Shown: positions 1 to 64,000 of the stretch, one piece after another
How positions within the stretch are numbered: position 1 is the first letter of the stretch
Layout: every line of letters begins with the position of its first letter
DNA from: Bugula neritina
Taxonomy: Eukaryota; Animalia; Bryozoa
Length of the DNA: 64,000 nt
Assembly (NCBI GenBank): GCA_964035545.1
Contig: OZ037766.1
Coordinates: forward strand, 1,364,001-1,428,000
Direction: 5' to 3'
The notes under the pieces: model-generated
The model's database searches: none
Seen by the model: the letters and a program-made list of their open reading frames with translations, nothing else
Told to the model about the DNA's origin: nothing
Position numbers and translations under genes: made by a program

Positions 1-1
1 T

Positions 2-1938
2 TTCTTCCCATCTGGACGCCCCGTGAAGTTTGAAAAGTCGGCTACATATTTTGACAAGGAGGCTGTGCCCATGCAGGCAGGGTCGTTGCTGCCCCGTGCC
101 AAGGTTATCATAATACTACTGGACCCCATCACTAGGGCTTTCTCCTGGTACCATGTGAGTTTTAGCTGGTATATATGTGGCACCATTCTATTGGCTGGTA
201 TATATGTGGTAAATCTCTATTGGCTGGCTGTATGTATAGAGAGAATGGGATTTGGTGACAGTAAACTTTACCACCCAGAGATTTTTATCAGAAGCTGACT
301 TATATACAAGCATGATATTTTAAGATATTTTAGGTAATTCAAATTATGAATATTTTGGTTACATTGGAAATCTAGTTTCTCATTACCAAATAGAAGAAAA
401 GCAAGCTCAATGGTATTTGTATATAACTGAAGTTGTCTCTCCAGTAATTTAATAATAAATTAAATCTGTGGAAAACCTTTGCAGCAATATTATTACAATC
501 ATATAATCTATGAGTTGAAGAGCATTTAAATCTCTATCGTTAAATTTGATTTTATTAGATTTTGGCTGTTATTATTTTAGTTAATGTTGAAGCCATAAAA
601 TTCCTCTCTAACCTAGGGTACTGCCATTAGCTATTTTTGATTTTTTTCTCTTTTGAAAATATTTTCTGAACTTTCTTTAAATCCACAATATACAGCTCTG
701 GGTCTTTGTGGCTGATGAGTTTGGAAAGGAAAGTAAACAACTCGTGTCCGCCATCTTTGCTCACTTGATTATGGTGGCACATATCTGTGGGTAGAGTTGA
801 AGCTATGACTTATTTGGATTTGCCTTCTCCTTAACTTCAGAACTGTGTCATTTCTATCGTATCTAATGTTGGCTGATGCAAGATCCAATATATTATACTG
901 TTTGATTAGTACGTATAGTTAGAAATGCACAAACAACCGAACTTCATTCTTCCCTCAAATTAAACTGTAGAAAGAAACTTACATCTTCTTTTTGCACTTC
1001 AGCACCAAAGAGCTCACAATGATCACACGGCGCTGAGTCACTCTTTCTATGATGTCATAACCAACACAGATAAACACAACCGGGAGGTGCAAAGCCTGAA
1101 AACTCACTTACTTAGACCTGGTTTCTACTACGAGCACATTCAGAGGTGGAGGCGGTACTACCCCGACTCGCAGGTTGGTTTCTTTTGTACAGTAGAAAAT
1201 CTTACTTTTAGTTGTTGTAGATAGACTCTGCTCTGTTTTCACTGCAGATAAACTCTGTTTTGCTGTAAATAAATCTATAGATAAAGATAAGCAATTGTAT
1301 ATTTCTGTTACAGATTAGCATTGCCTAACAGTGGCTTTAAATAACTTGTTTTAGATTTTCATTGCTTTTCTATTGCTGCAGTTAAAATCTACTACGGCTT
1401 CGATTATCTGCAGGTAAACTGATAGTTTTCTGCAGGTAAACTGATAGTTATCTGCAGGTAATCTCTGTTATTGTAGATAATGTATGTTGACGGAGAGAGG
1501 CTAACCTCTGACCCCGTGCAAGTCATGAACGACGTTCAGCTTTTCCTCAACACTGATGTACTTGTAGACTACAAACATATCCTCAGGTAGTTTCTCTATA
1601 CTATTCAGTTAGGGACAGGATAGGACATGTCACATGTCATGTCATTATGTGTCATACCTTGATGTCATACCTTGATGTTATGTAGTGATGTCTCTACTGT
1701 CTTATATAAACTTTTGTTTAGTTTTGAGGATGAGAAAGGATTCTACTGCATTAAAAGAAGTGTTGGTAGACCCAAGTGTTTGGGTGCTGGCAAGGGAAGA
1801 GTTCGTCAATATGGTCAGGTGGATGAGAAATCTCGTGCCTATTTACAGCAAGTATTTTATACCCCTAATCTCGCTCTCAAGCACCTGCTTGCACAAGTCG
1901 GATCTCCCATCCCTTCATGGCTAGCAGCCAACAGTTGA
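2..1938 (+). CDS. NDST: Bifunctional heparan sulfate N-deacetylase/N-sulfotransferase, C-terminal sulfotransferase domain (5'-partial; last 4 exons)
   Basis: Exons <2-154, 1003-1173, 1477-1586, 1722-1938 join in frame via GT-AG introns: ...FEKSATYFD...LLPRAKVIIILLDPITRAFSWYH|HQRAHNDHTALSHSFYDVI...PGFYYEHIQRW|IMYVDGERLTSDPVQVMNDVQLFL|SFEDEKGFYC...KCLGAGKGR...PIPSWL*. FEKSA, RAxSWYxHQRAH, KGFxC and KCLGxxKGR are NDST-family motifs. AATAAA at 2366. Confidence 0.93.
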
Positions 1939-3087
1939 CATTTGACATATATATACATTTCAATGAGTCACATTTTCTCCATAACTCTGTCTGCATAGTA
2001 GCATCCTCTAGCAGGTGCCCACTTTACTATTATGGTACCATGCAGGTAGTGGCTGGCATTATCAAACAACTACTTTTTTCACTGTTAGCATTATGACATC
2101 ATCAGTATAATAGTAGCTGACATGTCTGACAGGTGCCCTTGCATTATTTATTTCTTTGATGCATCTGATTTAAGATATTTTTTCTATAATAATCATGTGT
2201 AATGTTTACTAAATAAGGAGTTGTTTTCTCAATGGTGCTAAATGCATTAAATGTTCATATACTTGTTAAGTTTTGTTGAATATTTCAAACTTGTTTTGTT
2301 TTTACTTTCGCTACTTTTTATATAAGCTGATCTGTATTATAAGAGAGTGTTAATTTTGTACCTACAATAAATTACTTTGGAGTAACTATTTTCAGATCTA
2401 CAGTTAACTAAATTATATATCGTTGTATGCTTACGTTTTTATTTCTGCTGTCACTGTTTCTATAATTTGTTGTGCTTTTACTTCAATAGGCATATAAATA
2501 CTCTTCCTTACTGCAAGCTTCAGCTCTAACTACTATTAAGGTTTTTAGAGTGAATTGATACTGGGTAGCTGTTTAACTGTAAAGTAACTCTCCTTGGTGG
2601 AGCACAACTCCCATTTTCACTCAACTATTTTATGCACGTAGTTTTCATAGTTGTGGTTTTGGTTGGTCATAAATCATGAGCTGTAGGGTCTCTAGTAAAT
2701 TATGCAAGTACTCCCTATAAATTAAACATTTTACAGTATTTTCAAACAGTTTCACAATAAGCTAATGGAAGTAATTTTAAAATAGTCTGCCATAAAACCT
2801 GGTTTGTTGATTGAAAATTTAATCAGATAAATAAATCTATTTATATGTGGAATGCCAGTAACATCGGTGAATGAATAATTATGTATTGTGTTTGTTACTA
2901 ATGACTACCATATGCTCTGAAGCTGGACTATATAGTGCATCAACCAGTCCATGCTACCTCAGTGTTTTTTTATTATCTTAATAATAATGGTAATCATGCA
3001 TTATGTAAGTGCATTTCACATACTAGGGAATTAGAATGGCTTGTAACACTACACCCGGATAAATAATTCAAAGTGTAGAAGCTTCCA

Positions 3088-3168
3088 CTCCCACCGGGTA
3101 TCGAACCACAGACCTCCAACTTGTAAGGAGACAGTGCTAACCATTACACTATGCTGGCTACTGGGAAA
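3088..3168 (-). mobile_element. tRNA-derived SINE-like element / tRNA pseudogene
   Basis: Reverse strand has A box TAGTGTAATGG and B box GGTTCGATACC; anticodon arm pairs poorly; 5' flank TTCCCAGTAG is shared with the copies at ~33030 and ~47630. Confidence 0.7.
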
Positions 3169-4839
3169 TCTCAAAGTACAATACAAACTTTAAATAATTA
3201 AATATTTTGCAAGTTAATGCTTTATCATGCAGCTATGTTTATTTATATGCTCAACGAAATCCAATAAAAGTGCAGCCATGTTTACACTTATGCATGAGAT
3301 TTATAAAAGTAAAAGTTTCAACTAATGAATAATTCAGGTTTTCAACTATTCCCGGAGCTCTATTTGTCTTCTAGTTACTATTATTCTGTCCACTTCTTTG
3401 AAACTTTTTATCAGTTTTTTAAATATTATACTAGTTTAGGAATGATCATTTTAGAAAAGTAGGTACAGTAATGGAGAAATTGGGAAAAGCTGGTGTTTTA
3501 GAGGAAAAATGTAGCAAAGGAAGTTATGTTTTCATGGGAATGACAATTTCCACGACCCAAACTAAACTTCAAGCCTATTTCTATCCCGTACTGTATATAG
3601 TAAACCTGCACTCAGTCGTGGTACCTTATGGCTACGGGATACTAGCTGTATTACTGTATGCCTTACCATTGAAAAATTAAAGAGGAAAAGCTTCATATTT
3701 TTCTATCAGATGATCGGATCTAATTTTAGTTTCACAGTTTAAATACAAATCTGTCATTTTTATTATAGATGCTGGATCTAAGTGTATAGCTTCAGGTCCT
3801 CCCTATTAGTATTAGTTCCAGTAAGCAATTGTTGCATTAAAAGTTATTTGCTTGTGAAATAGAGTAGCAAACAAAATACTAAGAATAGAAGGCTAGGCCA
3901 GGCAGAAGTCTATATCTACACCCAAGTGTAACGTGCTGCCAGTCAATGTGCCCTGCTGTTTCCTTCAGACGCAAATCCTCTCTTCAACAGAGTTGCAGGT
4001 TTTTCAAGGAGCTGGCACAGTATCCTGTGAGATTATTTAATGGAAGTTTGGTGGATTTAGAATTACTGCTAATATATTGTTTTTCAACTTGTTAAATCTG
4101 ATCTGACCTTGAATAAAGGAGTATATCAATTATAACTACTGCAGTTATAGCCGAAATATCTGTAAATATTTTATAATTGTCTTTGATTTATCTGTTTTCT
4201 ACACCTCCTTCTCTTATATTATAGCTTAGAAGTGAAGCTGCTATCACACATCTTACTAAAGCTATAAGTACTACAGCAGGCCTATACAGTTGCTGGTATA
4301 ATAAAATATCTATTTACTAATAAATATAAAATAATGATATAGTTTTTAGTACCTGTTTACAGGCAAGCAGCTGTTTCTAAAATTAGAGCTACTTGTAGGG
4401 TTGGACTGTACATAGTAACACTATAGCTGCCTGTTGTTTGCTGTCTCTGCTGACTCTATAAACTTGTGATATGTGCACAGCTACCAACCAACCGTGGTTG
4501 ACTAAACCACAACAGAAAGAAAAAATCAAAATTGTTGTACAACCTTTTCAATTTATCATTTAAATATTCTTTTAAATTCACTCAGTCTGTATAAAAACAA
4601 AGCGTATTAAGGTTAATAAAATGTGTAAGCTGAAAAGCAGTGTCCCAGCATTGAGGGGGAAAGCTTTAATTTATTACATAACTGACACTATCCAACTATT
4701 TTAACAACACCATGTTTTTAATTAGTAAACGAATCAGCATACCTGTAAGTAGCAGGTTGAATGCGTTATAAGTTATGCAACTATAGCTAGAAGGCTCGCA
4801 TACGTACTAAAGTTGAGGCGTGGCCAGCAGACGGCCATG

Positions 4840-5038
4840 TAGTGGCTATAAAACTAGCCTATAATTACATCACCAGAGGGCTCCGCGTTGCAGTTGTTGA
4901 CAGGCCTTTGACATGCGGACTCGCACCTGTCAAGCTTGTCAAATGCAAGTGTTCATTAATCTTTTTCCCCTCCTTGTATTCTGATATAAGATTCGTCTAC
5001 TCTTAAGTCTTGAATCTGCGTCCTACAGTTACGATGAG
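4840..5038 (+). promoter_or_regulatory. Candidate promoter/first exon of receptor A
   Basis: Locally GC/CpG-richer region with a TATAAAA box near 4847, ending ATGAG|gttagt. Splicing to the acceptor at 10228 gives in-frame ATG AGA ATG AGT. Inference only. Confidence 0.3.
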
Positions 5039-8000
5039 GTTAGTTATTGAACCCTATTCAGTAAGCCGTAATTTAGTTTCAAAAGATCATATGTATAGAC
5101 TATAGACTATATTACTCATTACTGAAACTATAATAAGTTTAGTGATAAATTTCTTTTTATTTGAAGTTCTTTTTATTCTATCTAGCAAAGTATATTTTAC
5201 AAAATGTACTTTTGAAAATATAGCTTGACGTTAAATAATGGATCTATAAATCACCTACTTCCCTTTATCTCAGTTTGGCAGCATATTTTAGTCTGTCAAG
5301 TAGAGTCAGTGAATTTCATGTTATTAATTGAAAAGGCAAGATAGGTACTACTTATATGGGTGCTATAGATGAGAAATGTTGCAAACAGTTGTGCTCTTGC
5401 CAGAGTTTCAGCCTCTGCTCAAACTGAAAGTTGTAAATCATTAAAAAACCTTAATAGAGTACATTAAACTTATTCTGTTTTGCACTTACGGTAAGAAAAC
5501 TTTGAAACATGGTTTGTTTGAAATTAATTGTAAATTTGCTCTAATACTGACGGATTATCGCTTTGTACTAAATGTTTCATTTCCAATAGCAGTGATAAAG
5601 GTTCAAAATGATGATAAATGCATTGAGTTCTGTCACTAAGTTGTCGTAAGACTTGAGGGCATTCAATATGTCACCTTTTAGTAATTGAATTCAGGATTTG
5701 CTGTAGTTATCTGTAGACATGCTTAGCCCAAGTCTCAGACATCACAATTTACACAGTCTAGCATTTTATCTCTATCTTTAAATCTTTTTCACTTCAAAAT
5801 ATTTCACAATATTATTTACAAATAGCTACAACTAGCTGCAGTAACTATAGCAAAATATCAGTGTAATAGCTGCTGTGCAAAACTGACTATATTTTAAAGG
5901 TTATGGTTAACGAATCTTTAGCTTGTAAATAGGTTTTTTGTTTCATTTTGAAGCTAAGAACTTGAAACTTAAAGACAAAAAGACGTACTTTTTATACAGG
6001 ATCATAATATGTCAAGAAGAAATATTATATTTCTGCAATTTCGTTTGTAAAGCTATAGATTCACATTTAGAAAGACAGGGTTGTGTGTTTGGGAACAAGC
6101 TAATATATTGGTAGTATATTACCAGCCCTAAAGTATATAGGGTGGTGACCCTCTATTCCAAAATATGCAGGGACCCCTTATGAAAACTTGAGTACACGAA
6201 ACCAAATATTCAGTAAGAATTTCAAACTTGTAACCCACAAAAGCTGCTTCGAAAATACAGATGTTAGTTTGTTTAAATATAGGATATGTAGAGTATAAAT
6301 GTTTCACCTGCCCTCCGTTAATTCTGCTATATGAAGCTGGTCTAAGGCTAAGTTGACCTTGGGTTCAGTACGTTAAATTGACTGAAATATCAAATAGTTG
6401 TCAATAACTTTACATAATTATAGTCATGATACTGAGTGCTTAAGTACAGTTATAGTAGTTTTGTTAAATTCTCACAAATTTGATTTTTAGAGGTATATTT
6501 AAATCAATAAAGTATATAGTCTTTTGTTACAGCTGAAAAGGTATAAAATTATGCATACAGTTGACTATTTAAAGTTAGACTGTGGACCAGGTTTTAGTTA
6601 AATGCTGTCCTTTAGTGGATGTCTCGATCACCGCTTGACAGCAGTCAGCCTTAGCACCTTTGTATGCAGAGTTTACAGTGGTGAGGACTGATCCAGCTTA
6701 TTAGATGTATAGTATAAAGTCATGGTTAAGAATATAGACTATTTTAAAAGCTGCTAATGACATTTAACAGTTAATATATTATATATAAAATGCCATGGAT
6801 TGTGGCCTATTATAGAGCAAATGTGAACGGAATTCCCTTGCGTATATCTGCCCGGTAGGAACTGCGTGCTATTGGCATTTCTTAGTATATGAAGAATTAC
6901 AATAGTGAGTGAGCCATGTTCATGGGGATATAATGGCTACACTATGTTTGTTACCACTTTTCTAACTGTACTAAAACATTTTCTAGCACCTTCATAGCTG
7001 CTTTCCTTGTCTCATGTGACTTCAAACTGACTTTGGAATTCATAGCTAAAGTTTTTGCCAAATAAAATCCGCCAATCAAAGGTTTCAGTCTAGAATGTTC
7101 TTTGATACAGACTTCTGAAGCGGTGATATCTTTGAGTTGGAAAGGAATACTCCATATTGGCAACAGGTTCAGACTGTCAGGAGTAGAGAATTAATTTGTC
7201 TCTATATATTACAATACAGAAGCAGTGAAGTGTGACCCAATCATCAATGGTCCAATACTTTATAGTAAACTTACCTGATATAACTCAAAGGTCAATCAAA
7301 ATCTAACAATTTTGTTTACTAAATTTTTCCTTCATTTTACAAACTGCTGTATTTCAGTAAAGCATAATCTTTAACCAAAATATTATTTTCTAAGCCTCGC
7401 AAGCTGAAAAAAACTGAAAAAGCTTTAATTACATTTTCAAAATAAAACATTACCAGTACTTGGTTGGTATTGTCACTTAGAAACTGTTTGACTTGCACTT
7501 GTAGCTATATTTCAAGGGAAAAGTATAATTCAATTTTCTTAGAATTGTCCTGGATACCTCGCGGCGTACATAATAGCATGTATTTTATTACAATGGTCTT
7601 TCATAAACACCAAACCTATTGAGTTACCCCTCTGGGAAGATAGAGTAGGCTAGCTTCTATAGAATAGTTATACTGTACAGTCTGCCAATAGCTGGGGTTC
7701 CACCATATCTACTAGACTTCTAGATCAACCTTGCTAAAACCTCATTCTATGTTACACAGCTATCTCCTAAGGCTATACAATTTGCAAAAGTAAATGAAGC
7801 TAAAATGTTGTACATGGTGTTTTCAATTACACACAGGTACAAAATATACTTTGATAAAAGTAGTGTATTGAAGGGTCACCTTAACTTAAACCTGAAAACT
7901 TTAACTTTTTTATTGAAATCATCAAACAGCACCTTTTGTTATATCAGAGTAGATATAATATGCTACATACAGTTACATCCATTCTACCAGTTATTATGAT

Positions 8001-8857
8001 ATATCTGCCAGCTTATAGAAATGTGATGCAACATGGAATTGTGTTCTTTTAATCCGATAATTAATTAATATAAACAAAGTTTTGTTGTTTAATTTTAAGA
8101 ACTTGCAGTTTTAGTAAAATAAAACGATTTTCTGCTATAAAAAATTGATTGAAGTCACCACCCATGAAAAACATTGTGCTTTAAACTAATGCTAGTAACT
8201 GGCAATATGGTAAATATTTTGATGTAAATTAACCAGCCTTGCATATATTAGCTGATTACCACAAATTAGTTGTGTTCTTGTGCAATAAGCTGCAATCATC
8301 ATAAAACTGCCCACAGTCGAGTGCCATAATGGTATAGTATATTGTCTTCAGACATCTTATTCAACTGTAAATAGTAAAAAACTAGGTTTATTTGTTAGTT
8401 TCTAAAGTGATGGTTTGGGTGAGGGTTCCTTTGATAGGCTGGATGTCCCTGCTCTTCAGGTTATTTTACATACAGCCCTATTAATCATATACGCTGAATT
8501 GAAATTTTGAAAATTTAATGTGAAATGGTTTTTTAGCTATTAATATTCTTTAAGTAAGGGAGTTTTTACCTCTTTTGGCATCAGGTGCAGGGAAATACAA
8601 TGCAAAAATTAAGACATCAAAGGCAGGCCAAGAAAATCTAAAAAGATAATTAATGTGGTTGCAAAAACTGCTTCACTGAAGAAAGTATTTAAAGAATTAA
8701 TTGAAAAAACTGATAATCTCCACTAATGTTACAAAAAACAGTAATAATTTACTCTTCTAAGTGAATTGTCATAATTATGGATTTAATTTTTTCATAAAAC
8801 AGCCACACTTCTGTAGCTGATATATCATTAGCCTAACTTAAACATGCTTTGTTGTGG

Positions 8858-8940
8858 CAATTATATAGGGGGTAATCAATGTTACTAGATATACAATCAA
8901 TTATATAGGGGGTAATCAGTGTTACTAGATATACAATCAA
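8858..8940. repeat. ~40-bp tandem duplication (2 copies)
   Basis: caattatatagggggtaatca(a/g)tgttactagatatacaat twice. Confidence 0.85.
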
Positions 8941-10229
8941 ACTTTTCTCATTGTCTGTTGACAGTAAGACAGTTTTGTTAAAACCAGGGCTGGTATTACG
9001 GAAACCGGTTGATGTATTGCGGTGATGATATTTTTAAAATGGACATTATCTTGCCAGCAAAACTTTGCATAGATTAAAGAAAAAACTTGGTGTGAATTTG
9101 TGCTTCAATTGTTAAAAGGTACATAGCCATCTGTTTGTTTACTTCTAAACGTGTACAACAGTTTTATAAAGAGATGGTATCAAATATAAAAGCATCTTGA
9201 TTCCCTAGGAACCATCTCAATGTGAACTAACAGACAGATTTTCAAATGACTTCTTCTTTAGTATACTGTTGCTATAGCAACAACATGCCACAGTCTGCCT
9301 CCGAGCTCACAAATTTATTTCCATTCAACTTGATTAGTGAAAGCTTTTTGAGTAATGCCAACTGCTTCCTCTGAATAACAATGTGCTTTCTTTTCGATAG
9401 TATTCTATTTTAATTAAATTAAAATAGTAACTTATAGGCTATGTAGCCAATCAAATCTCAAACTGAAATAGTATGAGTCATAGCAATGACAACTGATAAC
9501 TTGTAACACCTACAAGAACTGTGCTCACATGCTGTTTTACTTAGAACTTATAATCTAATACTGTGTTATGAAACTATGATGCCGTAATTCTAGGAATTAT
9601 CAGCAGGGGGAAGCAGAAGCTCCATAATAACTGTATTGAGAATTTTCTACTTACAACACCCACTTCTTGCCTGCTTTGAATGTCATTGTATAGAATCATA
9701 TTATTCCTAGAACTCATTAGTAAATGCTACAGAAACCCCCTCCCTGCCTGTCAGACCCACACAAATCAAATGCTTGTCAGTTAATCATGTCTACAGAGTT
9801 GTGTTCTCATTGTACAGCCTACCATAATTATGCTTCTCTAAGTATATGATGTTGTGTTCATTTGCAGCCCATAATAGGGAGAGAAAATATTACAATTGCT
9901 GTATCTTCCATTTGTTTCATTTTATATTTTTTAAAAATGCTCATTTATTAAAAGATACATAATATCAAAAATATGTACAAGTAATTTTATTCGGTTTCTT
10001 TTTAATAATTACATAATATATTATAAAGTATGGTCATTTGTATTCATTGTGAAAGACTGTATGTAGATATAATATGTATGTTGTATTCATACATAGCATA
10101 ATTATATATTATATTATGTTATGATATACACAGTATACTTAATGCATACACAATGTATATATGCATGTTCAATACACCTGTATAATTTTATGCACTGTAT
10201 AGTTTATTCAAACTTCCATTTGCTGTAGA

Positions 10230-13200
10230 ATGAGTTGGGAAAGAAGACAAACCCTCTGGGAATTCCTGTTTTTGTTGATGTTCTGTAAGTATAATATTTC
10301 AATGCATTATACATTGGTTTAATTTACCTGCCGTCTTACACCTGCAGCATTATGCCTTTGACTATATACACTTATACTATTCCTAAGGGTTCCTTGGAGT
10401 ATTATTATTTCATTATTAGAAAACTTGGAATTTACGGAATATGTAACTATAAAGGTACATCAGGCAAACTAATCTCTTGATGTGTTTATTCTCTATGCAG
10501 CTATCAACTTTCACAGCAAACAAATAAACCCTACAGCATAGCAAGTCAATATTTCCATGCTCTTTAACTCGTAGGCTTTGTAACAAAAGCTGCAGCGGGA
10601 TTTTTTAAACTCACAGTATTTTTTATTGAATGGAATGAAGGCCAACAGCTCACCAGTAACAATCTTTGGTGATCAACAAATATAGATGTATATTCCTTAT
10701 ATAAACTTCTGTTTCATGCTTTGCTAGGCATTAACTTTAGTTCTGGAGGCATTGAAATATACACAAACCGCCCTCCGCACTCACTAGATGAGACTAGGTC
10801 CTTCTACTACGGCAGCATAGCCTTAGAGGGAGAAAATGTTACGATAGTATGTACAGTTGGTGAAAATTTTGAACTTTGGAGGACTTTTGAGAACATCACA
10901 CGGAAAGTAGTGCAGACTGGAGATGGCAGGTTAGCTGAGTTTGAACTTTGTGTTTTACTTTCTGTGATCAGTTGGAAGTATGAACTTTTAGTATTCTACT
11001 TAGAAGATATAATATTAGTTGGCTTATAGAAGCTATGATTAATTTCTAATTTGTTTTTATTTATCACCGTTGAAGTAGAATGATGATTTGATATTGCTCA
11101 ATGATTGATAAAAGGTTCAAATTTATTTATACACGCAGCAAATCACAGAATTTTAGTAATTTGTAGGTAAATATAACTTTTAAGCCAAGAAGTTTATATT
11201 CACAACCGTTAGTCAGAAATGACATTAATAATAACAATTATATTGAAAGCACGTAAAGCTTGATTTATTATTTAAATTACAATTTATTTTTGTTGATTCA
11301 GAATCATCCAATCAAGAAGCTCGTCTCATTTGAACACAACTATTACTAATGTGACATTTGGGGACACCGGAAATTACGGATGTGGAAAAAATAACTACTT
11401 TAGACTGAGAGTATATAGAAACCCAGGTATGTCTCAATTGTTTAATAAGTAAGGAAATATTAACTTTCAGTTGTCTTCTCTTTCCATTTCATTCTAGCTA
11501 TATTTATATTGTGTTACTCAGCAGAAGATCAAGAACTACCAACCATAGTAACAGCAGAATGTAAAGCTTATGAGTCAATGGAGAGCATTTCTGATGCCAA
11601 GTATGGAGTCGTCTGTTCTTTCTTCATTTCCACGCTGCCTGCTGACTTTATGACTTGGGATGTTTCACTTTACAAGAGGTGATGTAGAAAAGTTAAACAA
11701 ATTATGAAGCACAACGGTTAACCAATATAATTTAATTAGATTAGTGGAAATCTAGTATTTATTATAACAAATTGTATTTTAAACTCACATAGTTTATGGT
11801 TTCAATCCTCGTGAGAAGCTCTGTTAGTAAAGGTTTCGTTTAAAACAGACTAAGGAATTGCTTTCTACTGTGGCAAAAAGCTAAGCCAGTGCTTTACCCA
11901 CTAGACAATCTTGAAACTTTAATTTATAAAACAGAGTAACTCAAAGGAAAGATAGCTTATTTTAATTAATTACACATTTTCATGTGTAAATTACTCGTAG
12001 TATACAAGTTTATCTGTCAAGTTGTGTTTTTGTTATCCACTGACATAAATATTTATAGTTCTCCTTCTTTAGAGATGGAGTTGTCTGTCTCAGTGGAAAT
12101 TCAGTCAGTAAGTGTAGAGATACTTGTCAGCCATTGAATACCAGAAGGGCAGAGGATGGTACTGACATTGCAGAATGTATAATAAGGACGTCAGACACCT
12201 CCACCCTCAATGCTTCTTACTTAGAGTTTAAAACTTACGCTAAGAATCCCTTTAGCAACTCATCTAACAGAGTCAACTGCTCTGTTACTAATATGAAAGG
12301 TATGTACAATCAGATGGGAGGATAACTCTGAATATATCTAAATAGTTGAGAAAATAACTCCAAATTTGTATTCAAAAGCACACCCATTATGCTATGTAAT
12401 GTATGCCAAGCTCAATAGTACGAAAAAAACCTGTATTCACATGTTTGTTTATTATTATTATTATTTACATTTTTGTTTATTATTGCAAGTACTGCTGTTT
12501 TGTGATTAGGACTTGTGATCCCCAAATATATACAAGCTCAGTTTGAGGTTCATAAAGAATCAGATCCCAGCCGAGCAATGATTTGGATGAGTGGAGAGGT
12601 CAAGTGGGTTGATTATAAACTGTATATGGGATACGCCGCTGCCACAGGCAGCAATATTACTATCAGCTTAGAGGTAGACAACTCTAGGAATATGCCGTGT
12701 AACAGCACAGACCCTGGTGACCCAAGGTGAGTTGTAATATACTGTAATATGTCATATAGTATATATAATATACAGTAATATATCGTTGAGTTTATAGTAA
12801 TATACAGTAATATATCGTGTAGTATACAGTAATATACAGTAATATACAGCAATATATCGTATAGTATATATACTATACAGTAATATATATTATTGTACAC
12901 ATAATATACAATAATATATCGCAGAGTATATCTACTGCACAGTAATATATCATAGAATATATAGTAATATATTGTAGAGTATATAGTAACGTACAACACT
13001 ATATCGTAGAGTAATATACAGTGATGTATTGTACAGTACATATAGTAATATACCGTATATCATCACACTATAAAACTAATAATGCGCAGGAAGAAACTAA
13101 TAACAGATGGGAAGTGGCGAAACATCACTATAGAACATGTGAGCTACGAAGACGCCGGGCCTTACTTATGTAACAACGACAGAAAAGACCTCATTGTAAT

Positions 13201-16200
13201 AGATGCAGGTAATAAGTTATGTGCATCCAGAGTTGTCTTCTTTTGGGTCGGATATGCGCTAAAAAATTGCAATTCAATTGGAATTTATATAGTCCTAGAC
13301 AGTTATCAAGTCCTAATGAGTCAGGTACTGACATAATATAGTTAAAAGTGTCACTTATAGCTAGTAAAATATCTGAATTAAATGAATTATCTTCAATTGG
13401 TTTTGCTAACAGACACCTTGGTGTATTTCATCAGGTAAATCTCCGGCCATCTTGACGCAACGCTGCGAGTCTTTGGAGTTTAGAAATCTAATTTGTATTT
13501 TTCAAACAAACAGCAAGAAAAGGGATATGATGATGTGGAATGCGAAATATGCTTTTAACTCGTAAGTTTTTCCTGACTTTAATTTTTCCAGAGACAAATA
13601 GAAAGCAGTCGTAGCTTAGTAGTTAAAGAGATAGCTTAGTATATACACAGAGGTTGTGGGTTTGAATCTTGGTAGAGCCATTGGCAATTTAAGAAAAAGT
13701 ATTTGATCACAGTTGCTGACTTTCTTCTTAAATTGTATGATTCGATAATGAAAGCAGGAGAAACCAATTCTTTTATATGTCACGGGATTACAGGAACTCG
13801 ACAATATGTACTTATAATAAGGAGTTGTGTTCCCCTGTCAAATGTGAGCGAATGGAAACCTTCCTAGAAGATGGAGTAGAAAATATTAACTGCACTGTAG
13901 TTTCTCACCATCTCGTTCAAAGCAGTGAGATTGACTTTTTCTTCACAGCCTATAATCCATTTATCAACTCCAGTCTCTCAACACAAAGCGTAAAATTAGA
14001 CGCGTCTATAGGTTAGTTTACTATATTTTTATCAACATTTTAATAGAATACTAAAGTTGCTTTGCACTTCTCATACTTGATAGAATTTTTCTGCAACAAT
14101 TATTTTTGTAAATATTTATGTTCCTGTAAATTGAATTTAGTTTTTGCACATGAGCCATCAAGTCCAACTACACTTGCTCAGTTTTAAATTATGTCTGACA
14201 TCATTTTTTAAATTTAGAAATCATTTGTGTAAAGCCATATTGAATTTATACTCTTATAAAATCTTGGAGAAGTTTTTTTAGGGCACAGAGTAGTAAAAGA
14301 TTATATACCTATGAATAACATTTTTGTACAATACTCACTAAAACCATTAATAATTGTATAGAATACAACTTGCAGAAAGACAAGTGTCTTAAAATCGTAA
14401 TTTAAATATAATAGTTATCAATGTTTTAATAAGCCAATCTTGTTTATACATTCAAATAATCAAACTTGTGTGTAATTCTATACAGTTATAATAATTTAGC
14501 AGAACTTTCAGTAGCACTGTTTTCACTCATGTAACCATGGTAGCCACACTAAAATATTCAACGTATTATATTGTATGTTTCAGTGAAGTTTGAGATTAGC
14601 GACGTGAAAGCAGTATCAGTAGTAGACAGGCAGCTTTCTATCTCAGTTCTCATTAATAATGAAGCAGTGTTGGGGCAGCTGTTTAACTTTAGAGTTGTCT
14701 ACACTCATAAGGAGTTACCAGTTGAAAAGGTTCGTTTGATTTCACCATCTAACTTACACCTTCTGTTTTCTTTAGTACCAATTTCATGCTTATACAAGTA
14801 AGTTCATGAAATGTTAAGTTTCATTCGTTCGCAGATTGTGTTCATCTATTCCAATATTTTTTACTAGCAATTCATTACTAAATGTTTTGTTCAAGGTTTT
14901 CAATTTTGTCTGACACAATTTTGCCCTTTTTCTTTCTGATAGCCAGTGACACAACCAGTTTTGACTAGTTTAATGTTTATTTTTATTTTGAATAATTTTC
15001 CTGTAAATTTAGGTGGTTTTTGGTGATTAGTTATTTCATAAGATAGAAGTTTTGTCAAGATCATATCAATACTTTACTAGTATTTTCTTTCAGAACTTTG
15101 AAAACATGACGTTAGACACAGATTTGACCTTGACCGGGTTGAGTTATCACACAGAGTACCAATTGAATATTAGCTGTCAATTGAGCTCCACTAGAAATCC
15201 AAACACTTGGAGTAAAGAATACTATTTCACAATCTATTCCGCTACATCTCGTAAGTCTAAAGACATCAATTTAGTTTACATTGAGCTCTACATACAAAAC
15301 ATTATCATAAAATTATTATACTTTACAAGCCAACTTGTATAGTACAAGAGTAAAAAGGCTGCATATGGTATATTCAGGAGAAAGAACAGTACACTATTGG
15401 TTACGTTGGCTTGTTATATGTAGCACAAACTAGTAGATTAAATAGACACATCTACAAAAGTAATAGTTAGGTGACATAAATGTTTACATGGCATGTTCAT
15501 TGGGTAACCATGGCGATGAGTACAAACAATACTTTGTAATTACCTATAGTAAGGTAGTATTTCAGTTATACTGCATTGACAATACAGTGGCTAGCTAACA
15601 TTACACATTCCACACATTATCTCAAGTTAGTCTGTTAATAAGTACTGAAATGTAACTTTAATAGACCCTGTCAGAGTGCCAAGACACAGTCCCACTGGAT
15701 ATGAACTAAAAGAGTCAAAAGCATGTGGAGACAAGAGCCAACTTGTAACTTTGTTCTGGGAGGTGAGTATAGGGTTCGTTATGTTGGTCTCTAAATCGTT
15801 CCAACAACTTACAGTAAGCTAGAGAATGGCTTATCTAGAATGTTCCAATATAAGCTCATTTTATTCGCAAGTATTCGTTATGATGTATTCTTTGATAATC
15901 TAAAATCAATCCATTTTTCAGGCATGATTTTAAACACTGCCATCAAATGCAAGGCAAAATAATAACTCTACATTTAGTGAACAATGTATAGTTGTCTTTC
16001 AGTTGTTAGCTAGCATTGTTTTGTTGCTGTAGCCTCTTTCTGAGTCCGATGGATATGGTAACGGTGTCATCACGAAATACTCTGTCTATGAGTTAAATAG
16101 TATACCAACAACATTTACTCGACCAATCACATCGCAGGAGAAAGTCTACAATTTCCCCTCCTCATTCATTCTCTCTAGAAAGTCTATTAATGCCAAGGTA

Positions 16201-19200
16201 CTGTTAGACAGACACTTTGGTATTCACTTAACTGTGTATCTGTAGAAGTTGTGAACAGTTTCACCCTAACTAGTGTATCAATACTAGGTGTATACTAGGT
16301 GTGTACTAGGTGTGTACCAGGTGTGTACTAGGTGTGTACTAGGTGTATACAAGGTGTGTACTAGGTGTGTACTAGGTGTGTACTAGGTGTGTACTAGGTG
16401 TATGCTAGGTGTGTACTAGGTGTATGCTAGGTGTGTACTAGGTGTGTACTAGGTGTATACTAGGTGTATACTAGGTGTGTACTAGGTGTATACTAGGTGT
16501 ATACTAGGTGTATACTAGGTGTATACCAGGTGTATGCTAGGTGTGTACTAGGTGTGTACTAGGTGTGTACCAGGTGTGTACTAGGTGTGTACTAGGTGTA
16601 TACAAGGTGTGTACTAGGTGTGTACTAGGTGTGTACTAGGTGTGTGCTAGGTGTGTACTAGGTGTATGCTAGGTGTGTACTAGGTGTGTACTAGGTGTAT
16701 GCTAGGTGTATACCAGGTGTATACTAGGTGTATACTAGGTGTGTACTATGTGTTTGTAGGCATCTTCAAACTCGTCAGCTACAATGTGTGTCAGCAAAAA
16801 GATCAAATATTTAGCCTTAGTACCATTTACTTCTCGTGGAATGGGTACTCAACTAAGTGTTTACCAGTTACCTAGCAACATGATACGTAAGTAGAGATAA
16901 GCCATATGGGGTCTGATGGCGCCTTTCAACTTTTCGTATTTGTTTTTTTATTTTTCTTTGTAATTTAATGTTAAATTTCTGTTTAAACTCTGGCAGCAAA
17001 ATTGTGTTTTTGAAGTAAAAAATGTTTTTCTGAACTTTTGGTTTTCTGCTGCTCAGCAGTTTTATGTTTCTTAATTTATTAGCAATAAATAACGGTTAGC
17101 TTAAAATGTTTTAACATTTATTAAAACAATTTGAAATTCATGTTCACATGCACTGTAAAACTGTATAATAACTTCATTATTTCGTTGGGCAGCATTCCGT
17201 GGCTGTGAGATACAAGTTTCATACGACAGCAAACATATCATAGTCAAGTGGCCAATTCTACCGCGTTCTACCAGATCTACCGTGAAGCACATCTACACAG
17301 TATACTGGTGTAAGCCTGAAGCTAATAGAGATCAGTGTGTGCCTGGGGTGAGTGGAGGATAACTCCAATATATCTTTGTAAAATATTTTATTTATATCGG
17401 TACACACACACACACAACACACACAACACAACACACAATACAGGTTTATAACTGTGACACCAGAGAGATTATACAATATAAAGTGAGAATTCCCTGTACA
17501 TGCTGGACAGATAACTCCTGTAATGTTAATAAGCATAATTTCACTACTATAGAGTCTATTTTGAGTATAATAGTCATGTTTCAGACTATGAACTGGAGAG
17601 AGGCGAATCAGCAAGGTAAACTCAAGATGACATTTGACTCCATGTCAGCGGAATACAGATACGGGCTGAGTGTCAGCGACTCTTACGTGTCCAGTTCTTC
17701 TGGTATTGTCTGGGCTGACTGTATAAGTAACTCCAGCAGCCCCAGTAAGTGTTGTTATTATTATATCTTTACCTGTCTTTACCTGTCTTTCCTCTGTCCT
17801 GTACAGCTAATGGGTATAGTTATTATTATATATTGTATTATTAATATATATATATATTGTCATATTATTATATAATATTATTATTATTATATGCTACTAT
17901 ATTATTGTATTATATTATTATGTTAATATTATGGCATTAATATATATTATAGTATTATAATAGTAATACCATAGTATATCATTAATATATTTGTATTATT
18001 AATTAATAATATTATTTTGTTGCAATGTAGTAATTATGTTGCTCTAACCATGCCTCATGATTCATCATTTAGGTTGTAGTCTGGTCTTGAAGTTGTCTCC
18101 CTTTCTTTACTTATCTTTTCAATAAAAATATATTTTATATTATGTAACCCCAAATTAATTTAGTATTGATGAGATGTGTAAGCCTCATAACATCATTTAT
18201 TTGAAATAATTTATAAATATCAAGATTTTCAGATATTTATTGTTCTATAAATGTTCTGTTGAATATTTTTCCAACGCATATATTTATTCGCTTACTTATA
18301 TTTATGCCAGTAAGTTATACAAACATATGCAGGGCTGAAACCAGCTAGTGTCAACGTGGAGTATACAGCAAGAAAGGCGACAGTGACAATAGAGGACAGG
18401 TGCTCTTCAGACACCAGAAGAGCTGAAAGCTACACCCTTAGTTACTGTAACTACAACAGATCCAGTGAAAAGTGCATTGGTGAAGGTAATCACTCAGCAA
18501 TGCATTATGGGTCTAATAGCTAATTTCACCACAATGTGTATTTTATATCAATTATATATAGTTATTCCCATTTTGTTGTAGTCAATAAAGTCCAGGTTGG
18601 TCGCTGCAGAAGGCCGGTAGATACCGAGGAACTCCGATTCTCTCAAGACTATGGATTCTGGGTAACTTCTCATGCTGGAATAAATCTCAGTAAACCATCC
18701 AGTGTAGTCATCAAACAGAGCCCAGCCAAACGTAAGAACTGGTGATGTGCTCACAGCACAGGATGTCTACGACTTTATTTCTTGTTAGGATGAAATAAAA
18801 TTAAATACTTTTATGTTCAAAATTAGTTGAAATGAAGGACTTCTTCTGCATGTCCGCATATTTCCTGTTTCCTGTTGAGTCATTTTAGTTTTTATGATTG
18901 GAACTGGCTTAGTGATATAGAAATTATAGTGTCTTTTGAGTTGCCTTCAAGGGTAATAAAATAAATAGTAACCTAAAAAGCTTTATATTTTGAAAATAGT
19001 GTAAAGTTATATCGACATATTATTTTAAGCTACCACAATATCATTACATAAAGATGTCATTAGTTATTAAACAAATAGGTCAATATTTTTTATATAAGCA
19101 GGTCATATTTCCTTAGATAAATAGGTCACTGTTTACTATGTAGGTCATTATATAAATAGCATACCAGTATTCATCACCTAGTAAGTTATATTTAGTATTT

Positions 19201-21842
19201 AGGTATTTTAATATTTTTTAATTGCAGAGTTGAAGCACTATGAACTTGCTGTGATTTGCATCTGCCTGCTGCTGATAACTTCTACCATAACCCTTGCTGT
19301 TCTTTGGGTGAGGAGGTAAGAATGGTTTGATAGCCACGTACTGCTTGTTTGCCATGAATGCACATTTCACTGAAAATATGACAGAGAAGTATGTTATAGA
19401 AAAATAGTTATGAAAATATTGAGAAATATGCTGTAATAATGCCATTTTTTTATTAAAAGATTATGATGAAACATTTAAAGTTAAAGGTATTTTAATTTTA
19501 AATAAAATGCAATTATACAAATATTTTCAAATCTTAAAGTAAATAGTATAATGGGAAATGAAGTTTTCCAATTTTATCTTTAGGTAAATTTTGCGTTATG
19601 TAATGCTTTAGAAAATCAAAAGAGATCAATCAATTTAAATAGACAGTCACTAAATTAAGAATAGAATGCAATACCCATTGAGGGGAGACAACTTCCCATA
19701 TCACTGTAACTCCTTTACATGCTGCTTGTTTTATATTGAACTGTTAGACAGAAGAAGATGGTGCGAACTCTGAACAAGCCTCAAGTGATTGCCCCCACCA
19801 CTCTGATAAATGAGTTGCCCACCGACTCAGAGAGTGAAGACGATGATTCTGGAAAGTTCTACTCGAATGAGACTAGTGCTGTAAGTGGCAGCAGGCGTTA
19901 GTTTTGCAGCAAATTTGAGTTCTTCTGCAGATTCACTTTAATCATCATATGATTGGATAGTAAAATTTCCTTTGGAGATTTGTTTGTTTAATTTTTCAAG
20001 CTGTCATGGGTTAAGAGTTTAGCTCTGGCGATAAAACCCAGTTTGATGTTTAGAAGATTTTTTATTGGGCAACACTAATATATGACAACTATACTGTTTA
20101 TATACATGTAGTGTTTAGCACCTGTTAAGAATCATTTCTACTGCTTATGAATTGTTATATTACCACTTTTTAGTTGTCTAAGCAGTATCACATGTCTAAA
20201 CGCGAAGTAGTTTGATTTGGTCTTAGCTAGATATCTGTAAAATCTACTCTGCACGTCCCACGCCAAAATGAAACTGTGACCTGATACACAAATACCTGTG
20301 TGATTTAAGTAAATTTTTCATACAAAAAAACAAAATTACTTGAGGCTTTCTGTGCATATTTTGGCAGTTTATTCTAAATCACCACTCTTCAGAATAACGG
20401 AATCATTCAATCTGTTGGATAGAAATTTGAACAGAGAAAGATCTGTAATGCGCTGCATTGCTGTATAGTGCAGTGTAATGTAGTGCATTGCTGTGTAGTG
20501 CAGTGTAATGTAGTGCATTGCTGTGTAGTGCAGTGTAATGTAGTGCATTGCTGTGTAGTGCAGTGTAATGTAGTGCATTGCTGTGTAGTGCAGTGTAATG
20601 TAGTGCATTGCTGTATAGTGCAGTGTAATGTAGTGCATTGCTGTATAGTGCAGTGTAATGTAGTGCATTGCTGTATAGTGCAGTGTAATGTAGTGCATTG
20701 CTGTATAGTGCAGTGTAATGTAGTGCATTGCTGTGTAGTGCAGTGTAATGTAGTGCATTGCTGTGTAGTGCAGTGTAATGTAGTGCATTGCTGTGTAGTG
20801 CAGTGTAATGTAGTGCATTGCTGTATAGTGCAGTGTAATGTAGTGCATTGCTGTATAGTGCAGTGTAATGTAGTGCATTGCTGTATAGTGCAGTGTAATG
20901 TAGTGCATTGCTGTATAGTGCAGTGTAATGTAGTGCATTGCTGTATAGTGCAGTGTAATGTAGTGCATTGCTGTGTAGTGCAGTGTAATGTAGTGCATTG
21001 CTGTGTAGTGCAGTGTAATGTAGTGCATTGCTGTGTAGTGCAGTGTAATGTAGTGCATTGCTGTATAGTGCAGTGTAATGTAGTGCATTGCTGTGTAGTG
21101 CAGTGTAATGTAGTGCATTGCTGTATAGTGCAGTGTAATGTAGTGCATTGCTGTGTAGTGCAGTGTAATGCAGTGCATTGCTCTGTAGTGCAGTGTAATG
21201 TAGTGCATTGCTATATAGGGCAGTGTAATGCAGTGCATTGCTATATAGTGCAGTGTAATGTATTGCATTGCTCTGTAGTGCAGTGTAATGTAGTGCATTG
21301 CTATATAGTGCAGTGTAATGTAGTGCATTGCTGTATAGTGCAGTGTAATGTAGTGCATTGCTCTGTAGTGCAGTGTAATGCAGTGCATTGCTGTATAGTG
21401 CAGTGTTATTTTACTATAGGACAACAGCTGTGGGGAGAGTATGAACTACGCTATTCCTTCCCTGAAAGAGTCTGGAGATGCTACCAGCGTGTCATCCATT
21501 CTAGAAACTTCTCCATCCTACATTAATAACTCACTATATTCTACCTCTTGCACAAAAGAGTCATCAGCTGGGACATCCCTGCCAGACTCGGGCTATTTCA
21601 AGGTGGCCAACACTCAAAGTTGGGACGGGGACTACAAGGCCCCGTCTATAGTCTACACTGAGGAAAACTGCAGTGTAACACCAGATGGCTATTTTAAGAG
21701 TATGTGGGCGGACCCTGAGAGTGACCTACTTCTAGCAGACATCAAGAGCGGTGATGGTGTCATCGACATAGCCCAGCTGCTTTCATCTTCGGCTACATTT
21801 CTAGACGACTCATCAACAGATCTGATGGAGATGAGCGAGTAA
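10230..21842 (+). CDS. Type I cytokine receptor-like protein A (Domeless/gp130-like): SP-Ig-D1-Ig-CHR(D1+D2)-3xFnIII-TM-cytoplasmic tail, ~1133 aa
   Basis: 21 phase-consistent GT-AG exons: 10230-10284, 10728-10929, 11302-11426, 11522-11678, 12073-12299, 12510-12726, 13090-13208, 13435-13561, 13794-14011, 14584-14729, 15094-15250, 15665-15762, 16033-16197, 16760-16886, 17193-17347, 17585-17744, 18333-18485, 18582-18731, 19228-19315 (TM LAVICICLLLITSTITLAVLWV), 19748-19880, 21420-21842; total 3402 nt. Signal peptide MSWERRQTLWEFLFLLMFCINFSSG; Ig motifs DTGNYGC and DAGPYLC; GLSYHTEY...NTWS; VTLFWE-PLSESDGYGNGVITKYSV; YTVYWC; SSGIVWADC; Box1-like KPQVIAP. AATAAA at 22256. Confidence 0.85.
12732..13060. 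repeat. Degenerate AT-rich minisatellite (agtaatatatc/ac-like) filling an intron of receptor A
   Basis: Repeated gtaatata units; explains the Tyr/Ile-rich ORF 12613-13041 (-). Confidence 0.75.
13606..13680 (+). mobile_element. Degenerate tRNA-derived SINE-like fragment in an intron of receptor A
   Basis: GTAGCTTAGTAGTTAAAG (A box-like) ... GAGGTTGTGGGTTTGAATCTT (B box-like). Confidence 0.45.
16282..16750. repeat. 10-bp minisatellite (TACTAGGTGT/G-type)
   Basis: Roughly 45 tandem copies of actaggtgt(g/a)t, ending about 10 bp before the acceptor at 16759. Confidence 0.95.
17820..18040. repeat. Low-complexity (ATT)n-rich tract
   Basis: Runs of tattattata in an intron. Confidence 0.7.
20368..20444 (+). 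CDS. Candidate additional/alternative cytoplasmic exon of receptor A
   Basis: ttggcag acceptor and open frame (L)YSKSPLFRITESFNLLDRNLNRERS, then gtaatg. In frame only with the alternative donor at 19896/19897 (c|gttagt); adds 31 aa in total. Confidence 0.45.
20445..21410. repeat. 30-bp satellite GTAATGTAGTGCATTGCTGT(A/G)TAGTGCAGT, ~32 copies
   Basis: Near-perfect tandem array built from 5-mer subunits; source of the spurious (HYITLHYTAM)n and (QCNVVHCCVV)n ORFs. Confidence 0.97.
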
Positions 21843-23177
21843 TTTACCTGGTCTGTCGTAGTACAGGTATTCTCACTCTCCCTCACCAATACTCATTTCT
21901 CAGTTCTCTTACTCCAAAGGGTGGTGGGCCTATGCATTTCTAACAGTTTTAAATCTTGTTGAACTCAATCAGCCTTCAGGTCTTGTTTAACTCACTTTCT
22001 TCTCGTGACCAGTTTGCCTTCATAATATTTATTGTTGAAATTGTTATGTTGTTGTATTTTCTTGTAGTATTTTGTTGCGCCATTATATTTTATGGTCATA
22101 GTTTTTATATTATGTTGTATTATGATGTCATATTATTAACTTTTATTTTAGCTAAGTATATGAGCAAAAGTTTTATTTGTGCACACATGACAATCATCAA
22201 AATGATAAACATGAAAACGACTTGGTTAATTGTATTTTTCTACAATAATATATGCAATAAACTGCAACTCCCTATTAAGTTCTTGTCTTGAAAAAGGCTG
22301 CATTTACGAATAATCATATTCATATATCTGAAGAAATCAATAATTCTATCTTCACAGCAATTGTCTTTTCATATTATAGTTTGGCCTAAAAAGTTTGGCC
22401 AAGAATTATATTATATATTATATATATTATATTATATAACCTATATCAAAAATTAATAATTGCTACTGGTGAATAGTTTATATAATAATATAACTACTTT
22501 ATAAAAATGTTGCAACAGCTTTAGTAACTGGACAAACAGCAACCTCGAAAGCAAGAGATATTATGAACAAATAATACAAGTTTAAAATTTGATTTAAAAT
22601 TGGGAGTGCTGTTGACTGTATTTATTCACACTTGAGAAATGTTTTAATTTATTTTACTGGATACAATGCAGCTATACAAGAAAGGTTTTTGTTCCGTTGC
22701 AACGCACTGCACTGCTAAGTTAGTGAGTACATATTTAATATTGTATACAACAGGTTGAAAAACCACAAAGAATCAATTTATAAGATTGTTGACTTGAGAC
22801 CGCGTCTTGAGTAATCATGATTGAGTAAAACAAATGAAGCGTTACCTCTTCGCCTACCTGTATAGCTGTTGTGAATAGCCTGTGAGCTTATAAATAGACA
22901 GCCTTTGCATTATGTAAGATAATAACAAGAAATGAGGCACTTGGCATAGCTCGACTTTCTTGTTTATGTAGCTACAGTTAACTTGTATATAATGACTTAT
23001 ACCTAGTAGAGAGCTGCTTCTAAGTATATAGTGACATTGAGAGAGTGGACTAACTGGAGTACCCACACTGTGCACCAAGTTACTAAAAGTGGAAGAATAA
23101 CAGATCTACACTACAAGAATTATAGCACAGCTCTTAAAAGTGGACATAATTTAATTCATCTCTTCTGAGTTGAAAGG

Positions 23178-23280
23178 GACTACTGTAGCTGTAAAAGTAG
23201 CTACTGTAGCTGTAAAAGAAGCTACTGTAACTGTAAACGGAGCTGCTGTAGCTGTGAAAGTAGACACTGTAGCTGTAACT
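23178..23280. repeat. 21-bp minisatellite (gctactgtagctgtaaaagta), ~5 copies
   Basis: Direct tandem repeats. Confidence 0.8.
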
Positions 23281-25708
23281 GTTTGGATCAGAGAGAAAAA
23301 CTCAATTTGGTAAGTTGGCATCTCATAAAATACTCTATCTTTGGTAGTTTTAGTTTCTATACCCAATAATACCAGTCAAAGCCTAAGGGAGTTGAAGGTG
23401 ATGCCCAATACTAGAGTAAGAGCTGTCTATAGGTGATGAGGCTATATTAATATCAACATCAATAGTATTACTGTTGCAGCTATTCAATACTTAATTTAAT
23501 AGGTTCGAGAAATCGTCTACTTACTTCATTTTGAAAGATTTTCAAAGTTAGATTAACGGAGAAAGTTATTTGCAAGACAAAATCAGTAAAGTATGTAAAA
23601 GCAAATAATACCTAACTTCAGTGACTATAATGTTAATGAGAAGGCAGGTATAAAGAGAGTAGTCTACTGTAGTTCTCTAAGCTCTGTTACTTTACCTGCA
23701 GGCAACTTTTTTGTGGCTCCAGTAGTAGACGGGTCATGTGACTTCCATAGGAGACCATAAATATTGTGGTGTTTCTCAGCAGTAAAAGCTGCAAATGTTG
23801 CTCAAATTTTATATTAGATTTTACCAGTACGTAGGTTTCTTACACCCAGTGAATTGAAAGGCATGGTAAATAATCTGGAATTGTCATGCCCTGCTAAGGT
23901 TTGTGAAACTGAAAGCAATAAGATGTTTCCAACACCCAATTTAACCTTAAACTAGTCTAAAGTTTTGTTCTCAAATGTTATAAGAATTTCCATATACTCA
24001 ACCGCATGGGTCTGCATGAGTTTCACTTAAACTGTTCAACTGAAAAATTATTACAAAATGCACCGGAAAATTCGTCAAATCTTTAGTAAAACATAGAAAT
24101 AAAGAAGTAATTAGTGAAATGAAAGCTATATATAAGCAGATGCAAGAATACAAGTTGCTGCCACCCTTGAGTCCCTGATTGTTTGTATGCAGTTTGGGTT
24201 GTGGAAGTGTTGGGTGGATAAACTTTTCTGTGACTGTAGAGCTCAAAGAGGTTTTTGCACTGATCTCTACTAGACACACCTTGTACTAAACATGATGAAG
24301 ATATACCAGATGTCTCATAGCACTACTTCATTCATCTACTACTACTATGACAGCAAATACAGCTGCCAAATAATAGATAGGGTTATGGCAGCTGTTGTCA
24401 TTTGTTTGCTGACTAGGAATTCAGTATTTAGTAGTTGGCTGACATCAGTCTCAGCATTTCATTGAATATTCCATGAAAACTGAAGTCAGTAAAACAACAC
24501 CATTTCTGCCAGATCATGGTGTTAGCCTGAGATCTGATAATGAAGGAGGGGGCCACTTATGTACCCCTCCCTCTGTTGCTTTTGTATAGCTTTAATTCTA
24601 AACTATAAATTTTAGACTTCACAGCTAAAACTTACACTAATTGAAATTTAACAAAAAATAATATAATCTATATAAATTATTCCTTTATACTATAACTTCA
24701 TTTCAGCACCTGCATTCACTTAGTTCAACTCTAAAGGCTCAAAATATTCCCCAGAGGACCTTACACTGCTTTCGAATGACTTAATGAATTTAACTATCAT
24801 TTATCACCATATTTATAGCTGGTTTGCTCAATGTACAAAAAATTGTACTAAATTTTATGTTATTGGTAAAAATATCCATATTAATATATTTTGTCTTCAC
24901 CCCTTCTACTTTGCAAATACTAATTCTGCATTATAATTATTAAAATTTTTTAATAATTGGTTGAGCTGAGTCGTGGGAAAGTATGGAAGAATGCGGTGTC
25001 AGGTTGGATTATCTGGCTGATCCCATCTCATCCCTCTGTTCTGGCAGAGGTGCTTTATTCTAACAGAGTTGTGCTATTCTAACAGAATATTTCTATAACA
25101 GAGGTACTACATTATCGTGCAGTGATTGTATTTTTGCTAATTCCAGTCTAAAAGATTGATTAATCAACTGGAGATTCTCATTGAGTTTGAAAAAAGCATT
25201 TTTAAGATTCATCATAATTATTATATTTTTATTGCCTTTAAATCCAGTGCTTTCATCTATCTGTAGTCTGGGAACTCTTGAGTTCTTCTCATTAAGTTCT
25301 TAAGGATTTATACTCTAATTATAAGGTTGGATCTGTATAGGCCTCCTGCGTATTTCAGAAATTTAGAGAATATGTTGAGGGAAATAATTTTGAGATCATC
25401 AAAAGTTATAAAATTGTTTTTTGCTATAAAAATATTTTGTTTCTAAAAAAAGGTTTACGAATTTTGACAACTTGTTTTTTCTACAAAGTAAGAGTTTTGT
25501 GTTTTCTGTTTTATCTTAGGCTAAGTAATTAAATTCAAGTAACTTAAAACCTTTAATAAAAGATGTAAAACTTGCTGCCAACAGTTTATTGTAGCCTAAA
25601 TTCACATAGCATAAGAAAAAGGCTAAAAAGTTGGGTGGAATGCAGAATTCCTGAAAACACGACATAAACCATAGCATACCCTACAACCCCCAGACTAATG
25701 CGCTAGTC

Positions 25709-26047
25709 CAGGGCTGTCCAACAGGCGGCCCTAGGGCCGGATGTGGCCCCCAGCCTACATTTATGTGGCCCTCGAAGGCATAAAGCTAAAATATTTTTTC
25801 ACTGTTCACATGAATTAAAGTGAAAAGCCACCTTTTAGATGCCTTATTTATACAAATAACACAAAAAATGCAGCTGGCAGTAACTATTGAAACTTAATTG
25901 TGTAATGATTCATAAAGTTTTGGAATAAAGTAGTTTGAAAAATACTGATGCTGTGGCCCCCAGCACAAGCTGAAGCTTACAATGTGGCCCTCCCCATGAA
26001 ATATTTCATTTCTGTGGCCCTCGGTTTGAAAAGGTTGGACACCCCTG
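25709..26047. mobile_element. Non-autonomous hAT-superfamily DNA transposon (MITE), 339 bp
   Basis: TIRs CAGGGCTGTCCAAC (25709) and GTTGGACACCCCTG (ending 26047); perfect 8-bp TSD CGCTAGTC at 25701-25708 and 26048-26055; subterminal TGTGGCCC repeats at both ends; no transposase ORF. Confidence 0.93.
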
Positions 26048-28914
26048 CGCTAGTCAATAGCTGGGTTAGTTCATTGATTGCATATATAGTACATCTCCCA
26101 CCATGCCTTATTACACAACAACCTTATCTTATACTAAATTTAATATAATATATTGCATTGACGTAGACCAAAGTGCTGGCCATATATACTAAGTGCACAG
26201 CTTTGGTATATTTTATGTTCCATATTTCCGTGCCATTAATTTTATAATATATACGTGGGTTATCTTTGCTAATAAACTCGGGAAACTTTTCAAATATGTT
26301 GAAAGTAGTTTCGAGGAATCACTAACTCAAGCGATACTAGTTTATGGCTATTTCTGTTTAAAAACCTGGAGTTAAAGTTAACCTATTTGCAGCATTTCAA
26401 AAAAATTATTCCATCTACACGGAAAACAAGCTACCAATATAAAAATATAGCTATATACGCATTTACGGAAGGAATAGCTTGAACAATAGAAACTACCCGT
26501 GCATGTGTGTGTTTTCAACTTCAAAGCTGTGAAATCAGTCTAGTAAAACTCTACTGGGACAACTCTGCTGCCTCAAGCAGCGCTGTCGGCAATCAGTATG
26601 GTTCTGACCAATCATGCATCAGTTTACAAATTTATTATTTGTCAAGCTGTATTATTACTAAGAGATGTGAGACTGCATTCTTATCAAACCATAGAGTTGT
26701 TTTCTACTGTTTTCTTAACTCGAGCATGAATTCAAAACAAACAACAATTTTTCTCTCTTGAGAATTCTATTTATGCAGGTAAATGTCTGTGTATTATATT
26801 TCATATGCATTATGTTCAATATGCATGATTCCTGTAGTATAGAAGTTTAATTGATTTATTTGTTTGGTCGATGAAGCCCTAATTCCTAAGCATAGCCTGC
26901 TTTCTACAGCAAGTTATCTCCCCCCCCCCCCCTATAAAACACAATAATCACTGCTAGGTATGTATTATTTAGTACGCTGCAGCTGCATGGCAAATGATGC
27001 AGAGACCCTGTTACTTTATCCACTTTCAGTTCTAAAATATTTCCTGGAACTGGCTTGTAATACTTTATTTGTTGAAGCTGTGACAAATGGAATAGCTACA
27101 ACTGCCTATTATTTTGAGATCAACATAATCTACAAGGAGCTACCAAAATTATTGCACAGGCCAAACAAGTGCTTCGCTTTATAAATTCAGTTGAAATTTA
27201 AACAATTACATAAGGACTCCAAAAATGAATATTACATAAGGAACTAAAATGTATCTTTAAATTCAGTTTGTTACTTGCAGGCAGCTGTGTGTTCACTAGT
27301 TCTCCATCTCTAAGTCATGTGACAATGTACAAACATCAAAGTCACAGTTTGTTCTCTATATGATTACTTAATTAAACATATAGAAGGTTGTTGCAGAGGT
27401 TCTTGTTCAGGTAGTTGTCTGTAGAAGTTACTTATCTCACCTGTGGTAGGTATTGGCAGTGTTTACTTAAAGAGGATAGGCACCAAACTAGCCTGTATTA
27501 ATTTAGTGCCAGCAAATGTCTAGAACCTAAACTCTATCAAATAAAAGCATGGAAATTGTGAAACTCTATCATGCCTGTCTTAGCTGAGGAGTAAAATTCT
27601 TTCCACTCCTATTTTATGTCTATATATATTATATCTATTTCATATCAATTTGGCATTTAAAAGTTGGTACTTATATGGTTATGTTTAAATTTGAAAACTT
27701 TCCAACTTCTAATATCTTCTAAAATCCTGCTCTTGTATGCTGCCTTGTGTGAAGGTCAAGTAATAGTGTTGCTGCCCACCCCTTTGTAATTTAAGCTTGT
27801 CAGCATCAGCTGAAAACTAATGAAAACCTAAAATCCTAAACCCTCAGTCATCTGCTGCAATATTAACTTTTAGCACTGTACCATTTGCTCAATATTCAAT
27901 AAGTATTGCTTATAGTTTATGAGGCATTTGCATCAGCCCACAGTACCAGAGGTGCTATGTTTCAGTAAGATCCTGTTGTAGTTCAGAGCTAACCAGGAGA
28001 TGGCAGAGTTGGTTGTTTTGTACCAGTAGAATGTGGTGAGCAGGATGTTTGTAATATAAATAGAGGAAGTGGACTCACTGTTATGTTAAGCATAGCATCC
28101 TGCATGCAGTTGCTTAGTTAGAGTACTAATAATATGAAAATATTTAGAATTATATTTTCATAATTTCTCTAATCAACATTTTGTGTGCTACAAACCGGAC
28201 TTGTATGAGGCTAGCCTGGATTTCTGTCTTTGAAATACAGCAGTGGTTCCGTAACCAGCTCAAAGTTTTAAACTCTAAGGAATCCTGACTATTTAGCACA
28301 TTCTTCAAACTTTTCCGAGAATTCTTTTGTAAATAAAACTTGCAGGTAGTCCTTGAACTTTTAAACATTTTCCTTTACAGTATTTTCATTTGTTGTTGAC
28401 TTAAACAACTTTCTACTTGACCAGCATATGAGCAATAAAAATATAAAAACTTAAAAATAAACAACTTTATTAAATACTACACCAAGTTACCTGGATAATA
28501 ATTCTTTGAAGACTTGCCAGGTTGGAGAGGTTTCTGGAAGGATGACAGCTAAGTCTCATAGACATTCAGTTGAACTCTGTCTGCAGCTTCTGTAAAGACA
28601 GCGCTGCCTGTGCTCAGCTAAAAGTTGGATATTTTAGTTTTATGTTACGTTTTGACTTAATGTTTTCCATGTTGCTGGCACACCAAGTGATTTGATATAG
28701 GAGTGCAATACCTTCTGGGTGGCATTGGAGTCTTTTGTTCCAATCCACAAAATGTTAGAATAGGGTAGTGCTGAGTCACTTGTAAAATGGAGTGTAGTCT
28801 ATTATTTTGCACATACTTTTTGTTCCATTATTTAAATTGTCTTTTCATACTAATTCTATAGTGTTTATTGTCAAAATTTAAATTGAATTGATCTTCAAAT
28901 TAGCAACATTTTTT

Positions 28915-29110
28915 ACAGTTCTACTGTAGAAATAGCCCTCTCAACAGTTCTACTGTAGAAATAGCAGTGTCAACAGTTCTAGCGTAGAAGTAGCAGTGTC
29001 GACAGTTCTACTGTAAAAGTAGCCCTCTCAACAGTTCTACTGTAGAAATATCAGTGTCAACAGTTCTACTGTAGAAGCAGCACTCTCAACAGTTCTACTG
29101 TAGAAGTAAC
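28915..29110. repeat. 29-bp minisatellite containing the palindrome TTCTACTGTAGAA, ~7 copies
   Basis: Units of the form acagttctactgtagaaatagcagtgtca. Confidence 0.9.
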
Positions 29111-29944
29111 ACTATGAAAGTAGAGAGAATCAACAATCACATCTCATTCATCTATTCATCTGCCTGTATCCAGTGGACCAGTTTCTACGAATTTGAACTG
29201 ATATTGACTACTCAACATTGGCACAGCCACTAATCATCCTTTAGCTTTACAGTTCTTGGAATTCTGTGCAATAAGACACATTTCCATTAAGATATTTGCT
29301 ACAGAACCCAATTAATTAGTCTTTGGTTTACCCACCCACATATGATACAATAGTGTAGTGAAAGGCACTTTCTTCGACTAAATCAGCATATGCTATGTAT
29401 AGTTGCTATACAGTGCATTATAGGCTTAGAAAAAAGGTGAAAGGTTAAAATGAAGCTGAATTTTCAAACCTTGTTACAGAACAGAAGTTGAAATGTTGTT
29501 TATTTTGCTAGAAAGTCTACATACTTGGAACCCTAATTAGCATGCTGTTTTATTATTACAGAATTTGAAATTTGAAATAAAGTTTAGAATCTGAAGTTAT
29601 TGTAAAACTACTGTGTTATTTGTCGCCATTTCTGTTGGTTTTGTATGTTAAGCTCTAGGACTCTCGAGATAGTTGTTTCAACTTTAAATTTTATTCAATC
29701 TGCATGATAAAAGTTCGTGTTTTCAACCAGGTTTAAAGATGAGAACTAATGGCAATACAACATAGTATTGTTTACATGACTATTTGGTTGAATAATTTAT
29801 TTTAGTAGAAGAATATTTGATCTATCATAGGTTATTAGTTAGCTAAAATAATGTATTAATAAATGTGGTTATATAGTTGTAAGGTTAAAAGTGTTTTGAT
29901 AAACAGAAACATGACTACAGCTCTAGGCAAGCAATGCACTACAC

Positions 29945-30065
29945 TGCTCTCCTCTGCTCTCCTCTCTCCCCCCCCCCCCTCTGCTCCCCTCTGCTCACTT
30001 CTGCTCCCCTCTGCTCCCCTCCCAGTTCCCCCTTTTCAACACCCCCTCCGCCTGTGCTCCTTCTC
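29945..30065. repeat. Pyrimidine-rich (ctctgctcccc) low-complexity tract
   Basis: Repeated ctctgctccc. Confidence 0.75.
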
Positions 30066-30545
30066 CAACACATTGAAACAAATTCTTGTGAGACTAAATT
30101 ATGGTTTATAGAGAATTCTTGATGGTTAATTTATTCTGTAACCTTGTAATGGAGAAATTTAGCTAGTTTTTGTAAAGACAAAGTGTTAAAACATTCAAGT
30201 AATGTTTGCACTTTAGTCAAGAAATGTTATTCAGGGAATTCATTGCTGGCCTTGGAACAATATAACCTAAATTCATCATTCTTAAAAAATGTATGGAACT
30301 TCCATTTGACCCCTCGTTATGTTGACAGTAAAGTCAACTCAAACAATATCATGCATACTTTAAAAAACATCTGAAACCCACAATGGAAGTTGAGGTTTTT
30401 GGGATAATAAAGTGTCGCTGTTTTAGTCATCAAATAACAGGATGGCAGCTGGTTTTGGGGTACAAAACTTACAACCAGCAATAAAAATAATAATAATGGC
30501 TATTTATTCTGTCTGACTAATATTCTGTTATTTTGTTATTGACAG

Positions 30546-30632
30546 ACATCATTTGCTGCCGCTACCAACTCTGAGGCAGCAGCCAAGGTAAAGCCAGCCG
30601 GCATCCATCTGCGAGTTTTAGAAATACCGAAG
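30546..30632 (+). other. Candidate 5' UTR exon of receptor B
   Basis: ttttgttattgacag acceptor and aag|gtatgt donor around a GC-richer segment upstream of the ATG exon. Confidence 0.35.
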
Positions 30633-31399
30633 GTATGTGTGTGTATTATTTTATTCGTAATATTGTAATCATAGTAATAATTATAATAATATTGTCCACT
30701 AAGTACTGGGGCTTGTCATTAGATATTGTGATTACAAAAAGAAAAGGTACGGCTTGCTTTGAGTGCTCGGTCTAATTCTCTTTTGAAAAAAGTAAAACTT
30801 GACACATTTACTTGAAGATGTTGCGTTGTTTTTTGTTTTTAAACTAAAACAACAGAATGGCGCAAAACAGTTCTATTTCAGCACAGAACTGTTTTCTCAT
30901 AGAAGTAACAAGTAAAATATTAGAACCAGTTTGAGTTTGATCATAGCTTAGAAGCTGCCTTAGATTCACACAGCTAATAGTAGATACTGAGGTGTGTACC
31001 ATAACTCAGACTGAGTGTATGACACATTTTCTTCCAGGTCCTCAGACTTTTATTGCAGGTTACAACAAAAATACCAAAATTATACATTTTTCTTGAATAT
31101 TATAGCAAGTTTTTTTTTCAAAAGTTAGGAAGTATATCATCTTTCCTAGTTTAATTCCAACTGAAAAATTAAAAAACATCTCATTAAGTCTTGGGTAAGA
31201 ATTGTGTTAAATTTAAACTATTTGTTGAATATTAGGCACTATTAGTATTATATTTATAGTGAGAAGTATAATATTTTTCTAAGGCTCTAAGCTAAGGGAA
31301 CATTTGTTGCTCCACAGAAAAGACTATCTGTATATGTAGGTTTAGAAAAAGAATGATTATCAGGTGAAGATTTACTAAACCATCAGAAAGAAGATACTC

Positions 31400-34300
31400 A
31401 TGGAGCTAAGTCTGTGGTCGTTGGCTGTGCTGCTTTTGGCCTGTGGAGCTAATTCTAGTCAAGGTAAAATTTTATTTTTTGCGGTTTGGTTGATCAATTG
31501 AGATTGGTTTGGTTGATCAATTGAGATTCGCATCTTATCAGCACTTGTACTCAGTGACTCCAACTCCTGGACAGTCGGCTGGAAATTTGCACGTTGGTTT
31601 TGAAAGTACCTTGGAGAGAATGCTGAAGTCTGGAATTTGGAGTTTGAGGGGCACAGGGAGTCATATAAACCCTAAAACACTTCCAAATGTTTCTCTTGTA
31701 CTAACTGAGCTTTGTTAGACCATTTATATGGGCTGATAGAAAAAGAGACTTCTATTTATAATTGAACACAAATTCATATCAAAATATGCACCTAGTCCTA
31801 GTAATATCCATATTACTCTAATAATATTGTGCGAGTAAATCTTTTCAATTTTGTAAGTTTCACATTGCATAAAACCATAGTGCATTTTAAAGCAATGTCA
31901 ATATAACACTTAATAATTGTATCAAATGACACTGACATTACATTTCCAGATGTCAGGCTGCCGGTAGTCCTAAACCAGGAGTGTTACTCTGAGCGCTTCA
32001 CCAACCTGATTTGCTTGTTCGAGACGAACATGGAGTTAAATGAATCTGTCAGCTGGAACGTGACGTACATTACCAGGTGGGTTATATTCGCTTTCACCAA
32101 GCAACTGGCTGATTGCTTTTGTGTCTTTAAATGTCCAGAGTGCTGACTGGGAAATAAAGAAAATAAAACTGGAATTCATATCAATAATGATACTAACTTC
32201 AATGAAAATGTCGGTTTAATAGTACCCAAGGAAGCTCTCACTATGATACTTGGAAGGAAGACCAAACTATTGTTCACAACGACATAATATTAATTTCGAA
32301 GCATAAACCCTGAGATTATTTGAGAAAATAGAAGTTACATTTATTAGCTATAAAAACTAATGATTATATATTGCTGTCTAATATTATTTAAAGGCTTACT
32401 CTAAAAGCCGACAACTTCCATGCATTATGTATACCTCTCGAATTTTAACAAAATTTGCAACAAAAGCCATGAAGTAAATATTATTGATCCTCTACAGAAG
32501 TTGATTAAGATAGAACAAATTGGAAATAGCTCAAATAAATGAAATCTACCAATTTAAAACTTCTCAAATTTTAGAGCAAGGCGGCATTGTGTTATCGGGA
32601 AGTGTACCTACCTTGCATGTGATTCGCTGAAGGTGTTGCCAGTTGTCCGGTCAGGGAGAGACTATCAGATGCTGCAGTGTCTAATTAAAGGCAGCACTAA
32701 AGTGTTTATAGATGCTTTGTATGACTGGCAGGTGACTGGAGTCAGCAATAACCTCTCCACGTCATCACTTACCAGCACCAAACTTTCTTCAGACATCTGT
32801 AAGTTCTGCTAACTTGTATACATTTTTTACCTCCACTGGAATTCAAACTCGAGACCTCCGGCTTGCGGGCAGGGGATACTGAGTAATCTCAACACTGCGT
32901 CCCACCTAGTTCTCTGAACTTCACTAGCCTCTCTACTACTCTTTCAGTCACCAGGCTCCCCTGGCCTCTTGACTCCCTCAGAGTACAACTACACTTCACT
33001 AAAGGTCAAAATAGCTTATGAAGCTTTTGTCCCCCCCCCCACTGGGATTCGAACCCGAGACTCCTTACTGGCAAGCAGGTGCGCTAACCATCATACCACA
33101 GGGACCACTGGGTAAACTCAACCCTACAGTTTGTTAAAATCTACAGTATTGATTTTATAATTAACCAATTAAATAGCTTCAAAGCAAAATTCACATTTAT
33201 GTTAAACAACAAGTTGCAATAGTTGTGTGGAGTTATCTATTCGTATTCTATGTATGTTGGGAATACTAATTACACAGTGAAACTGGAGGCTCCAGCTGTT
33301 TTGAGTCACATCTCTAGAAACGACAGCCTGTCAGTGAAAGTTCAGCTCTATGAAGAAGATATGCTGACAATCAGCTTTGGTCAGTTGGGGATGATAGAAG
33401 CAGCAGTAATGAGTCAAGGGATTAACTACCTCATAGATGTGGAAAGTCAACACACAGAAGCTGTGAGTAAAATGGCTGCTGTAGTACAGGTATATCATTC
33501 TTCATCAGCTGTGGCTTTTTTAGTTTGAAGTTTTGGTTTGCAGGTTAAATATCTCCACTATTAGATAGAGCCTTTATTGCAGTGTTGAGCCCCAAATATA
33601 TTTTATTACATTTTCTGCATATGGTAAAATTAAATGCAGTATATTCTTGTGTTGGCACAAACGCACTATGTATTTATATTACTGTATTGTAATAATATAT
33701 GAACATGAGTTATGTATATTGCTTCATGTACTGTGATAATATATGAACATGAGTTAGTGTATATTACTGTATCAATTGTGATAATATGTGACAATGAGTT
33801 AATGTAATATATAATATGATATGGTAGTGCAATAAGATAATACAATAAGATAATATAATACAGTATTACTGTTCTCTCCACAGAGTCACTTCCAGCTGAA
33901 ATACACTGCAATGGACACCACCAACTGGTTACACATTCCAAATCTCCAGCCAGGCACAAACTACACAATTAGAATATTCAATCAGATAAGACAGGCAGCT
34001 TATGGCAGCTACTGGGGTGATGCCACTCAACTTATGGCGACCACTCTCCCACCTGGTGAGAAATTTACTCATGTTGAGAACTCTGCTTTTAATGTGTGCA
34101 TAAAATAAATTTCAAGATTATACATAAAAACTGTGTTGTGAAAGAAAAACAACATTTATAAGCGAGTAATTAGACAGAAAGATGTTCTTTAGGACGAAAG
34201 TTACTTTCAACTGCAGAGGTGTTTGTTGTATATACGCAGTTAGACTGTAAGCATTAGAGACCTCATTGCATGATGGTTGCTGTGAAGTTTATAAACTTCT

Positions 34301-37300
34301 CACCAACACAGAAGAGATGATGTCACACACACTTCCTGTTTCATAGGGTGTATTTCTGAAACACTCTTCTACTATTTAGGTACAGAAATGCCAAGAGCTC
34401 TGAGTGATGAGCTCTCGCCTATAGCTGTTGATTCTTTGACAAATTATATAACCATGGCAGCAAACTATGTAGCAGAGGATGGATACGCAGGCTATGAGGC
34501 CCGAGTTGGAGATACAGTAACTATCCGCTGTAGAATCAGAAACGCAACTGCGCCTCGAGATCTCTTGTACTCAAATGACAATGGTGCTATTGGTTTCCTT
34601 CAGGAAACAGATAATAGGTATGAGCCATGGTGTCTATTGAGCGAAGGTTCCCATGGTAACAGTAGTCCTTGGTAACAGTTGTTATGGTGACATTAGTTTT
34701 GTAACAGTTGTTATGCAGTGCTTGGTAGCAGTTGCTATGATAATATTAGTCATTGGTAACAGTTGCTATGATAACAATAATAATAGCCATTTCGTAACAT
34801 GAATAAGATAGAATATTGCATGGGGAGACTGCGAACTTGATGTTGCTCAGATATTGGTATGTGAGTCACTGTTATAGAATAACGAGGCTAGAGGACTCAG
34901 ATTGGGTGAACATAACTTTGCACGATGTTCAAATAGCAGACAGCGGGATGTATTCTTGTTCAGATGATGAGAAACGTCTGAGAGTAATTGAATCAGGTAT
35001 GTGGTACAACAACTCCCCTCTTAGTACATTTGATGACTTGAACTGGCTCATTTTTAATTCAATACCTTTTAAATAAAGCTCTAGCAACTGGGAACAAAGA
35101 TGGTTATTCAATTTTAATTTACTCGATACCTACCCAACTTGCAGTTTTGAGTATTGTTAACACTTCTGGGGTTCAGTTTTGTGTCTATCACACATAGCTT
35201 TGGCTGCAGTACAAAATAGAAAAACAAAAACAAAATTATAAAAGTTTAAATTAATTTGGATAATGCATTAATATCTTGAATTATAATGTTACTTGCTGAG
35301 TTTTGTCACAAGTTTAAAAATAATTTCCACAGTCACTGTAGTCTTTAGCTGTAAAATTTTATTTTATTTTGAACTCTATATAAAGTCAGACGCATTTCAT
35401 TTTTCATCTTAGAGCTCATACATGTGATATCTCTTACATATGGCATCTCATGTGATGTTGCACGTGGCGTGTGCAGTTTATACTGTAATAGATTATCTAA
35501 TAAGTGAAAATATAAAAACTGATATAGATTTCTAAACTGACAACTAATACTTTGCTTATAAACACTGGGTACAAATGTGTTATTTATTTTAGCCGTGGAT
35601 CCATCTACAGCGCTGGCTTATGAAACTACAACAATAGTGCAGAGCATGAGGCTAAGTGCCAGACTCATGATGGACGCGAAGTATGTGAACATCCCCAAAC
35701 CTAAACACTCGTCCTTCAAACACTACGCCGGCTATGTAGCCAAGGTGGGCGACACAGTGACCATCAGCTGCGAACTATACGACTACTCATCCACCCTTAC
35801 TCTACTAAAGACACTGTCGAATGGAACTAGGCTATTTATAGACATGACGAAAGACAGAAGTAATAGGTACGATCATGTTTGATAATAATTTTAACTACAA
35901 CTATAGAGGAGACGACTTCATGATTGTGAACTAATGCAATGGTTGGAATAAATAGTTTACTTTGTAGCGTCAAACTTAACCAGCATTTGAAACTTCGACT
36001 GAGTAATAACTTTGTTTTTTTTTCTAGGAAATTAAACGTATTTAGTCATTATGATTTGAAGAGTTGGTGGAGCATATAACATAACATGTTGTTTGGAGTT
36101 GAGTTGTTTTCTTGTATTTCACAAGACAGCAGCTGCGGCTGTGGTCAGTAGAGTGTTTTACTGCTAAATGACTCTCAAGTTGGTAACTTGTCAGTATTGA
36201 AATGACACTTTTCAAACCAAATCTCCATCAATTACAGCTACTCACTTGCCTTGCTTGCCTTACTGCAAGCTTTTAAATGCACAGTTGTTGCCTTGGTAAC
36301 AACTTACGTACGCTTGTAACTTACATCTCTACCATTACACTTAGTTATACAATCACCTTGTTGCAGAGTTTCAGTCAACAGAACAAATAAATGGCTAAAT
36401 GTGACGATCTTCAGCACGCGAGAAGAGGATTCTGGGAAGTATAAATGTTCCGACGATCTTCGATTTCTGACCGTAGTGAATCCAGGTGAGTATAGCCAGC
36501 CAATCAAACGCCAGCTCATGTTATGCACACAATTAGAACTCAATTTGTATTGGTCACTTTCCATGAATTTTCTTTTAATTAAGAATAAGTCTTTGGGGAT
36601 TTGATTCCATCTCAAATTGAATAAACCGATTGAATTGAAGTAAATAAAATAATTATGCTATGAATATCTCACACAATGTGAGCTACAATGTAAAAATGTT
36701 AATCAACATTTGTACAGTCAAAGACTGAAACAATTTTCTTTTGCAATTTTGTTTTAAAAATAACGGATTTTAAAATTTGAACCATTTTTTTCCTGTATGC
36801 GAAACAGCACATGGCACCTTTTATCTGTTGAGTTATAATAGTTACAATGCAACATGATATGTAGAATTATTATACTTCAATATTATAATCTATTATGTAA
36901 TAACATCTTTATTTCAGCCACTCCTAGTAAGTATAAAAAGTTGTTTTGAATATGGCTATTGCTATTTTAATAATAGATATTTGTGAGCATTTCTTTTCTT
37001 GTAACAAACTTATTGTGACTTTGTGGTGTGTTTTTCAAAATGTGCTAACATTTCTTATTTCACTGCTCAATGGTTATCTACATATTATCTTGCAGCTCAT
37101 TGGTTATCTATATCTTATCTTACAGCTCATTGATTACCTACATATTATCTTGCAGCTCATTGGTTAGATACATCTTATTTTACAAATCATCTGTTATCTA
37201 TATCTTATCTTACAGCTCATTGGTTATTTGTATCTTATCTTACAGCTCATTGGTTAGCTACATTTTATTTCACTGCTCATTAGCTACATCTTTTCTTACA

Positions 37301-40300
37301 ACTCATTGGTCCCTGATATCATATCTTCTCATAAGTTATTGAATAACAAATTTCAAGCTATTCAGTTTTGTGTAACCTATAGTTTCACTTTGTGTTGTAA
37401 CATCATTTAAAAGTGGATAGAAATGCTACCAGTTGCTCAGCACTTCTATATAGATAAAAGAACTAGTAAGAACAATGATATCTGCTTATTGCACATGCCC
37501 TTATGGTTTGGCTGCCTTTAACTATATAGAAAATATTACGCCCATTCTGGGGTTTGAACCCAATCTGCATAGCAGAGGGTGGTAAGCACTTATCCATTAC
37601 TCTACCAGGCCTGCCCTAATAAAAAGAATTGAATAGTTTGTTGTTTTTATGCTATCAGAGAATCCACCGAGGGTAACAGGACACAGGTGTGAGTCATACA
37701 GAGACGAGAACTACACCTGCACGTTTGACACAAATACCATTTCCACTGACGTTGTGTTTTGGACACTTAAATTTTCTACAAGGTAGTTTAAAACTTAAAT
37801 TGCCAGCGTTATTAATACTTGACCAATGTTATTACCACTTGACCTATATGTAATAGTTGACCTATATAAATACCACTTGACCTGTATGTAATAGTTGACC
37901 TATATAAATACCACTTGACCTAAATGATGCAATAGCTGACCTATATAAATACTACTTGACCTATATGTAATAGTTGATCTAAATAAATACTACTAGACCT
38001 GTATGAACTATGGTGTAATACTTGACCTATATAAATACCACTTGACCTAAATGATGCAATGGTTGACCTAATATTAATACCACTGCAGTTCTAACAATAC
38101 AGCTAAACTTATGTGAGTAATACCTGGTCTAGATTCATTATGACATACTGCATATTTAGAAAGACATTTAATCTTGCACTGTTTCATAAAAATACCAATA
38201 CCTTGACAATACATTGTCAGAATTGCTTTTGCCCTGTTTATGTATGAGAGTTTATAAAGGTTTGGTATTCTAACTTCAATATGCAGCAAATAATTCATTT
38301 GATGTTCTAAACTTTAATCACCATTAAAATAGATATAATATCTTATAACAGAGAGATTAGACATTGCCTTGGAGGTTTTTGTAAAAACCTGGAATGTAAC
38401 AAACTGACGGTGGTTCCGGGAGAGGCTGGTGCCTTTGACCAACTCGTCTGTGAGAATCAGAGTTTCTGGTTTATAGACATGGTTTACGACTGGATAATCA
38501 GGGGAGATAACCCCTTCATCAATCACACTTCTACACTCTCTACTATTCTCAACTCCTCTGTTGGTATGCAATTAATCAATTGACACTAAGGGAGTGTTCA
38601 TTTTTGGAAATAGTCCTTTATTTCTAATATGAAGATAGTTAACAGCTTTGGCAGATGAATGATTTGGAGTTGTCTACTTAAAATTTACCCTGACAAATAG
38701 GGCTATTTCAGTCAGGAAAAGTTTTGATTCAAAATCTTTTATTAGGTTGTAAATGATATATAGAGAGCATAGTCTTGGTTGAACTAGCTGCAGTATATGA
38801 AGCAGAAACATTATTTTTCCAAAAAAAAAACTTTGTTATTCTTATTTCAAATTTGTCCAACTAAAATTAGGTAAGGAATTAATACATTTTAAATTTGTCA
38901 TACTTTGCGTTAGACTGACACAATTCTTATCGCATAATTTTAGTAAAACTGGGACCACCAAATATAGTCGATCATAAAAGTCTCTCTGATAGCATCTCAC
39001 TTGATGTTGCATTGTTCAATAAAGACTACAATTCACTAGTCTATGGCTATGCCGGGCACGTAGAAAACGCCGTCATCAAATATGGGATGAAGATTCAGGT
39101 CACTCTAAGGTCACATCCTCAGTTTGAGTCGTCTTCCCTTGATAAGACCCCAAACGTGGTAAGCCAGGATGATATTTGCTCTAATATGTTATGAAGTTGC
39201 AGGTGTTGCTTTAAAATCATGTCATATAACCTATCCAACCGGTATATGTGGAACAGCCAGAACTGTGAAAAGCTTGATCATGTTACCTGTATTTTGCATG
39301 AACTACTAGAACTAGAATGAAGGCCCAGGTTACTAGCAGATTAGTATAATATGCTATATGCTTGCTATAGCAGTTTTAGACCTGTAAACTACTTGTATAT
39401 TATTGTTAGTGTTTACAAGTTATTTCAACATGTTACCAATTCTAGCACTAAAGTATGCATGCAAAGTATTAATTAGTTGAATTAAGTCACACAAGAAATT
39501 GTTAGGTAGCAAAAAACCTTAAAATATAAAAAGTGTGTTTGTTACTAGTGTGGTAAATATTATGAGTTATCCCCCTTGACACTTTACTTATGGCTATTTT
39601 TCTAAATACTGTAATCATAGCTAATTATGTAGCGTAACTTTCTAATACCTTAAACACTATGGCTAATGTTGAGCTTTTAACATAGTAAATAGTTAATCCC
39701 CTTTCCCCCAATTACAAGTTACAATACGCATAGACTTGGTTGGGTTCTTTTTTGTTGATTCATGTAAACCGACAGTTGGACCGATTTCGGCAGGTGGATG
39801 CAGGCAGACCGAATGTCGATTACCGATATTTCCAGTGTCGGTTGCCGACATGACGAATGTCGGTATCCCCTGCCGAATATCGGCCCGCTGTCGGTAGAAG
39901 GTTCTAGAAGTCCTTTGTTCTACCAGTATAAAAGGACACGCATTTTAGAGCTTCAGTCACTTGCGGACTGGAGCTCACACTGGATACTTCTCACTGCTAC
40001 AATAAAGTACTGCAAGCACATGGCAACCTCTCTCTCTTGTCTCTTCTATAACAAGGAGTTATGTTCTCTGCCTGATTTCATTTTATCACCCACAAAACTA
40101 CTACACTAGTTCTAACACTAAAGTTGCGTACCAATACTCCACAGGAAGTGAGAGTATATACCAACAAAGGACCAAGGAACTGGATATACATCTCGGACCT
40201 GGAACCCTACACCACATACGATATCAGCGTCACTAATCAGTTGAACAACACCGTGAATACAGACATCTGGAGCCAGTCTACCAACCTCACCCTGTCCACC

Positions 40301-43300
40301 AAACCCACTCGTGAGTCAAATCACATTCTCAAATCTGAGCAAATCTGCTCATTGCAACAGTAAAGAATTATTCTGATATATTGAAAAACGTAAATTGAAA
40401 TTTCACTCTTTGTTTAAGAAAATTGTGAGGAAGCTTCAATGGTGCATGTTTTTGCGTGTTGCTTAAACCTTCGTAGGTAAAATAAAAAGATAAAATAGAC
40501 TAGGTGAAGGGTGTCGGCTTACCTGCTGTATTATGCTGATGAAATCCAAAACTCATCAATATCTTGTTGGTGATGGTAGAGAAGCATCTGCTGGTTAAAG
40601 CTTTCAGCTGACTTTCTCACAAAGAAAGTTCACAGTCTTCCAAACATTTAAGATTAAACTCAGTAAACAAATGTGAATTGTTGTGTGTTTAAAAATAATT
40701 TATGATATTTGTGTTACTAAATTTATGATATTTTTAGTTGCTGAAGTTGGTCCTGAGCAGAGCTTGTATGGCTTCACTATTCAACAGAGTTCAAAGTGTA
40801 AACCTAAGAGAGAAGTATCCCTGTACTGGAAGGTAATTTACTTGCTGTGTCACACCATGTCACACCCTGTCATACACTGTCACACCCTGTCATACTGTGT
40901 CACGCTGTGTCATGTTGTGTCATACCATGTCACACTCTCTCATACACTGTCACACCCGGTCACATTCTGTCATACACTGTCACACCCGGTCATACTCTGT
41001 CTCACACTGTCACACTCTGTCATACACTGTCATACTCTGTCATATGTCTAAAGGAGAATGACAATAAATGTAGGCTTTTCTAAAAATGTTTGTAAAATCT
41101 GAAGTGTCAGTTATGATTGTATTTCTTTCGTTATAATAAAAATCAAACACAAAGTATGACCAGCTATTGTGATTATAAGTTTATATTATAGTAGCTGGTG
41201 TTTACCAGGTTATATATTTGACCTTCTCATTTCATCACAAGGAAAGGGCAAATGGTCGTCATATTTATTTTGAACTATTTTATTTTCAAATAAATAAAAA
41301 GCAGTTCTACAACGTTGTTTTAATGAGATAAATTGAATGATGTTAATTATTTTAGGGAGTTCCAGAAGCTTCTGGAGAAGGTAACGGAGTTATCCACTCT
41401 TACTATATCAACTCTGTTGATAATTTCCATCTGACAAAAGATGGCTACACTAGAAAGATTCAACTTCTTAACTCTTCTACACATACTCAGCAGGTAAAAA
41501 ATTTGAGCTGAGGAATTTTTGTCTTTTTTATTTAATAATTAAACATTTTCAAAAAGCAAAAGCATACAAGTTTATGAAAGCAATTAGACTATAAAACTTT
41601 GCAGTTGCCAGCTAGTGTTAAACGCTGAGATTTGACTAAATTCTAAAATTAATTAGTAAAGAGTATAAACATACATGCAGTACAATAATTACTGGTAAAA
41701 ACAAAATAAAAAGAGACTTTGTAAACATATGTAGCACTATTGTAATACTGAGAGTATGCTAGACTAGCGTGTGATATGCTAATAGTATGATATACTAGCG
41801 TGTGATATGCTAATAGTATCCTAGACTAGTGTGTGATATGCTAATAGTATCCTAGACTAGTGTGTGATATGCTAATAGTATCCTAGACTAGCATAATTGT
41901 GGTTATATTCACAGGCTGTGTTACCAGGCAGTGCTAGAATAGCAGAGCTGTGTGCAGACAACAACGAGACGGTATTTGAAATCTTCCCCGCAAATGATGC
42001 CGGCATGGGGCAGGAGGGCAGCAAATATTTTATACCTGCTCAAACTGAAGGTAGAGTTTTGTGATGAGATTATATCCATTACACATTACATGTATGTCAC
42101 TTTGAAATATGATTTTCACATAATGAAAATCTTATCCATGACTTTCACTGATATACATAGCTTCATTACTCTGTAGTCTCACATTAAGGCTTGTATCAAC
42201 ATTTTAATCGCTAGAATAATCCTGGATTTCTTATTCATGTTAAGTTTAATCTACCAAATAAATGTTGAGTTCTGAGTTTGTCTCCCTGCTATTGTTTATT
42301 CAATGAATAGATATATAGGTCACGTGATGTCGGCACTATGTCATCAGTCTCTGCATTGTTTCAGTGTTAGAGTTGAGAGAATGTGACATCTCGGTGGACT
42401 ACTTGAAGTCTTCAGATGAAATGTCAGTCAGTTGGTCTCTACACACCAGAAGTTACAACTACACAGTGTTCTGGTGTAACACTGACTTTGGAGATCAGTG
42501 TGTGAAGCAGGTAGGTGTCTAGCCTCAGTTTTATAGCCTTAGGTTCATACTTTGACTAATAATCAGCAACAAGGTTGTTTTATATTCTGTTAGAATACCA
42601 TTGTATACATAATTAACTGAGAGGTTATATATACCAGGGTAATTTTAAAATCGTTCTTTGAGAGTGTTGATGGACATTTTTTCTGAGATGGGCTGTTGTG
42701 ATGTAATGACCTCTAGGTAAATAACATCCAAGTGAATAATGGCCTTGAGGTATACAACATTTAGGTACACGACTTCAAGGTAAATGATCCCTAAGTGAAT
42801 AACCTCAAAGCATATGACCTAGAAGCATGTGACCTTTATAGAAATGTGTTTACATTAACTTTATTGGGTTTACAGGGTTGATCAGTTCAACAGAATTGTA
42901 TAATTGTGAGCCTGTGTGTTTGTGGCTGGTATTTAGAGAGAGATAGAGAAATGAGGCCTCAACAAAACAAGAATAATATATTTTATTGTCAAGCTGCCTT
43001 TTGCCAAAAACAAGAAACCTTTGAGCTAATTTCTAAGTGACTGTGAGGTTTATTGTATCTAGTTATAGCCAAAGAGTGTATAGGATATTTTTCAATTTTG
43101 CGTTGAAAAACTCATCTGTCAATATACTTCACATTTGGAGAAATATAGCTATTTTTGCTGTCCGTTATGTGTAAAATTTTACCGTTACATAAATGCTGTT
43201 GTCCGACTCATAGCTCTTGGTAAATAATTTAGAAAAAACGCCAACTTTTGCTAAATACCATATGAGTCATATTTTTGTTTTTATTATATTATTTTAGGGC

Positions 43301-46300
43301 ACTCCAGTAAGGCTTTTATTTTCCAATGTAACAGGTGTAGTATTCAGGTTTTTCTCTTTCCATTGTAATAGGTGTAATATTCATGTTTATCTGTTTCCAT
43401 GGTAACAGGTGGAATGGCGGTCAGTTGAATCAGCAGACAACAAAATGAAGTTTCAATCCGGTGGTAACTTTCTGAGATATAAGTTTGGAGTGAGTCTGAG
43501 TGATGAGATGATGAGGTCTTCTGGGATTATCTGGCATAACTGTATAAATTACTTAGATAGAGGTGAGGCGATCTGTATAAACAGAAATGTATAAATCACT
43601 TAGATAGAGGTGAAAGGGTATATTGATAGAAATGCTTTCAGATAGAGCAGATATGACTTATTATTCTATTGCCACAAGAACTCTGCTTTCATTTCATCGA
43701 GAAGTAGAATCATTTTACCCAAATTACCTGGGCGCCTTAATGTGTAGAGCTTGAAGCCTAGTGCTGACTTGGATATTGAAAACACAGCAAGTACTGCTTT
43801 ATTTAGTGTGCTTTATTGTGTTGGCAAAGAAACTAAATATATTTACCATCTCCAGATCTCAGCACACCGACGATACACGTGTCGCTGTTTGACCTTGAGG
43901 CCACCGTCACCATAAAGGATAGTTGTGTGAAGAACACAAGGAGGGCAGAGTATTACTCAGTCATATCCTGTGTTTATGATGTCAAGAGGGAGCTCTGTGT
44001 ATCAGAAGGTAGCTCAATATTATAGAGTTCTGGAACTAAGGCCGTGTTCTTGGTATCTTTTCTATATATCAACCAACACATTTGATCTCTTTTTTATCTG
44101 ATAACACAAAATATTTTAAATTTTATATTTATATATGTGTCTTCTTGATATTTAATCCTATGCTGAGCCCTTAACATTTAGTCAATAAAGTGTAAAAAAT
44201 TGTTTTAACTTATGTTCCTCTGCGTGTTATTGTCTTTTAGAGTTTTCTGCTATAATTTACACTCGTACCATAAAATATTTTGTACTGAATCTGATTATTT
44301 CCACCTTTATTTTAAACAGAATGGTTGAGCAAAAGTGTAGACTGAACTGTCATTTGGTTGTTGAATTAAAACCCCTTAATGTCTAATCCGTAATATTTTA
44401 TACAGAAGCTAATGTCACTGTTAACCTGTGCCGCATGCAGACGACCATACTGTTGAAGAAGTATGCCAAAAACTATGCATTCTGGGTAGTGTCGCATGCT
44501 GGAGAGCAGAAGGTGAAATCAAACCTTGTGATTGACAAGCCACAACAGAAAGGTAAACAGAGGGTGTATTTCATACACTCTAATAACCCTTAATATATTA
44601 TATTTTGTGTGTATAAACAACTTAACATTCAACTGTTTGCGTGCAAATTTTTATTGCATAATACAATATATATTATTTTGTAGAAACTAGCTTCAGTGAA
44701 TATATATGTCAAAATATTTGTTTAAACCGCAATGTTATATTTACTGAATTTTTGATGGTTTTGTAGGCGCATGGGCAATCATATTGGGCATCGTGCTAAC
44801 ATTCACTCTCATCATTATTGTTATTTTATTTTCAATCTACTACGCAAAGTAAGTATTGCCATCTCCAGTCATAATATAGTAAAACTTACTCTGTTTAGCT
44901 TGTTAGCTTCTAGTCTAGAAGGTTTCCCCAAAACAGAAGCAAAAATTCTTACTGGCAAAGTACAAACTTGAAAAAAAACACACTTGTTTCGAAATAGTTG
45001 ATGTATTTGAAACATCCAGCTGTTCTATTACTCTAATGTTGCTGATAAGCATCCATGCAGTATTAACAGTTGCATCTCAAAATATATACTATGGCTGCTT
45101 TTTGCATTATTATTGATACCCTTAAAATTAATAAATATTCACTAGCTCTTTGTGCCACTGACATCTACCAGCCAATGTATTGACTATACTGCTAACATGT
45201 AAAAGCAAGTGCTTTATTTGTAATAGTTGCTCTATTAGCAGGTTGCATTCAAATTTCTAAGACTAAGGTTGTTGACACCTGTCAACATGTGCTCTGTGAG
45301 ATGACATGTAATCTTGACATGTCATCTCACGAACAATCACTTTTATAACTATGTCTACTACCACCAATGATGATGGTTGCTTCTAGAAATCTGACACTTG
45401 CTATAGTAATATGACTCATGTTGACTAAACTGGCACTCTTATGCTTCTGACACATTGGCCGATATTCAGTCCTCAATTCTTTGTTGATGTATAGAAAGAA
45501 GAGGCAGGCTGGACGATTGAAGACACCTAAACTGGTACAGCCAGTGGATCTGATGGCCGAAAAGAATGGTGCCTCTTTGTCCGAAGAGTCTGATTACGAT
45601 GATAGTCCTAGATCTAGTCATTACGACCCTTATTACCAAGTCATCAATAACTCTACTGTGGTAAGCATTACCACCCTTATTATCAGATCATCAGTAACTG
45701 TTATAAGCACAACCTCAACACTTTCATGAGGTTGTAATAAAAACTTGGTTATCAAATTTTGCTTAGTTTGACACTTTGAAAATATATTTTTCAAGTTGAA
45801 CTAACCAAAATTTAAGAATTTTTTTTAAAAATTTTGTTTGGTTTTTGCTAAATTTATGCATTTTAAATATTTTTTATAAAACTTTATCTAACAAATCAGC
45901 AATAACTTGAATCAAGAGACTTTTTCAGTTTTCACCATTTTTTCTAATTGCAGTTACAGAGTATGAGACACTCTGAAGTGGATCTTTCTTCTGGGCCAGA
46001 TGAGAGCTGTACTCCAACAGAAGGGTTTTATGAGAACAAAGTAGATTCCGACCACCAACTTTACAGAGAGGATGATTCAAATTATCAAACACGGATAACT
46101 AGTTTCAAAGACGATGAAGCAATTCTTAGTGGTTGTAGTTTCGACGGTTTACCAAACTACTACCTAAGGTGTGTGGAAACTGATAGCACAGCCCTTAGCC
46201 TCAGTGCCGAACTTTTCTGCACTTCTGGCGACTCCGGAGATATGAAAATAGACTTGAGTCGGTTTCTCACGTCAGGATCCAGTGCCTATGGAGAGCAGCC

Positions 46301-46628
46301 AATCGATTACAAGAAAGCGAAAGTAGCAAATCGTTTGCAGAATGAAAGCAAGTCGGACTCTGAGCAGGCCACCCGCCTATTGGTAGATGTTGGAAAGGAA
46401 GCTAATGATGACTCAGCAAATATTTCTGACTACTACACTAAGGACGGTTTTCTACAGCGACCAACTAACAAAGTTGAATTGGAGTACATCAGAGGATCGG
46501 AATGCCTAGACAGTGGTAGTCAGGTCAACAGCGAGGAGAGTGTAAACCTCCCTCAAATTGATGTTAGTGAAAACTCTAGTGGAGACTCAGGCTATGTTGG
46601 CAGAAATCTCTGCTCCAGTTCTATGTAA
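31400..46628 (+). CDS. Type I cytokine receptor-like protein B (LIFR-like layout): SP-CHR-Ig-Ig-CHR-3xFnIII-TM-cytoplasmic tail, ~1376 aa
   Basis: 23 phase-consistent exons: 31400-31463, 31950-32076, 32575-32798, 33278-33462, 33884-34055, 34380-34617, 34878-34996, 35593-35866, 36367-36485, 37659-37782, 38352-38563, 38944-39158, 40145-40310, 40738-40832, 41356-41493, 41915-42050, 42365-42510, 43409-43562, 43856-44008, 44406-44552, 44767-44848 (TM AWAIILGIVLTFTLIIIVILFSIYY), 45495-45660, 45954-46628; total 4131 nt, plus an optional microexon at 36918-36926. SP MELSLWSLAVLLLACGANS; NLQPGTNY...GSYWG; DSGMYSC; DSGKYKC; VKLGPP; DLEPYTTY...DIWS; REVSLYWK; GNGVIHSY; YTVFWC; SSGIIWHNC; TPKLVQP. Confidence 0.87.
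32830..32910 (-). mobile_element. Degenerate copy of the tRNA-derived element
   Basis: CCACTGGAATTCAAACTCGAGACCTCC resembles CCACTGGGATTCGAACCCGAGACTCC of the 33030 copy. Confidence 0.45.
33030..33128 (-). mobile_element. tRNA-derived SINE-like element in an intron of receptor B
   Basis: Reverse strand: ctgtagggttgagtttacccagtggtccctgTGGTATGATGGttagcgc...tcgGGTTCGAATCCcagtgggggg (A and B boxes). Confidence 0.75.
36918..36926 (+). CDS. Candidate 9-nt symmetric (phase 1-1) microexon of receptor B
   Basis: ctttatttcag|CCACTCCTA|gtaagt: strong acceptor and donor, frame-preserving, between the second Ig and the second CHR. Confidence 0.55.
37060..37330. repeat. 30-bp minisatellite (ggttatctatatcttatcttacagctcatt), ~8 copies
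   Basis: Direct tandem repeats; explains ORFs 36946-37167 and 37070-37342. Confidence 0.88.
37541..37616 (-). mobile_element. Degenerate tRNA-derived SINE-like fragment
   Basis: Reverse strand: gggcaggccTGGTAGAGTAATGGataagtgc...GGGTTCAAACCCCaga. Confidence 0.45.
37815..38072. repeat. ~20-bp degenerate minisatellite (ttgacctatataaataccac)
   Basis: Repeated ttgaccta cores downstream of the donor at 37782. Confidence 0.8.
39768..39895. repeat. CpG-rich imperfect inverted repeat (hairpin; probable MITE remnant)
   Basis: ACCGACAGTTGGACCGATTTCGGCAGG is the near reverse complement of CCTGCCGAATATCGGCCCGCTGTCGGT; an internal CCGACAT-gacga-ATGTCGG hairpin is also present. Confidence 0.65.
40845..41045. 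repeat. 10-bp minisatellite (cacactgtca-like)
   Basis: About 20 copies just after the donor at 40832. Confidence 0.88.
41755..41892. repeat. 31-bp minisatellite (agactagtgtgtgatatgctaatagtatcct), ~4 copies
   Basis: Direct tandem repeats ending about 20 bp before the acceptor at 41914. Confidence 0.88.
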
Positions 46629-47628
46629 CATGTTGACACCTCTTCCCGTTAGGTTGACACCACTTCCTGTCATGTTGACACGTCTTCCTGTCAGTTTGAT
46701 GAACCATGACCATATCTGTTAGATTCTGACAAACTAACTTCCCACATCTACTGGATTTTCATGACCCCCCAACAACTGTTCCAAGTTATTCTATTCAATG
46801 TCTATACCCAACTGTTGATAAACTATTAGTATCATTAGTTTGATATTGACTACTATATCGATATATTGACTGCTCTATCGATATATTGATTATTATATTG
46901 ATATTGACTACTGGATATCGACTACTGTATTACTTACCGTGTTAATTGCTTGAGCTCATTATCAGAAATTTTTTTACTCAGTTTCAAATTTTTCCGACCT
47001 CAAGATTATATTACGAATGTATATTAAATGTATGCATGATGCATTTATATAATATTATTTACAAATATATCAACTACACATAATAAACAAACTGCATGTA
47101 CAATAACCCATGTGCTCTGTCAGTCTGAGAACGTAGGCAAGCCCAAGTATGATTCCAGGAATAAAATAATTAACATCGCCAAAACATGAATAGAAGAGAA
47201 ATTATACACAAAATATTGCAACTTGAGATGGCTTTACCTAACCACTTCATGCAAAGTAACCACCTTTGTCCATGAGCAATTCTTTTTCTTGGATTTATGC
47301 CTCCTGCATATAATCGGGATGATATCTGCACCACTTTTTACAGATGACAAATGAGTGATCCACCTTCTTAGTCTGGTTGAACCCATCCAACAGAATGTAG
47401 AAGCAAGTGCTGGTACACCACACAGGTAAAACTCGACCAATTGGAATTGAGTATCAATTCCAATGATTAGCCTCTATCGATTTTATATAAAGCCACCAAA
47501 GTGCAAGCTTTTAACAAGTAGGTTTCTTAATCTTTCACATTGCAAATTTTTGCTTTAAAGTTATTTTTTTATTAAACTGCTAATTTTACTGTTTCAAAAT
47601 CTACATTTAAAAGAACAAGTCTGCAAGT

Positions 47629-47722
47629 TGTAGTGTTAGGTTTACCCAGTAGCTCCTGTGGTGTAATGGTAGCACACTTGCTGGCAAGCCAGAGGTCTTG
47701 GGTTCGATTCCCAGTGGGGGGC
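47629..47722 (+). mobile_element. tRNA-derived SINE-like element
   Basis: tgtagtgttaggtttacccagtagctcctgTGGTGTAATGGtagcac...ttgGGTTCGATTCCcagtggggggc; same family as the 33030 and 3088 copies. Confidence 0.75.
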
Positions 47723-49619
47723 AATTATTTTTCACAAGTATGGCCTACGAAAGAGGCTTTGCTACATTCCCTCTTGTGTTAATTAAAGTCACACTCGTGG
47801 TTGTATGGCACACAGCACTGTATAATCCATATACTTGGCCCTTGATTTCCTATTAACTCAGTAATAAAGCTGCATGGCACACAACTATTTCATAACAATT
47901 TTTAAATTAATTGTTAAAGCAAAATTCTGAAAGTTGAACCTTGGGCAAAATTAATAGCTACAATTTGCTAACTGGGTTTTGAATACCGATTTTCACAAAT
48001 CAAGTGCTTTTAAACTAATTTAGCATTGGAGAAATTTGCTTGCAGCGCATACATATTGTGATTGGTTAAAAAATGAAATTAGTGCTTTTTGCTTTTATAA
48101 TTAGATTGATACTCAATTAGCTTTTCCCTTTAAATTAGTGTTTTTTGCTTTTATAACAGCTTTTCAGAATGAAGCTTTTCTAGTTCCTAAAACTCACGAC
48201 TATATTGTGTAGAAGTGAAGCTGTCTGTGCCAGTTAATAAGGTGGAGTTGGTACAGGAATCTGATTGGCTGGGTCTTACCTTCCCAGAAGCTGGCAATAC
48301 TACGAGTTGCCAGATGCACAGAGGTATTGCCTTTGCTTACTTGAGTTTGGAGCTTTTATTTTAAGAAGACAACTTCTCATACTGAAAACATCCTGTAGAA
48401 CCCAGGCTATTAAATATCTGCAACTTACCTGGATGTGCTGGACATCTCAGGTGTCCAATCATCAGCAGAGAAACACCAATTTTCTGAGGATCTGATAGCA
48501 AAGAATTTTGTCTGAACTTGGACATCAAAGTTTGTAACTGGAGTTATCATCCCTTGCTTCACCAGCAAGCTAACAGCATACATTAGTGAGTTTGATCTGA
48601 GTGTTATTGATCTAAACTCCCAACTATTTATAACTTCTGTTGGAATGATAAAGTTTATTAAATGTCATTATGCACTCCCTTTGCATGTTGGTATATCATA
48701 GCTAGAGGGCTTCAAAGTAGAGCTGCGCTGGTTGTGAGAATATTAGAAACAATCAATTGTGGCTGGTATATTGTCAATATCTTCAGTATCAGCTTTTCAA
48801 TTTGCTATTGTCGACATTTTCAGCTTTTAGCAATTTTAGCATAGATTGTGACCAATTAAAAATGTCCACTACCAAAATAAGCTGGCTGCACTCTGAGGTT
48901 GTATGGCATAGTGCCAAGAACTTATTGCACTGGAAATACCAATAACTTGAGTACTATAGTACCAGAAGCATATTCATACTGATACTCCAACCAATCTCAT
49001 AGGTAGTAGAAACAACACTAAAACAACTGTGGCTAAATATTACATCAAAGTAGTACGGATGCTATCTGGACTAAATTATGGCTGCCCTAGCCCCCATCTT
49101 CCCCATAAATCTAATAAAACTCAAACCACTGGTGTTTCTTGCCAGGCAGATGCCTGCGTCTACTTGACCATAGCTCCTCGTTTTTGACCCCATCTATCTT
49201 AATTTATCAAACTTGCCAGACATAAATTAACTTCTTAAAACCCCAAGAGGGTTATTCATAATAGTGAGAGAGACCAAAACGAATCAGTGAAGTGCCATGC
49301 AGGTGCTCCTTCCTCATCCAGGTTTGTGCCACATGACAGGCCAGATTGATTGTGTAATATTCTTGGCTAAACATTTGCTAAGTCATACTACAACTCATCT
49401 TTTAGTACGTCAGCTCCTATTGGCTGATGAAGCTACACACAGCACGTGTTTAATTAATATTTAAGCCAGTCCCTATAAGCATGGCCATTCAGAAATAAAT
49501 ATAAAGTTTGATAGCTGTAGCTTGTAGTGTAATAGATTTCTATTAGAGTTATTGATTTAACTGTATTATGTAACTTTTTAAAGGATCATTTGCTCTAGTC
49601 ACCACGGGTTGTCTGTAAC

Positions 49620-52600
49620 ATGGATACAGCTACCAGGAGAGGAGGTTACATGAACCACCTACTCCTGCTGTCCTTACTTGTCTTTTCTGCCAGTTCCACA
49701 GGTGAAGTAGTGAATAGAGAACTTAAATATTGCTGTGACATTTTATATAAAGCTCACTCATTATGTACACGTCTTAAGCCTAAACATTGTTGTGACTCTA
49801 TAAGTTCACGCACAATATCTGTGTCTTAAGTTTTTGCTAAAAATATTGTTTATATAGGTTTATTCCCAAAGTTCAAAATTGTTACTTTATTTATATCTTT
49901 TGCGTCTATCTAATCTGATATGGTATGTGGGATAAAAAGCTTTCTTTCCACAATATATGCTTATATTTTAGACAGGTAAATTATTAGTAGACTTTCTTTT
50001 TAAAGATACCAGTTTTTAGTATTGGTCAAAATTTATCCTACGGATATAACATACACATATATACCATTTACTGAAATTCACACAAATACTGTACCTGCTG
50101 CTGTAGACACTGGGCTTCAGATTTTAGACCACAGTTGTGTGTCAAGGTTGAAGTCTGGACACTACAACTACAAATGTTTGTTCTACACCAACCTATCTTC
50201 AGAGCTGCACAGGGTGTCTTGGAAGATCTCATTCAAAGTTGAATTGGTGTAAGTGTAAAATATAGGTCAATGTAAGTGTAAAATATAGGTCAGTGTAAGT
50301 GTAACATATATGTCAATGTAAGTGTAAATTATAGGTCAATGTAAGTGTAAAATATAGGTTAGTCTAAATGCAAACTATAAGTTAATGTAAGTATAAACTA
50401 TAAGTTGGTTTAAGTGTAAAATATAGATCAATGTAAGTGCAAACTATATGGTAATGTAAGTGCAGAGTATAGGGTAATGTAAGTTTAAACTATATGGTAA
50501 TGTAAGTGTAAAGTATATGTCAATGTAAGTTTAAACTGTAGGTTCATGTAAGTATAAATGACTAGTATAAATAGAACAGCACCTTGATAATTGGTAAAGT
50601 ATCTTTGCTATGAATTTTCACAACTCTTGAGTAATTATACTGTTGTTCATTTCAATACCTAAAAGAGTAAAAAATAAAAACCTTGTGTTGCCTCAACTCT
50701 TTAAAAACCATCCCCCCCCCCCTTTAACTTATGAGTAGCTACAGTCATAGAAAAGCCACTAAATTTATTGCTAGGACTCAGTTTCAGTAGTATCACTATC
50801 AGTTAAAATGTGAATTTTCACAAACACTGCTAGAGCAAGATGCTTTGCTACAATAGAGTTTTGTTTTATTCATAGAACCCAAAGTCTCAAAAATATGACT
50901 TAGTTCAATGCTGGCAGATTTGTTTATAAAATTTTATAGTAATTGTTATAATATTAACTTTTAATGCATTAAACACAATTATTTTATTAGATATGTTATT
51001 ATATATTATAATTAAAATTATATCACAATAGAAGAGAAAATTATGTTATAATCATAATATACAATACTGGACTATTCTATACAACATTACGTAATCTCTT
51101 AATGTTTTATCGTGAAACTTGTTGATACTATATTATGTAATGTATTAGTACTATATTATGTAATGTATTAGTACTATATTAGGTAATGTATTAGTACTAT
51201 ATTATGTAATGTATTAGTACTATATTATGTAATGTATTAGTACTATATTATGTAATGTATTAGTACTATATTATGTAATGTATTAGTACTATATTATGTA
51301 ATGTATTAGTACTATATTATGTAATGTATTAGTACTATATTATGTAATGTATTAGTACTATATTATGTAATGTATTAGTACTATATTATGTACGTAATGT
51401 GGTAATACTTTATTATATTAAGTCACTGCAAGAGCTGCCTTGAGAAGTCACCAGTGAGAGAGTGTGAGAAGCTTCACGTGCTGCCGTCTGCAAAGGACAA
51501 GAAGTTTGATGTTCTCCAATGTGAGCTGACAACCAATTATCTCTACATGTACGCGTTCTATTATTGGAACGTGACAGCAAGCTATAAGCAGCAGGCAGCG
51601 GACTACCGGCAGCAGACGAATTCTACAAATGTTACAACTTTGAGGTCACCCAGTGTAGGTTGGTATTTTGAAGATGCTACTTGGGACATCCCACGACGTT
51701 TTTCATTTAGTTTCATTTTCGGTTAGTTTCATTAATCATTGCGTCTCAAATGTCACTATTATTCAGCCAGATTCTTGGAGTTGATTAGAATCACTTTAAT
51801 TCAATATACTTCAATTATGGACAGCTGCTTGACCCCAAAAAGTTTGAGTTCTGTGCCAACATCTCTAACAGCTGTAGCAGACGTAAATTTATCAACATTG
51901 TCAAGGAAATAAATTAAAAAGAAACTTAACTAGCAGTTAAACATAAAGGAGCTTAAAAATAACCCATAAATTATTCAAAGAAATTTTGTGTAAAAATGTG
52001 AAATTTCCCTGCATCGGCTTTTTGCAAATAAATTCTGAAATATGGTATTTATTTTTAAAGTAGATACTTTTCCTGTGGTTTTGGGTTCTTTAAAGTTTCA
52101 ACTAAAGTTTGTAATTGTGCCGCATTTCTGACACGTTGCAATGATAGCAGACGGCCCCTTAACATGCTCTGTGCATAAATTAAGATTAGTTGGTGGTTGT
52201 TTGGTTTGGCACGCCTTCGTTTGAGTTGAAAATAAGATTTCTTTTCCACATAATCATGTTGATGTAAATCAAGCCTATGCCAGATTATGAATTGCTAAGA
52301 GAAGAGGGTTCTGCTTTATTTGACATTAATTTGCATAATTGGTTTAGTGATTGATTAACTTGTAATAATTGAATGGAACAAACCGGGGCTACTGCAAGAG
52401 CGATATTGTTAGTATTCTCTACTTTCCATAACTGGCCCACTAAGAACAGATGAGAAAGTGGTGTGACATTGTGTGTAAGTGTTTCTAGACTGAGCAATTG
52501 CACTGGAATGCATTTAATATCACAGCTGCTGTTTGAGGTCTTTTAAAAAAGTTCAACAAACAAATTTTATTTTTAGTTTGTTGGGGATGTTTTTCTCTAT

Positions 52601-55600
52601 GAACTCTGGTATACGCAAGCAGGTCTTTTATCTCAGGGAAGGTCTGTACAGGATATAAAACGGTTTTGAAAGCGGAACATTACAATACCTTACCAACCTG
52701 TACATAGATCAAAGTAGAAAAACTCTGCTTTGTTGTCACCTGCACGATGTTTTAGCAATAGTTTACTATAAAATACGAGATAATTTGAGGTTTAATTACT
52801 TCCACATTTATAATCAACAAATGGTCTTGCTACAGCCTTGATTCATTGCCAACATTTTGAGCTATGTTTCATTTAATTTATTTTTATATAACTACGAGTA
52901 GCTAAAAATTTCTTGTTGGCTATTAATAAATTTGATGATTAAAGCAGTCATGTAAGTAGAATAAAATATATTGCATAAAAAAAATAGCGTGTCACTGGGG
53001 GTGGATGAGCCCCTATTCACAACATTAGCAGACCAACCTGATTCAAATGTCTAAGGCTTTTAGGTCAAGGTTAACTTGTGTAGTGTAGACTAAGCTCTTA
53101 GTAAGCTCACTGTTTAGTCCCTCTCTTTCTAAGCTTAGCTCAGTAGTGTCAAAGAGATATCCAGGCTGGTTATGTAAGAGTGACGTACAATATTTACTTC
53201 ATGAACTGCATTCTATTCTACATCAAGACAATAATTACTACAGCTCCACTCTCAGCCTCTTTAACTACCCTTTATTTAGTGGTACTGGAACAGCCTGAAG
53301 TCCTCAATACTAGCGTGACGGTGGACAGTCTATCCCTGCAAGTACAGCTGAGCCAGTATGAGGTCTACAGCGAAGGTGAAGGTCACGAGGGCTACGTAGA
53401 GTATGACGCCATGGAGAACGGAGTCAGATACAGGGTGTCTACTTATGCCACCCACGGACTAGCTCAGCCGGTGAGTGAAGAGTAGCTAGTTTATACAATC
53501 GTAGGATTATTTTATCCTATTAAAAGATCTGTTGCATGTCATCCTATACTGCAACAATAAATGCTGTGCTCATCTATAGATTTTTCTCACTCAGTACACT
53601 GATATATATTTACGTTTAGATTTATTTATATCTCTCTCATAAATGGTAAGATCATTCTGTTTAAACTCTGTTATATGACATTCTTTGACTCAGGCAGCTT
53701 ATATATGTTATATTAGTCTAAAGGCTTTACTGCTCAGTATTAAAATATATTATGATCACATAAAATAGAATTAATGAAGATTTCAAAAGTGATTTATAAA
53801 AGTGCGTTTTGAAACATGCAAAAGGATTAAACAGTTAAACTAAACTACGCCAGAAATTGTTGGGTAGCAGAAAGTCATTATAATATAAAAGGCATGTCTG
53901 TTACTAGTTCTAACACTAAAGTTATGTACCAATACTTTACAGGAAGTGAGAATATATACTAACAAAGGACCAAGGGACTGGATATACATCTCAGACCTGG
54001 AACCCTTCACCACATACGATATCAGCGTCACTAATCAGTTGAACAACACCGTGAATACAGACATCTGGAGCCAGTCTACCAACCTAACTCTGTCTACTAA
54101 AGGTATGGTTGCTATCAATACATTCCTTGCACAAGTTACAGTGCCGTACTCAGTTGTACTTCGCAATGAATCAACTATCCTTTGTAGATTTGGCAAGTTT
54201 TATACTGAGTTGATATTTTATGTTGCATAACAGTTGTTTTGACTGATTTAATGATACATATTATATTATGTTTTATTTATAATGTAGTATAGTACATATA
54301 CATTGCATATATAATATAACGCAGTTCTATACTGTTTCAGCTCCACCATCCCTTCCCTCCTTCTCCATTCAGAGAGACACCAAATGTCAATATGGAAGAC
54401 AGGCTCAACTCTACTGGAAGGTAAAACTCTAAAACTGCTATCAACTTGATTGAACTTCACTCAAGCAGTCTGCAGGTGTACTATATTCACCTGCAACTTG
54501 TAACTTAGAAATACTGTTCACAAATTTATAATATAATATGTTGAAACTATCTCCCCTCACGATAACATACATTTTAGTATTGAGGAATATGTCTTGCATC
54601 CTACTAAGCTTTCTTGTCATGTGTAGCTAGTTGATAGGCTATGTAAAGGCTGCCACACTGCATGCAACACTGCAGGGCAATCTTTGACTTTTCAGACTTT
54701 GTGCTCTCGACTTTTGTTATCATTCATTCAGAGACAAAACTAGATTACTGAATGAGTGGACAACCCTTTACTCACACCTTGTACTTTTTATCTGCCACTA
54801 AATTAAAATTTAGGTAATATCAGTGTAATTGTTGCAAAAATATTGTTTTCTGAAGCTAAATTTAGATCAAAAGGCTGATAAAACCAAAAGTAGTTGCACC
54901 CTTCAGTGCACTGAGCTAAACTCAAACAGGTGTACTTATTGATAGCCAACTGGTGACTATTTTTAGTCATCAAAACAACTCAGTAATGACTTTTAGATGA
55001 GAAAACTGGACTGTGGTCACTAGACAGCAAAACATCTGTCTGATGAAGAGACTTTATATAATCACATATCAAGTAGTATTTTCTTTTTCACAGCACCTGG
55101 GAGAAGTAAACACAACATCAGTAGAGTTCTACCAAGTACACATAGGGAATGGGACGGCTCAGCAGTCGACCCCTAACAAGGTTAGTCTTAGAGTATTATC
55201 TTAGTCTATACAGTTCAATGCAGATTATTATAGTAAACAAGGCTACTCTTGCACAGTGTGGTGATAAGCTAAGATGGAGTCTGCTCAAATCATAACTATC
55301 AGCAAGTTTCTTGGAGAATTGAATGTGAATTCTCACTATCTTTATCCAAAAATTGTTGGTGTAAATAAAACTGTAAACTGCAGCAATTGTTTAAGAATTA
55401 ATTAGGCATTCCAGGTATAACAGCAATATAATATAATATAAATAGAACATATAGGCCTAATACAATATATTATAATGTGCAACTTCGTGATTCCAACAGC
55501 TACCTGAAGGATCTAGAAGTGTGGAGTTGTGCATCTCTAACTCTTCTGAAGAACTTACAGTGATGCCATTCAAGATGGACAACGCAACACTTCCTGTTTA

Positions 55601-58600
55601 CAAGTACTACATTCCTTCTGCAGAAAACGGTATAGCAGTAGCTTTTCTAGTAGACACTAAGAATACTGAGTAACTGTTAGTTTCTACTAGTTGCTATGAA
55701 TCACGAGCAATTCATAGTGATTCATATCATATACGAGTCATATGTACTATAACTAGTAGTACCTACAGTTTAAACTCTCTATGACGCACATAGACACTAT
55801 GGTTTATACTGTCTATGACTCACATATACACTATGGTTCATACCGTCTATGAGTCATATAGACACTACAGTTCATACTGTCTATGAGTCATAAATAGTAT
55901 GGTTTATGGTGTCTTTCAGTCATAGTACAATGGTGCACAATCTTTTGTTGATAAACTTTGAGTGTTTTACATTAAATCAAGTGCAGTAAAGTTATTCTAT
56001 TTCTCTAAACAAGTTTTAATGTTAAATAATATTAGCATATTATTGCAGCTTTTCACATAGCAAAGTCTAATATTCTTACCTATAATCAGAATTCCAAGTT
56101 ATTGGTTAGGGAGGCTTAGAAGCTTAAGGTATTCTCAGATTGGGGAATACATGCTTCGCCTAAGGCTATGATATCCTTGTCTGCCCCTTTTAACTTTTAG
56201 CGTTGTGAGTTGACTGCCAACTGACCGTCTGTCATGCTTTGAGGTGGCGAAATTAATTATTAATTAATATTATTTATTTATCAAACAGAAAAAAGTCCAC
56301 TATCTGGTTATATAATGCATAGTTATATTATATTTTAGAAAGTTTGTCAGAAATAAATGAAGTGTAACAGCTACTTTTGAAATACTTGCTAACTAATATG
56401 AATTTAGTATTCTTGGTCCACATTAATATACTTTGCATTAATTTTTGAAACAGCTCAACACTCAAAGGAATTCCTGCTTTAACTAAGCAAGGTCAAGATA
56501 ACTAGGTCAGTTGATGAATAGATATATAGGTCACGTGATGTCGGCACAATGTCATCAGTCTCTGCATTGTTTCAGTGTTAGAGTTGAGAGAATGTGACAT
56601 CTTGGTGGAGTACTTGAAGTCTTCAGATGAAATATCAGTCAGTTGGTCTCTACACACCAGAAGTTACAACTACACAGTGTTCTGGTGTAACACTGACTTT
56701 GGAGATCAGTGTGTGAAGCAGGTAGGTGTCTAGCCTCAGTTTTATAGCCTTAGTTTTAGGTTTATACTGTGAAATTATTTTTTCTACATCTTGTTTAAAT
56801 TAATGGCTCTTTGGTAGCCCAAAGTGAAGATTTCCAATTACTATATGTTATTATTTTGATCAGATTTTATGAAAATAATGTGTGCACCTGTTTCTATAGC
56901 AACAGGTCGAGTGTACATGTTTTTCTGTGCCCATGGTGTAATCTTCATGTTTATCTGTTTCCATGGTAACAGGTAGAATGGCGGTCAGTTGAATCAGCAG
57001 ACAACAAAGTGAAGTTTCAATCCGGTGGTAACTTTCTGAGATACAAGTTTGGAGTGAGTCTGAATGATGAGATGATGAGGTCTTCTGGGATTGTTTGGCA
57101 TAACTGTATAAATTACTTAGATAGAGGTGAGACGGTCTGTACAAGTAGAAATGTATGAATCACTTGGATAGCGGTGAAACGGTCTGTACAAGTAGAAATG
57201 TATGAATCACTTGGATAGCGGTGAGACGGTCTGTATAAGCAGAAATAAATTCAATGTAACATATCATGATCAGCATTAAATATTTTCTTTGCTATAAAAC
57301 GTGAAACACTGATGTATGCTTCATATTTGTTTAGTAACCAGCTGAACATTAGATTTTGGTGAAAGACCTAAAATATTCTGTTCGCCAGGCCATCTTCAGC
57401 TAAGCTAGATCAATACGTTGCGTTGCGTACAATCACCATGGGAATGCTGTAGTCAGTGTCATTAGGGTAATAGCATATGCCCAAGTATATGTAGAAGGGT
57501 ACTTGAGATGCAAATAAATACTTTGTGGTTTAGTAATTATTACTTTTAACAGCACTGCGTTTTATGCTTTTATATCATTATACTATACCACTTGTATATT
57601 ATTTAGAATGAGTAATATAATTTCGAGTGACATGTGCATTATACTCATTACCATACACATCAATTTGTGTATTATGCCATACTATATATCATATTATACT
57701 ATACTGTACTCATACTATAATTCATGTATTCTATTTCAGAATTAGTTACACCGATGATACACGTGTCTCTGTTTGACCTTGAGGCCACCGTCACCATAAA
57801 GGATAGCTGTGTGAAGAACACAAGGAGGGCTGAGTATTACTCAGTCTTATCCTGTATTTATGATGTCAAGAAGGAGCTCTGCATATCAGAAGGTATAGCC
57901 TTAGAGGTTCATATTTAGATATATATGATGTAGGAGGACACAACTATGATAATTTGACTGTGGGCAAAGAGCAAAAGCTATTTAGTTCTCTATGCATGCA
58001 CATCAAGCAAAACATCAAAATGTTTTTTTTAAATTAGACAACTTTCTCACCTCATAACATCTTTTGAAATTAAAGTATGAATGTTACAAAAGCTTTTATC
58101 ACATTAGTTAGTAGCTGAACAAAGTCTTTTCCTAAAGGTACATCTAGTTTTGCAAATTTTAATCAAGAAAACAAAATCACATTTATAAAGTGTCATTGAA
58201 AGTTTTAAAATCAAATACACGATGTATGACCATTAATCCTGATGTATACTAAAAGTACATACAACAAAAGTATGAAATACAGGGTTTGAGATGCGACCAC
58301 ATTAAACTCTATAAATTTATGTTTTCTTTATGACTTAGACATTCTAAGTTTGTTATGCCTTAAGACAAAGTAGGCTATTTTTAGTAACGTAAGAAGTTAT
58401 TTTTAGTAACACAAGAAGTTATTCTTAGTAACACAAGAAGTTATTTTTAGTAACACAGTTAGCTTATAGATACTTTTAGTAAAAGTTTAGTCAATCTCCT
58501 TTTAGAACATAAGGCTGTCCTCCAACCCTGTCACATGCAGACTACCATTCAACTGACACGATACGCTCAAAACTATGCATTCTGGGTAGTCTCACATGCA

Positions 58601-61017
58601 GGCAACATGGCTGCTAAGTCCAAGGTTATCATAGAGAACATAAACGGTAAAGGTTAGCAAGTTATTTTACATGTATTTTTAAGATTTTTCAACTCTGTTA
58701 TATGTATATTTGCTTTTCAAAATTAGTACACAAGGCAAACTATGTTTAACAGGTCACTTAATATTTTATGACAACTTAAACAACAAAAATACAGCGAGCT
58801 TTTAGCTATCATTCAGCTTTATAAGGGTGATCCCTGTTTATACAGCTGCTTTATTCTCACTCAGCACTGTTATGGGTATTTGGTTCTCTACTAAAGTTTT
58901 ATCAATGCAAAATTTCATACATTTCTGTTGCATTTCTTCAAGACATTTTCAATTTCCTGTGGAGCTTCTTGCTACCAGAGCAACTCATATTTCAGTTGAT
59001 GTGTGTTCGGGGTGCGGTATACTCGCGCTTGTGCAGCGTAAAAACTTGTAGTCTGAATGTGTACTTAATGCAGGTAGTTATAGTCTGGTTCTGTATCTAA
59101 TGCAGGTAGAAGTTGGTTGGGTCTCCTGTTTATTATACCTGCAGCAGTGACAATGGTACTAATTATCCTCTACATTGCTAAATGCTTACGGTAAGTGCTT
59201 ATGTTGCAATACACCTATTTTATAGTAAATATAACTTACCTCTATTTTTACCACTTCTCTAAAACAAGTCACCAGTGAGGTTGAAAATTTAAACAGCTTT
59301 AATTTGGCCTAGAGAAAAATAATTACAACCAGTTTAATTTAAAAATATGTTTAATTTCTAATACGTTGAAGGTTTTGTGTTTTAAATTTTTAGACAATGG
59401 TAACTGTTAATGGTTGAATTTTAGATGTTAGGCTCATTAAATGATAAGTTAAAAAATTTCTAAGAATATAGCTTTAGAAGCAAAATAAACAAGTAGCAAG
59501 TTATAGTAAATTACGGCTTGACTCAAAGTGCACACAACTCCGTTTGATATTTGCTTGCTGCAAATGTGATGTTAGAGTAACCATCTAAAATACAATTTTT
59601 TTATGGTTCTCAGAAGTATTTACTTCTTATTCTTATTGTATAACTTATTGATTATGTGTGTGTGTTGCATGTGCGTGTGTGTGTGCGTGCGCGTGCGCGT
59701 GCGCGTGCATGTGCGTGTGTGCGTGCTAATCATTTTATAGTTTCTTGGAAGAAGCATGAGAGGACAACATGAATTGAAAATTGCGGCTATAACTAAAACA
59801 GTTTTCATCTTCACATTTGATATGTGCTTTTAGTCAGCGCCAAATAGTGAAAAGATTGACGACTCCCATGCTTGTTCAGCCTACAGATCTTCTGATGGAA
59901 AAGATGGACATGAGTGAAGACAACTCTAAATTTCATGAATATGATGAATTTGACCCTCTGAATGGAGAGGTAATAGCTGTGATGTCACAAAATTTAATAC
60001 TTTTCGTTATTAAAGAAAAATTTCAATTGATGAACCAACACTATATTATTCAGCGACTGTTTATGGTTACAGTGTAGATGTTGCCAAGCAAGAGTAATAT
60101 GACTTAAGAGAATTTAAAAAAAATCATGTTTATTAAATCATCAAAACCAGTTGTAGAAAGTTTCAAAATTCATAAATTTTCACATAAAATTTGCTTAATG
60201 GAAACTTTGTCGCTTCACTTGCTTAGAATGGCTTGACATTTTATTGCTGTATATAAAACTAAAACTAAAACTGAATGAATTATACAAATTTTTAACTATT
60301 TTTTTCAATGATTGTTTTATCAATTTTATTAATTTTAGTCAGTGTATATAATATTTTGATAACTATTCCAATGATAAAATGTGTCTTTTTGCAAAAAGTA
60401 TTTAGATTTGTTAAAATTTTGGCTTTCTTTATTTAAAAAAAACTGTATACATTGCGCAAAGTTTAATTTTTTTGTAGATTGTATTTACCGAAATCTCTCT
60501 GAAAAGAGATGAATCCAAACATAACTTAGAAGATACTGGAAGTCAGTGCAATGACCTTGACTGCTATGCACCTGCAGCATCTTCGGAGTCGTATTTGCCG
60601 TTGTATTCTGACAAAGTCAAGGTCAAATTGGCAGATGGTAACGACTGCAATTACAGTATGAGCTCTATCAACAGCTACTTTAAATGTGTTGCAGTTGAAA
60701 GCACGGACGTCTCATGTGAGGAGTTGAATTACTTGCCAAATGTAGCTTTAGATCAACACTTAAGCTTAGAAAATATAGCCACAGGTGTTTCTTCCACCCC
60801 TACGGGTGCAATCATTGACTTAGATAAATTTCTATATTATGGAAGAGACAACTCAAAAGAAATAATTGACACGTGTCTAAATAATGAATGTCAGGAAATT
60901 TTGGAAAGCGGTAAGGGTGTAGAGAGCACGTTCTCAGTAAACAACAGTAGTGATTGTAGAGACTCTGGTTATCTGGATGTTCAACACAGTGTGACATCTG
61001 TACTCACTATTACATGA
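49620..61017 (+). CDS. Type I cytokine receptor-like protein C (Domeless-like, no Ig): SP-CHR-3xFnIII-TM-cytoplasmic tail, ~820 aa
   Basis: 15 phase-consistent exons: 49620-49701, 50107-50248, 51423-51658 (AAG acceptor), 53280-53470, 53943-54102, 54341-54420, 55094-55180, 55500-55629, 56576-56721, 56973-57126, 57740-57892, 58506-58646, 59106-59190 (TM WLGLLFIIPAAVTMVLIILYIA), 59834-59969, 60478-61017; total 2463 nt. SP MDTATRRGGYMNHLLLLSLLVFSASST; DLEPFTTY...DIWS; AQLYWK; YTVFWC; SSGIVWHNC; TPMLVQP; tail ends DSGYLDVQHSVTSVLTIT. Confidence 0.85.
50249..50560. repeat. 23-bp minisatellite beginning with the donor GTAAGT, ~13 copies
   Basis: gtaagtgtaaaatataggtcaat units start at the first base of the intron. 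Confidence 0.9.
51126..51395. repeat. 23-bp minisatellite (tactatattatgtaatgtattag), ~11 copies
   Basis: Near-perfect tandem repeats ending about 25 bp before the acceptor at 51422. Confidence 0.93.
55775..55925. repeat. ~33-bp degenerate minisatellite
   Basis: Units of the form ctatgactcacatatacactatggttcatactgt. Confidence 0.75.
57105..57245. repeat. 47-bp tandem repeat duplicating an exon end and splice donor (3 copies)
   Basis: aatcacttggatagcgGTGAgacggtctgtacaagtagaaatgtatg; a related 2-copy version lies at 43545-43630. Confidence 0.85.
58375..58458. repeat. 22-bp minisatellite (gttatttttagtaacacaagaa)
   Basis: About 4 tandem copies. Confidence 0.8.
59655..59725. repeat. (TG)n/(GC)n alternating purine-pyrimidine microsatellite
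   Basis: tgtgtgtg...gcgtgcgcgtgcgcgt. Confidence 0.85.
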
Positions 61018-61277
61018 ATTGTTGGAATTACTCTTTATCACAAGAGAAAAGCTCAAACTGCAAGCCAACTCATTTAACACTAAAGTCTGTTGAATTACAT
61101 ATAAACTATTAGTTTATTGTCTGTGAGAAAATTTAAAATATTAGTATGGTTTTACGTTATAGCCTTCATTGGGCTAGATCACCATGTGCTCAGGCTTATA
61201 AATATTTATTAACAAGACACAGTCAACTATTGATTTTGTATTTGTTACGACAATGTTTCACTTCAAGAACCCGAGAA

Positions 61278-61420
61278 GGGGTTAGCAGCGTCGAGAAGGA
61301 GGGGAGGGATAGCAGTGTCCGGGGAGGAGGGGAGGGGTAACAGTGTCCGGGGAGGGGTAGCAGTGTCCGGGGAGGAGGGGAGGGGTAACAGTGTCTGGGG
61401 AGGGAGGGGGGAAGGAGGAG
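61278..61420. repeat. G-rich tandem repeat (cagtgtccggggaggaggggaggggtaa), potential G-quadruplex
   Basis: More than 10 runs of 3 or more G within about 140 bp, downstream of the receptor C stop. Confidence 0.75.
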
Positions 61421-63190
61421 CGCCGGCCAACATTAGGACTAATTAAAAAAACAGGCAATGATAATGTGTTGAGAATATATTTGCAAAATCCACTAACAAA
61501 TGGCCAAATCCTAATCTATGAACTTTCATATCCAAGGGAAAACAACTCCTATTTATACTGACAGCTTGTATCAAATTTATTGAACTGAATATTCGGACTC
61601 AAGTCAGATAATAATCAGTCAATTGATTTTATCAGTCAACATTATCGATAAGAAATAAATGACCGGCTGACAGACTAAAACTCATATTACGAGGAGTTGT
61701 TGGCTGCTGATTGGTTAACCTGCCGCTCGGTGGTGGTGCAGTCAAATTGAGACACTCTTCAGGCTTGTTTACTCGCAGCTAGACCAAAGAGTACTAACAA
61801 AAATCTAGGGGCATGGTATCATTTTCTCATTGGGTTATTTATAAAATAATTATATTGTGTAATTATAAACTTAGCAATAAACTTACGGTATATTATTCTG
61901 TTTCAACTGCTACCACCTTATCCCATACTAGATTGACATTCGCAAGGGGTGAGATGATGCAGTATGGAGATGCAATCACAAAAATGGAATAAATGAGATT
62001 TTATAAATAAGCATTTCACTAAAGTCATGTCTGTTGATCAGCAATTGCATGGTGATCGCTCACATTGGACCTGTGCTAATCAGACTACAAATATATTTAT
62101 ATCACAGAAGTCCTCCCCTCCCCAATTTTACTAAACAACACTGTTAATTCCTAACACTTGTCCATGTGTCATGTAACTCTTCAAATTACCTGAGCTAACT
62201 CGGGTAATAAACCCACAGGTAACAATTTGGAGTTATGTGCACTTTTTTATTATTCCCAACGGTAGGTATATCCATTCTAGGAATAAAATTTAGCTCGTCT
62301 TAAATTTAAATTATTTTCAGTTTATGAGACTCAGTAGCCTGACGGGATTCAGTGAAACTTATCCAATCAACAAAATTTGATGAGAGTCAAGGAGTATTGA
62401 ATCACTCAACAAATACAATGAGCTGGTGGTGCTAGTTTAGATATAATAAGACTGAGCAAGGTACAAGTCAATGAGATGCAGAAAATTCGTCTATGACGTA
62501 ATGTGAAGTTACTTGATACTGCAAGTGATGATAACTCCAAGTTATACATTAAACTACTTAGATTCTCTAGTGCAGACAGGAAAGAGTTTTTTATTTAATT
62601 GGATTTTATTATTTAATAAAAATCAACACAAATAAGTACGAAAAGATACAAAGGGTACTAATCAGTGCGCTAGTAATGATTAATTAACAAAGCTCAGGTT
62701 CTAGCTTACATTATTGAGTGGACAAGTGGGGGGTATTGGTAAGTATAGCACCAAAATGTGAGTAACACCATGTAGAACAAAAGCCTCGGTAAAAATAATA
62801 AAGCCAGTACAAAATGGTTGATTTAGAAATGGAAGCCAAATGCTAAATACTGTTAGAATAACTTTTTGATTGAAAAGGAAGCCCAGCAAAAAAATCAACA
62901 CGCAAATCAGAGTGAAACTTGCCATCTCAAAATCATGAACTTTCAATCAATATCAGGAAGGTGTGTGCAAGTTTAGAAATGTAAAGCTTTAAATAGTATT
63001 ATATACAGTGTAGTATTTTGGTACACTTATAGTACAATGTACATAAAGCAGTTTATTGAATCAATCTGAATCTATGGAAGACAGAAGTGTATAGTACAGA
63101 TGAGAGGCGAGAGAAAGCAGAGAGCCAGGGAGGATAGTAACAGCACAGTAACCACGGAGATGTGTGACACCATTTCCTGTAGGCAGGCCT

Positions 63191-63883
63191 TTACACAATC
63201 TCCTCGAGGGCGTCTTCGTATTCATCATTGCTTCTAATAAGAGAGAACAATCACACCATACATGCATGTGTCACCAACAGTAAGTTATATAAGAGAATCT
63301 ATTACATAATATATTACACAACTATTGTGTGTATAGTACCAGTAATATATTACTCACTCAGTGTCTTCAGATGTAATCGGTGGGCTGAGAGTTTGTTTGA
63401 GAAAAACTACAATTACTGTGATGTTATCAGTACTGCCTTCATTCTTAGCAGCACGAACGAGAACCTCAGCTACACCTATAGCAAGAATAGCAATGTGAAA
63501 CTGCACCAATAATATAGGAGATACAAAGTGAAACTACACCAATAATATAGGAGATACAAAGTGAAACCACACCAATAATATAGAAAACACAAATACGTGA
63601 ACTTATCACCAACAAGATGAATGGATACCCAATAAAAAGTATAGTTAGTTTAGCTAGCCAAGATAGTAGCAGTTGGCCAATCAGAAGCCGACAAGTCACG
63701 AGTACCTACTCTGAAAAGGCTTGCCGGACTGCACGTGCTCGTAGACGAGTTGCGTTGCTTCCTGTGGACTTACGGTGTCCCACAATCCATCACAAGCCAC
63801 GATAACATACTCATCGTCTTGATCTAGAGGGTGGGTCTTAGAGTCAGCCTTACTGCTGATGTATGGTTTGTGGTCAACATCAC
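63191..63883 (-). CDS. PP2C-family protein phosphatase, PPM1E/PPM1F-like (5'-partial; last 3 exons)
   Basis: Minus-strand exons 63883-63710, 63475-63358, 63233-63191 (absent from the ORF track) splice in frame: GDVDHKPYISSKADSKTHPLDQDDEYVIVACDGLWDTVSPQEATQLVYEHVQSGKPFQ|SVAEVLVRAAKNEGSTDNITVIVVFLKQTLSPPITSEDT|ESNDEYEDALEEIV*. GD..KPY, ACDGLWD and GSxDNITVIVV are PP2C catalytic motifs; GDxxHKPYIxxxAD resembles PPM1E/F. Confidence 0.9.
63494..63590. repeat. 33-bp minisatellite in a PP2C intron
   Basis: gtgaaactacaccaataatataggagatacaaa three times, next to the minus-strand acceptor at 63476. Confidence 0.8.
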
Positions 63884-64000
63884 CTGATAGAAGTACACAT
63901 GGAACATTCCAGAAGGAAATCTACTTTAAATAGAGTGACTGGTAGCTGGTTACTGTGTAGACAATAGTGACAGTTATCAGTCTAGACTTTCTAGACATAC

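What the first reader, a model, noticed from the sequence alone, without database searches (positions are those of the whole stretch)
10230..61017. Tandem cluster of three intact, architecturally different Domeless/gp130-like cytokine receptors
Seen: three head-to-tail multi-exon genes splice into uninterrupted frames, each with SP, CHR, 3 FnIII, a single TM, a proline Box1-like motif and a Tyr-bearing acidic tail. Known: WK/WE-x-NG-x-I-x-x-Y, YxxxWC and SSGxxWxxC FnIII motifs typify gp130/Domeless JAK-STAT receptors, and well-studied invertebrates have one or very few of these (Drosophila has dome plus the truncated et/latran). Inference: this is a lineage-specific cytokine-receptor expansion that could act as a multi-ligand or heterodimeric JAK/STAT system, paralleling the vertebrate gp130/LIFR/IL12R family. 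This is the best candidate for an undescribed system here.
Basis: partly seen in the sequence, partly recalled or inferred. Interest (0 to 1): 0.9.

Follow-up and report, generated by a model that had tools for sequence, protein, structure and literature searches.

The report
Bryozoan trio of gp130-like cytokine receptors
A moss animal (Bugula neritina group) carries three neighbouring, intact genes for gp130/Domeless-type signalling receptors, with two more copies elsewhere, whose ligand-binding parts were duplicated and reshuffled much as in vertebrate LIF, leptin and IL-12 receptors, although well-studied invertebrates have only one or two such genes.

Summary
Observation confirmed. Three + strand genes splice (all GT-AG, no stops) into 1133, 1376 and 822 aa receptors with identical core intron phases. 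Architectures: g1 SP-Ig-D1-Ig-CHR-3Fn-TM-tail; g2 SP-CHR-Ig-Ig-CHR-3Fn-TM-tail; g3 SP-CHR-3Fn-TM-tail. The genome belongs to the Bugula neritina group. Each module best matches the equivalent Domeless module. The stalk of a paralogue folds closest to gp130 D4-D6. Exons are under purifying selection against another B. neritina lineage (pN/pS about 0.25). Two unlinked paralogues (one full-length, one lacking CHR and Box1), a JAK and two STAT loci are in the genome. g2 and g3 exchange four exons by gene conversion, while their N-terminal ligand-binding exons and tails have diverged. Caveats: CxW is CxF and WSxWS is degenerate. No RNA run exists, the CHR fold was not modelled, and ligands and heterodimers are inferred only. 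No paper on bryozoan cytokine receptors was found; molluscs and annelids were not surveyed. The scan had already noted the truncated paralogue and unchecked helical-cytokine candidates on other DNA of this genome, and the conversion pattern on this same stretch. Verdict: new variant of a known kind.

The parts
10230..21842 (+). Gene g1, 21 exons, 1133 aa: SP - Ig - lone D1 (Cys half of a CHR) - Ig - CHR - 3 FnIII - TM - Box1 exon - tail (8 Tyr, no YxxQ)
   Evidence: Exons 10230-10284, 10728-10929, 11302-11426, 11522-11678, 12073-12299, 12510-12726, 13090-13208, 13435-13561, 13794-14011, 14584-14729, 15094-15250, 15665-15762, 16033-16197, 16760-16886, 17193-17347, 17585-17744, 18333-18485, 18582-18731, 19228-19315, 19748-19880, 21420-21842
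10728..13208 (+). g1 extra N-terminal modules Ig-D1-Ig, each a two-exon unit with phases 1-2-1
   Evidence: blastp to g2 Ig/D1 modules; hhalign to Dome Ig and D1; trees group them with the cluster's other Ig and D1 modules
13435..15250 (+). g1 CHR (D1: C-x9-C-x-F; D2 ends with NTWS in place of WSxWS), phases 1-2-1-0-1
19228..19880 (+). g1 TM exon and Box1-like exon (P-x-V-I-x-P followed by an acidic run)
30546..30632 (+). Probable 5' non-coding exon of g2; acceptor and donor conserved in another B. neritina lineage
   Evidence: alignment to L043; role inferred
31400..46628 (+). Gene g2, 23 exons, 1376 aa: SP - CHR - Ig - Ig - CHR - 3 FnIII - TM - Box1 exon - tail (15 Tyr, one YxxQ at residue 1264)
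   Evidence: Exons 31400-31463, 31950-32076, 32575-32798, 33278-33462, 33884-34055, 34380-34617, 34878-34996, 35593-35866, 36367-36485, 37659-37782, 38352-38563, 38944-39158, 40145-40310, 40738-40832, 41356-41493, 41915-42050, 42365-42510, 43409-43562, 43856-44008, 44406-44552, 44767-44848, 45495-45660, 45954-46628
31950..34055 (+). g2 first (distal) CHR
   Evidence: EpoR_lig-bind weak hit E=0.011 and fn3 E=0.004 on its exons; blastp to g3 CHR E=6e-21; Dome D1 HMM 12.5 bits
34380..36485 (+). g2 two Ig-like domains
   Evidence: V-set E=0.0027 and ig E=0.062 on exons; hhalign to Dome Ig 75%
37659..40310 (+). g2 second (proximal) CHR
40105..44011 (+). g2 gene-conversion patches 40105-40303, 42303-42545, 43330-43634, 43864-44011 (D2 second exon, both Fn2 exons, first Fn3 exon, with 40-80 bp of flanking intron at three of the four patches)
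   Evidence: 88-98% DNA identity to g3 patches 53903-54101, 56514-56756, 56901-57200, 57748-57895; other exons saturated at synonymous sites; both flanks seen in run contigs; paralogues closer than orthologues in Fn2b, 5 vs 11 differences
44767..46628 (+). g2 TM, Box1-like exon (P-x-L-V-x-P) and tail; tail motifs YLRC, KIDLxRFL and ENSSGDSGYVGRN conserved in homologues from other species
49620..61017 (+). Gene g3, 15 exons, 822 aa: SP - CHR - 3 FnIII - TM - Box1 exon - tail (10 Tyr, no YxxQ); no Ig; first stalk domain shortened, lacking NG-x-I-x-x-Y
   Evidence: Exons 49620-49701, 50107-50248, 51423-51658, 53280-53470, 53943-54102, 54341-54420, 55094-55180, 55500-55629, 56576-56721, 56973-57126, 57740-57892, 58506-58652, 59106-59190, 59834-59969, 60478-61017
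53903..57895 (+). g3 counterparts of the gene-conversion patches

Best explanation
The three genes are intact paralogues of the gp130/Domeless ('tall', group 2) class I cytokine receptor, made by tandem duplication. Symmetric phase 1-1 Ig and CHR exon modules were duplicated inside the cluster lineage, independently of vertebrate LIFR/OSMR/LepR. Shown: architecture, homology, selection, conversion, and JAK plus two STAT loci in the genome. Inferred from gp130/Dome biology: a secreted ligand, most likely a helical cytokine, binds the CHR elbow and Ig domains and dimerises the chains; the three-FnIII stalks bring the TM helices together; JAK bound at the Box1 exon phosphorylates tail tyrosines, which recruit STAT and SHP2/SOCS-type SH2 proteins. 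Divergent ligand-binding exons and tails on a shared stalk imply different ligand specificities and signalling outputs. Whether chains pair as homo- or heterodimers is untested.
For: The only full-length non-bryozoan, non-repeat hit of the Fn2 exon profile among 1.84e9 proteins is a millipede protein with Ig, IL6Ra-bind and fn3 domains, whose PDB hits are IL12RB2, OSMR and gp130. A Dome Fn2 HMM scores all five bryozoan genes 45-57 bits, against at most 9 for usherin/phosphatase FnIII repeats and at most 4.4 for shuffles. Profile-profile diagonal: Ig 75%, D1 72%, D2 92%, Fn1 95%, Fn2 99%, Fn3 45%. An AlphaFold model of the g4 orthologue's stalk (pLDDT 70) ranks gp130 D4-D6 first in Foldseek (E 9e-13, TM 0.40 vs about 0.25 for most other FnIII chains) and in VIA-align (Z 12.3). 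All five D1 and all four Ig modules of the cluster group together (95 and 98 SH-aLRT). pN/pS 0.25. Box1-like motif and tail tyrosine motifs conserved in other species. JAK FERM F2 followed by kinase exons on C1; two STAT loci.
Against: D1 similarity is weak alone (6-12 bits vs shuffle maximum 8); the D1a and Fn2a exon profiles found no cytokine receptor in PDB, and the D2b profile ranked fibronectin first. CxW and WSxWS are not canonical; Box1 lacks the middle proline of gp130 (recalled consensus); g1 and g3 have no YxxQ. No RNA evidence. The folded protein is g4's orthologue, aligned with Dome rows, not g1-g3, with rmsd 12-13 A across the three domains; VIA-align's next unrelated row is within 1 Z unit.
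Confidence: 0.8

Rival explanations
1. Vertebrate-style combinatorial system: g2 and g3 (possibly also g1 or g5) form heterodimers around a shared chain and read several helical cytokines; gene conversion keeps the chain-chain contact surfaces (D2 stem, Fn2/Fn3 stalk) matched while the ligand faces diverge.
For: Conversion is limited to D2b, Fn2a, Fn2b and Fn3a (88-94% aa, pS 0-0.18) while D1, D2a, Fn1 and tail are saturated; it continued after the split from another B. neritina lineage; g2 has the only YxxQ and a tail conserved across species; unchecked scan notes list several helical-cytokine candidates in this genome.
Against: Conversion can be neutral: only exons kept similar by purifying selection remain convertible. 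Contact surfaces were not mapped on a model of g2 or g3. No co-expression or binding data.
Confidence: 0.35
2. Only one or two chains signal (g2 and the more canonical g5); g1, g3 and the tail-less g4 are modulators or decoys that dampen JAK/STAT by forming inactive heteromers, like Drosophila Latran/Eye transformer.
For: g4 lacks CHR and Box1 prolines; g1 and g3 lack YxxQ; the g3 tail evolves faster (pN/pS about 0.5); Lat is a tandem Dome paralogue that works this way (PMC2914635).
Against: g1 and g3 keep the Box1-like exon, long tails and the DSGY and YFK tyrosine motifs; the g1 tail is under strong purifying selection (pN/pS about 0.14).
Confidence: 0.2
3. The ectodomains have been co-opted for something other than cytokine binding (pathogen or symbiont recognition, lectin-type ligands, allorecognition) while still using JAK/STAT, or the genes are unrelated Ig/FnIII adhesion receptors.
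For: Non-canonical CHR motifs, 14-25 N-glycosylation sequons, module shuffling and conversion resemble immune receptor families; shrimp Domeless is activated by a C-type lectin (PMC5645147, title).
Against: The Dome-specific Fn2 signature and colinear module order exclude generic adhesion receptors; there are few copies and no sign of positive selection in the exons tested, which were the last stalk exon, TM, Box1 and tail exons, not the CHR.
Confidence: 0.12
4. g2 (or g1) is mis-joined: its first exons make a secreted SP-CHR protein (CRLF1/EBI3-like) and the rest is a separate gene, so the double-CHR architecture is a modelling artefact.
For: Read-through of the g2 exon 5 donor reaches a stop at about 34106 next to an AATAAA; no RNA data.
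Against: No signal-peptide exon was seen before exon 6; the intron is 324 bp with matching phase 1; AATAAA is common at 32% GC. A soluble isoform could coexist with the full-length form.
Confidence: 0.08

Closest known systems
Arthropod Domeless (for example millipede GAB6023091.1; Drosophila Dome)
   Same: Ig/CHR then FnIII stalk with NG-x-I/F-x-Y, YTxFWC and SSGxVWxxC motifs, single TM, juxtamembrane proline motif, tyrosine-bearing tail; closest sequence relatives found.
   Different: The millipede protein has five FnIII after the CHR, the bryozoan genes three; its D1 has CxW; flies have one signalling gene plus Lat; none of the arthropod proteins fetched showed a duplicated CHR or tandem Ig.
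Vertebrate gp130 (IL6ST) and group 2 receptors: LIFR, OSMR, LepR, IL12RB1/2, IL27RA, IL31RA
   Same: CHR + 3 FnIII + TM + Box1; the family stalk folds closest to gp130 D4-D6; duplicated CHR (g2, like LIFR/LepR), partial CHR duplication (g1, loosely like OSMR), Ig-less form (g3, like IL12RB1; recalled); a same-chromosome triplet is also proposed for the vertebrate stem (PMC12284397).
   Different: Not orthologues of the individual vertebrate genes by inference: the duplicated modules group within the bryozoan cluster against Dome (no vertebrate rows in the trees). CHR-Ig-Ig-CHR and Ig-D1-Ig-CHR orders are not known to me from vertebrates. WSxWS, CxW and YxxQ are mostly degenerate.
Drosophila dome + latran/eye transformer pair
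   Same: Tandem, same-strand paralogues; a truncated non-signalling relative exists here too (g4).
   Different: All three window genes keep stalk, Box1 exon and long tails; g4 is unlinked and lost the CHR, whereas Lat kept the cytokine-binding module and lost the FnIII stalk (PMC2914635).
Molluscan 'IL6R'/gp130-like receptors (PMC13203501)
   Same: Lophotrochozoan SP-Ig-CHR-FN3-TM receptor alongside JAK and STAT.
   Different: That survey does not mention Bryozoa, and the passages read describe no paralogue clusters, duplicated CHRs or gene conversion; those sequences were not retrieved for direct comparison.

Membership tests
Class I cytokine receptors | CHR of two FnIII folds; first with C-x(9-10)-C-x-W-x(26-32)-C-x(10-15)-C (PMC1963337) | tested here: inconclusive
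   Cys pairs conserved in all five D1 modules; C-x9-C in g1 D1b and both g2 D1s, longer in g3 and g1 D1a; W replaced by F. Profile match to Dome D1 72%, E 3e-5, and to no other Dome module. Paralogue g5 has canonical C-x9-C-x-W.
Class I cytokine receptors | WSxWS motif at the end of D2 | tested here: not met
   Strict motif absent; the position holds NTWS (g1), SYWG and DIWS (g2), DIWS (g3) with an invariant Trp. Known members vary here (GHR, PMC1963337), so this lowers strict membership only.
Class I cytokine receptors | CHR three-dimensional fold | not testable with these tools
   Each domain is split over two exons, the joined model could not be submitted, and no full-length database protein of g1-g3 was found.
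Cytokine receptor superfamily | Intron phases 1-2-1-0-1 across the receptor module | tested here: met
   All four complete CHRs. The pattern is cited for class II receptors in PMC8863823; its validity for class I is recalled, not checked.
gp130/Domeless group (group 2) | FnIII stalk between CHR and TM, homologous to gp130 D4-D6 / Dome Fn1-3 | tested here: met
   Dome Fn2 HMM 45-52 bits for g1-g3; hhalign 95/99/45%; fold of a paralogue's stalk ranks gp130 D4-D6 first.
gp130/Domeless group (group 2) | Ig domain ahead of the CHR | tested here: met
   Two each in g1 and g2; absent from g3.
Class I cytokine receptors | Signal peptide and single TM helix | tested here: met
   Hydropathy only; no dedicated predictor available.
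JAK-coupled receptors | Box1 proline motif next to the membrane | tested here: inconclusive
   P-x-[VL]-[IV]-x-P, 12 residues into the exon after the TM exon in all three genes and also present in another species; differs from the gp130 consensus; binding untested.
JAK-coupled receptors | STAT docking tyrosine (YxxQ for STAT3 and Dome) | tested here: inconclusive
   One YxxQ in g2, none in g1 or g3; Yxx[VLI], YFK/YLR and DSGY motifs present.
JAK-coupled receptors | JAK and STAT genes in the same genome | tested here: met
   FERM_F2 over cut-off with downstream tyrosine-kinase exons on C1; STAT_bind at two loci.
JAK-coupled receptors | Ligand-induced JAK/STAT activation | not testable with these tools
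   Needs a bench assay.

The most novel reading that the evidence does not exclude
Bryozoans independently built a vertebrate-like combinatorial class I cytokine system: several receptor chains with reshuffled CHR and Ig modules, a decoy chain, two STATs and a set of so far unrecognised helical cytokines, with gene conversion keeping the dimer interface of two chains compatible.
Probability: 0.3. Interest if true: 0.85.

Novelty: new variant of a known kind. Interest (0 to 1): 0.58.

Why it matters
The literature read here treats protostomes and invertebrate chordates as having one or two class I cytokine receptors and ties receptor expansion to vertebrates (PMC1963337, PMC3296744, PMC12284397). 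At least five paralogues in a bryozoan, with independently duplicated CHRs, would show that the LIFR/LepR-type design arose more than once without genome duplication or adaptive immunity. It also supplies defined baits for finding lophotrochozoan JAK/STAT ligands; PMC13203501 reports no IL-6-like ligand in most invertebrates.

Tried and rejected
RNA support: no RNA run listed; the one run is DNA. Pfam on single exons gave only sub-threshold hits; IL6Ra-bind rang nowhere in the genome, uninformative. D1a and Fn2a exon profiles against PDB found no receptor; the A7 profile found only phosphatase FnIII repeats. ESM Atlas on a D1 exon: blank. Top-scoring hits P0001, P0003 and P0005 are repeat artefacts. 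No annotated full-length g1-g3 or g5 protein was found. Assembly artefact for the near-identical patches: rejected, since run contigs link the patches to both flank sets and depth roughly doubles there. Pseudogenes: rejected for the exons tested. A fourth copy or relic between the genes: none. L009 and L014 were chance hits. Following the operators' note, spliced models were never sent to a search or fold tool; searches used single exons, alignments of one homologous exon (once on a natural protein as scaffold, A7) or natural proteins; joined models were used only inside scripts.
Full report
Source. The window is C2:1364001-1428000 of a 216 Mb, 321-contig genome. A paralogue on C4 has an orthologue annotated as KAF6030587.1 of Bugula neritina, 85% identical in protein and mostly 84-90% in surrounding DNA, with Skp1 upstream in both. 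The genome therefore belongs to the B. neritina species group (cheilostome bryozoan), but not to the lineage of the published assembly. The cluster lies between an NDST heparan sulfotransferase gene and a PP2C phosphatase.

Observation. I rebuilt the genes by hand from the sequence. All three splice with GT-AG introns into open frames: g1 1133 aa, g2 1376 aa, g3 822 aa. The 14 introns from the proximal CHR to the last exon have identical phases in all three genes. Exons are richer in GC than introns (0.44 vs 0.32). Contigs of another B. neritina lineage, found through the terminal exons, keep the frames of seven exons with pooled pN/pS 0.25 and keep g1 next to g2 (L043). No RNA run exists for this sequence, so the junctions rest on phase conservation, paralogy and selection, and N-terminal exons on paralogy alone, apart from g2 exon 1, whose start codon and donor are conserved.

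Anatomy. The shared core is CHR (D1, D2), three FnIII domains, a TM exon, a Box1-like exon and one large tail exon. g3 has only this. g2 adds a second full CHR and two Ig domains in front. g1 adds Ig, a lone D1 and Ig. Every added module is a two-exon unit bounded by phase 1 introns, so it can be duplicated without breaking frame. The five D1 modules form one group (SH-aLRT 95) and the four Ig modules another (98) against Dome and g5, so the shuffling happened inside this cluster's lineage; the order of events is unresolved.

Identity. A profile of the second Fn2 exon searched against 1.84 billion proteins returned, besides repeat artefacts and B. neritina-like or unidentified fragments, one full-length protein: a millipede Ig-IL6Ra-bind-FnIII receptor. 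Its relatives are annotated cytokine receptor or domeless and its PDB hits are IL12RB2, OSMR and gp130. With arthropod-type Dome proteins alone as the profile, the Fn2 module scores 45-57 bits on the five bryozoan genes, at most 9 on usherin and phosphatase FnIII repeats and at most 4.4 on shuffles. Profile-profile comparison is diagonal: each bryozoan module matches the Dome module of the same position best. The D1 match is the weakest link (72%, E 3e-5). The stalk of the natural g4 orthologue, folded with Dome rows as alignment (pLDDT 70), ranks gp130 D4-D6 first in both structure searches, with large rmsd over the three domains and a small margin in VIA-align. The CHR of g1-g3 could not be folded. 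Against the published definition (PMC1963337), CxW is CxF and WSxWS is degenerate, so I file these as divergent members of the gp130/Dome group whose two short CHR signatures are not met.

Rest of the family. Two more paralogues lie on C4. g4 (about 10.850-10.856 Mb) is SP, a Ser-rich linker, three FnIII, TM and a short tail with no CHR and no Box1 prolines; its last Fn3 and TM exons are duplicated in tandem. g5 (about 15.913-15.933 Mb) has a probable Ig domain, a canonical C-x9-C-x-W D1, probably a second D1-like unit, D2, three FnIII, TM, a Box1-like exon and a tail; its model is incomplete. In a stalk tree the five genes form one group, ((g1,(g2,g3)),(g4,g5)), against arthropod Dome (100/99, long branches). 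No other lophotrochozoan was in the tree, so the age of the expansion is open. Five is a lower bound. g2-type tails and a g5-type gene occur in contigs of other, unidentified species, so the split is probably older than this species. One JAK and two STAT loci are present.

Gene conversion. g2 and g3 are 88-94% identical in protein over four exons (D2b, Fn2a, Fn2b, Fn3a), with pS 0-0.18 and identity running into flanking introns, whereas their other ten core exons are 17-50% identical with pS 0.72-0.97. Contigs from a public DNA run join these patches to both sets of flanks, with about doubled depth, so this is not a mis-assembly. In Fn2b the two paralogues differ at 5 sites while the g2 orthologue of the other lineage differs at 11; in unconverted Fn3b the pattern reverses, 18 vs 4. 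Conversion has therefore continued since the lineages split. A first-stage note on the same stretch saw the patchwork too; I had measured it beforehand.

How it probably works. Shown: the parts above. Inferred from gp130 and Dome: a ligand binds CHR and Ig domains and dimerises chains; the stalk positions the TM helices; JAK on the Box1 exon phosphorylates tail tyrosines; STAT and SHP2/SOCS-type proteins dock. The Box1-like motif P-x-[VL]-[IV]-x-P and the g2 tail motifs YLRC and ENSSGDSGYVGRN are conserved in other species amid about 30% identity, which marks them as functional. I put JAK/STAT-coupled receptors with different specificities at 0.8. Heterodimers with conversion-matched interfaces (0.35) and decoy roles for some chains (0.2) are refinements of this reading and are not exclusive of it. 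Unchecked scan notes list several candidate helical cytokines in this genome; I did not test them.

Comparison and novelty. Reports read here give one or two class I receptors for fly, sea squirt and amphioxus (PMC1963337, PMC2914635, PMC12284397) and trace an IL6R-like gene to molluscs without mentioning Bryozoa (PMC13203501). Eight literature searches found nothing on bryozoan cytokine receptors; the library lacks most subscription journals. The receptor class and tandem duplication of Dome are known. The copy number, the CHR-Ig-Ig-CHR and Ig-D1-Ig-CHR designs that parallel LIFR, LepR and OSMR, and exon-level concerted evolution appear undescribed. I recall that mollusc annotations often list several gp130-like models, which I could not check and which would lower the novelty. 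Verdict: real, a new variant of a known kind, interest 0.58.

Method note.

Noticed in passing
G000:C4 about 10.850-10.856 Mb (L021 8425-9999, L022 1-4640): Fourth paralogue g4: SP, Ser-rich linker, 3 FnIII, TM, short tail without Box1 prolines, no CHR; last Fn3 and TM exons tandemly duplicated; orthologue KAF6030587.1; Skp1 upstream.
   Followed up: partly
G000:C4 about 15.913-15.933 Mb (L032-L034): Fifth paralogue g5, most Dome-like (canonical CxW D1, SSLWS), apparently with a second D1-like unit; model incomplete.
   Followed up: partly
G000:C1 about 14.533-14.548 Mb, minus strand (L041, L048, L049): JAK gene: FERM F2 exon followed by tyrosine kinase exons.
   Followed up: partly
G000:C4:3714168-3714910 and C5:11198359-11198481: Two STAT loci.
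   Followed up: no
window 1 to about 4000, + strand: 3' part of an NDST heparan sulfate N-deacetylase/N-sulfotransferase gene (first exon E 1e-11 to 1NST); its end was not mapped.
   Followed up: partly
window 63699-63920, minus strand: Exon of a PP2C phosphatase gene converging on the cluster.
   Followed up: partly
window 34056-34110: Read-through of the g2 exon 5 donor gives a stop after about 17 codons beside an AATAAA: a possible soluble SP-CHR isoform.
   Followed up: no
window 30546-30632: Exon-like segment with conserved splice sites upstream of g2, probably 5' UTR.
   Followed up: partly
window 20454-21406 and 16282-16753: Intronic minisatellites in g1 (30-bp unit x 32, 11-bp unit x 43); the 30-bp array is shared with the other B. 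neritina lineage.
   Followed up: no
window 33035-33128 (+) and 47629-47721 (-): Two 80% identical short elements in opposite orientation that look tRNA-derived (possible SINE).
   Followed up: no
window 25750-26050: About 300 bp present here and absent from the other lineage's contig L043, possibly a recent insertion.
   Followed up: no
window 43320-43415 and 57105-57246: Short local tandem duplications of acceptor-side and exon-end sequence flank the converted Fn2b exon in g2 and g3.
   Followed up: no
tails of g1, g2, g3 (residues 1049, 1363, 805): Each tail has a DSGY motif, loosely like the beta-TrCP degrons recalled from GHR, PRLR and IFNAR1 but lacking the second serine at the canonical spacing.
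   Followed up: no

Follow-up and report, generated by a model that had tools for sequence, protein, structure and literature searches.

Three tandem genes of Bugula neritina as probable gp130/Dome-type cytokine receptors with ectodomain modules probably duplicated locally

Three neighbouring genes, A (10728-21842), B (31400-46628) and C (49620-61017), were found on the forward strand of the window (the whole 64,000-nt stretch of Bugula neritina contig OZ037766.1 analysed here), and we consider it probable, at roughly 60%, that they form a tandem cluster of ‘tall’ gp130/Dome-type class I cytokine receptors whose extra modules arose by local exon-block duplication. In the predicted models, canonical GT/AG splicing yields an intact single-pass receptor from each gene, and phase continuity holds along all three full models. 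Their N-terminal modules (13 in total: four Ig, five D1 and four D2) are ordered Ig-D1-Ig-D1-D2 in A, D1-D2-Ig-Ig-D1-D2 in B and D1-D2 in C, and in each gene precede three modules of ~100 aa, a TM segment and the tail. The spliced models confirmed the proposal of the earlier note that the three paralogues vary in module number and order upstream of a common core. Gene C falls beyond 10728-40310, the span given in that note. No start or signal exon of gene A was found within 10728-40310; the candidate that heads the list below is separated from 10728 by an intron of 443 nt (486 nt at its counterpart in B and 405 nt in C), and 2871-2934 is an alternative candidate signal exon. The predicted features of gene A are as follows.

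10230-10284, + strand: candidate start/signal exon (ATG, 18 codons, phase-1 end, hydrophobic stretch, gtaagt donor)
10728-11426, + strand: Ig1, exons 10728-10929 and 11302-11426, phases 1-2-1, placed by splice sites
11522-12299, + strand: orphan D1 (D1x), exons 11522-11678 and 12073-12299, phases 1-2-1
12510-13208, + strand: Ig2, exons 12510-12726 and 13090-13208, phases 1-2-1
13435-15250, + strand: CHR, phases 1-2-1-0-1, with D1 (exons 13435-13561 and 13794-14011) and D2 (exons 14584-14729 and 15094-15250)
15665-21842, + strand: core, comprising the following features
15665-15762, 16033-16197 and 16760-16886, + strand: core module 1 (~100 aa)
17193-17347 and 17585-17744, + strand: core module 2 (~100 aa)
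18333-18485 and 18582-18731, + strand: core module 3 (~100 aa)
19228-19315, + strand: TM exon
19748-19880 and 21420-21842 (stop), + strand: tail

The core of A could be aligned from end to end with those of B and C. The Cys, Phe and Trp residues that are invariant among D1 copies are retained in D1x, and Ig2 carries Leu in place of the B-strand Cys. A D2 exon pair that might have been missed after 12299 is absent, the gap (12300-12509, 210 nt) being too short for one. In a comparison of DNA run X1 with the assembly over 10100-16000, 13 exonic differences were observed, eight synonymous and five non-synonymous, an excess of synonymous changes (p = 0.002-0.014) over the expected share of ~21-29%; both indels were intronic. 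The reading frames of A are therefore backed by population data, and part of the gene is under purifying selection. Six of the seven differences in Ig2 were synonymous (4/4 in its second exon); Ig1, with one non-synonymous site, and D1x, with none, were nearly uninformative. Gene B forms a complete open reading frame of 1376 aa from Met to stop, with the following predicted features.

31400-31463, + strand: start/signal exon (ATG, hydrophobic core, gtaaaa donor in phase 1)
31950-34055, + strand: N-terminal CHR, phases 1-2-1-0-1, with D1n (exons 31950-32076 and 32575-32798) and D2n (exons 33278-33462 and 33884-34055)
34380-36485, + strand: Ig1 (exons 34380-34617 and 34878-34996; acceptor of Ig1a ambiguous: 34347, 34380 or 34386) and Ig2 (exons 35593-35866 and 36367-36485), each with phases 1-2-1
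37659-40310, + strand: membrane-proximal CHR, with D1 (exons 37659-37782 and 38352-38563) and D2 (exons 38944-39158 and 40145-40310)
40738-46628, + strand: core, comprising the following features
40738-40832, 41356-41493 and 41915-42050, + strand: core module 1
42365-42510 and 43409-43562, + strand: core module 2
43856-44008 and 44406-44552, + strand: core module 3
44767-44848, + strand: TM exon
45495-45660 and 45954-46628 (stop), + strand: tail

Gene C is likewise a complete open reading frame, of 818 aa, and its D2b exon is 94% identical to that of B at the DNA level. Its predicted features are listed here.

49620-54102, + strand: signal exon (49620-49701) and the only CHR, with D1 (exons 50107-50248 and 51423-51652) and D2 (exons 53280-53470 and 53943-54102)
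54341-61017, + strand: core, comprising the following features
54341-54420, 55094-55180 and 55500-55629, + strand: core module 1
56576-56721 and 56973-57126, + strand: core module 2
57740-57892 and 58506-58646, + strand: core module 3
59106-59190, + strand: TM exon
59834-59969 and 60478-61017 (stop), + strand: tail

Acceptors were ambiguous by 6-40 nt at a few exons (Ig1a of B, D2b of B and C). All 13 modules proved to be stop-free exon pairs between phase-1 introns, with AG acceptors and GT donors on the + strand, and the internal intron is of phase 2 in every Ig and D1 module and of phase 0 in every D2 module. With phase-1 boundaries throughout, each module is a symmetric 1-1 unit whose duplication preserves the frame. 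The internal introns lie at one shared alignment position across all copies of a module: the first Ig exon always ends in a split Arg codon (AG/N), and in every D1 copy the intron precedes the second exon’s first invariant Cys by 4-5 residues. The five D1 copies share C11, C21, F23 and W35 (first exon) and C5, C15 and C33 (second exon), which amounts to two Cys pairs with a spacing of ~9 residues (C-x9-C-x-F in the first exon) and a phase-2 intron between the pairs; these Cys would be paired in disulfides. When the module classes were tested with locally built leave-one-out profiles, the extra modules were recovered by their own class (A_D1x 28 bits, E 1e-5; B_D1n 67; B_D2n 55; A_Ig1 35; A_Ig2 40), and no module matched the profile of another class. 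The phase pattern on which the earlier note had built is thus real in all modules, but it is not new, as it is the known conserved gene structure of cytokine receptors: class II receptors show phases 1-2-1-0-1-0 (PMC8863823), and Ciona has kept a GP130-like splice structure (PMC1963337).

The series 1-2-1-0-1 is shown by all four complete cytokine-receptor homology regions (CHRs, each D1+D2), namely those of A and C and the N-terminal and proximal ones of B, and the phases of the orphan D1 fit it. As matches to Pfam and the PDB are weak for single exons, this pattern is the best evidence for the CHRs. At the exon level, Pfam matches were obtained to EpoR_lig-bind (D1na of B, E 0.011), to fn3 (E 0.004-0.07; D2nb of B at 0.004, D2b of A at 0.07) and to Ig families (E 0.003-0.15; Ig_3, V-set and I-set at 0.02-0.13 for the second Ig1 exon of A, and ig, V-set, Ig_3 and I-set at 0.003-0.15 for the Ig exons of B), all below gathering thresholds, and an exon-by-exon Pfam scan of all B core exons returned nothing. 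A profile of the D2b exons matched FN3 domains in the PDB, including D2 of IL-31RA (E 6e-4), IL-2Rb and gp130; no PDB matches were obtained with the D1 exon profiles or with the membrane-proximal F1b and F3b profiles. An elbow-linked FN3 pair in D1-D2 and an FN3 fold in the three proximal modules are predictions. The WSXWS position near the end of D2 is degenerate, with W-S retained in A (W-S-K-E-Y) and in B and C (W-S-Q-S-T), and reads W-G-D-A-T in the N-terminal D2 of B. All three genes have TM exons and, after basic stop-transfer residues, a conserved P-x-(V/L)-(I/V)-x-P, a putative Box1-type motif. That A, B and C belong instead to another Ig/FN3 surface family (adhesion or phosphatase-like ectodomains), with coincidental phases and Cys spacing, would agree with the lack of any Pfam match above cut-off, with the fibronectin and tenascin FN3 repeats that score best against the D2b profile in the PDB, and with the exon-by-exon search of the genome, in which IL6Ra-bind found no match. 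We regard this as very improbable, given the exact phase series in four independent CHR copies, the paired D1 Cys with the weak EpoR_lig-bind match, the longest D2b alignments, which span the W-S position and are to IL-31RA and IL-2Rb, and an overall gp130/Dome plan in which CHR, three modules and TM helix are directly followed by a proline motif. In the genome, exons of JAK-type FERM_F2 (35 bits) and STAT_bind (36-42 bits) score above the Pfam cut-offs, and A, B and C may signal through these JAK and STAT genes.

We predict from the gene models that all exons of each gene are joined in a single mRNA. The junction introns of 95, 210 and 325 nt leave no space for separate downstream genes and hold no signal peptide for them. 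Alternatively, the extra modules could be cassette exons that are mostly skipped, or the first five exons of B could mainly produce a soluble CHR, so that the layouts would be isoform options. Skipping any module keeps the frame, since every boundary is of phase 1, and read-through at the donor at 34055 reaches a stop after 16 codons; however, the parts that follow the extra modules lack a start codon with a signal peptide of their own, splice sites are equally strong in extra-module and core exons (p 0.6 and 0.8), and hallmark residues are present in every extra module. We therefore think this explanation unlikely.

Under the preferred reading of local exon-block duplication, unequal recombination within the cluster would add phase-1-bounded exon pairs; in-frame gain of whole modules is possible because all modules are bounded by phase-1 introns. 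Local origin is supported by exon types confined to the cluster (five copies of D1a, five of D1b and four of Ig-b in the 216-Mb genome) and by a gene-wise D1 tree, in which the two D1s of A group together and the N-terminal D1 of B groups with the D1s of B and C (summed RELL 0.89). The closest pairs are intragenic (B_Ig1/B_Ig2 36%, B_D2n/B_D2 35%, B_D1n/B_D1 34%, A_D1x/A_D1 28%), and the CHR quartet was resolved as ((A,Bn),(B,C)) with a RELL of 0.94. Concerted evolution inside a gene would be a possible alternative source of gene-wise clustering. The local module duplication put forward in the earlier note was thus upheld as to local origin, but the Ig tree was uninformative, its three topologies all falling within 1 lnL with none clearly favoured. 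A competing explanation is that the cluster had a multi-module ancestor resembling LIFR or the leptin receptor, from which A lost the N-terminal D2 and C all upstream modules, A_D1x being the orthologue of B_D1n. The module orders can indeed be aligned as (Ig)-D1-[D2]-Ig-(Ig)-D1-D2, in the ML Ig quartet A_Ig1 joins B_Ig1 and A_Ig2 joins B_Ig2, though weakly (RELL 0.63), and the AU test leaves topologies pairing A_D1x with B_D1n at p 0.07-0.20, which is disfavoured but not rejected. In contrast, topologies joining A_D1x and A_D1 are ahead by 6-7 lnL units and carry 0.89 of the RELL weight, A_D1x bears no special likeness to B_D1n (24% identity vs 28% to A_D1), and B_D1n and B_D2n are each nearest to the proximal modules of B; we accordingly give such an ancestor a low probability. 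An exon-block origin of the extra modules is most likely. For A, (Ig-D1)(Ig-D1)-D2, the simplest route would be one tandem duplication of a four-exon Ig+D1 block, which would explain its orphan D1. The CHR-Ig-Ig-CHR order of B could stem from CHR and Ig exon blocks that were duplicated in the B/C lineage, or from a deletion-fusion that joined two neighbouring paralogues. C has the core alone (CHR and three membrane-proximal modules), a layout like that of Dome or IL-31RA.

Compared to known systems, the genes resemble gp130 (IL6ST) and other ‘tall’ class I receptors in the order Ig-CHR-three modules-TM-tail, the membrane-proximal proline motif and the four-exon CHR with conserved phases. They differ in their marginal exon-level similarity, the degenerate WSXWS, Cys-rich membrane-proximal modules 2 and 3 (the FN3 assignment of all three being putative) and, in A, a second Ig and a half-CHR at the front. 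A resembles OSMR (‘CHD 0.5’-Ig-CHD-3 FN3) in having a half-CHR, then an Ig, then a full CHR, but its orphan half is a D1, the N-terminal type with Cys pairs, and has an Ig before it. OSMR retains the other CHR half. The order in A also resembles a shortened form of the Ig+CHD duplication found in the leptin receptor, OBR (PMC1963337). B shares with LIFR (CHR-Ig-CHR-3 FN3) a complete extra N-terminal CHR and Ig between the CHRs, but has two Ig where LIFR has one, and in the trees its N-terminal CHR falls among the local CHRs, nearest to B’s own. Membership of B in the LIFR type was rejected on these two grounds, and B is LIFR-like at most by analogy; its N-terminal CHR would be a separate duplication and not a LIFR orthologue. 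Independence from vertebrate LIFR is suggested by the literature, which reports only a single gp130-like receptor for Ciona (PMC1963337). C, with a CHR and membrane-proximal modules, resembles receptors with CHR-FN3s and no Ig (Domeless, IL-31RA, IL-12Rb1) and is a candidate invertebrate JAK/STAT-type receptor; the CHD of Drosophila Dome is one exon (PMC1963337), whereas in the bryozoan genes the CHR is still split as in vertebrates. Vertebrates also have orphan half-CHRs and duplicated Ig+CHR blocks, namely in OSMR ‘CHD 0.5’, LIFR and OBR (PMC1963337), and CRH exon strings have been duplicated recurrently (GHR in whale shark, PRLR in chicken and anole, TPOR and gnathostome LepR; PMC12284397). 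The mechanism proposed here, in-frame copying of a CHR exon string, is the same as in the latter cases; what differs is its occurrence in a lophotrochozoan tandem cluster, with a half-CHR+Ig block and an Ig doublet among the units involved. The extra-module orders that had seemed novel are thus real in A and B, but partial and full CHR duplications are known from OSMR, LIFR, the leptin receptor and others, and the bryozoan layouts vary this theme without amounting to a new kind of system.

In gp130, the D1 Ig and the CHR bind cytokine sites III and II (PMC7378365). If the bryozoan genes work as gp130 and LIFR do, their CHRs and Ig modules would be ligand-binding sites (sites II and III), and the extra modules would provide A and B with ligand contacts that are different or additional. 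It is conceivable, though unlikely, that the cluster is a convergent lophotrochozoan set of adjoining gp130-, LIFR/LepR- and Dome-like chains, with cassettes that may be alternatively spliced and possibly heteromeric complexes; it would then parallel, by convergence, the set of IL-6 family receptors in vertebrates, with several ectodomain architectures from one locus. Class I cytokine receptors are poorly described beyond vertebrates and insects, and Bryozoa are not covered in two cytokine-receptor surveys (PMC13203501, PMC1963337). The bryozoan locus retains the split CHR gene structure of vertebrate type that was lost in Drosophila dome, and its symmetric exon blocks apparently served again in the making of taller receptors, with a second CHR, a half-CHR and an Ig doublet, which would make it a clean natural case of repeated lineage-specific module duplication in cytokine receptors. 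A, B and C are also receptor candidates with which the still unknown invertebrate helical cytokines may be sought.

The window (G000:C2:1364001-1428000, in a 216 Mb assembly) is AT-rich, with a GC content of 0.30-0.41, and the stop-free segments of its + strand line up as three collinear runs of short coding stretches, from which the three putative receptor genes A, B and C were modelled. Splice sites were picked by the GT/AG rule combined with an open frame and phase continuity, and the full chains were then checked; all introns of the three models were GT..AG, with zero phase breaks. The models and the best candidate for the missing first exon of gene A are:

10230-10284, + strand, candidate start exon of gene A (ATG, hydrophobic stretch, gtaagt donor)
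10728-21842, + strand, gene A, 1114 aa, starting in phase 1
31400-46628, + strand, gene B, complete Met-to-stop frame of 1376 aa with a signal-like exon 1
49620-61017, + strand, gene C, complete frame of 818 aa

Because the gene A model begins in phase 1, an upstream start exon is required, and with the candidate its first intron would measure 443 nt; the corresponding introns of B and C are 486 and 405 nt long. The room for this exon is bounded by stop-free pieces at 1-1935 (+ strand) that resemble, by eye, the final exons of a carbohydrate sulfotransferase-like gene. All three genes share a core of three ~100-aa membrane-proximal modules, F1 to F3 (3+2+2 exons with phase-1 borders), then one TM exon and a tail encoded by two exons.

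We confirmed at the DNA level the observation of the earlier note that the ectodomains upstream of this core are built from modules bounded by phase-1 introns. This held for 13 of 13 N-terminal modules, each an exon pair. The intron inside the pair has phase 2 in the Ig modules (four) and the D1 modules (five) and phase 0 in all D2 modules (four), and it lies at homologous positions across all module copies. The layouts were also borne out, namely Ig1-D1x-Ig2-D1-D2 for A (D1x being an orphan D1), D1n-D2n-Ig1-Ig2-D1-D2 for B (D1n and D2n forming an N-terminal CHR, that is a D1 plus a D2) and D1-D2 for C, each followed by the shared core. There is no space for a missed D2 exon pair past 12299, as the next exon follows after 210 nt, at 12510. 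In leave-one-out profile tests, A_D1x matched a D1 profile made without it at 28 bits, equivalent to E 1e-5 in a nominal search of 100,000 sequences, and the remaining extra modules scored 35-67 bits, while no module matched the profile of another class.

Indirect evidence favours A and B each being a single predicted gene, extra modules included: the junction introns are short (95, 210 and 325 nt), the + strand stop-free segments contain no signal-peptide start codon ahead of A's Ig2 or B's Ig1, the 12 exons of the extra modules scored no differently from other exons at their splice sites, and hallmark residues are kept in the extra modules. The only sequencing run found by the run search, X1, contained 87% of the sampled words, and since these included introns it represents DNA; the contigs of this DNA run held no exon-exon joints. 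Between positions 10100 and 16000, X1 differed from the assembly by 30 single bases, 13 of them exonic, and by two indels, both intronic. Eight of the 13 exonic differences were synonymous and five non-synonymous, compared to an expected synonymous share of 21-29% (p 0.002-0.014), which lends support to the reading frames predicted for gene A, most of all in Ig2 and D1; of the two most unusual modules, Ig1 contained one difference (non-synonymous) and D1x zero. The density of differences was 13 per 1793 exonic bases versus 17 per 4108 intronic bases, and the coding sequence of gene A was thus no less polymorphic than its introns, though with mostly synonymous changes; biased sampling of contigs could account for this. 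A second haplotig of the locus for dN/dS is absent from the assembly.

Database searches were run exon by exon, while joined modules were used in local alignments, trees and profiles. The exon-level matches were weak and all point one way, suggesting cytokine-receptor homology: in gene B, exon 1 of the D1n module matched EpoR_lig-bind (E 0.011) and D2 second exons matched fn3 (E 0.004-0.07), both as half-domain queries, and Ig exons matched ig, V-set, Ig_3 and I-set as single-exon queries (E 0.003-0.15). A four-exon profile of the second D2 exon (D2b) matched many FN3 domains in the PDB; its alignments to IL-31RA (E 6e-4) and IL-2Rb reached past the W-S position, whereas those to gp130 ended before it. 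D1a, D1b, F1b and F3b exon profiles (a and b being the first and second exon of a module) returned nothing relevant from the PDB. For D1, AMA-1/PAN was the top row in the ESM Atlas (0.81) when two half-domain exons were queried, and was rejected as being at chance level. D1 carries two pairs of Cys with a spacing of about nine residues, a hallmark of the cytokine-receptor family, and the WSXWS motif is degenerate. The strongest single argument for cytokine receptors is the gene structure, with its 1-2-1-0-1 phase series; class I cytokine-receptor genes have the same phases as those of class II. Genes for helical cytokine receptors conserve this series of intron phases across the ligand-binding unit, which consists of two domains; for class II receptors it is given as 1-2-1-0-1-0 (PMC8863823). 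In the genome, Pfam cut-offs were also exceeded by one exon of the JAK-type FERM_F2 domain and by STAT_bind exons. Pfam IL6Ra-bind and Jak1_Phl gave zero matches in the genome when searched exon-wise, a blank that does not show absence. The three membrane-proximal modules we infer to be FN3.

The F2-type exon was the only exon type with distant relatives outside the cluster, on contig C4 at 10.85 Mb. The distant paralogue there (G000:C4:10851998-10852138) has F1/F2/F3-type exons, of which only the F2-type ones are recognisable for outgroup use, and an F3a-like exon present twice, ~2.9 kb apart; upstream of it no CHR exons were recognisable. A second, weaker F2b-like match was found at C4:15926080. 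Among 1.8 billion proteins, the F2b-exon profile returned just an unrelated 4774-aa repeat protein and the 77-aa fragment P0002; it would have matched any transcript-derived A, B or C protein in this collection. P0002 is an F2b-like open frame (E 8e-4) on a 1159-bp metagenome contig (k141_79538, ENA ERZ27264296), which is probably a related animal's DNA in an environmental sample. The orphan D1 exon had zero matches in JGI metagenomes, and the alignment of the D1b exons proved too variable to serve as a query there.

The interpretation attached to these layouts in the earlier note, local duplication of modules, was partly supported. In its favour, a genome-wide profile search placed every copy of D1a (5), D1b (5) and Ig-b (4) inside the cluster, and the D1 tree groups by gene: the best three of 15 topologies separated A_D1x and A_D1 from B_D1n, B_D1 and C_D1, with a summed RELL of 0.89. 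The closest pairs also lay within their own gene (B_Ig1/B_Ig2 36%, B_D1n/B_D1 34%, B_D2n/B_D2 35% and A_D1x/A_D1 28% pairwise identity). On the other side, the quartet of the four Ig modules gave no resolution, and D1 trees uniting A_D1x with B_D1n, although 6-7 lnL units poorer, were not rejected by the AU test (p 0.07-0.20). The CHR quartet was ((A,Bn),(B,C)), Bn being B's N-terminal CHR, with a RELL of 0.94. All module trees are unrooted, as the C4 paralogue, with no CHR located, is unusable as an outgroup. The simplest reading is one tandem duplication of a four-exon Ig+D1 block in gene A, which would explain the lone D1 between two Igs, and the gain of a CHR ahead of the Ig doublet in the B/C lineage, which would have occurred by exon-block duplication or through the fusion of adjacent paralogues. 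Alternative explanations are that within-gene concerted evolution may account for the pattern, or that an older, tall ancestor may have existed inside the cluster.

B and C shared 94-98% DNA identity in the D2b, F2a, F2b and F3a exons (window 40145-57892) and 77% in F3b, while their D1, D2a and F1 exons had diverged beyond the reach of blastn, with a protein identity of ~25-33% in D1 and D2a. Such a mosaic is consistent with gene conversion acting on the receptor 'legs', by which B and C would be undergoing homogenisation while the ligand-binding part diverges.

Several introns contain repeats. The last intron of A contains a minisatellite at 20454-21406 (30-nt unit, 31.8 copies, 96% matches), and the ~350-aa ORFs on both of its strands were rejected as genes, being repeat artefacts. 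Minisatellites start a few bases past the 5' splice site in several introns (12734-12971, 37813-38084, 40858-41044, 50248-50558), and one in gene C starts at the donor itself, with GTAAGT within its unit. The intron between D1n and D2n of B holds a ~250-bp dispersed repeat (32878-33128; at least 40 copies of 74-81% identity, on all large contigs), probably a SINE/MITE-type element.

The reference layouts cited in the earlier note, Ig-CHR-3FnIII for gp130 and CHR-Ig-CHR-3FnIII for LIFR, are correct; gp130 has an N-terminal Ig and five FN3 domains, and Ig-D3 of LIFR binds LIF (PMC7378365). Its view of the bryozoan layouts as unfamiliar was too strong, because CHD duplications are known in vertebrates (PMC1963337, PMC12284397): partial in OSMR ('CHD 0.5'), full in LIFR and with the duplicated Ig included in the leptin receptor (PMC1963337), with more independent duplications of the CRH exon string catalogued in PMC12284397. 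The literature searched held no account of exactly these module orders, nor of any bryozoan receptor in the family. Gene A resembles a variant of the OSMR/LepR kind, and gene B a LIFR-like variant that differs by its Ig doublet. Judged by this literature (PMC1963337, PMC12284397), the layouts would be independent of vertebrate LIFR.
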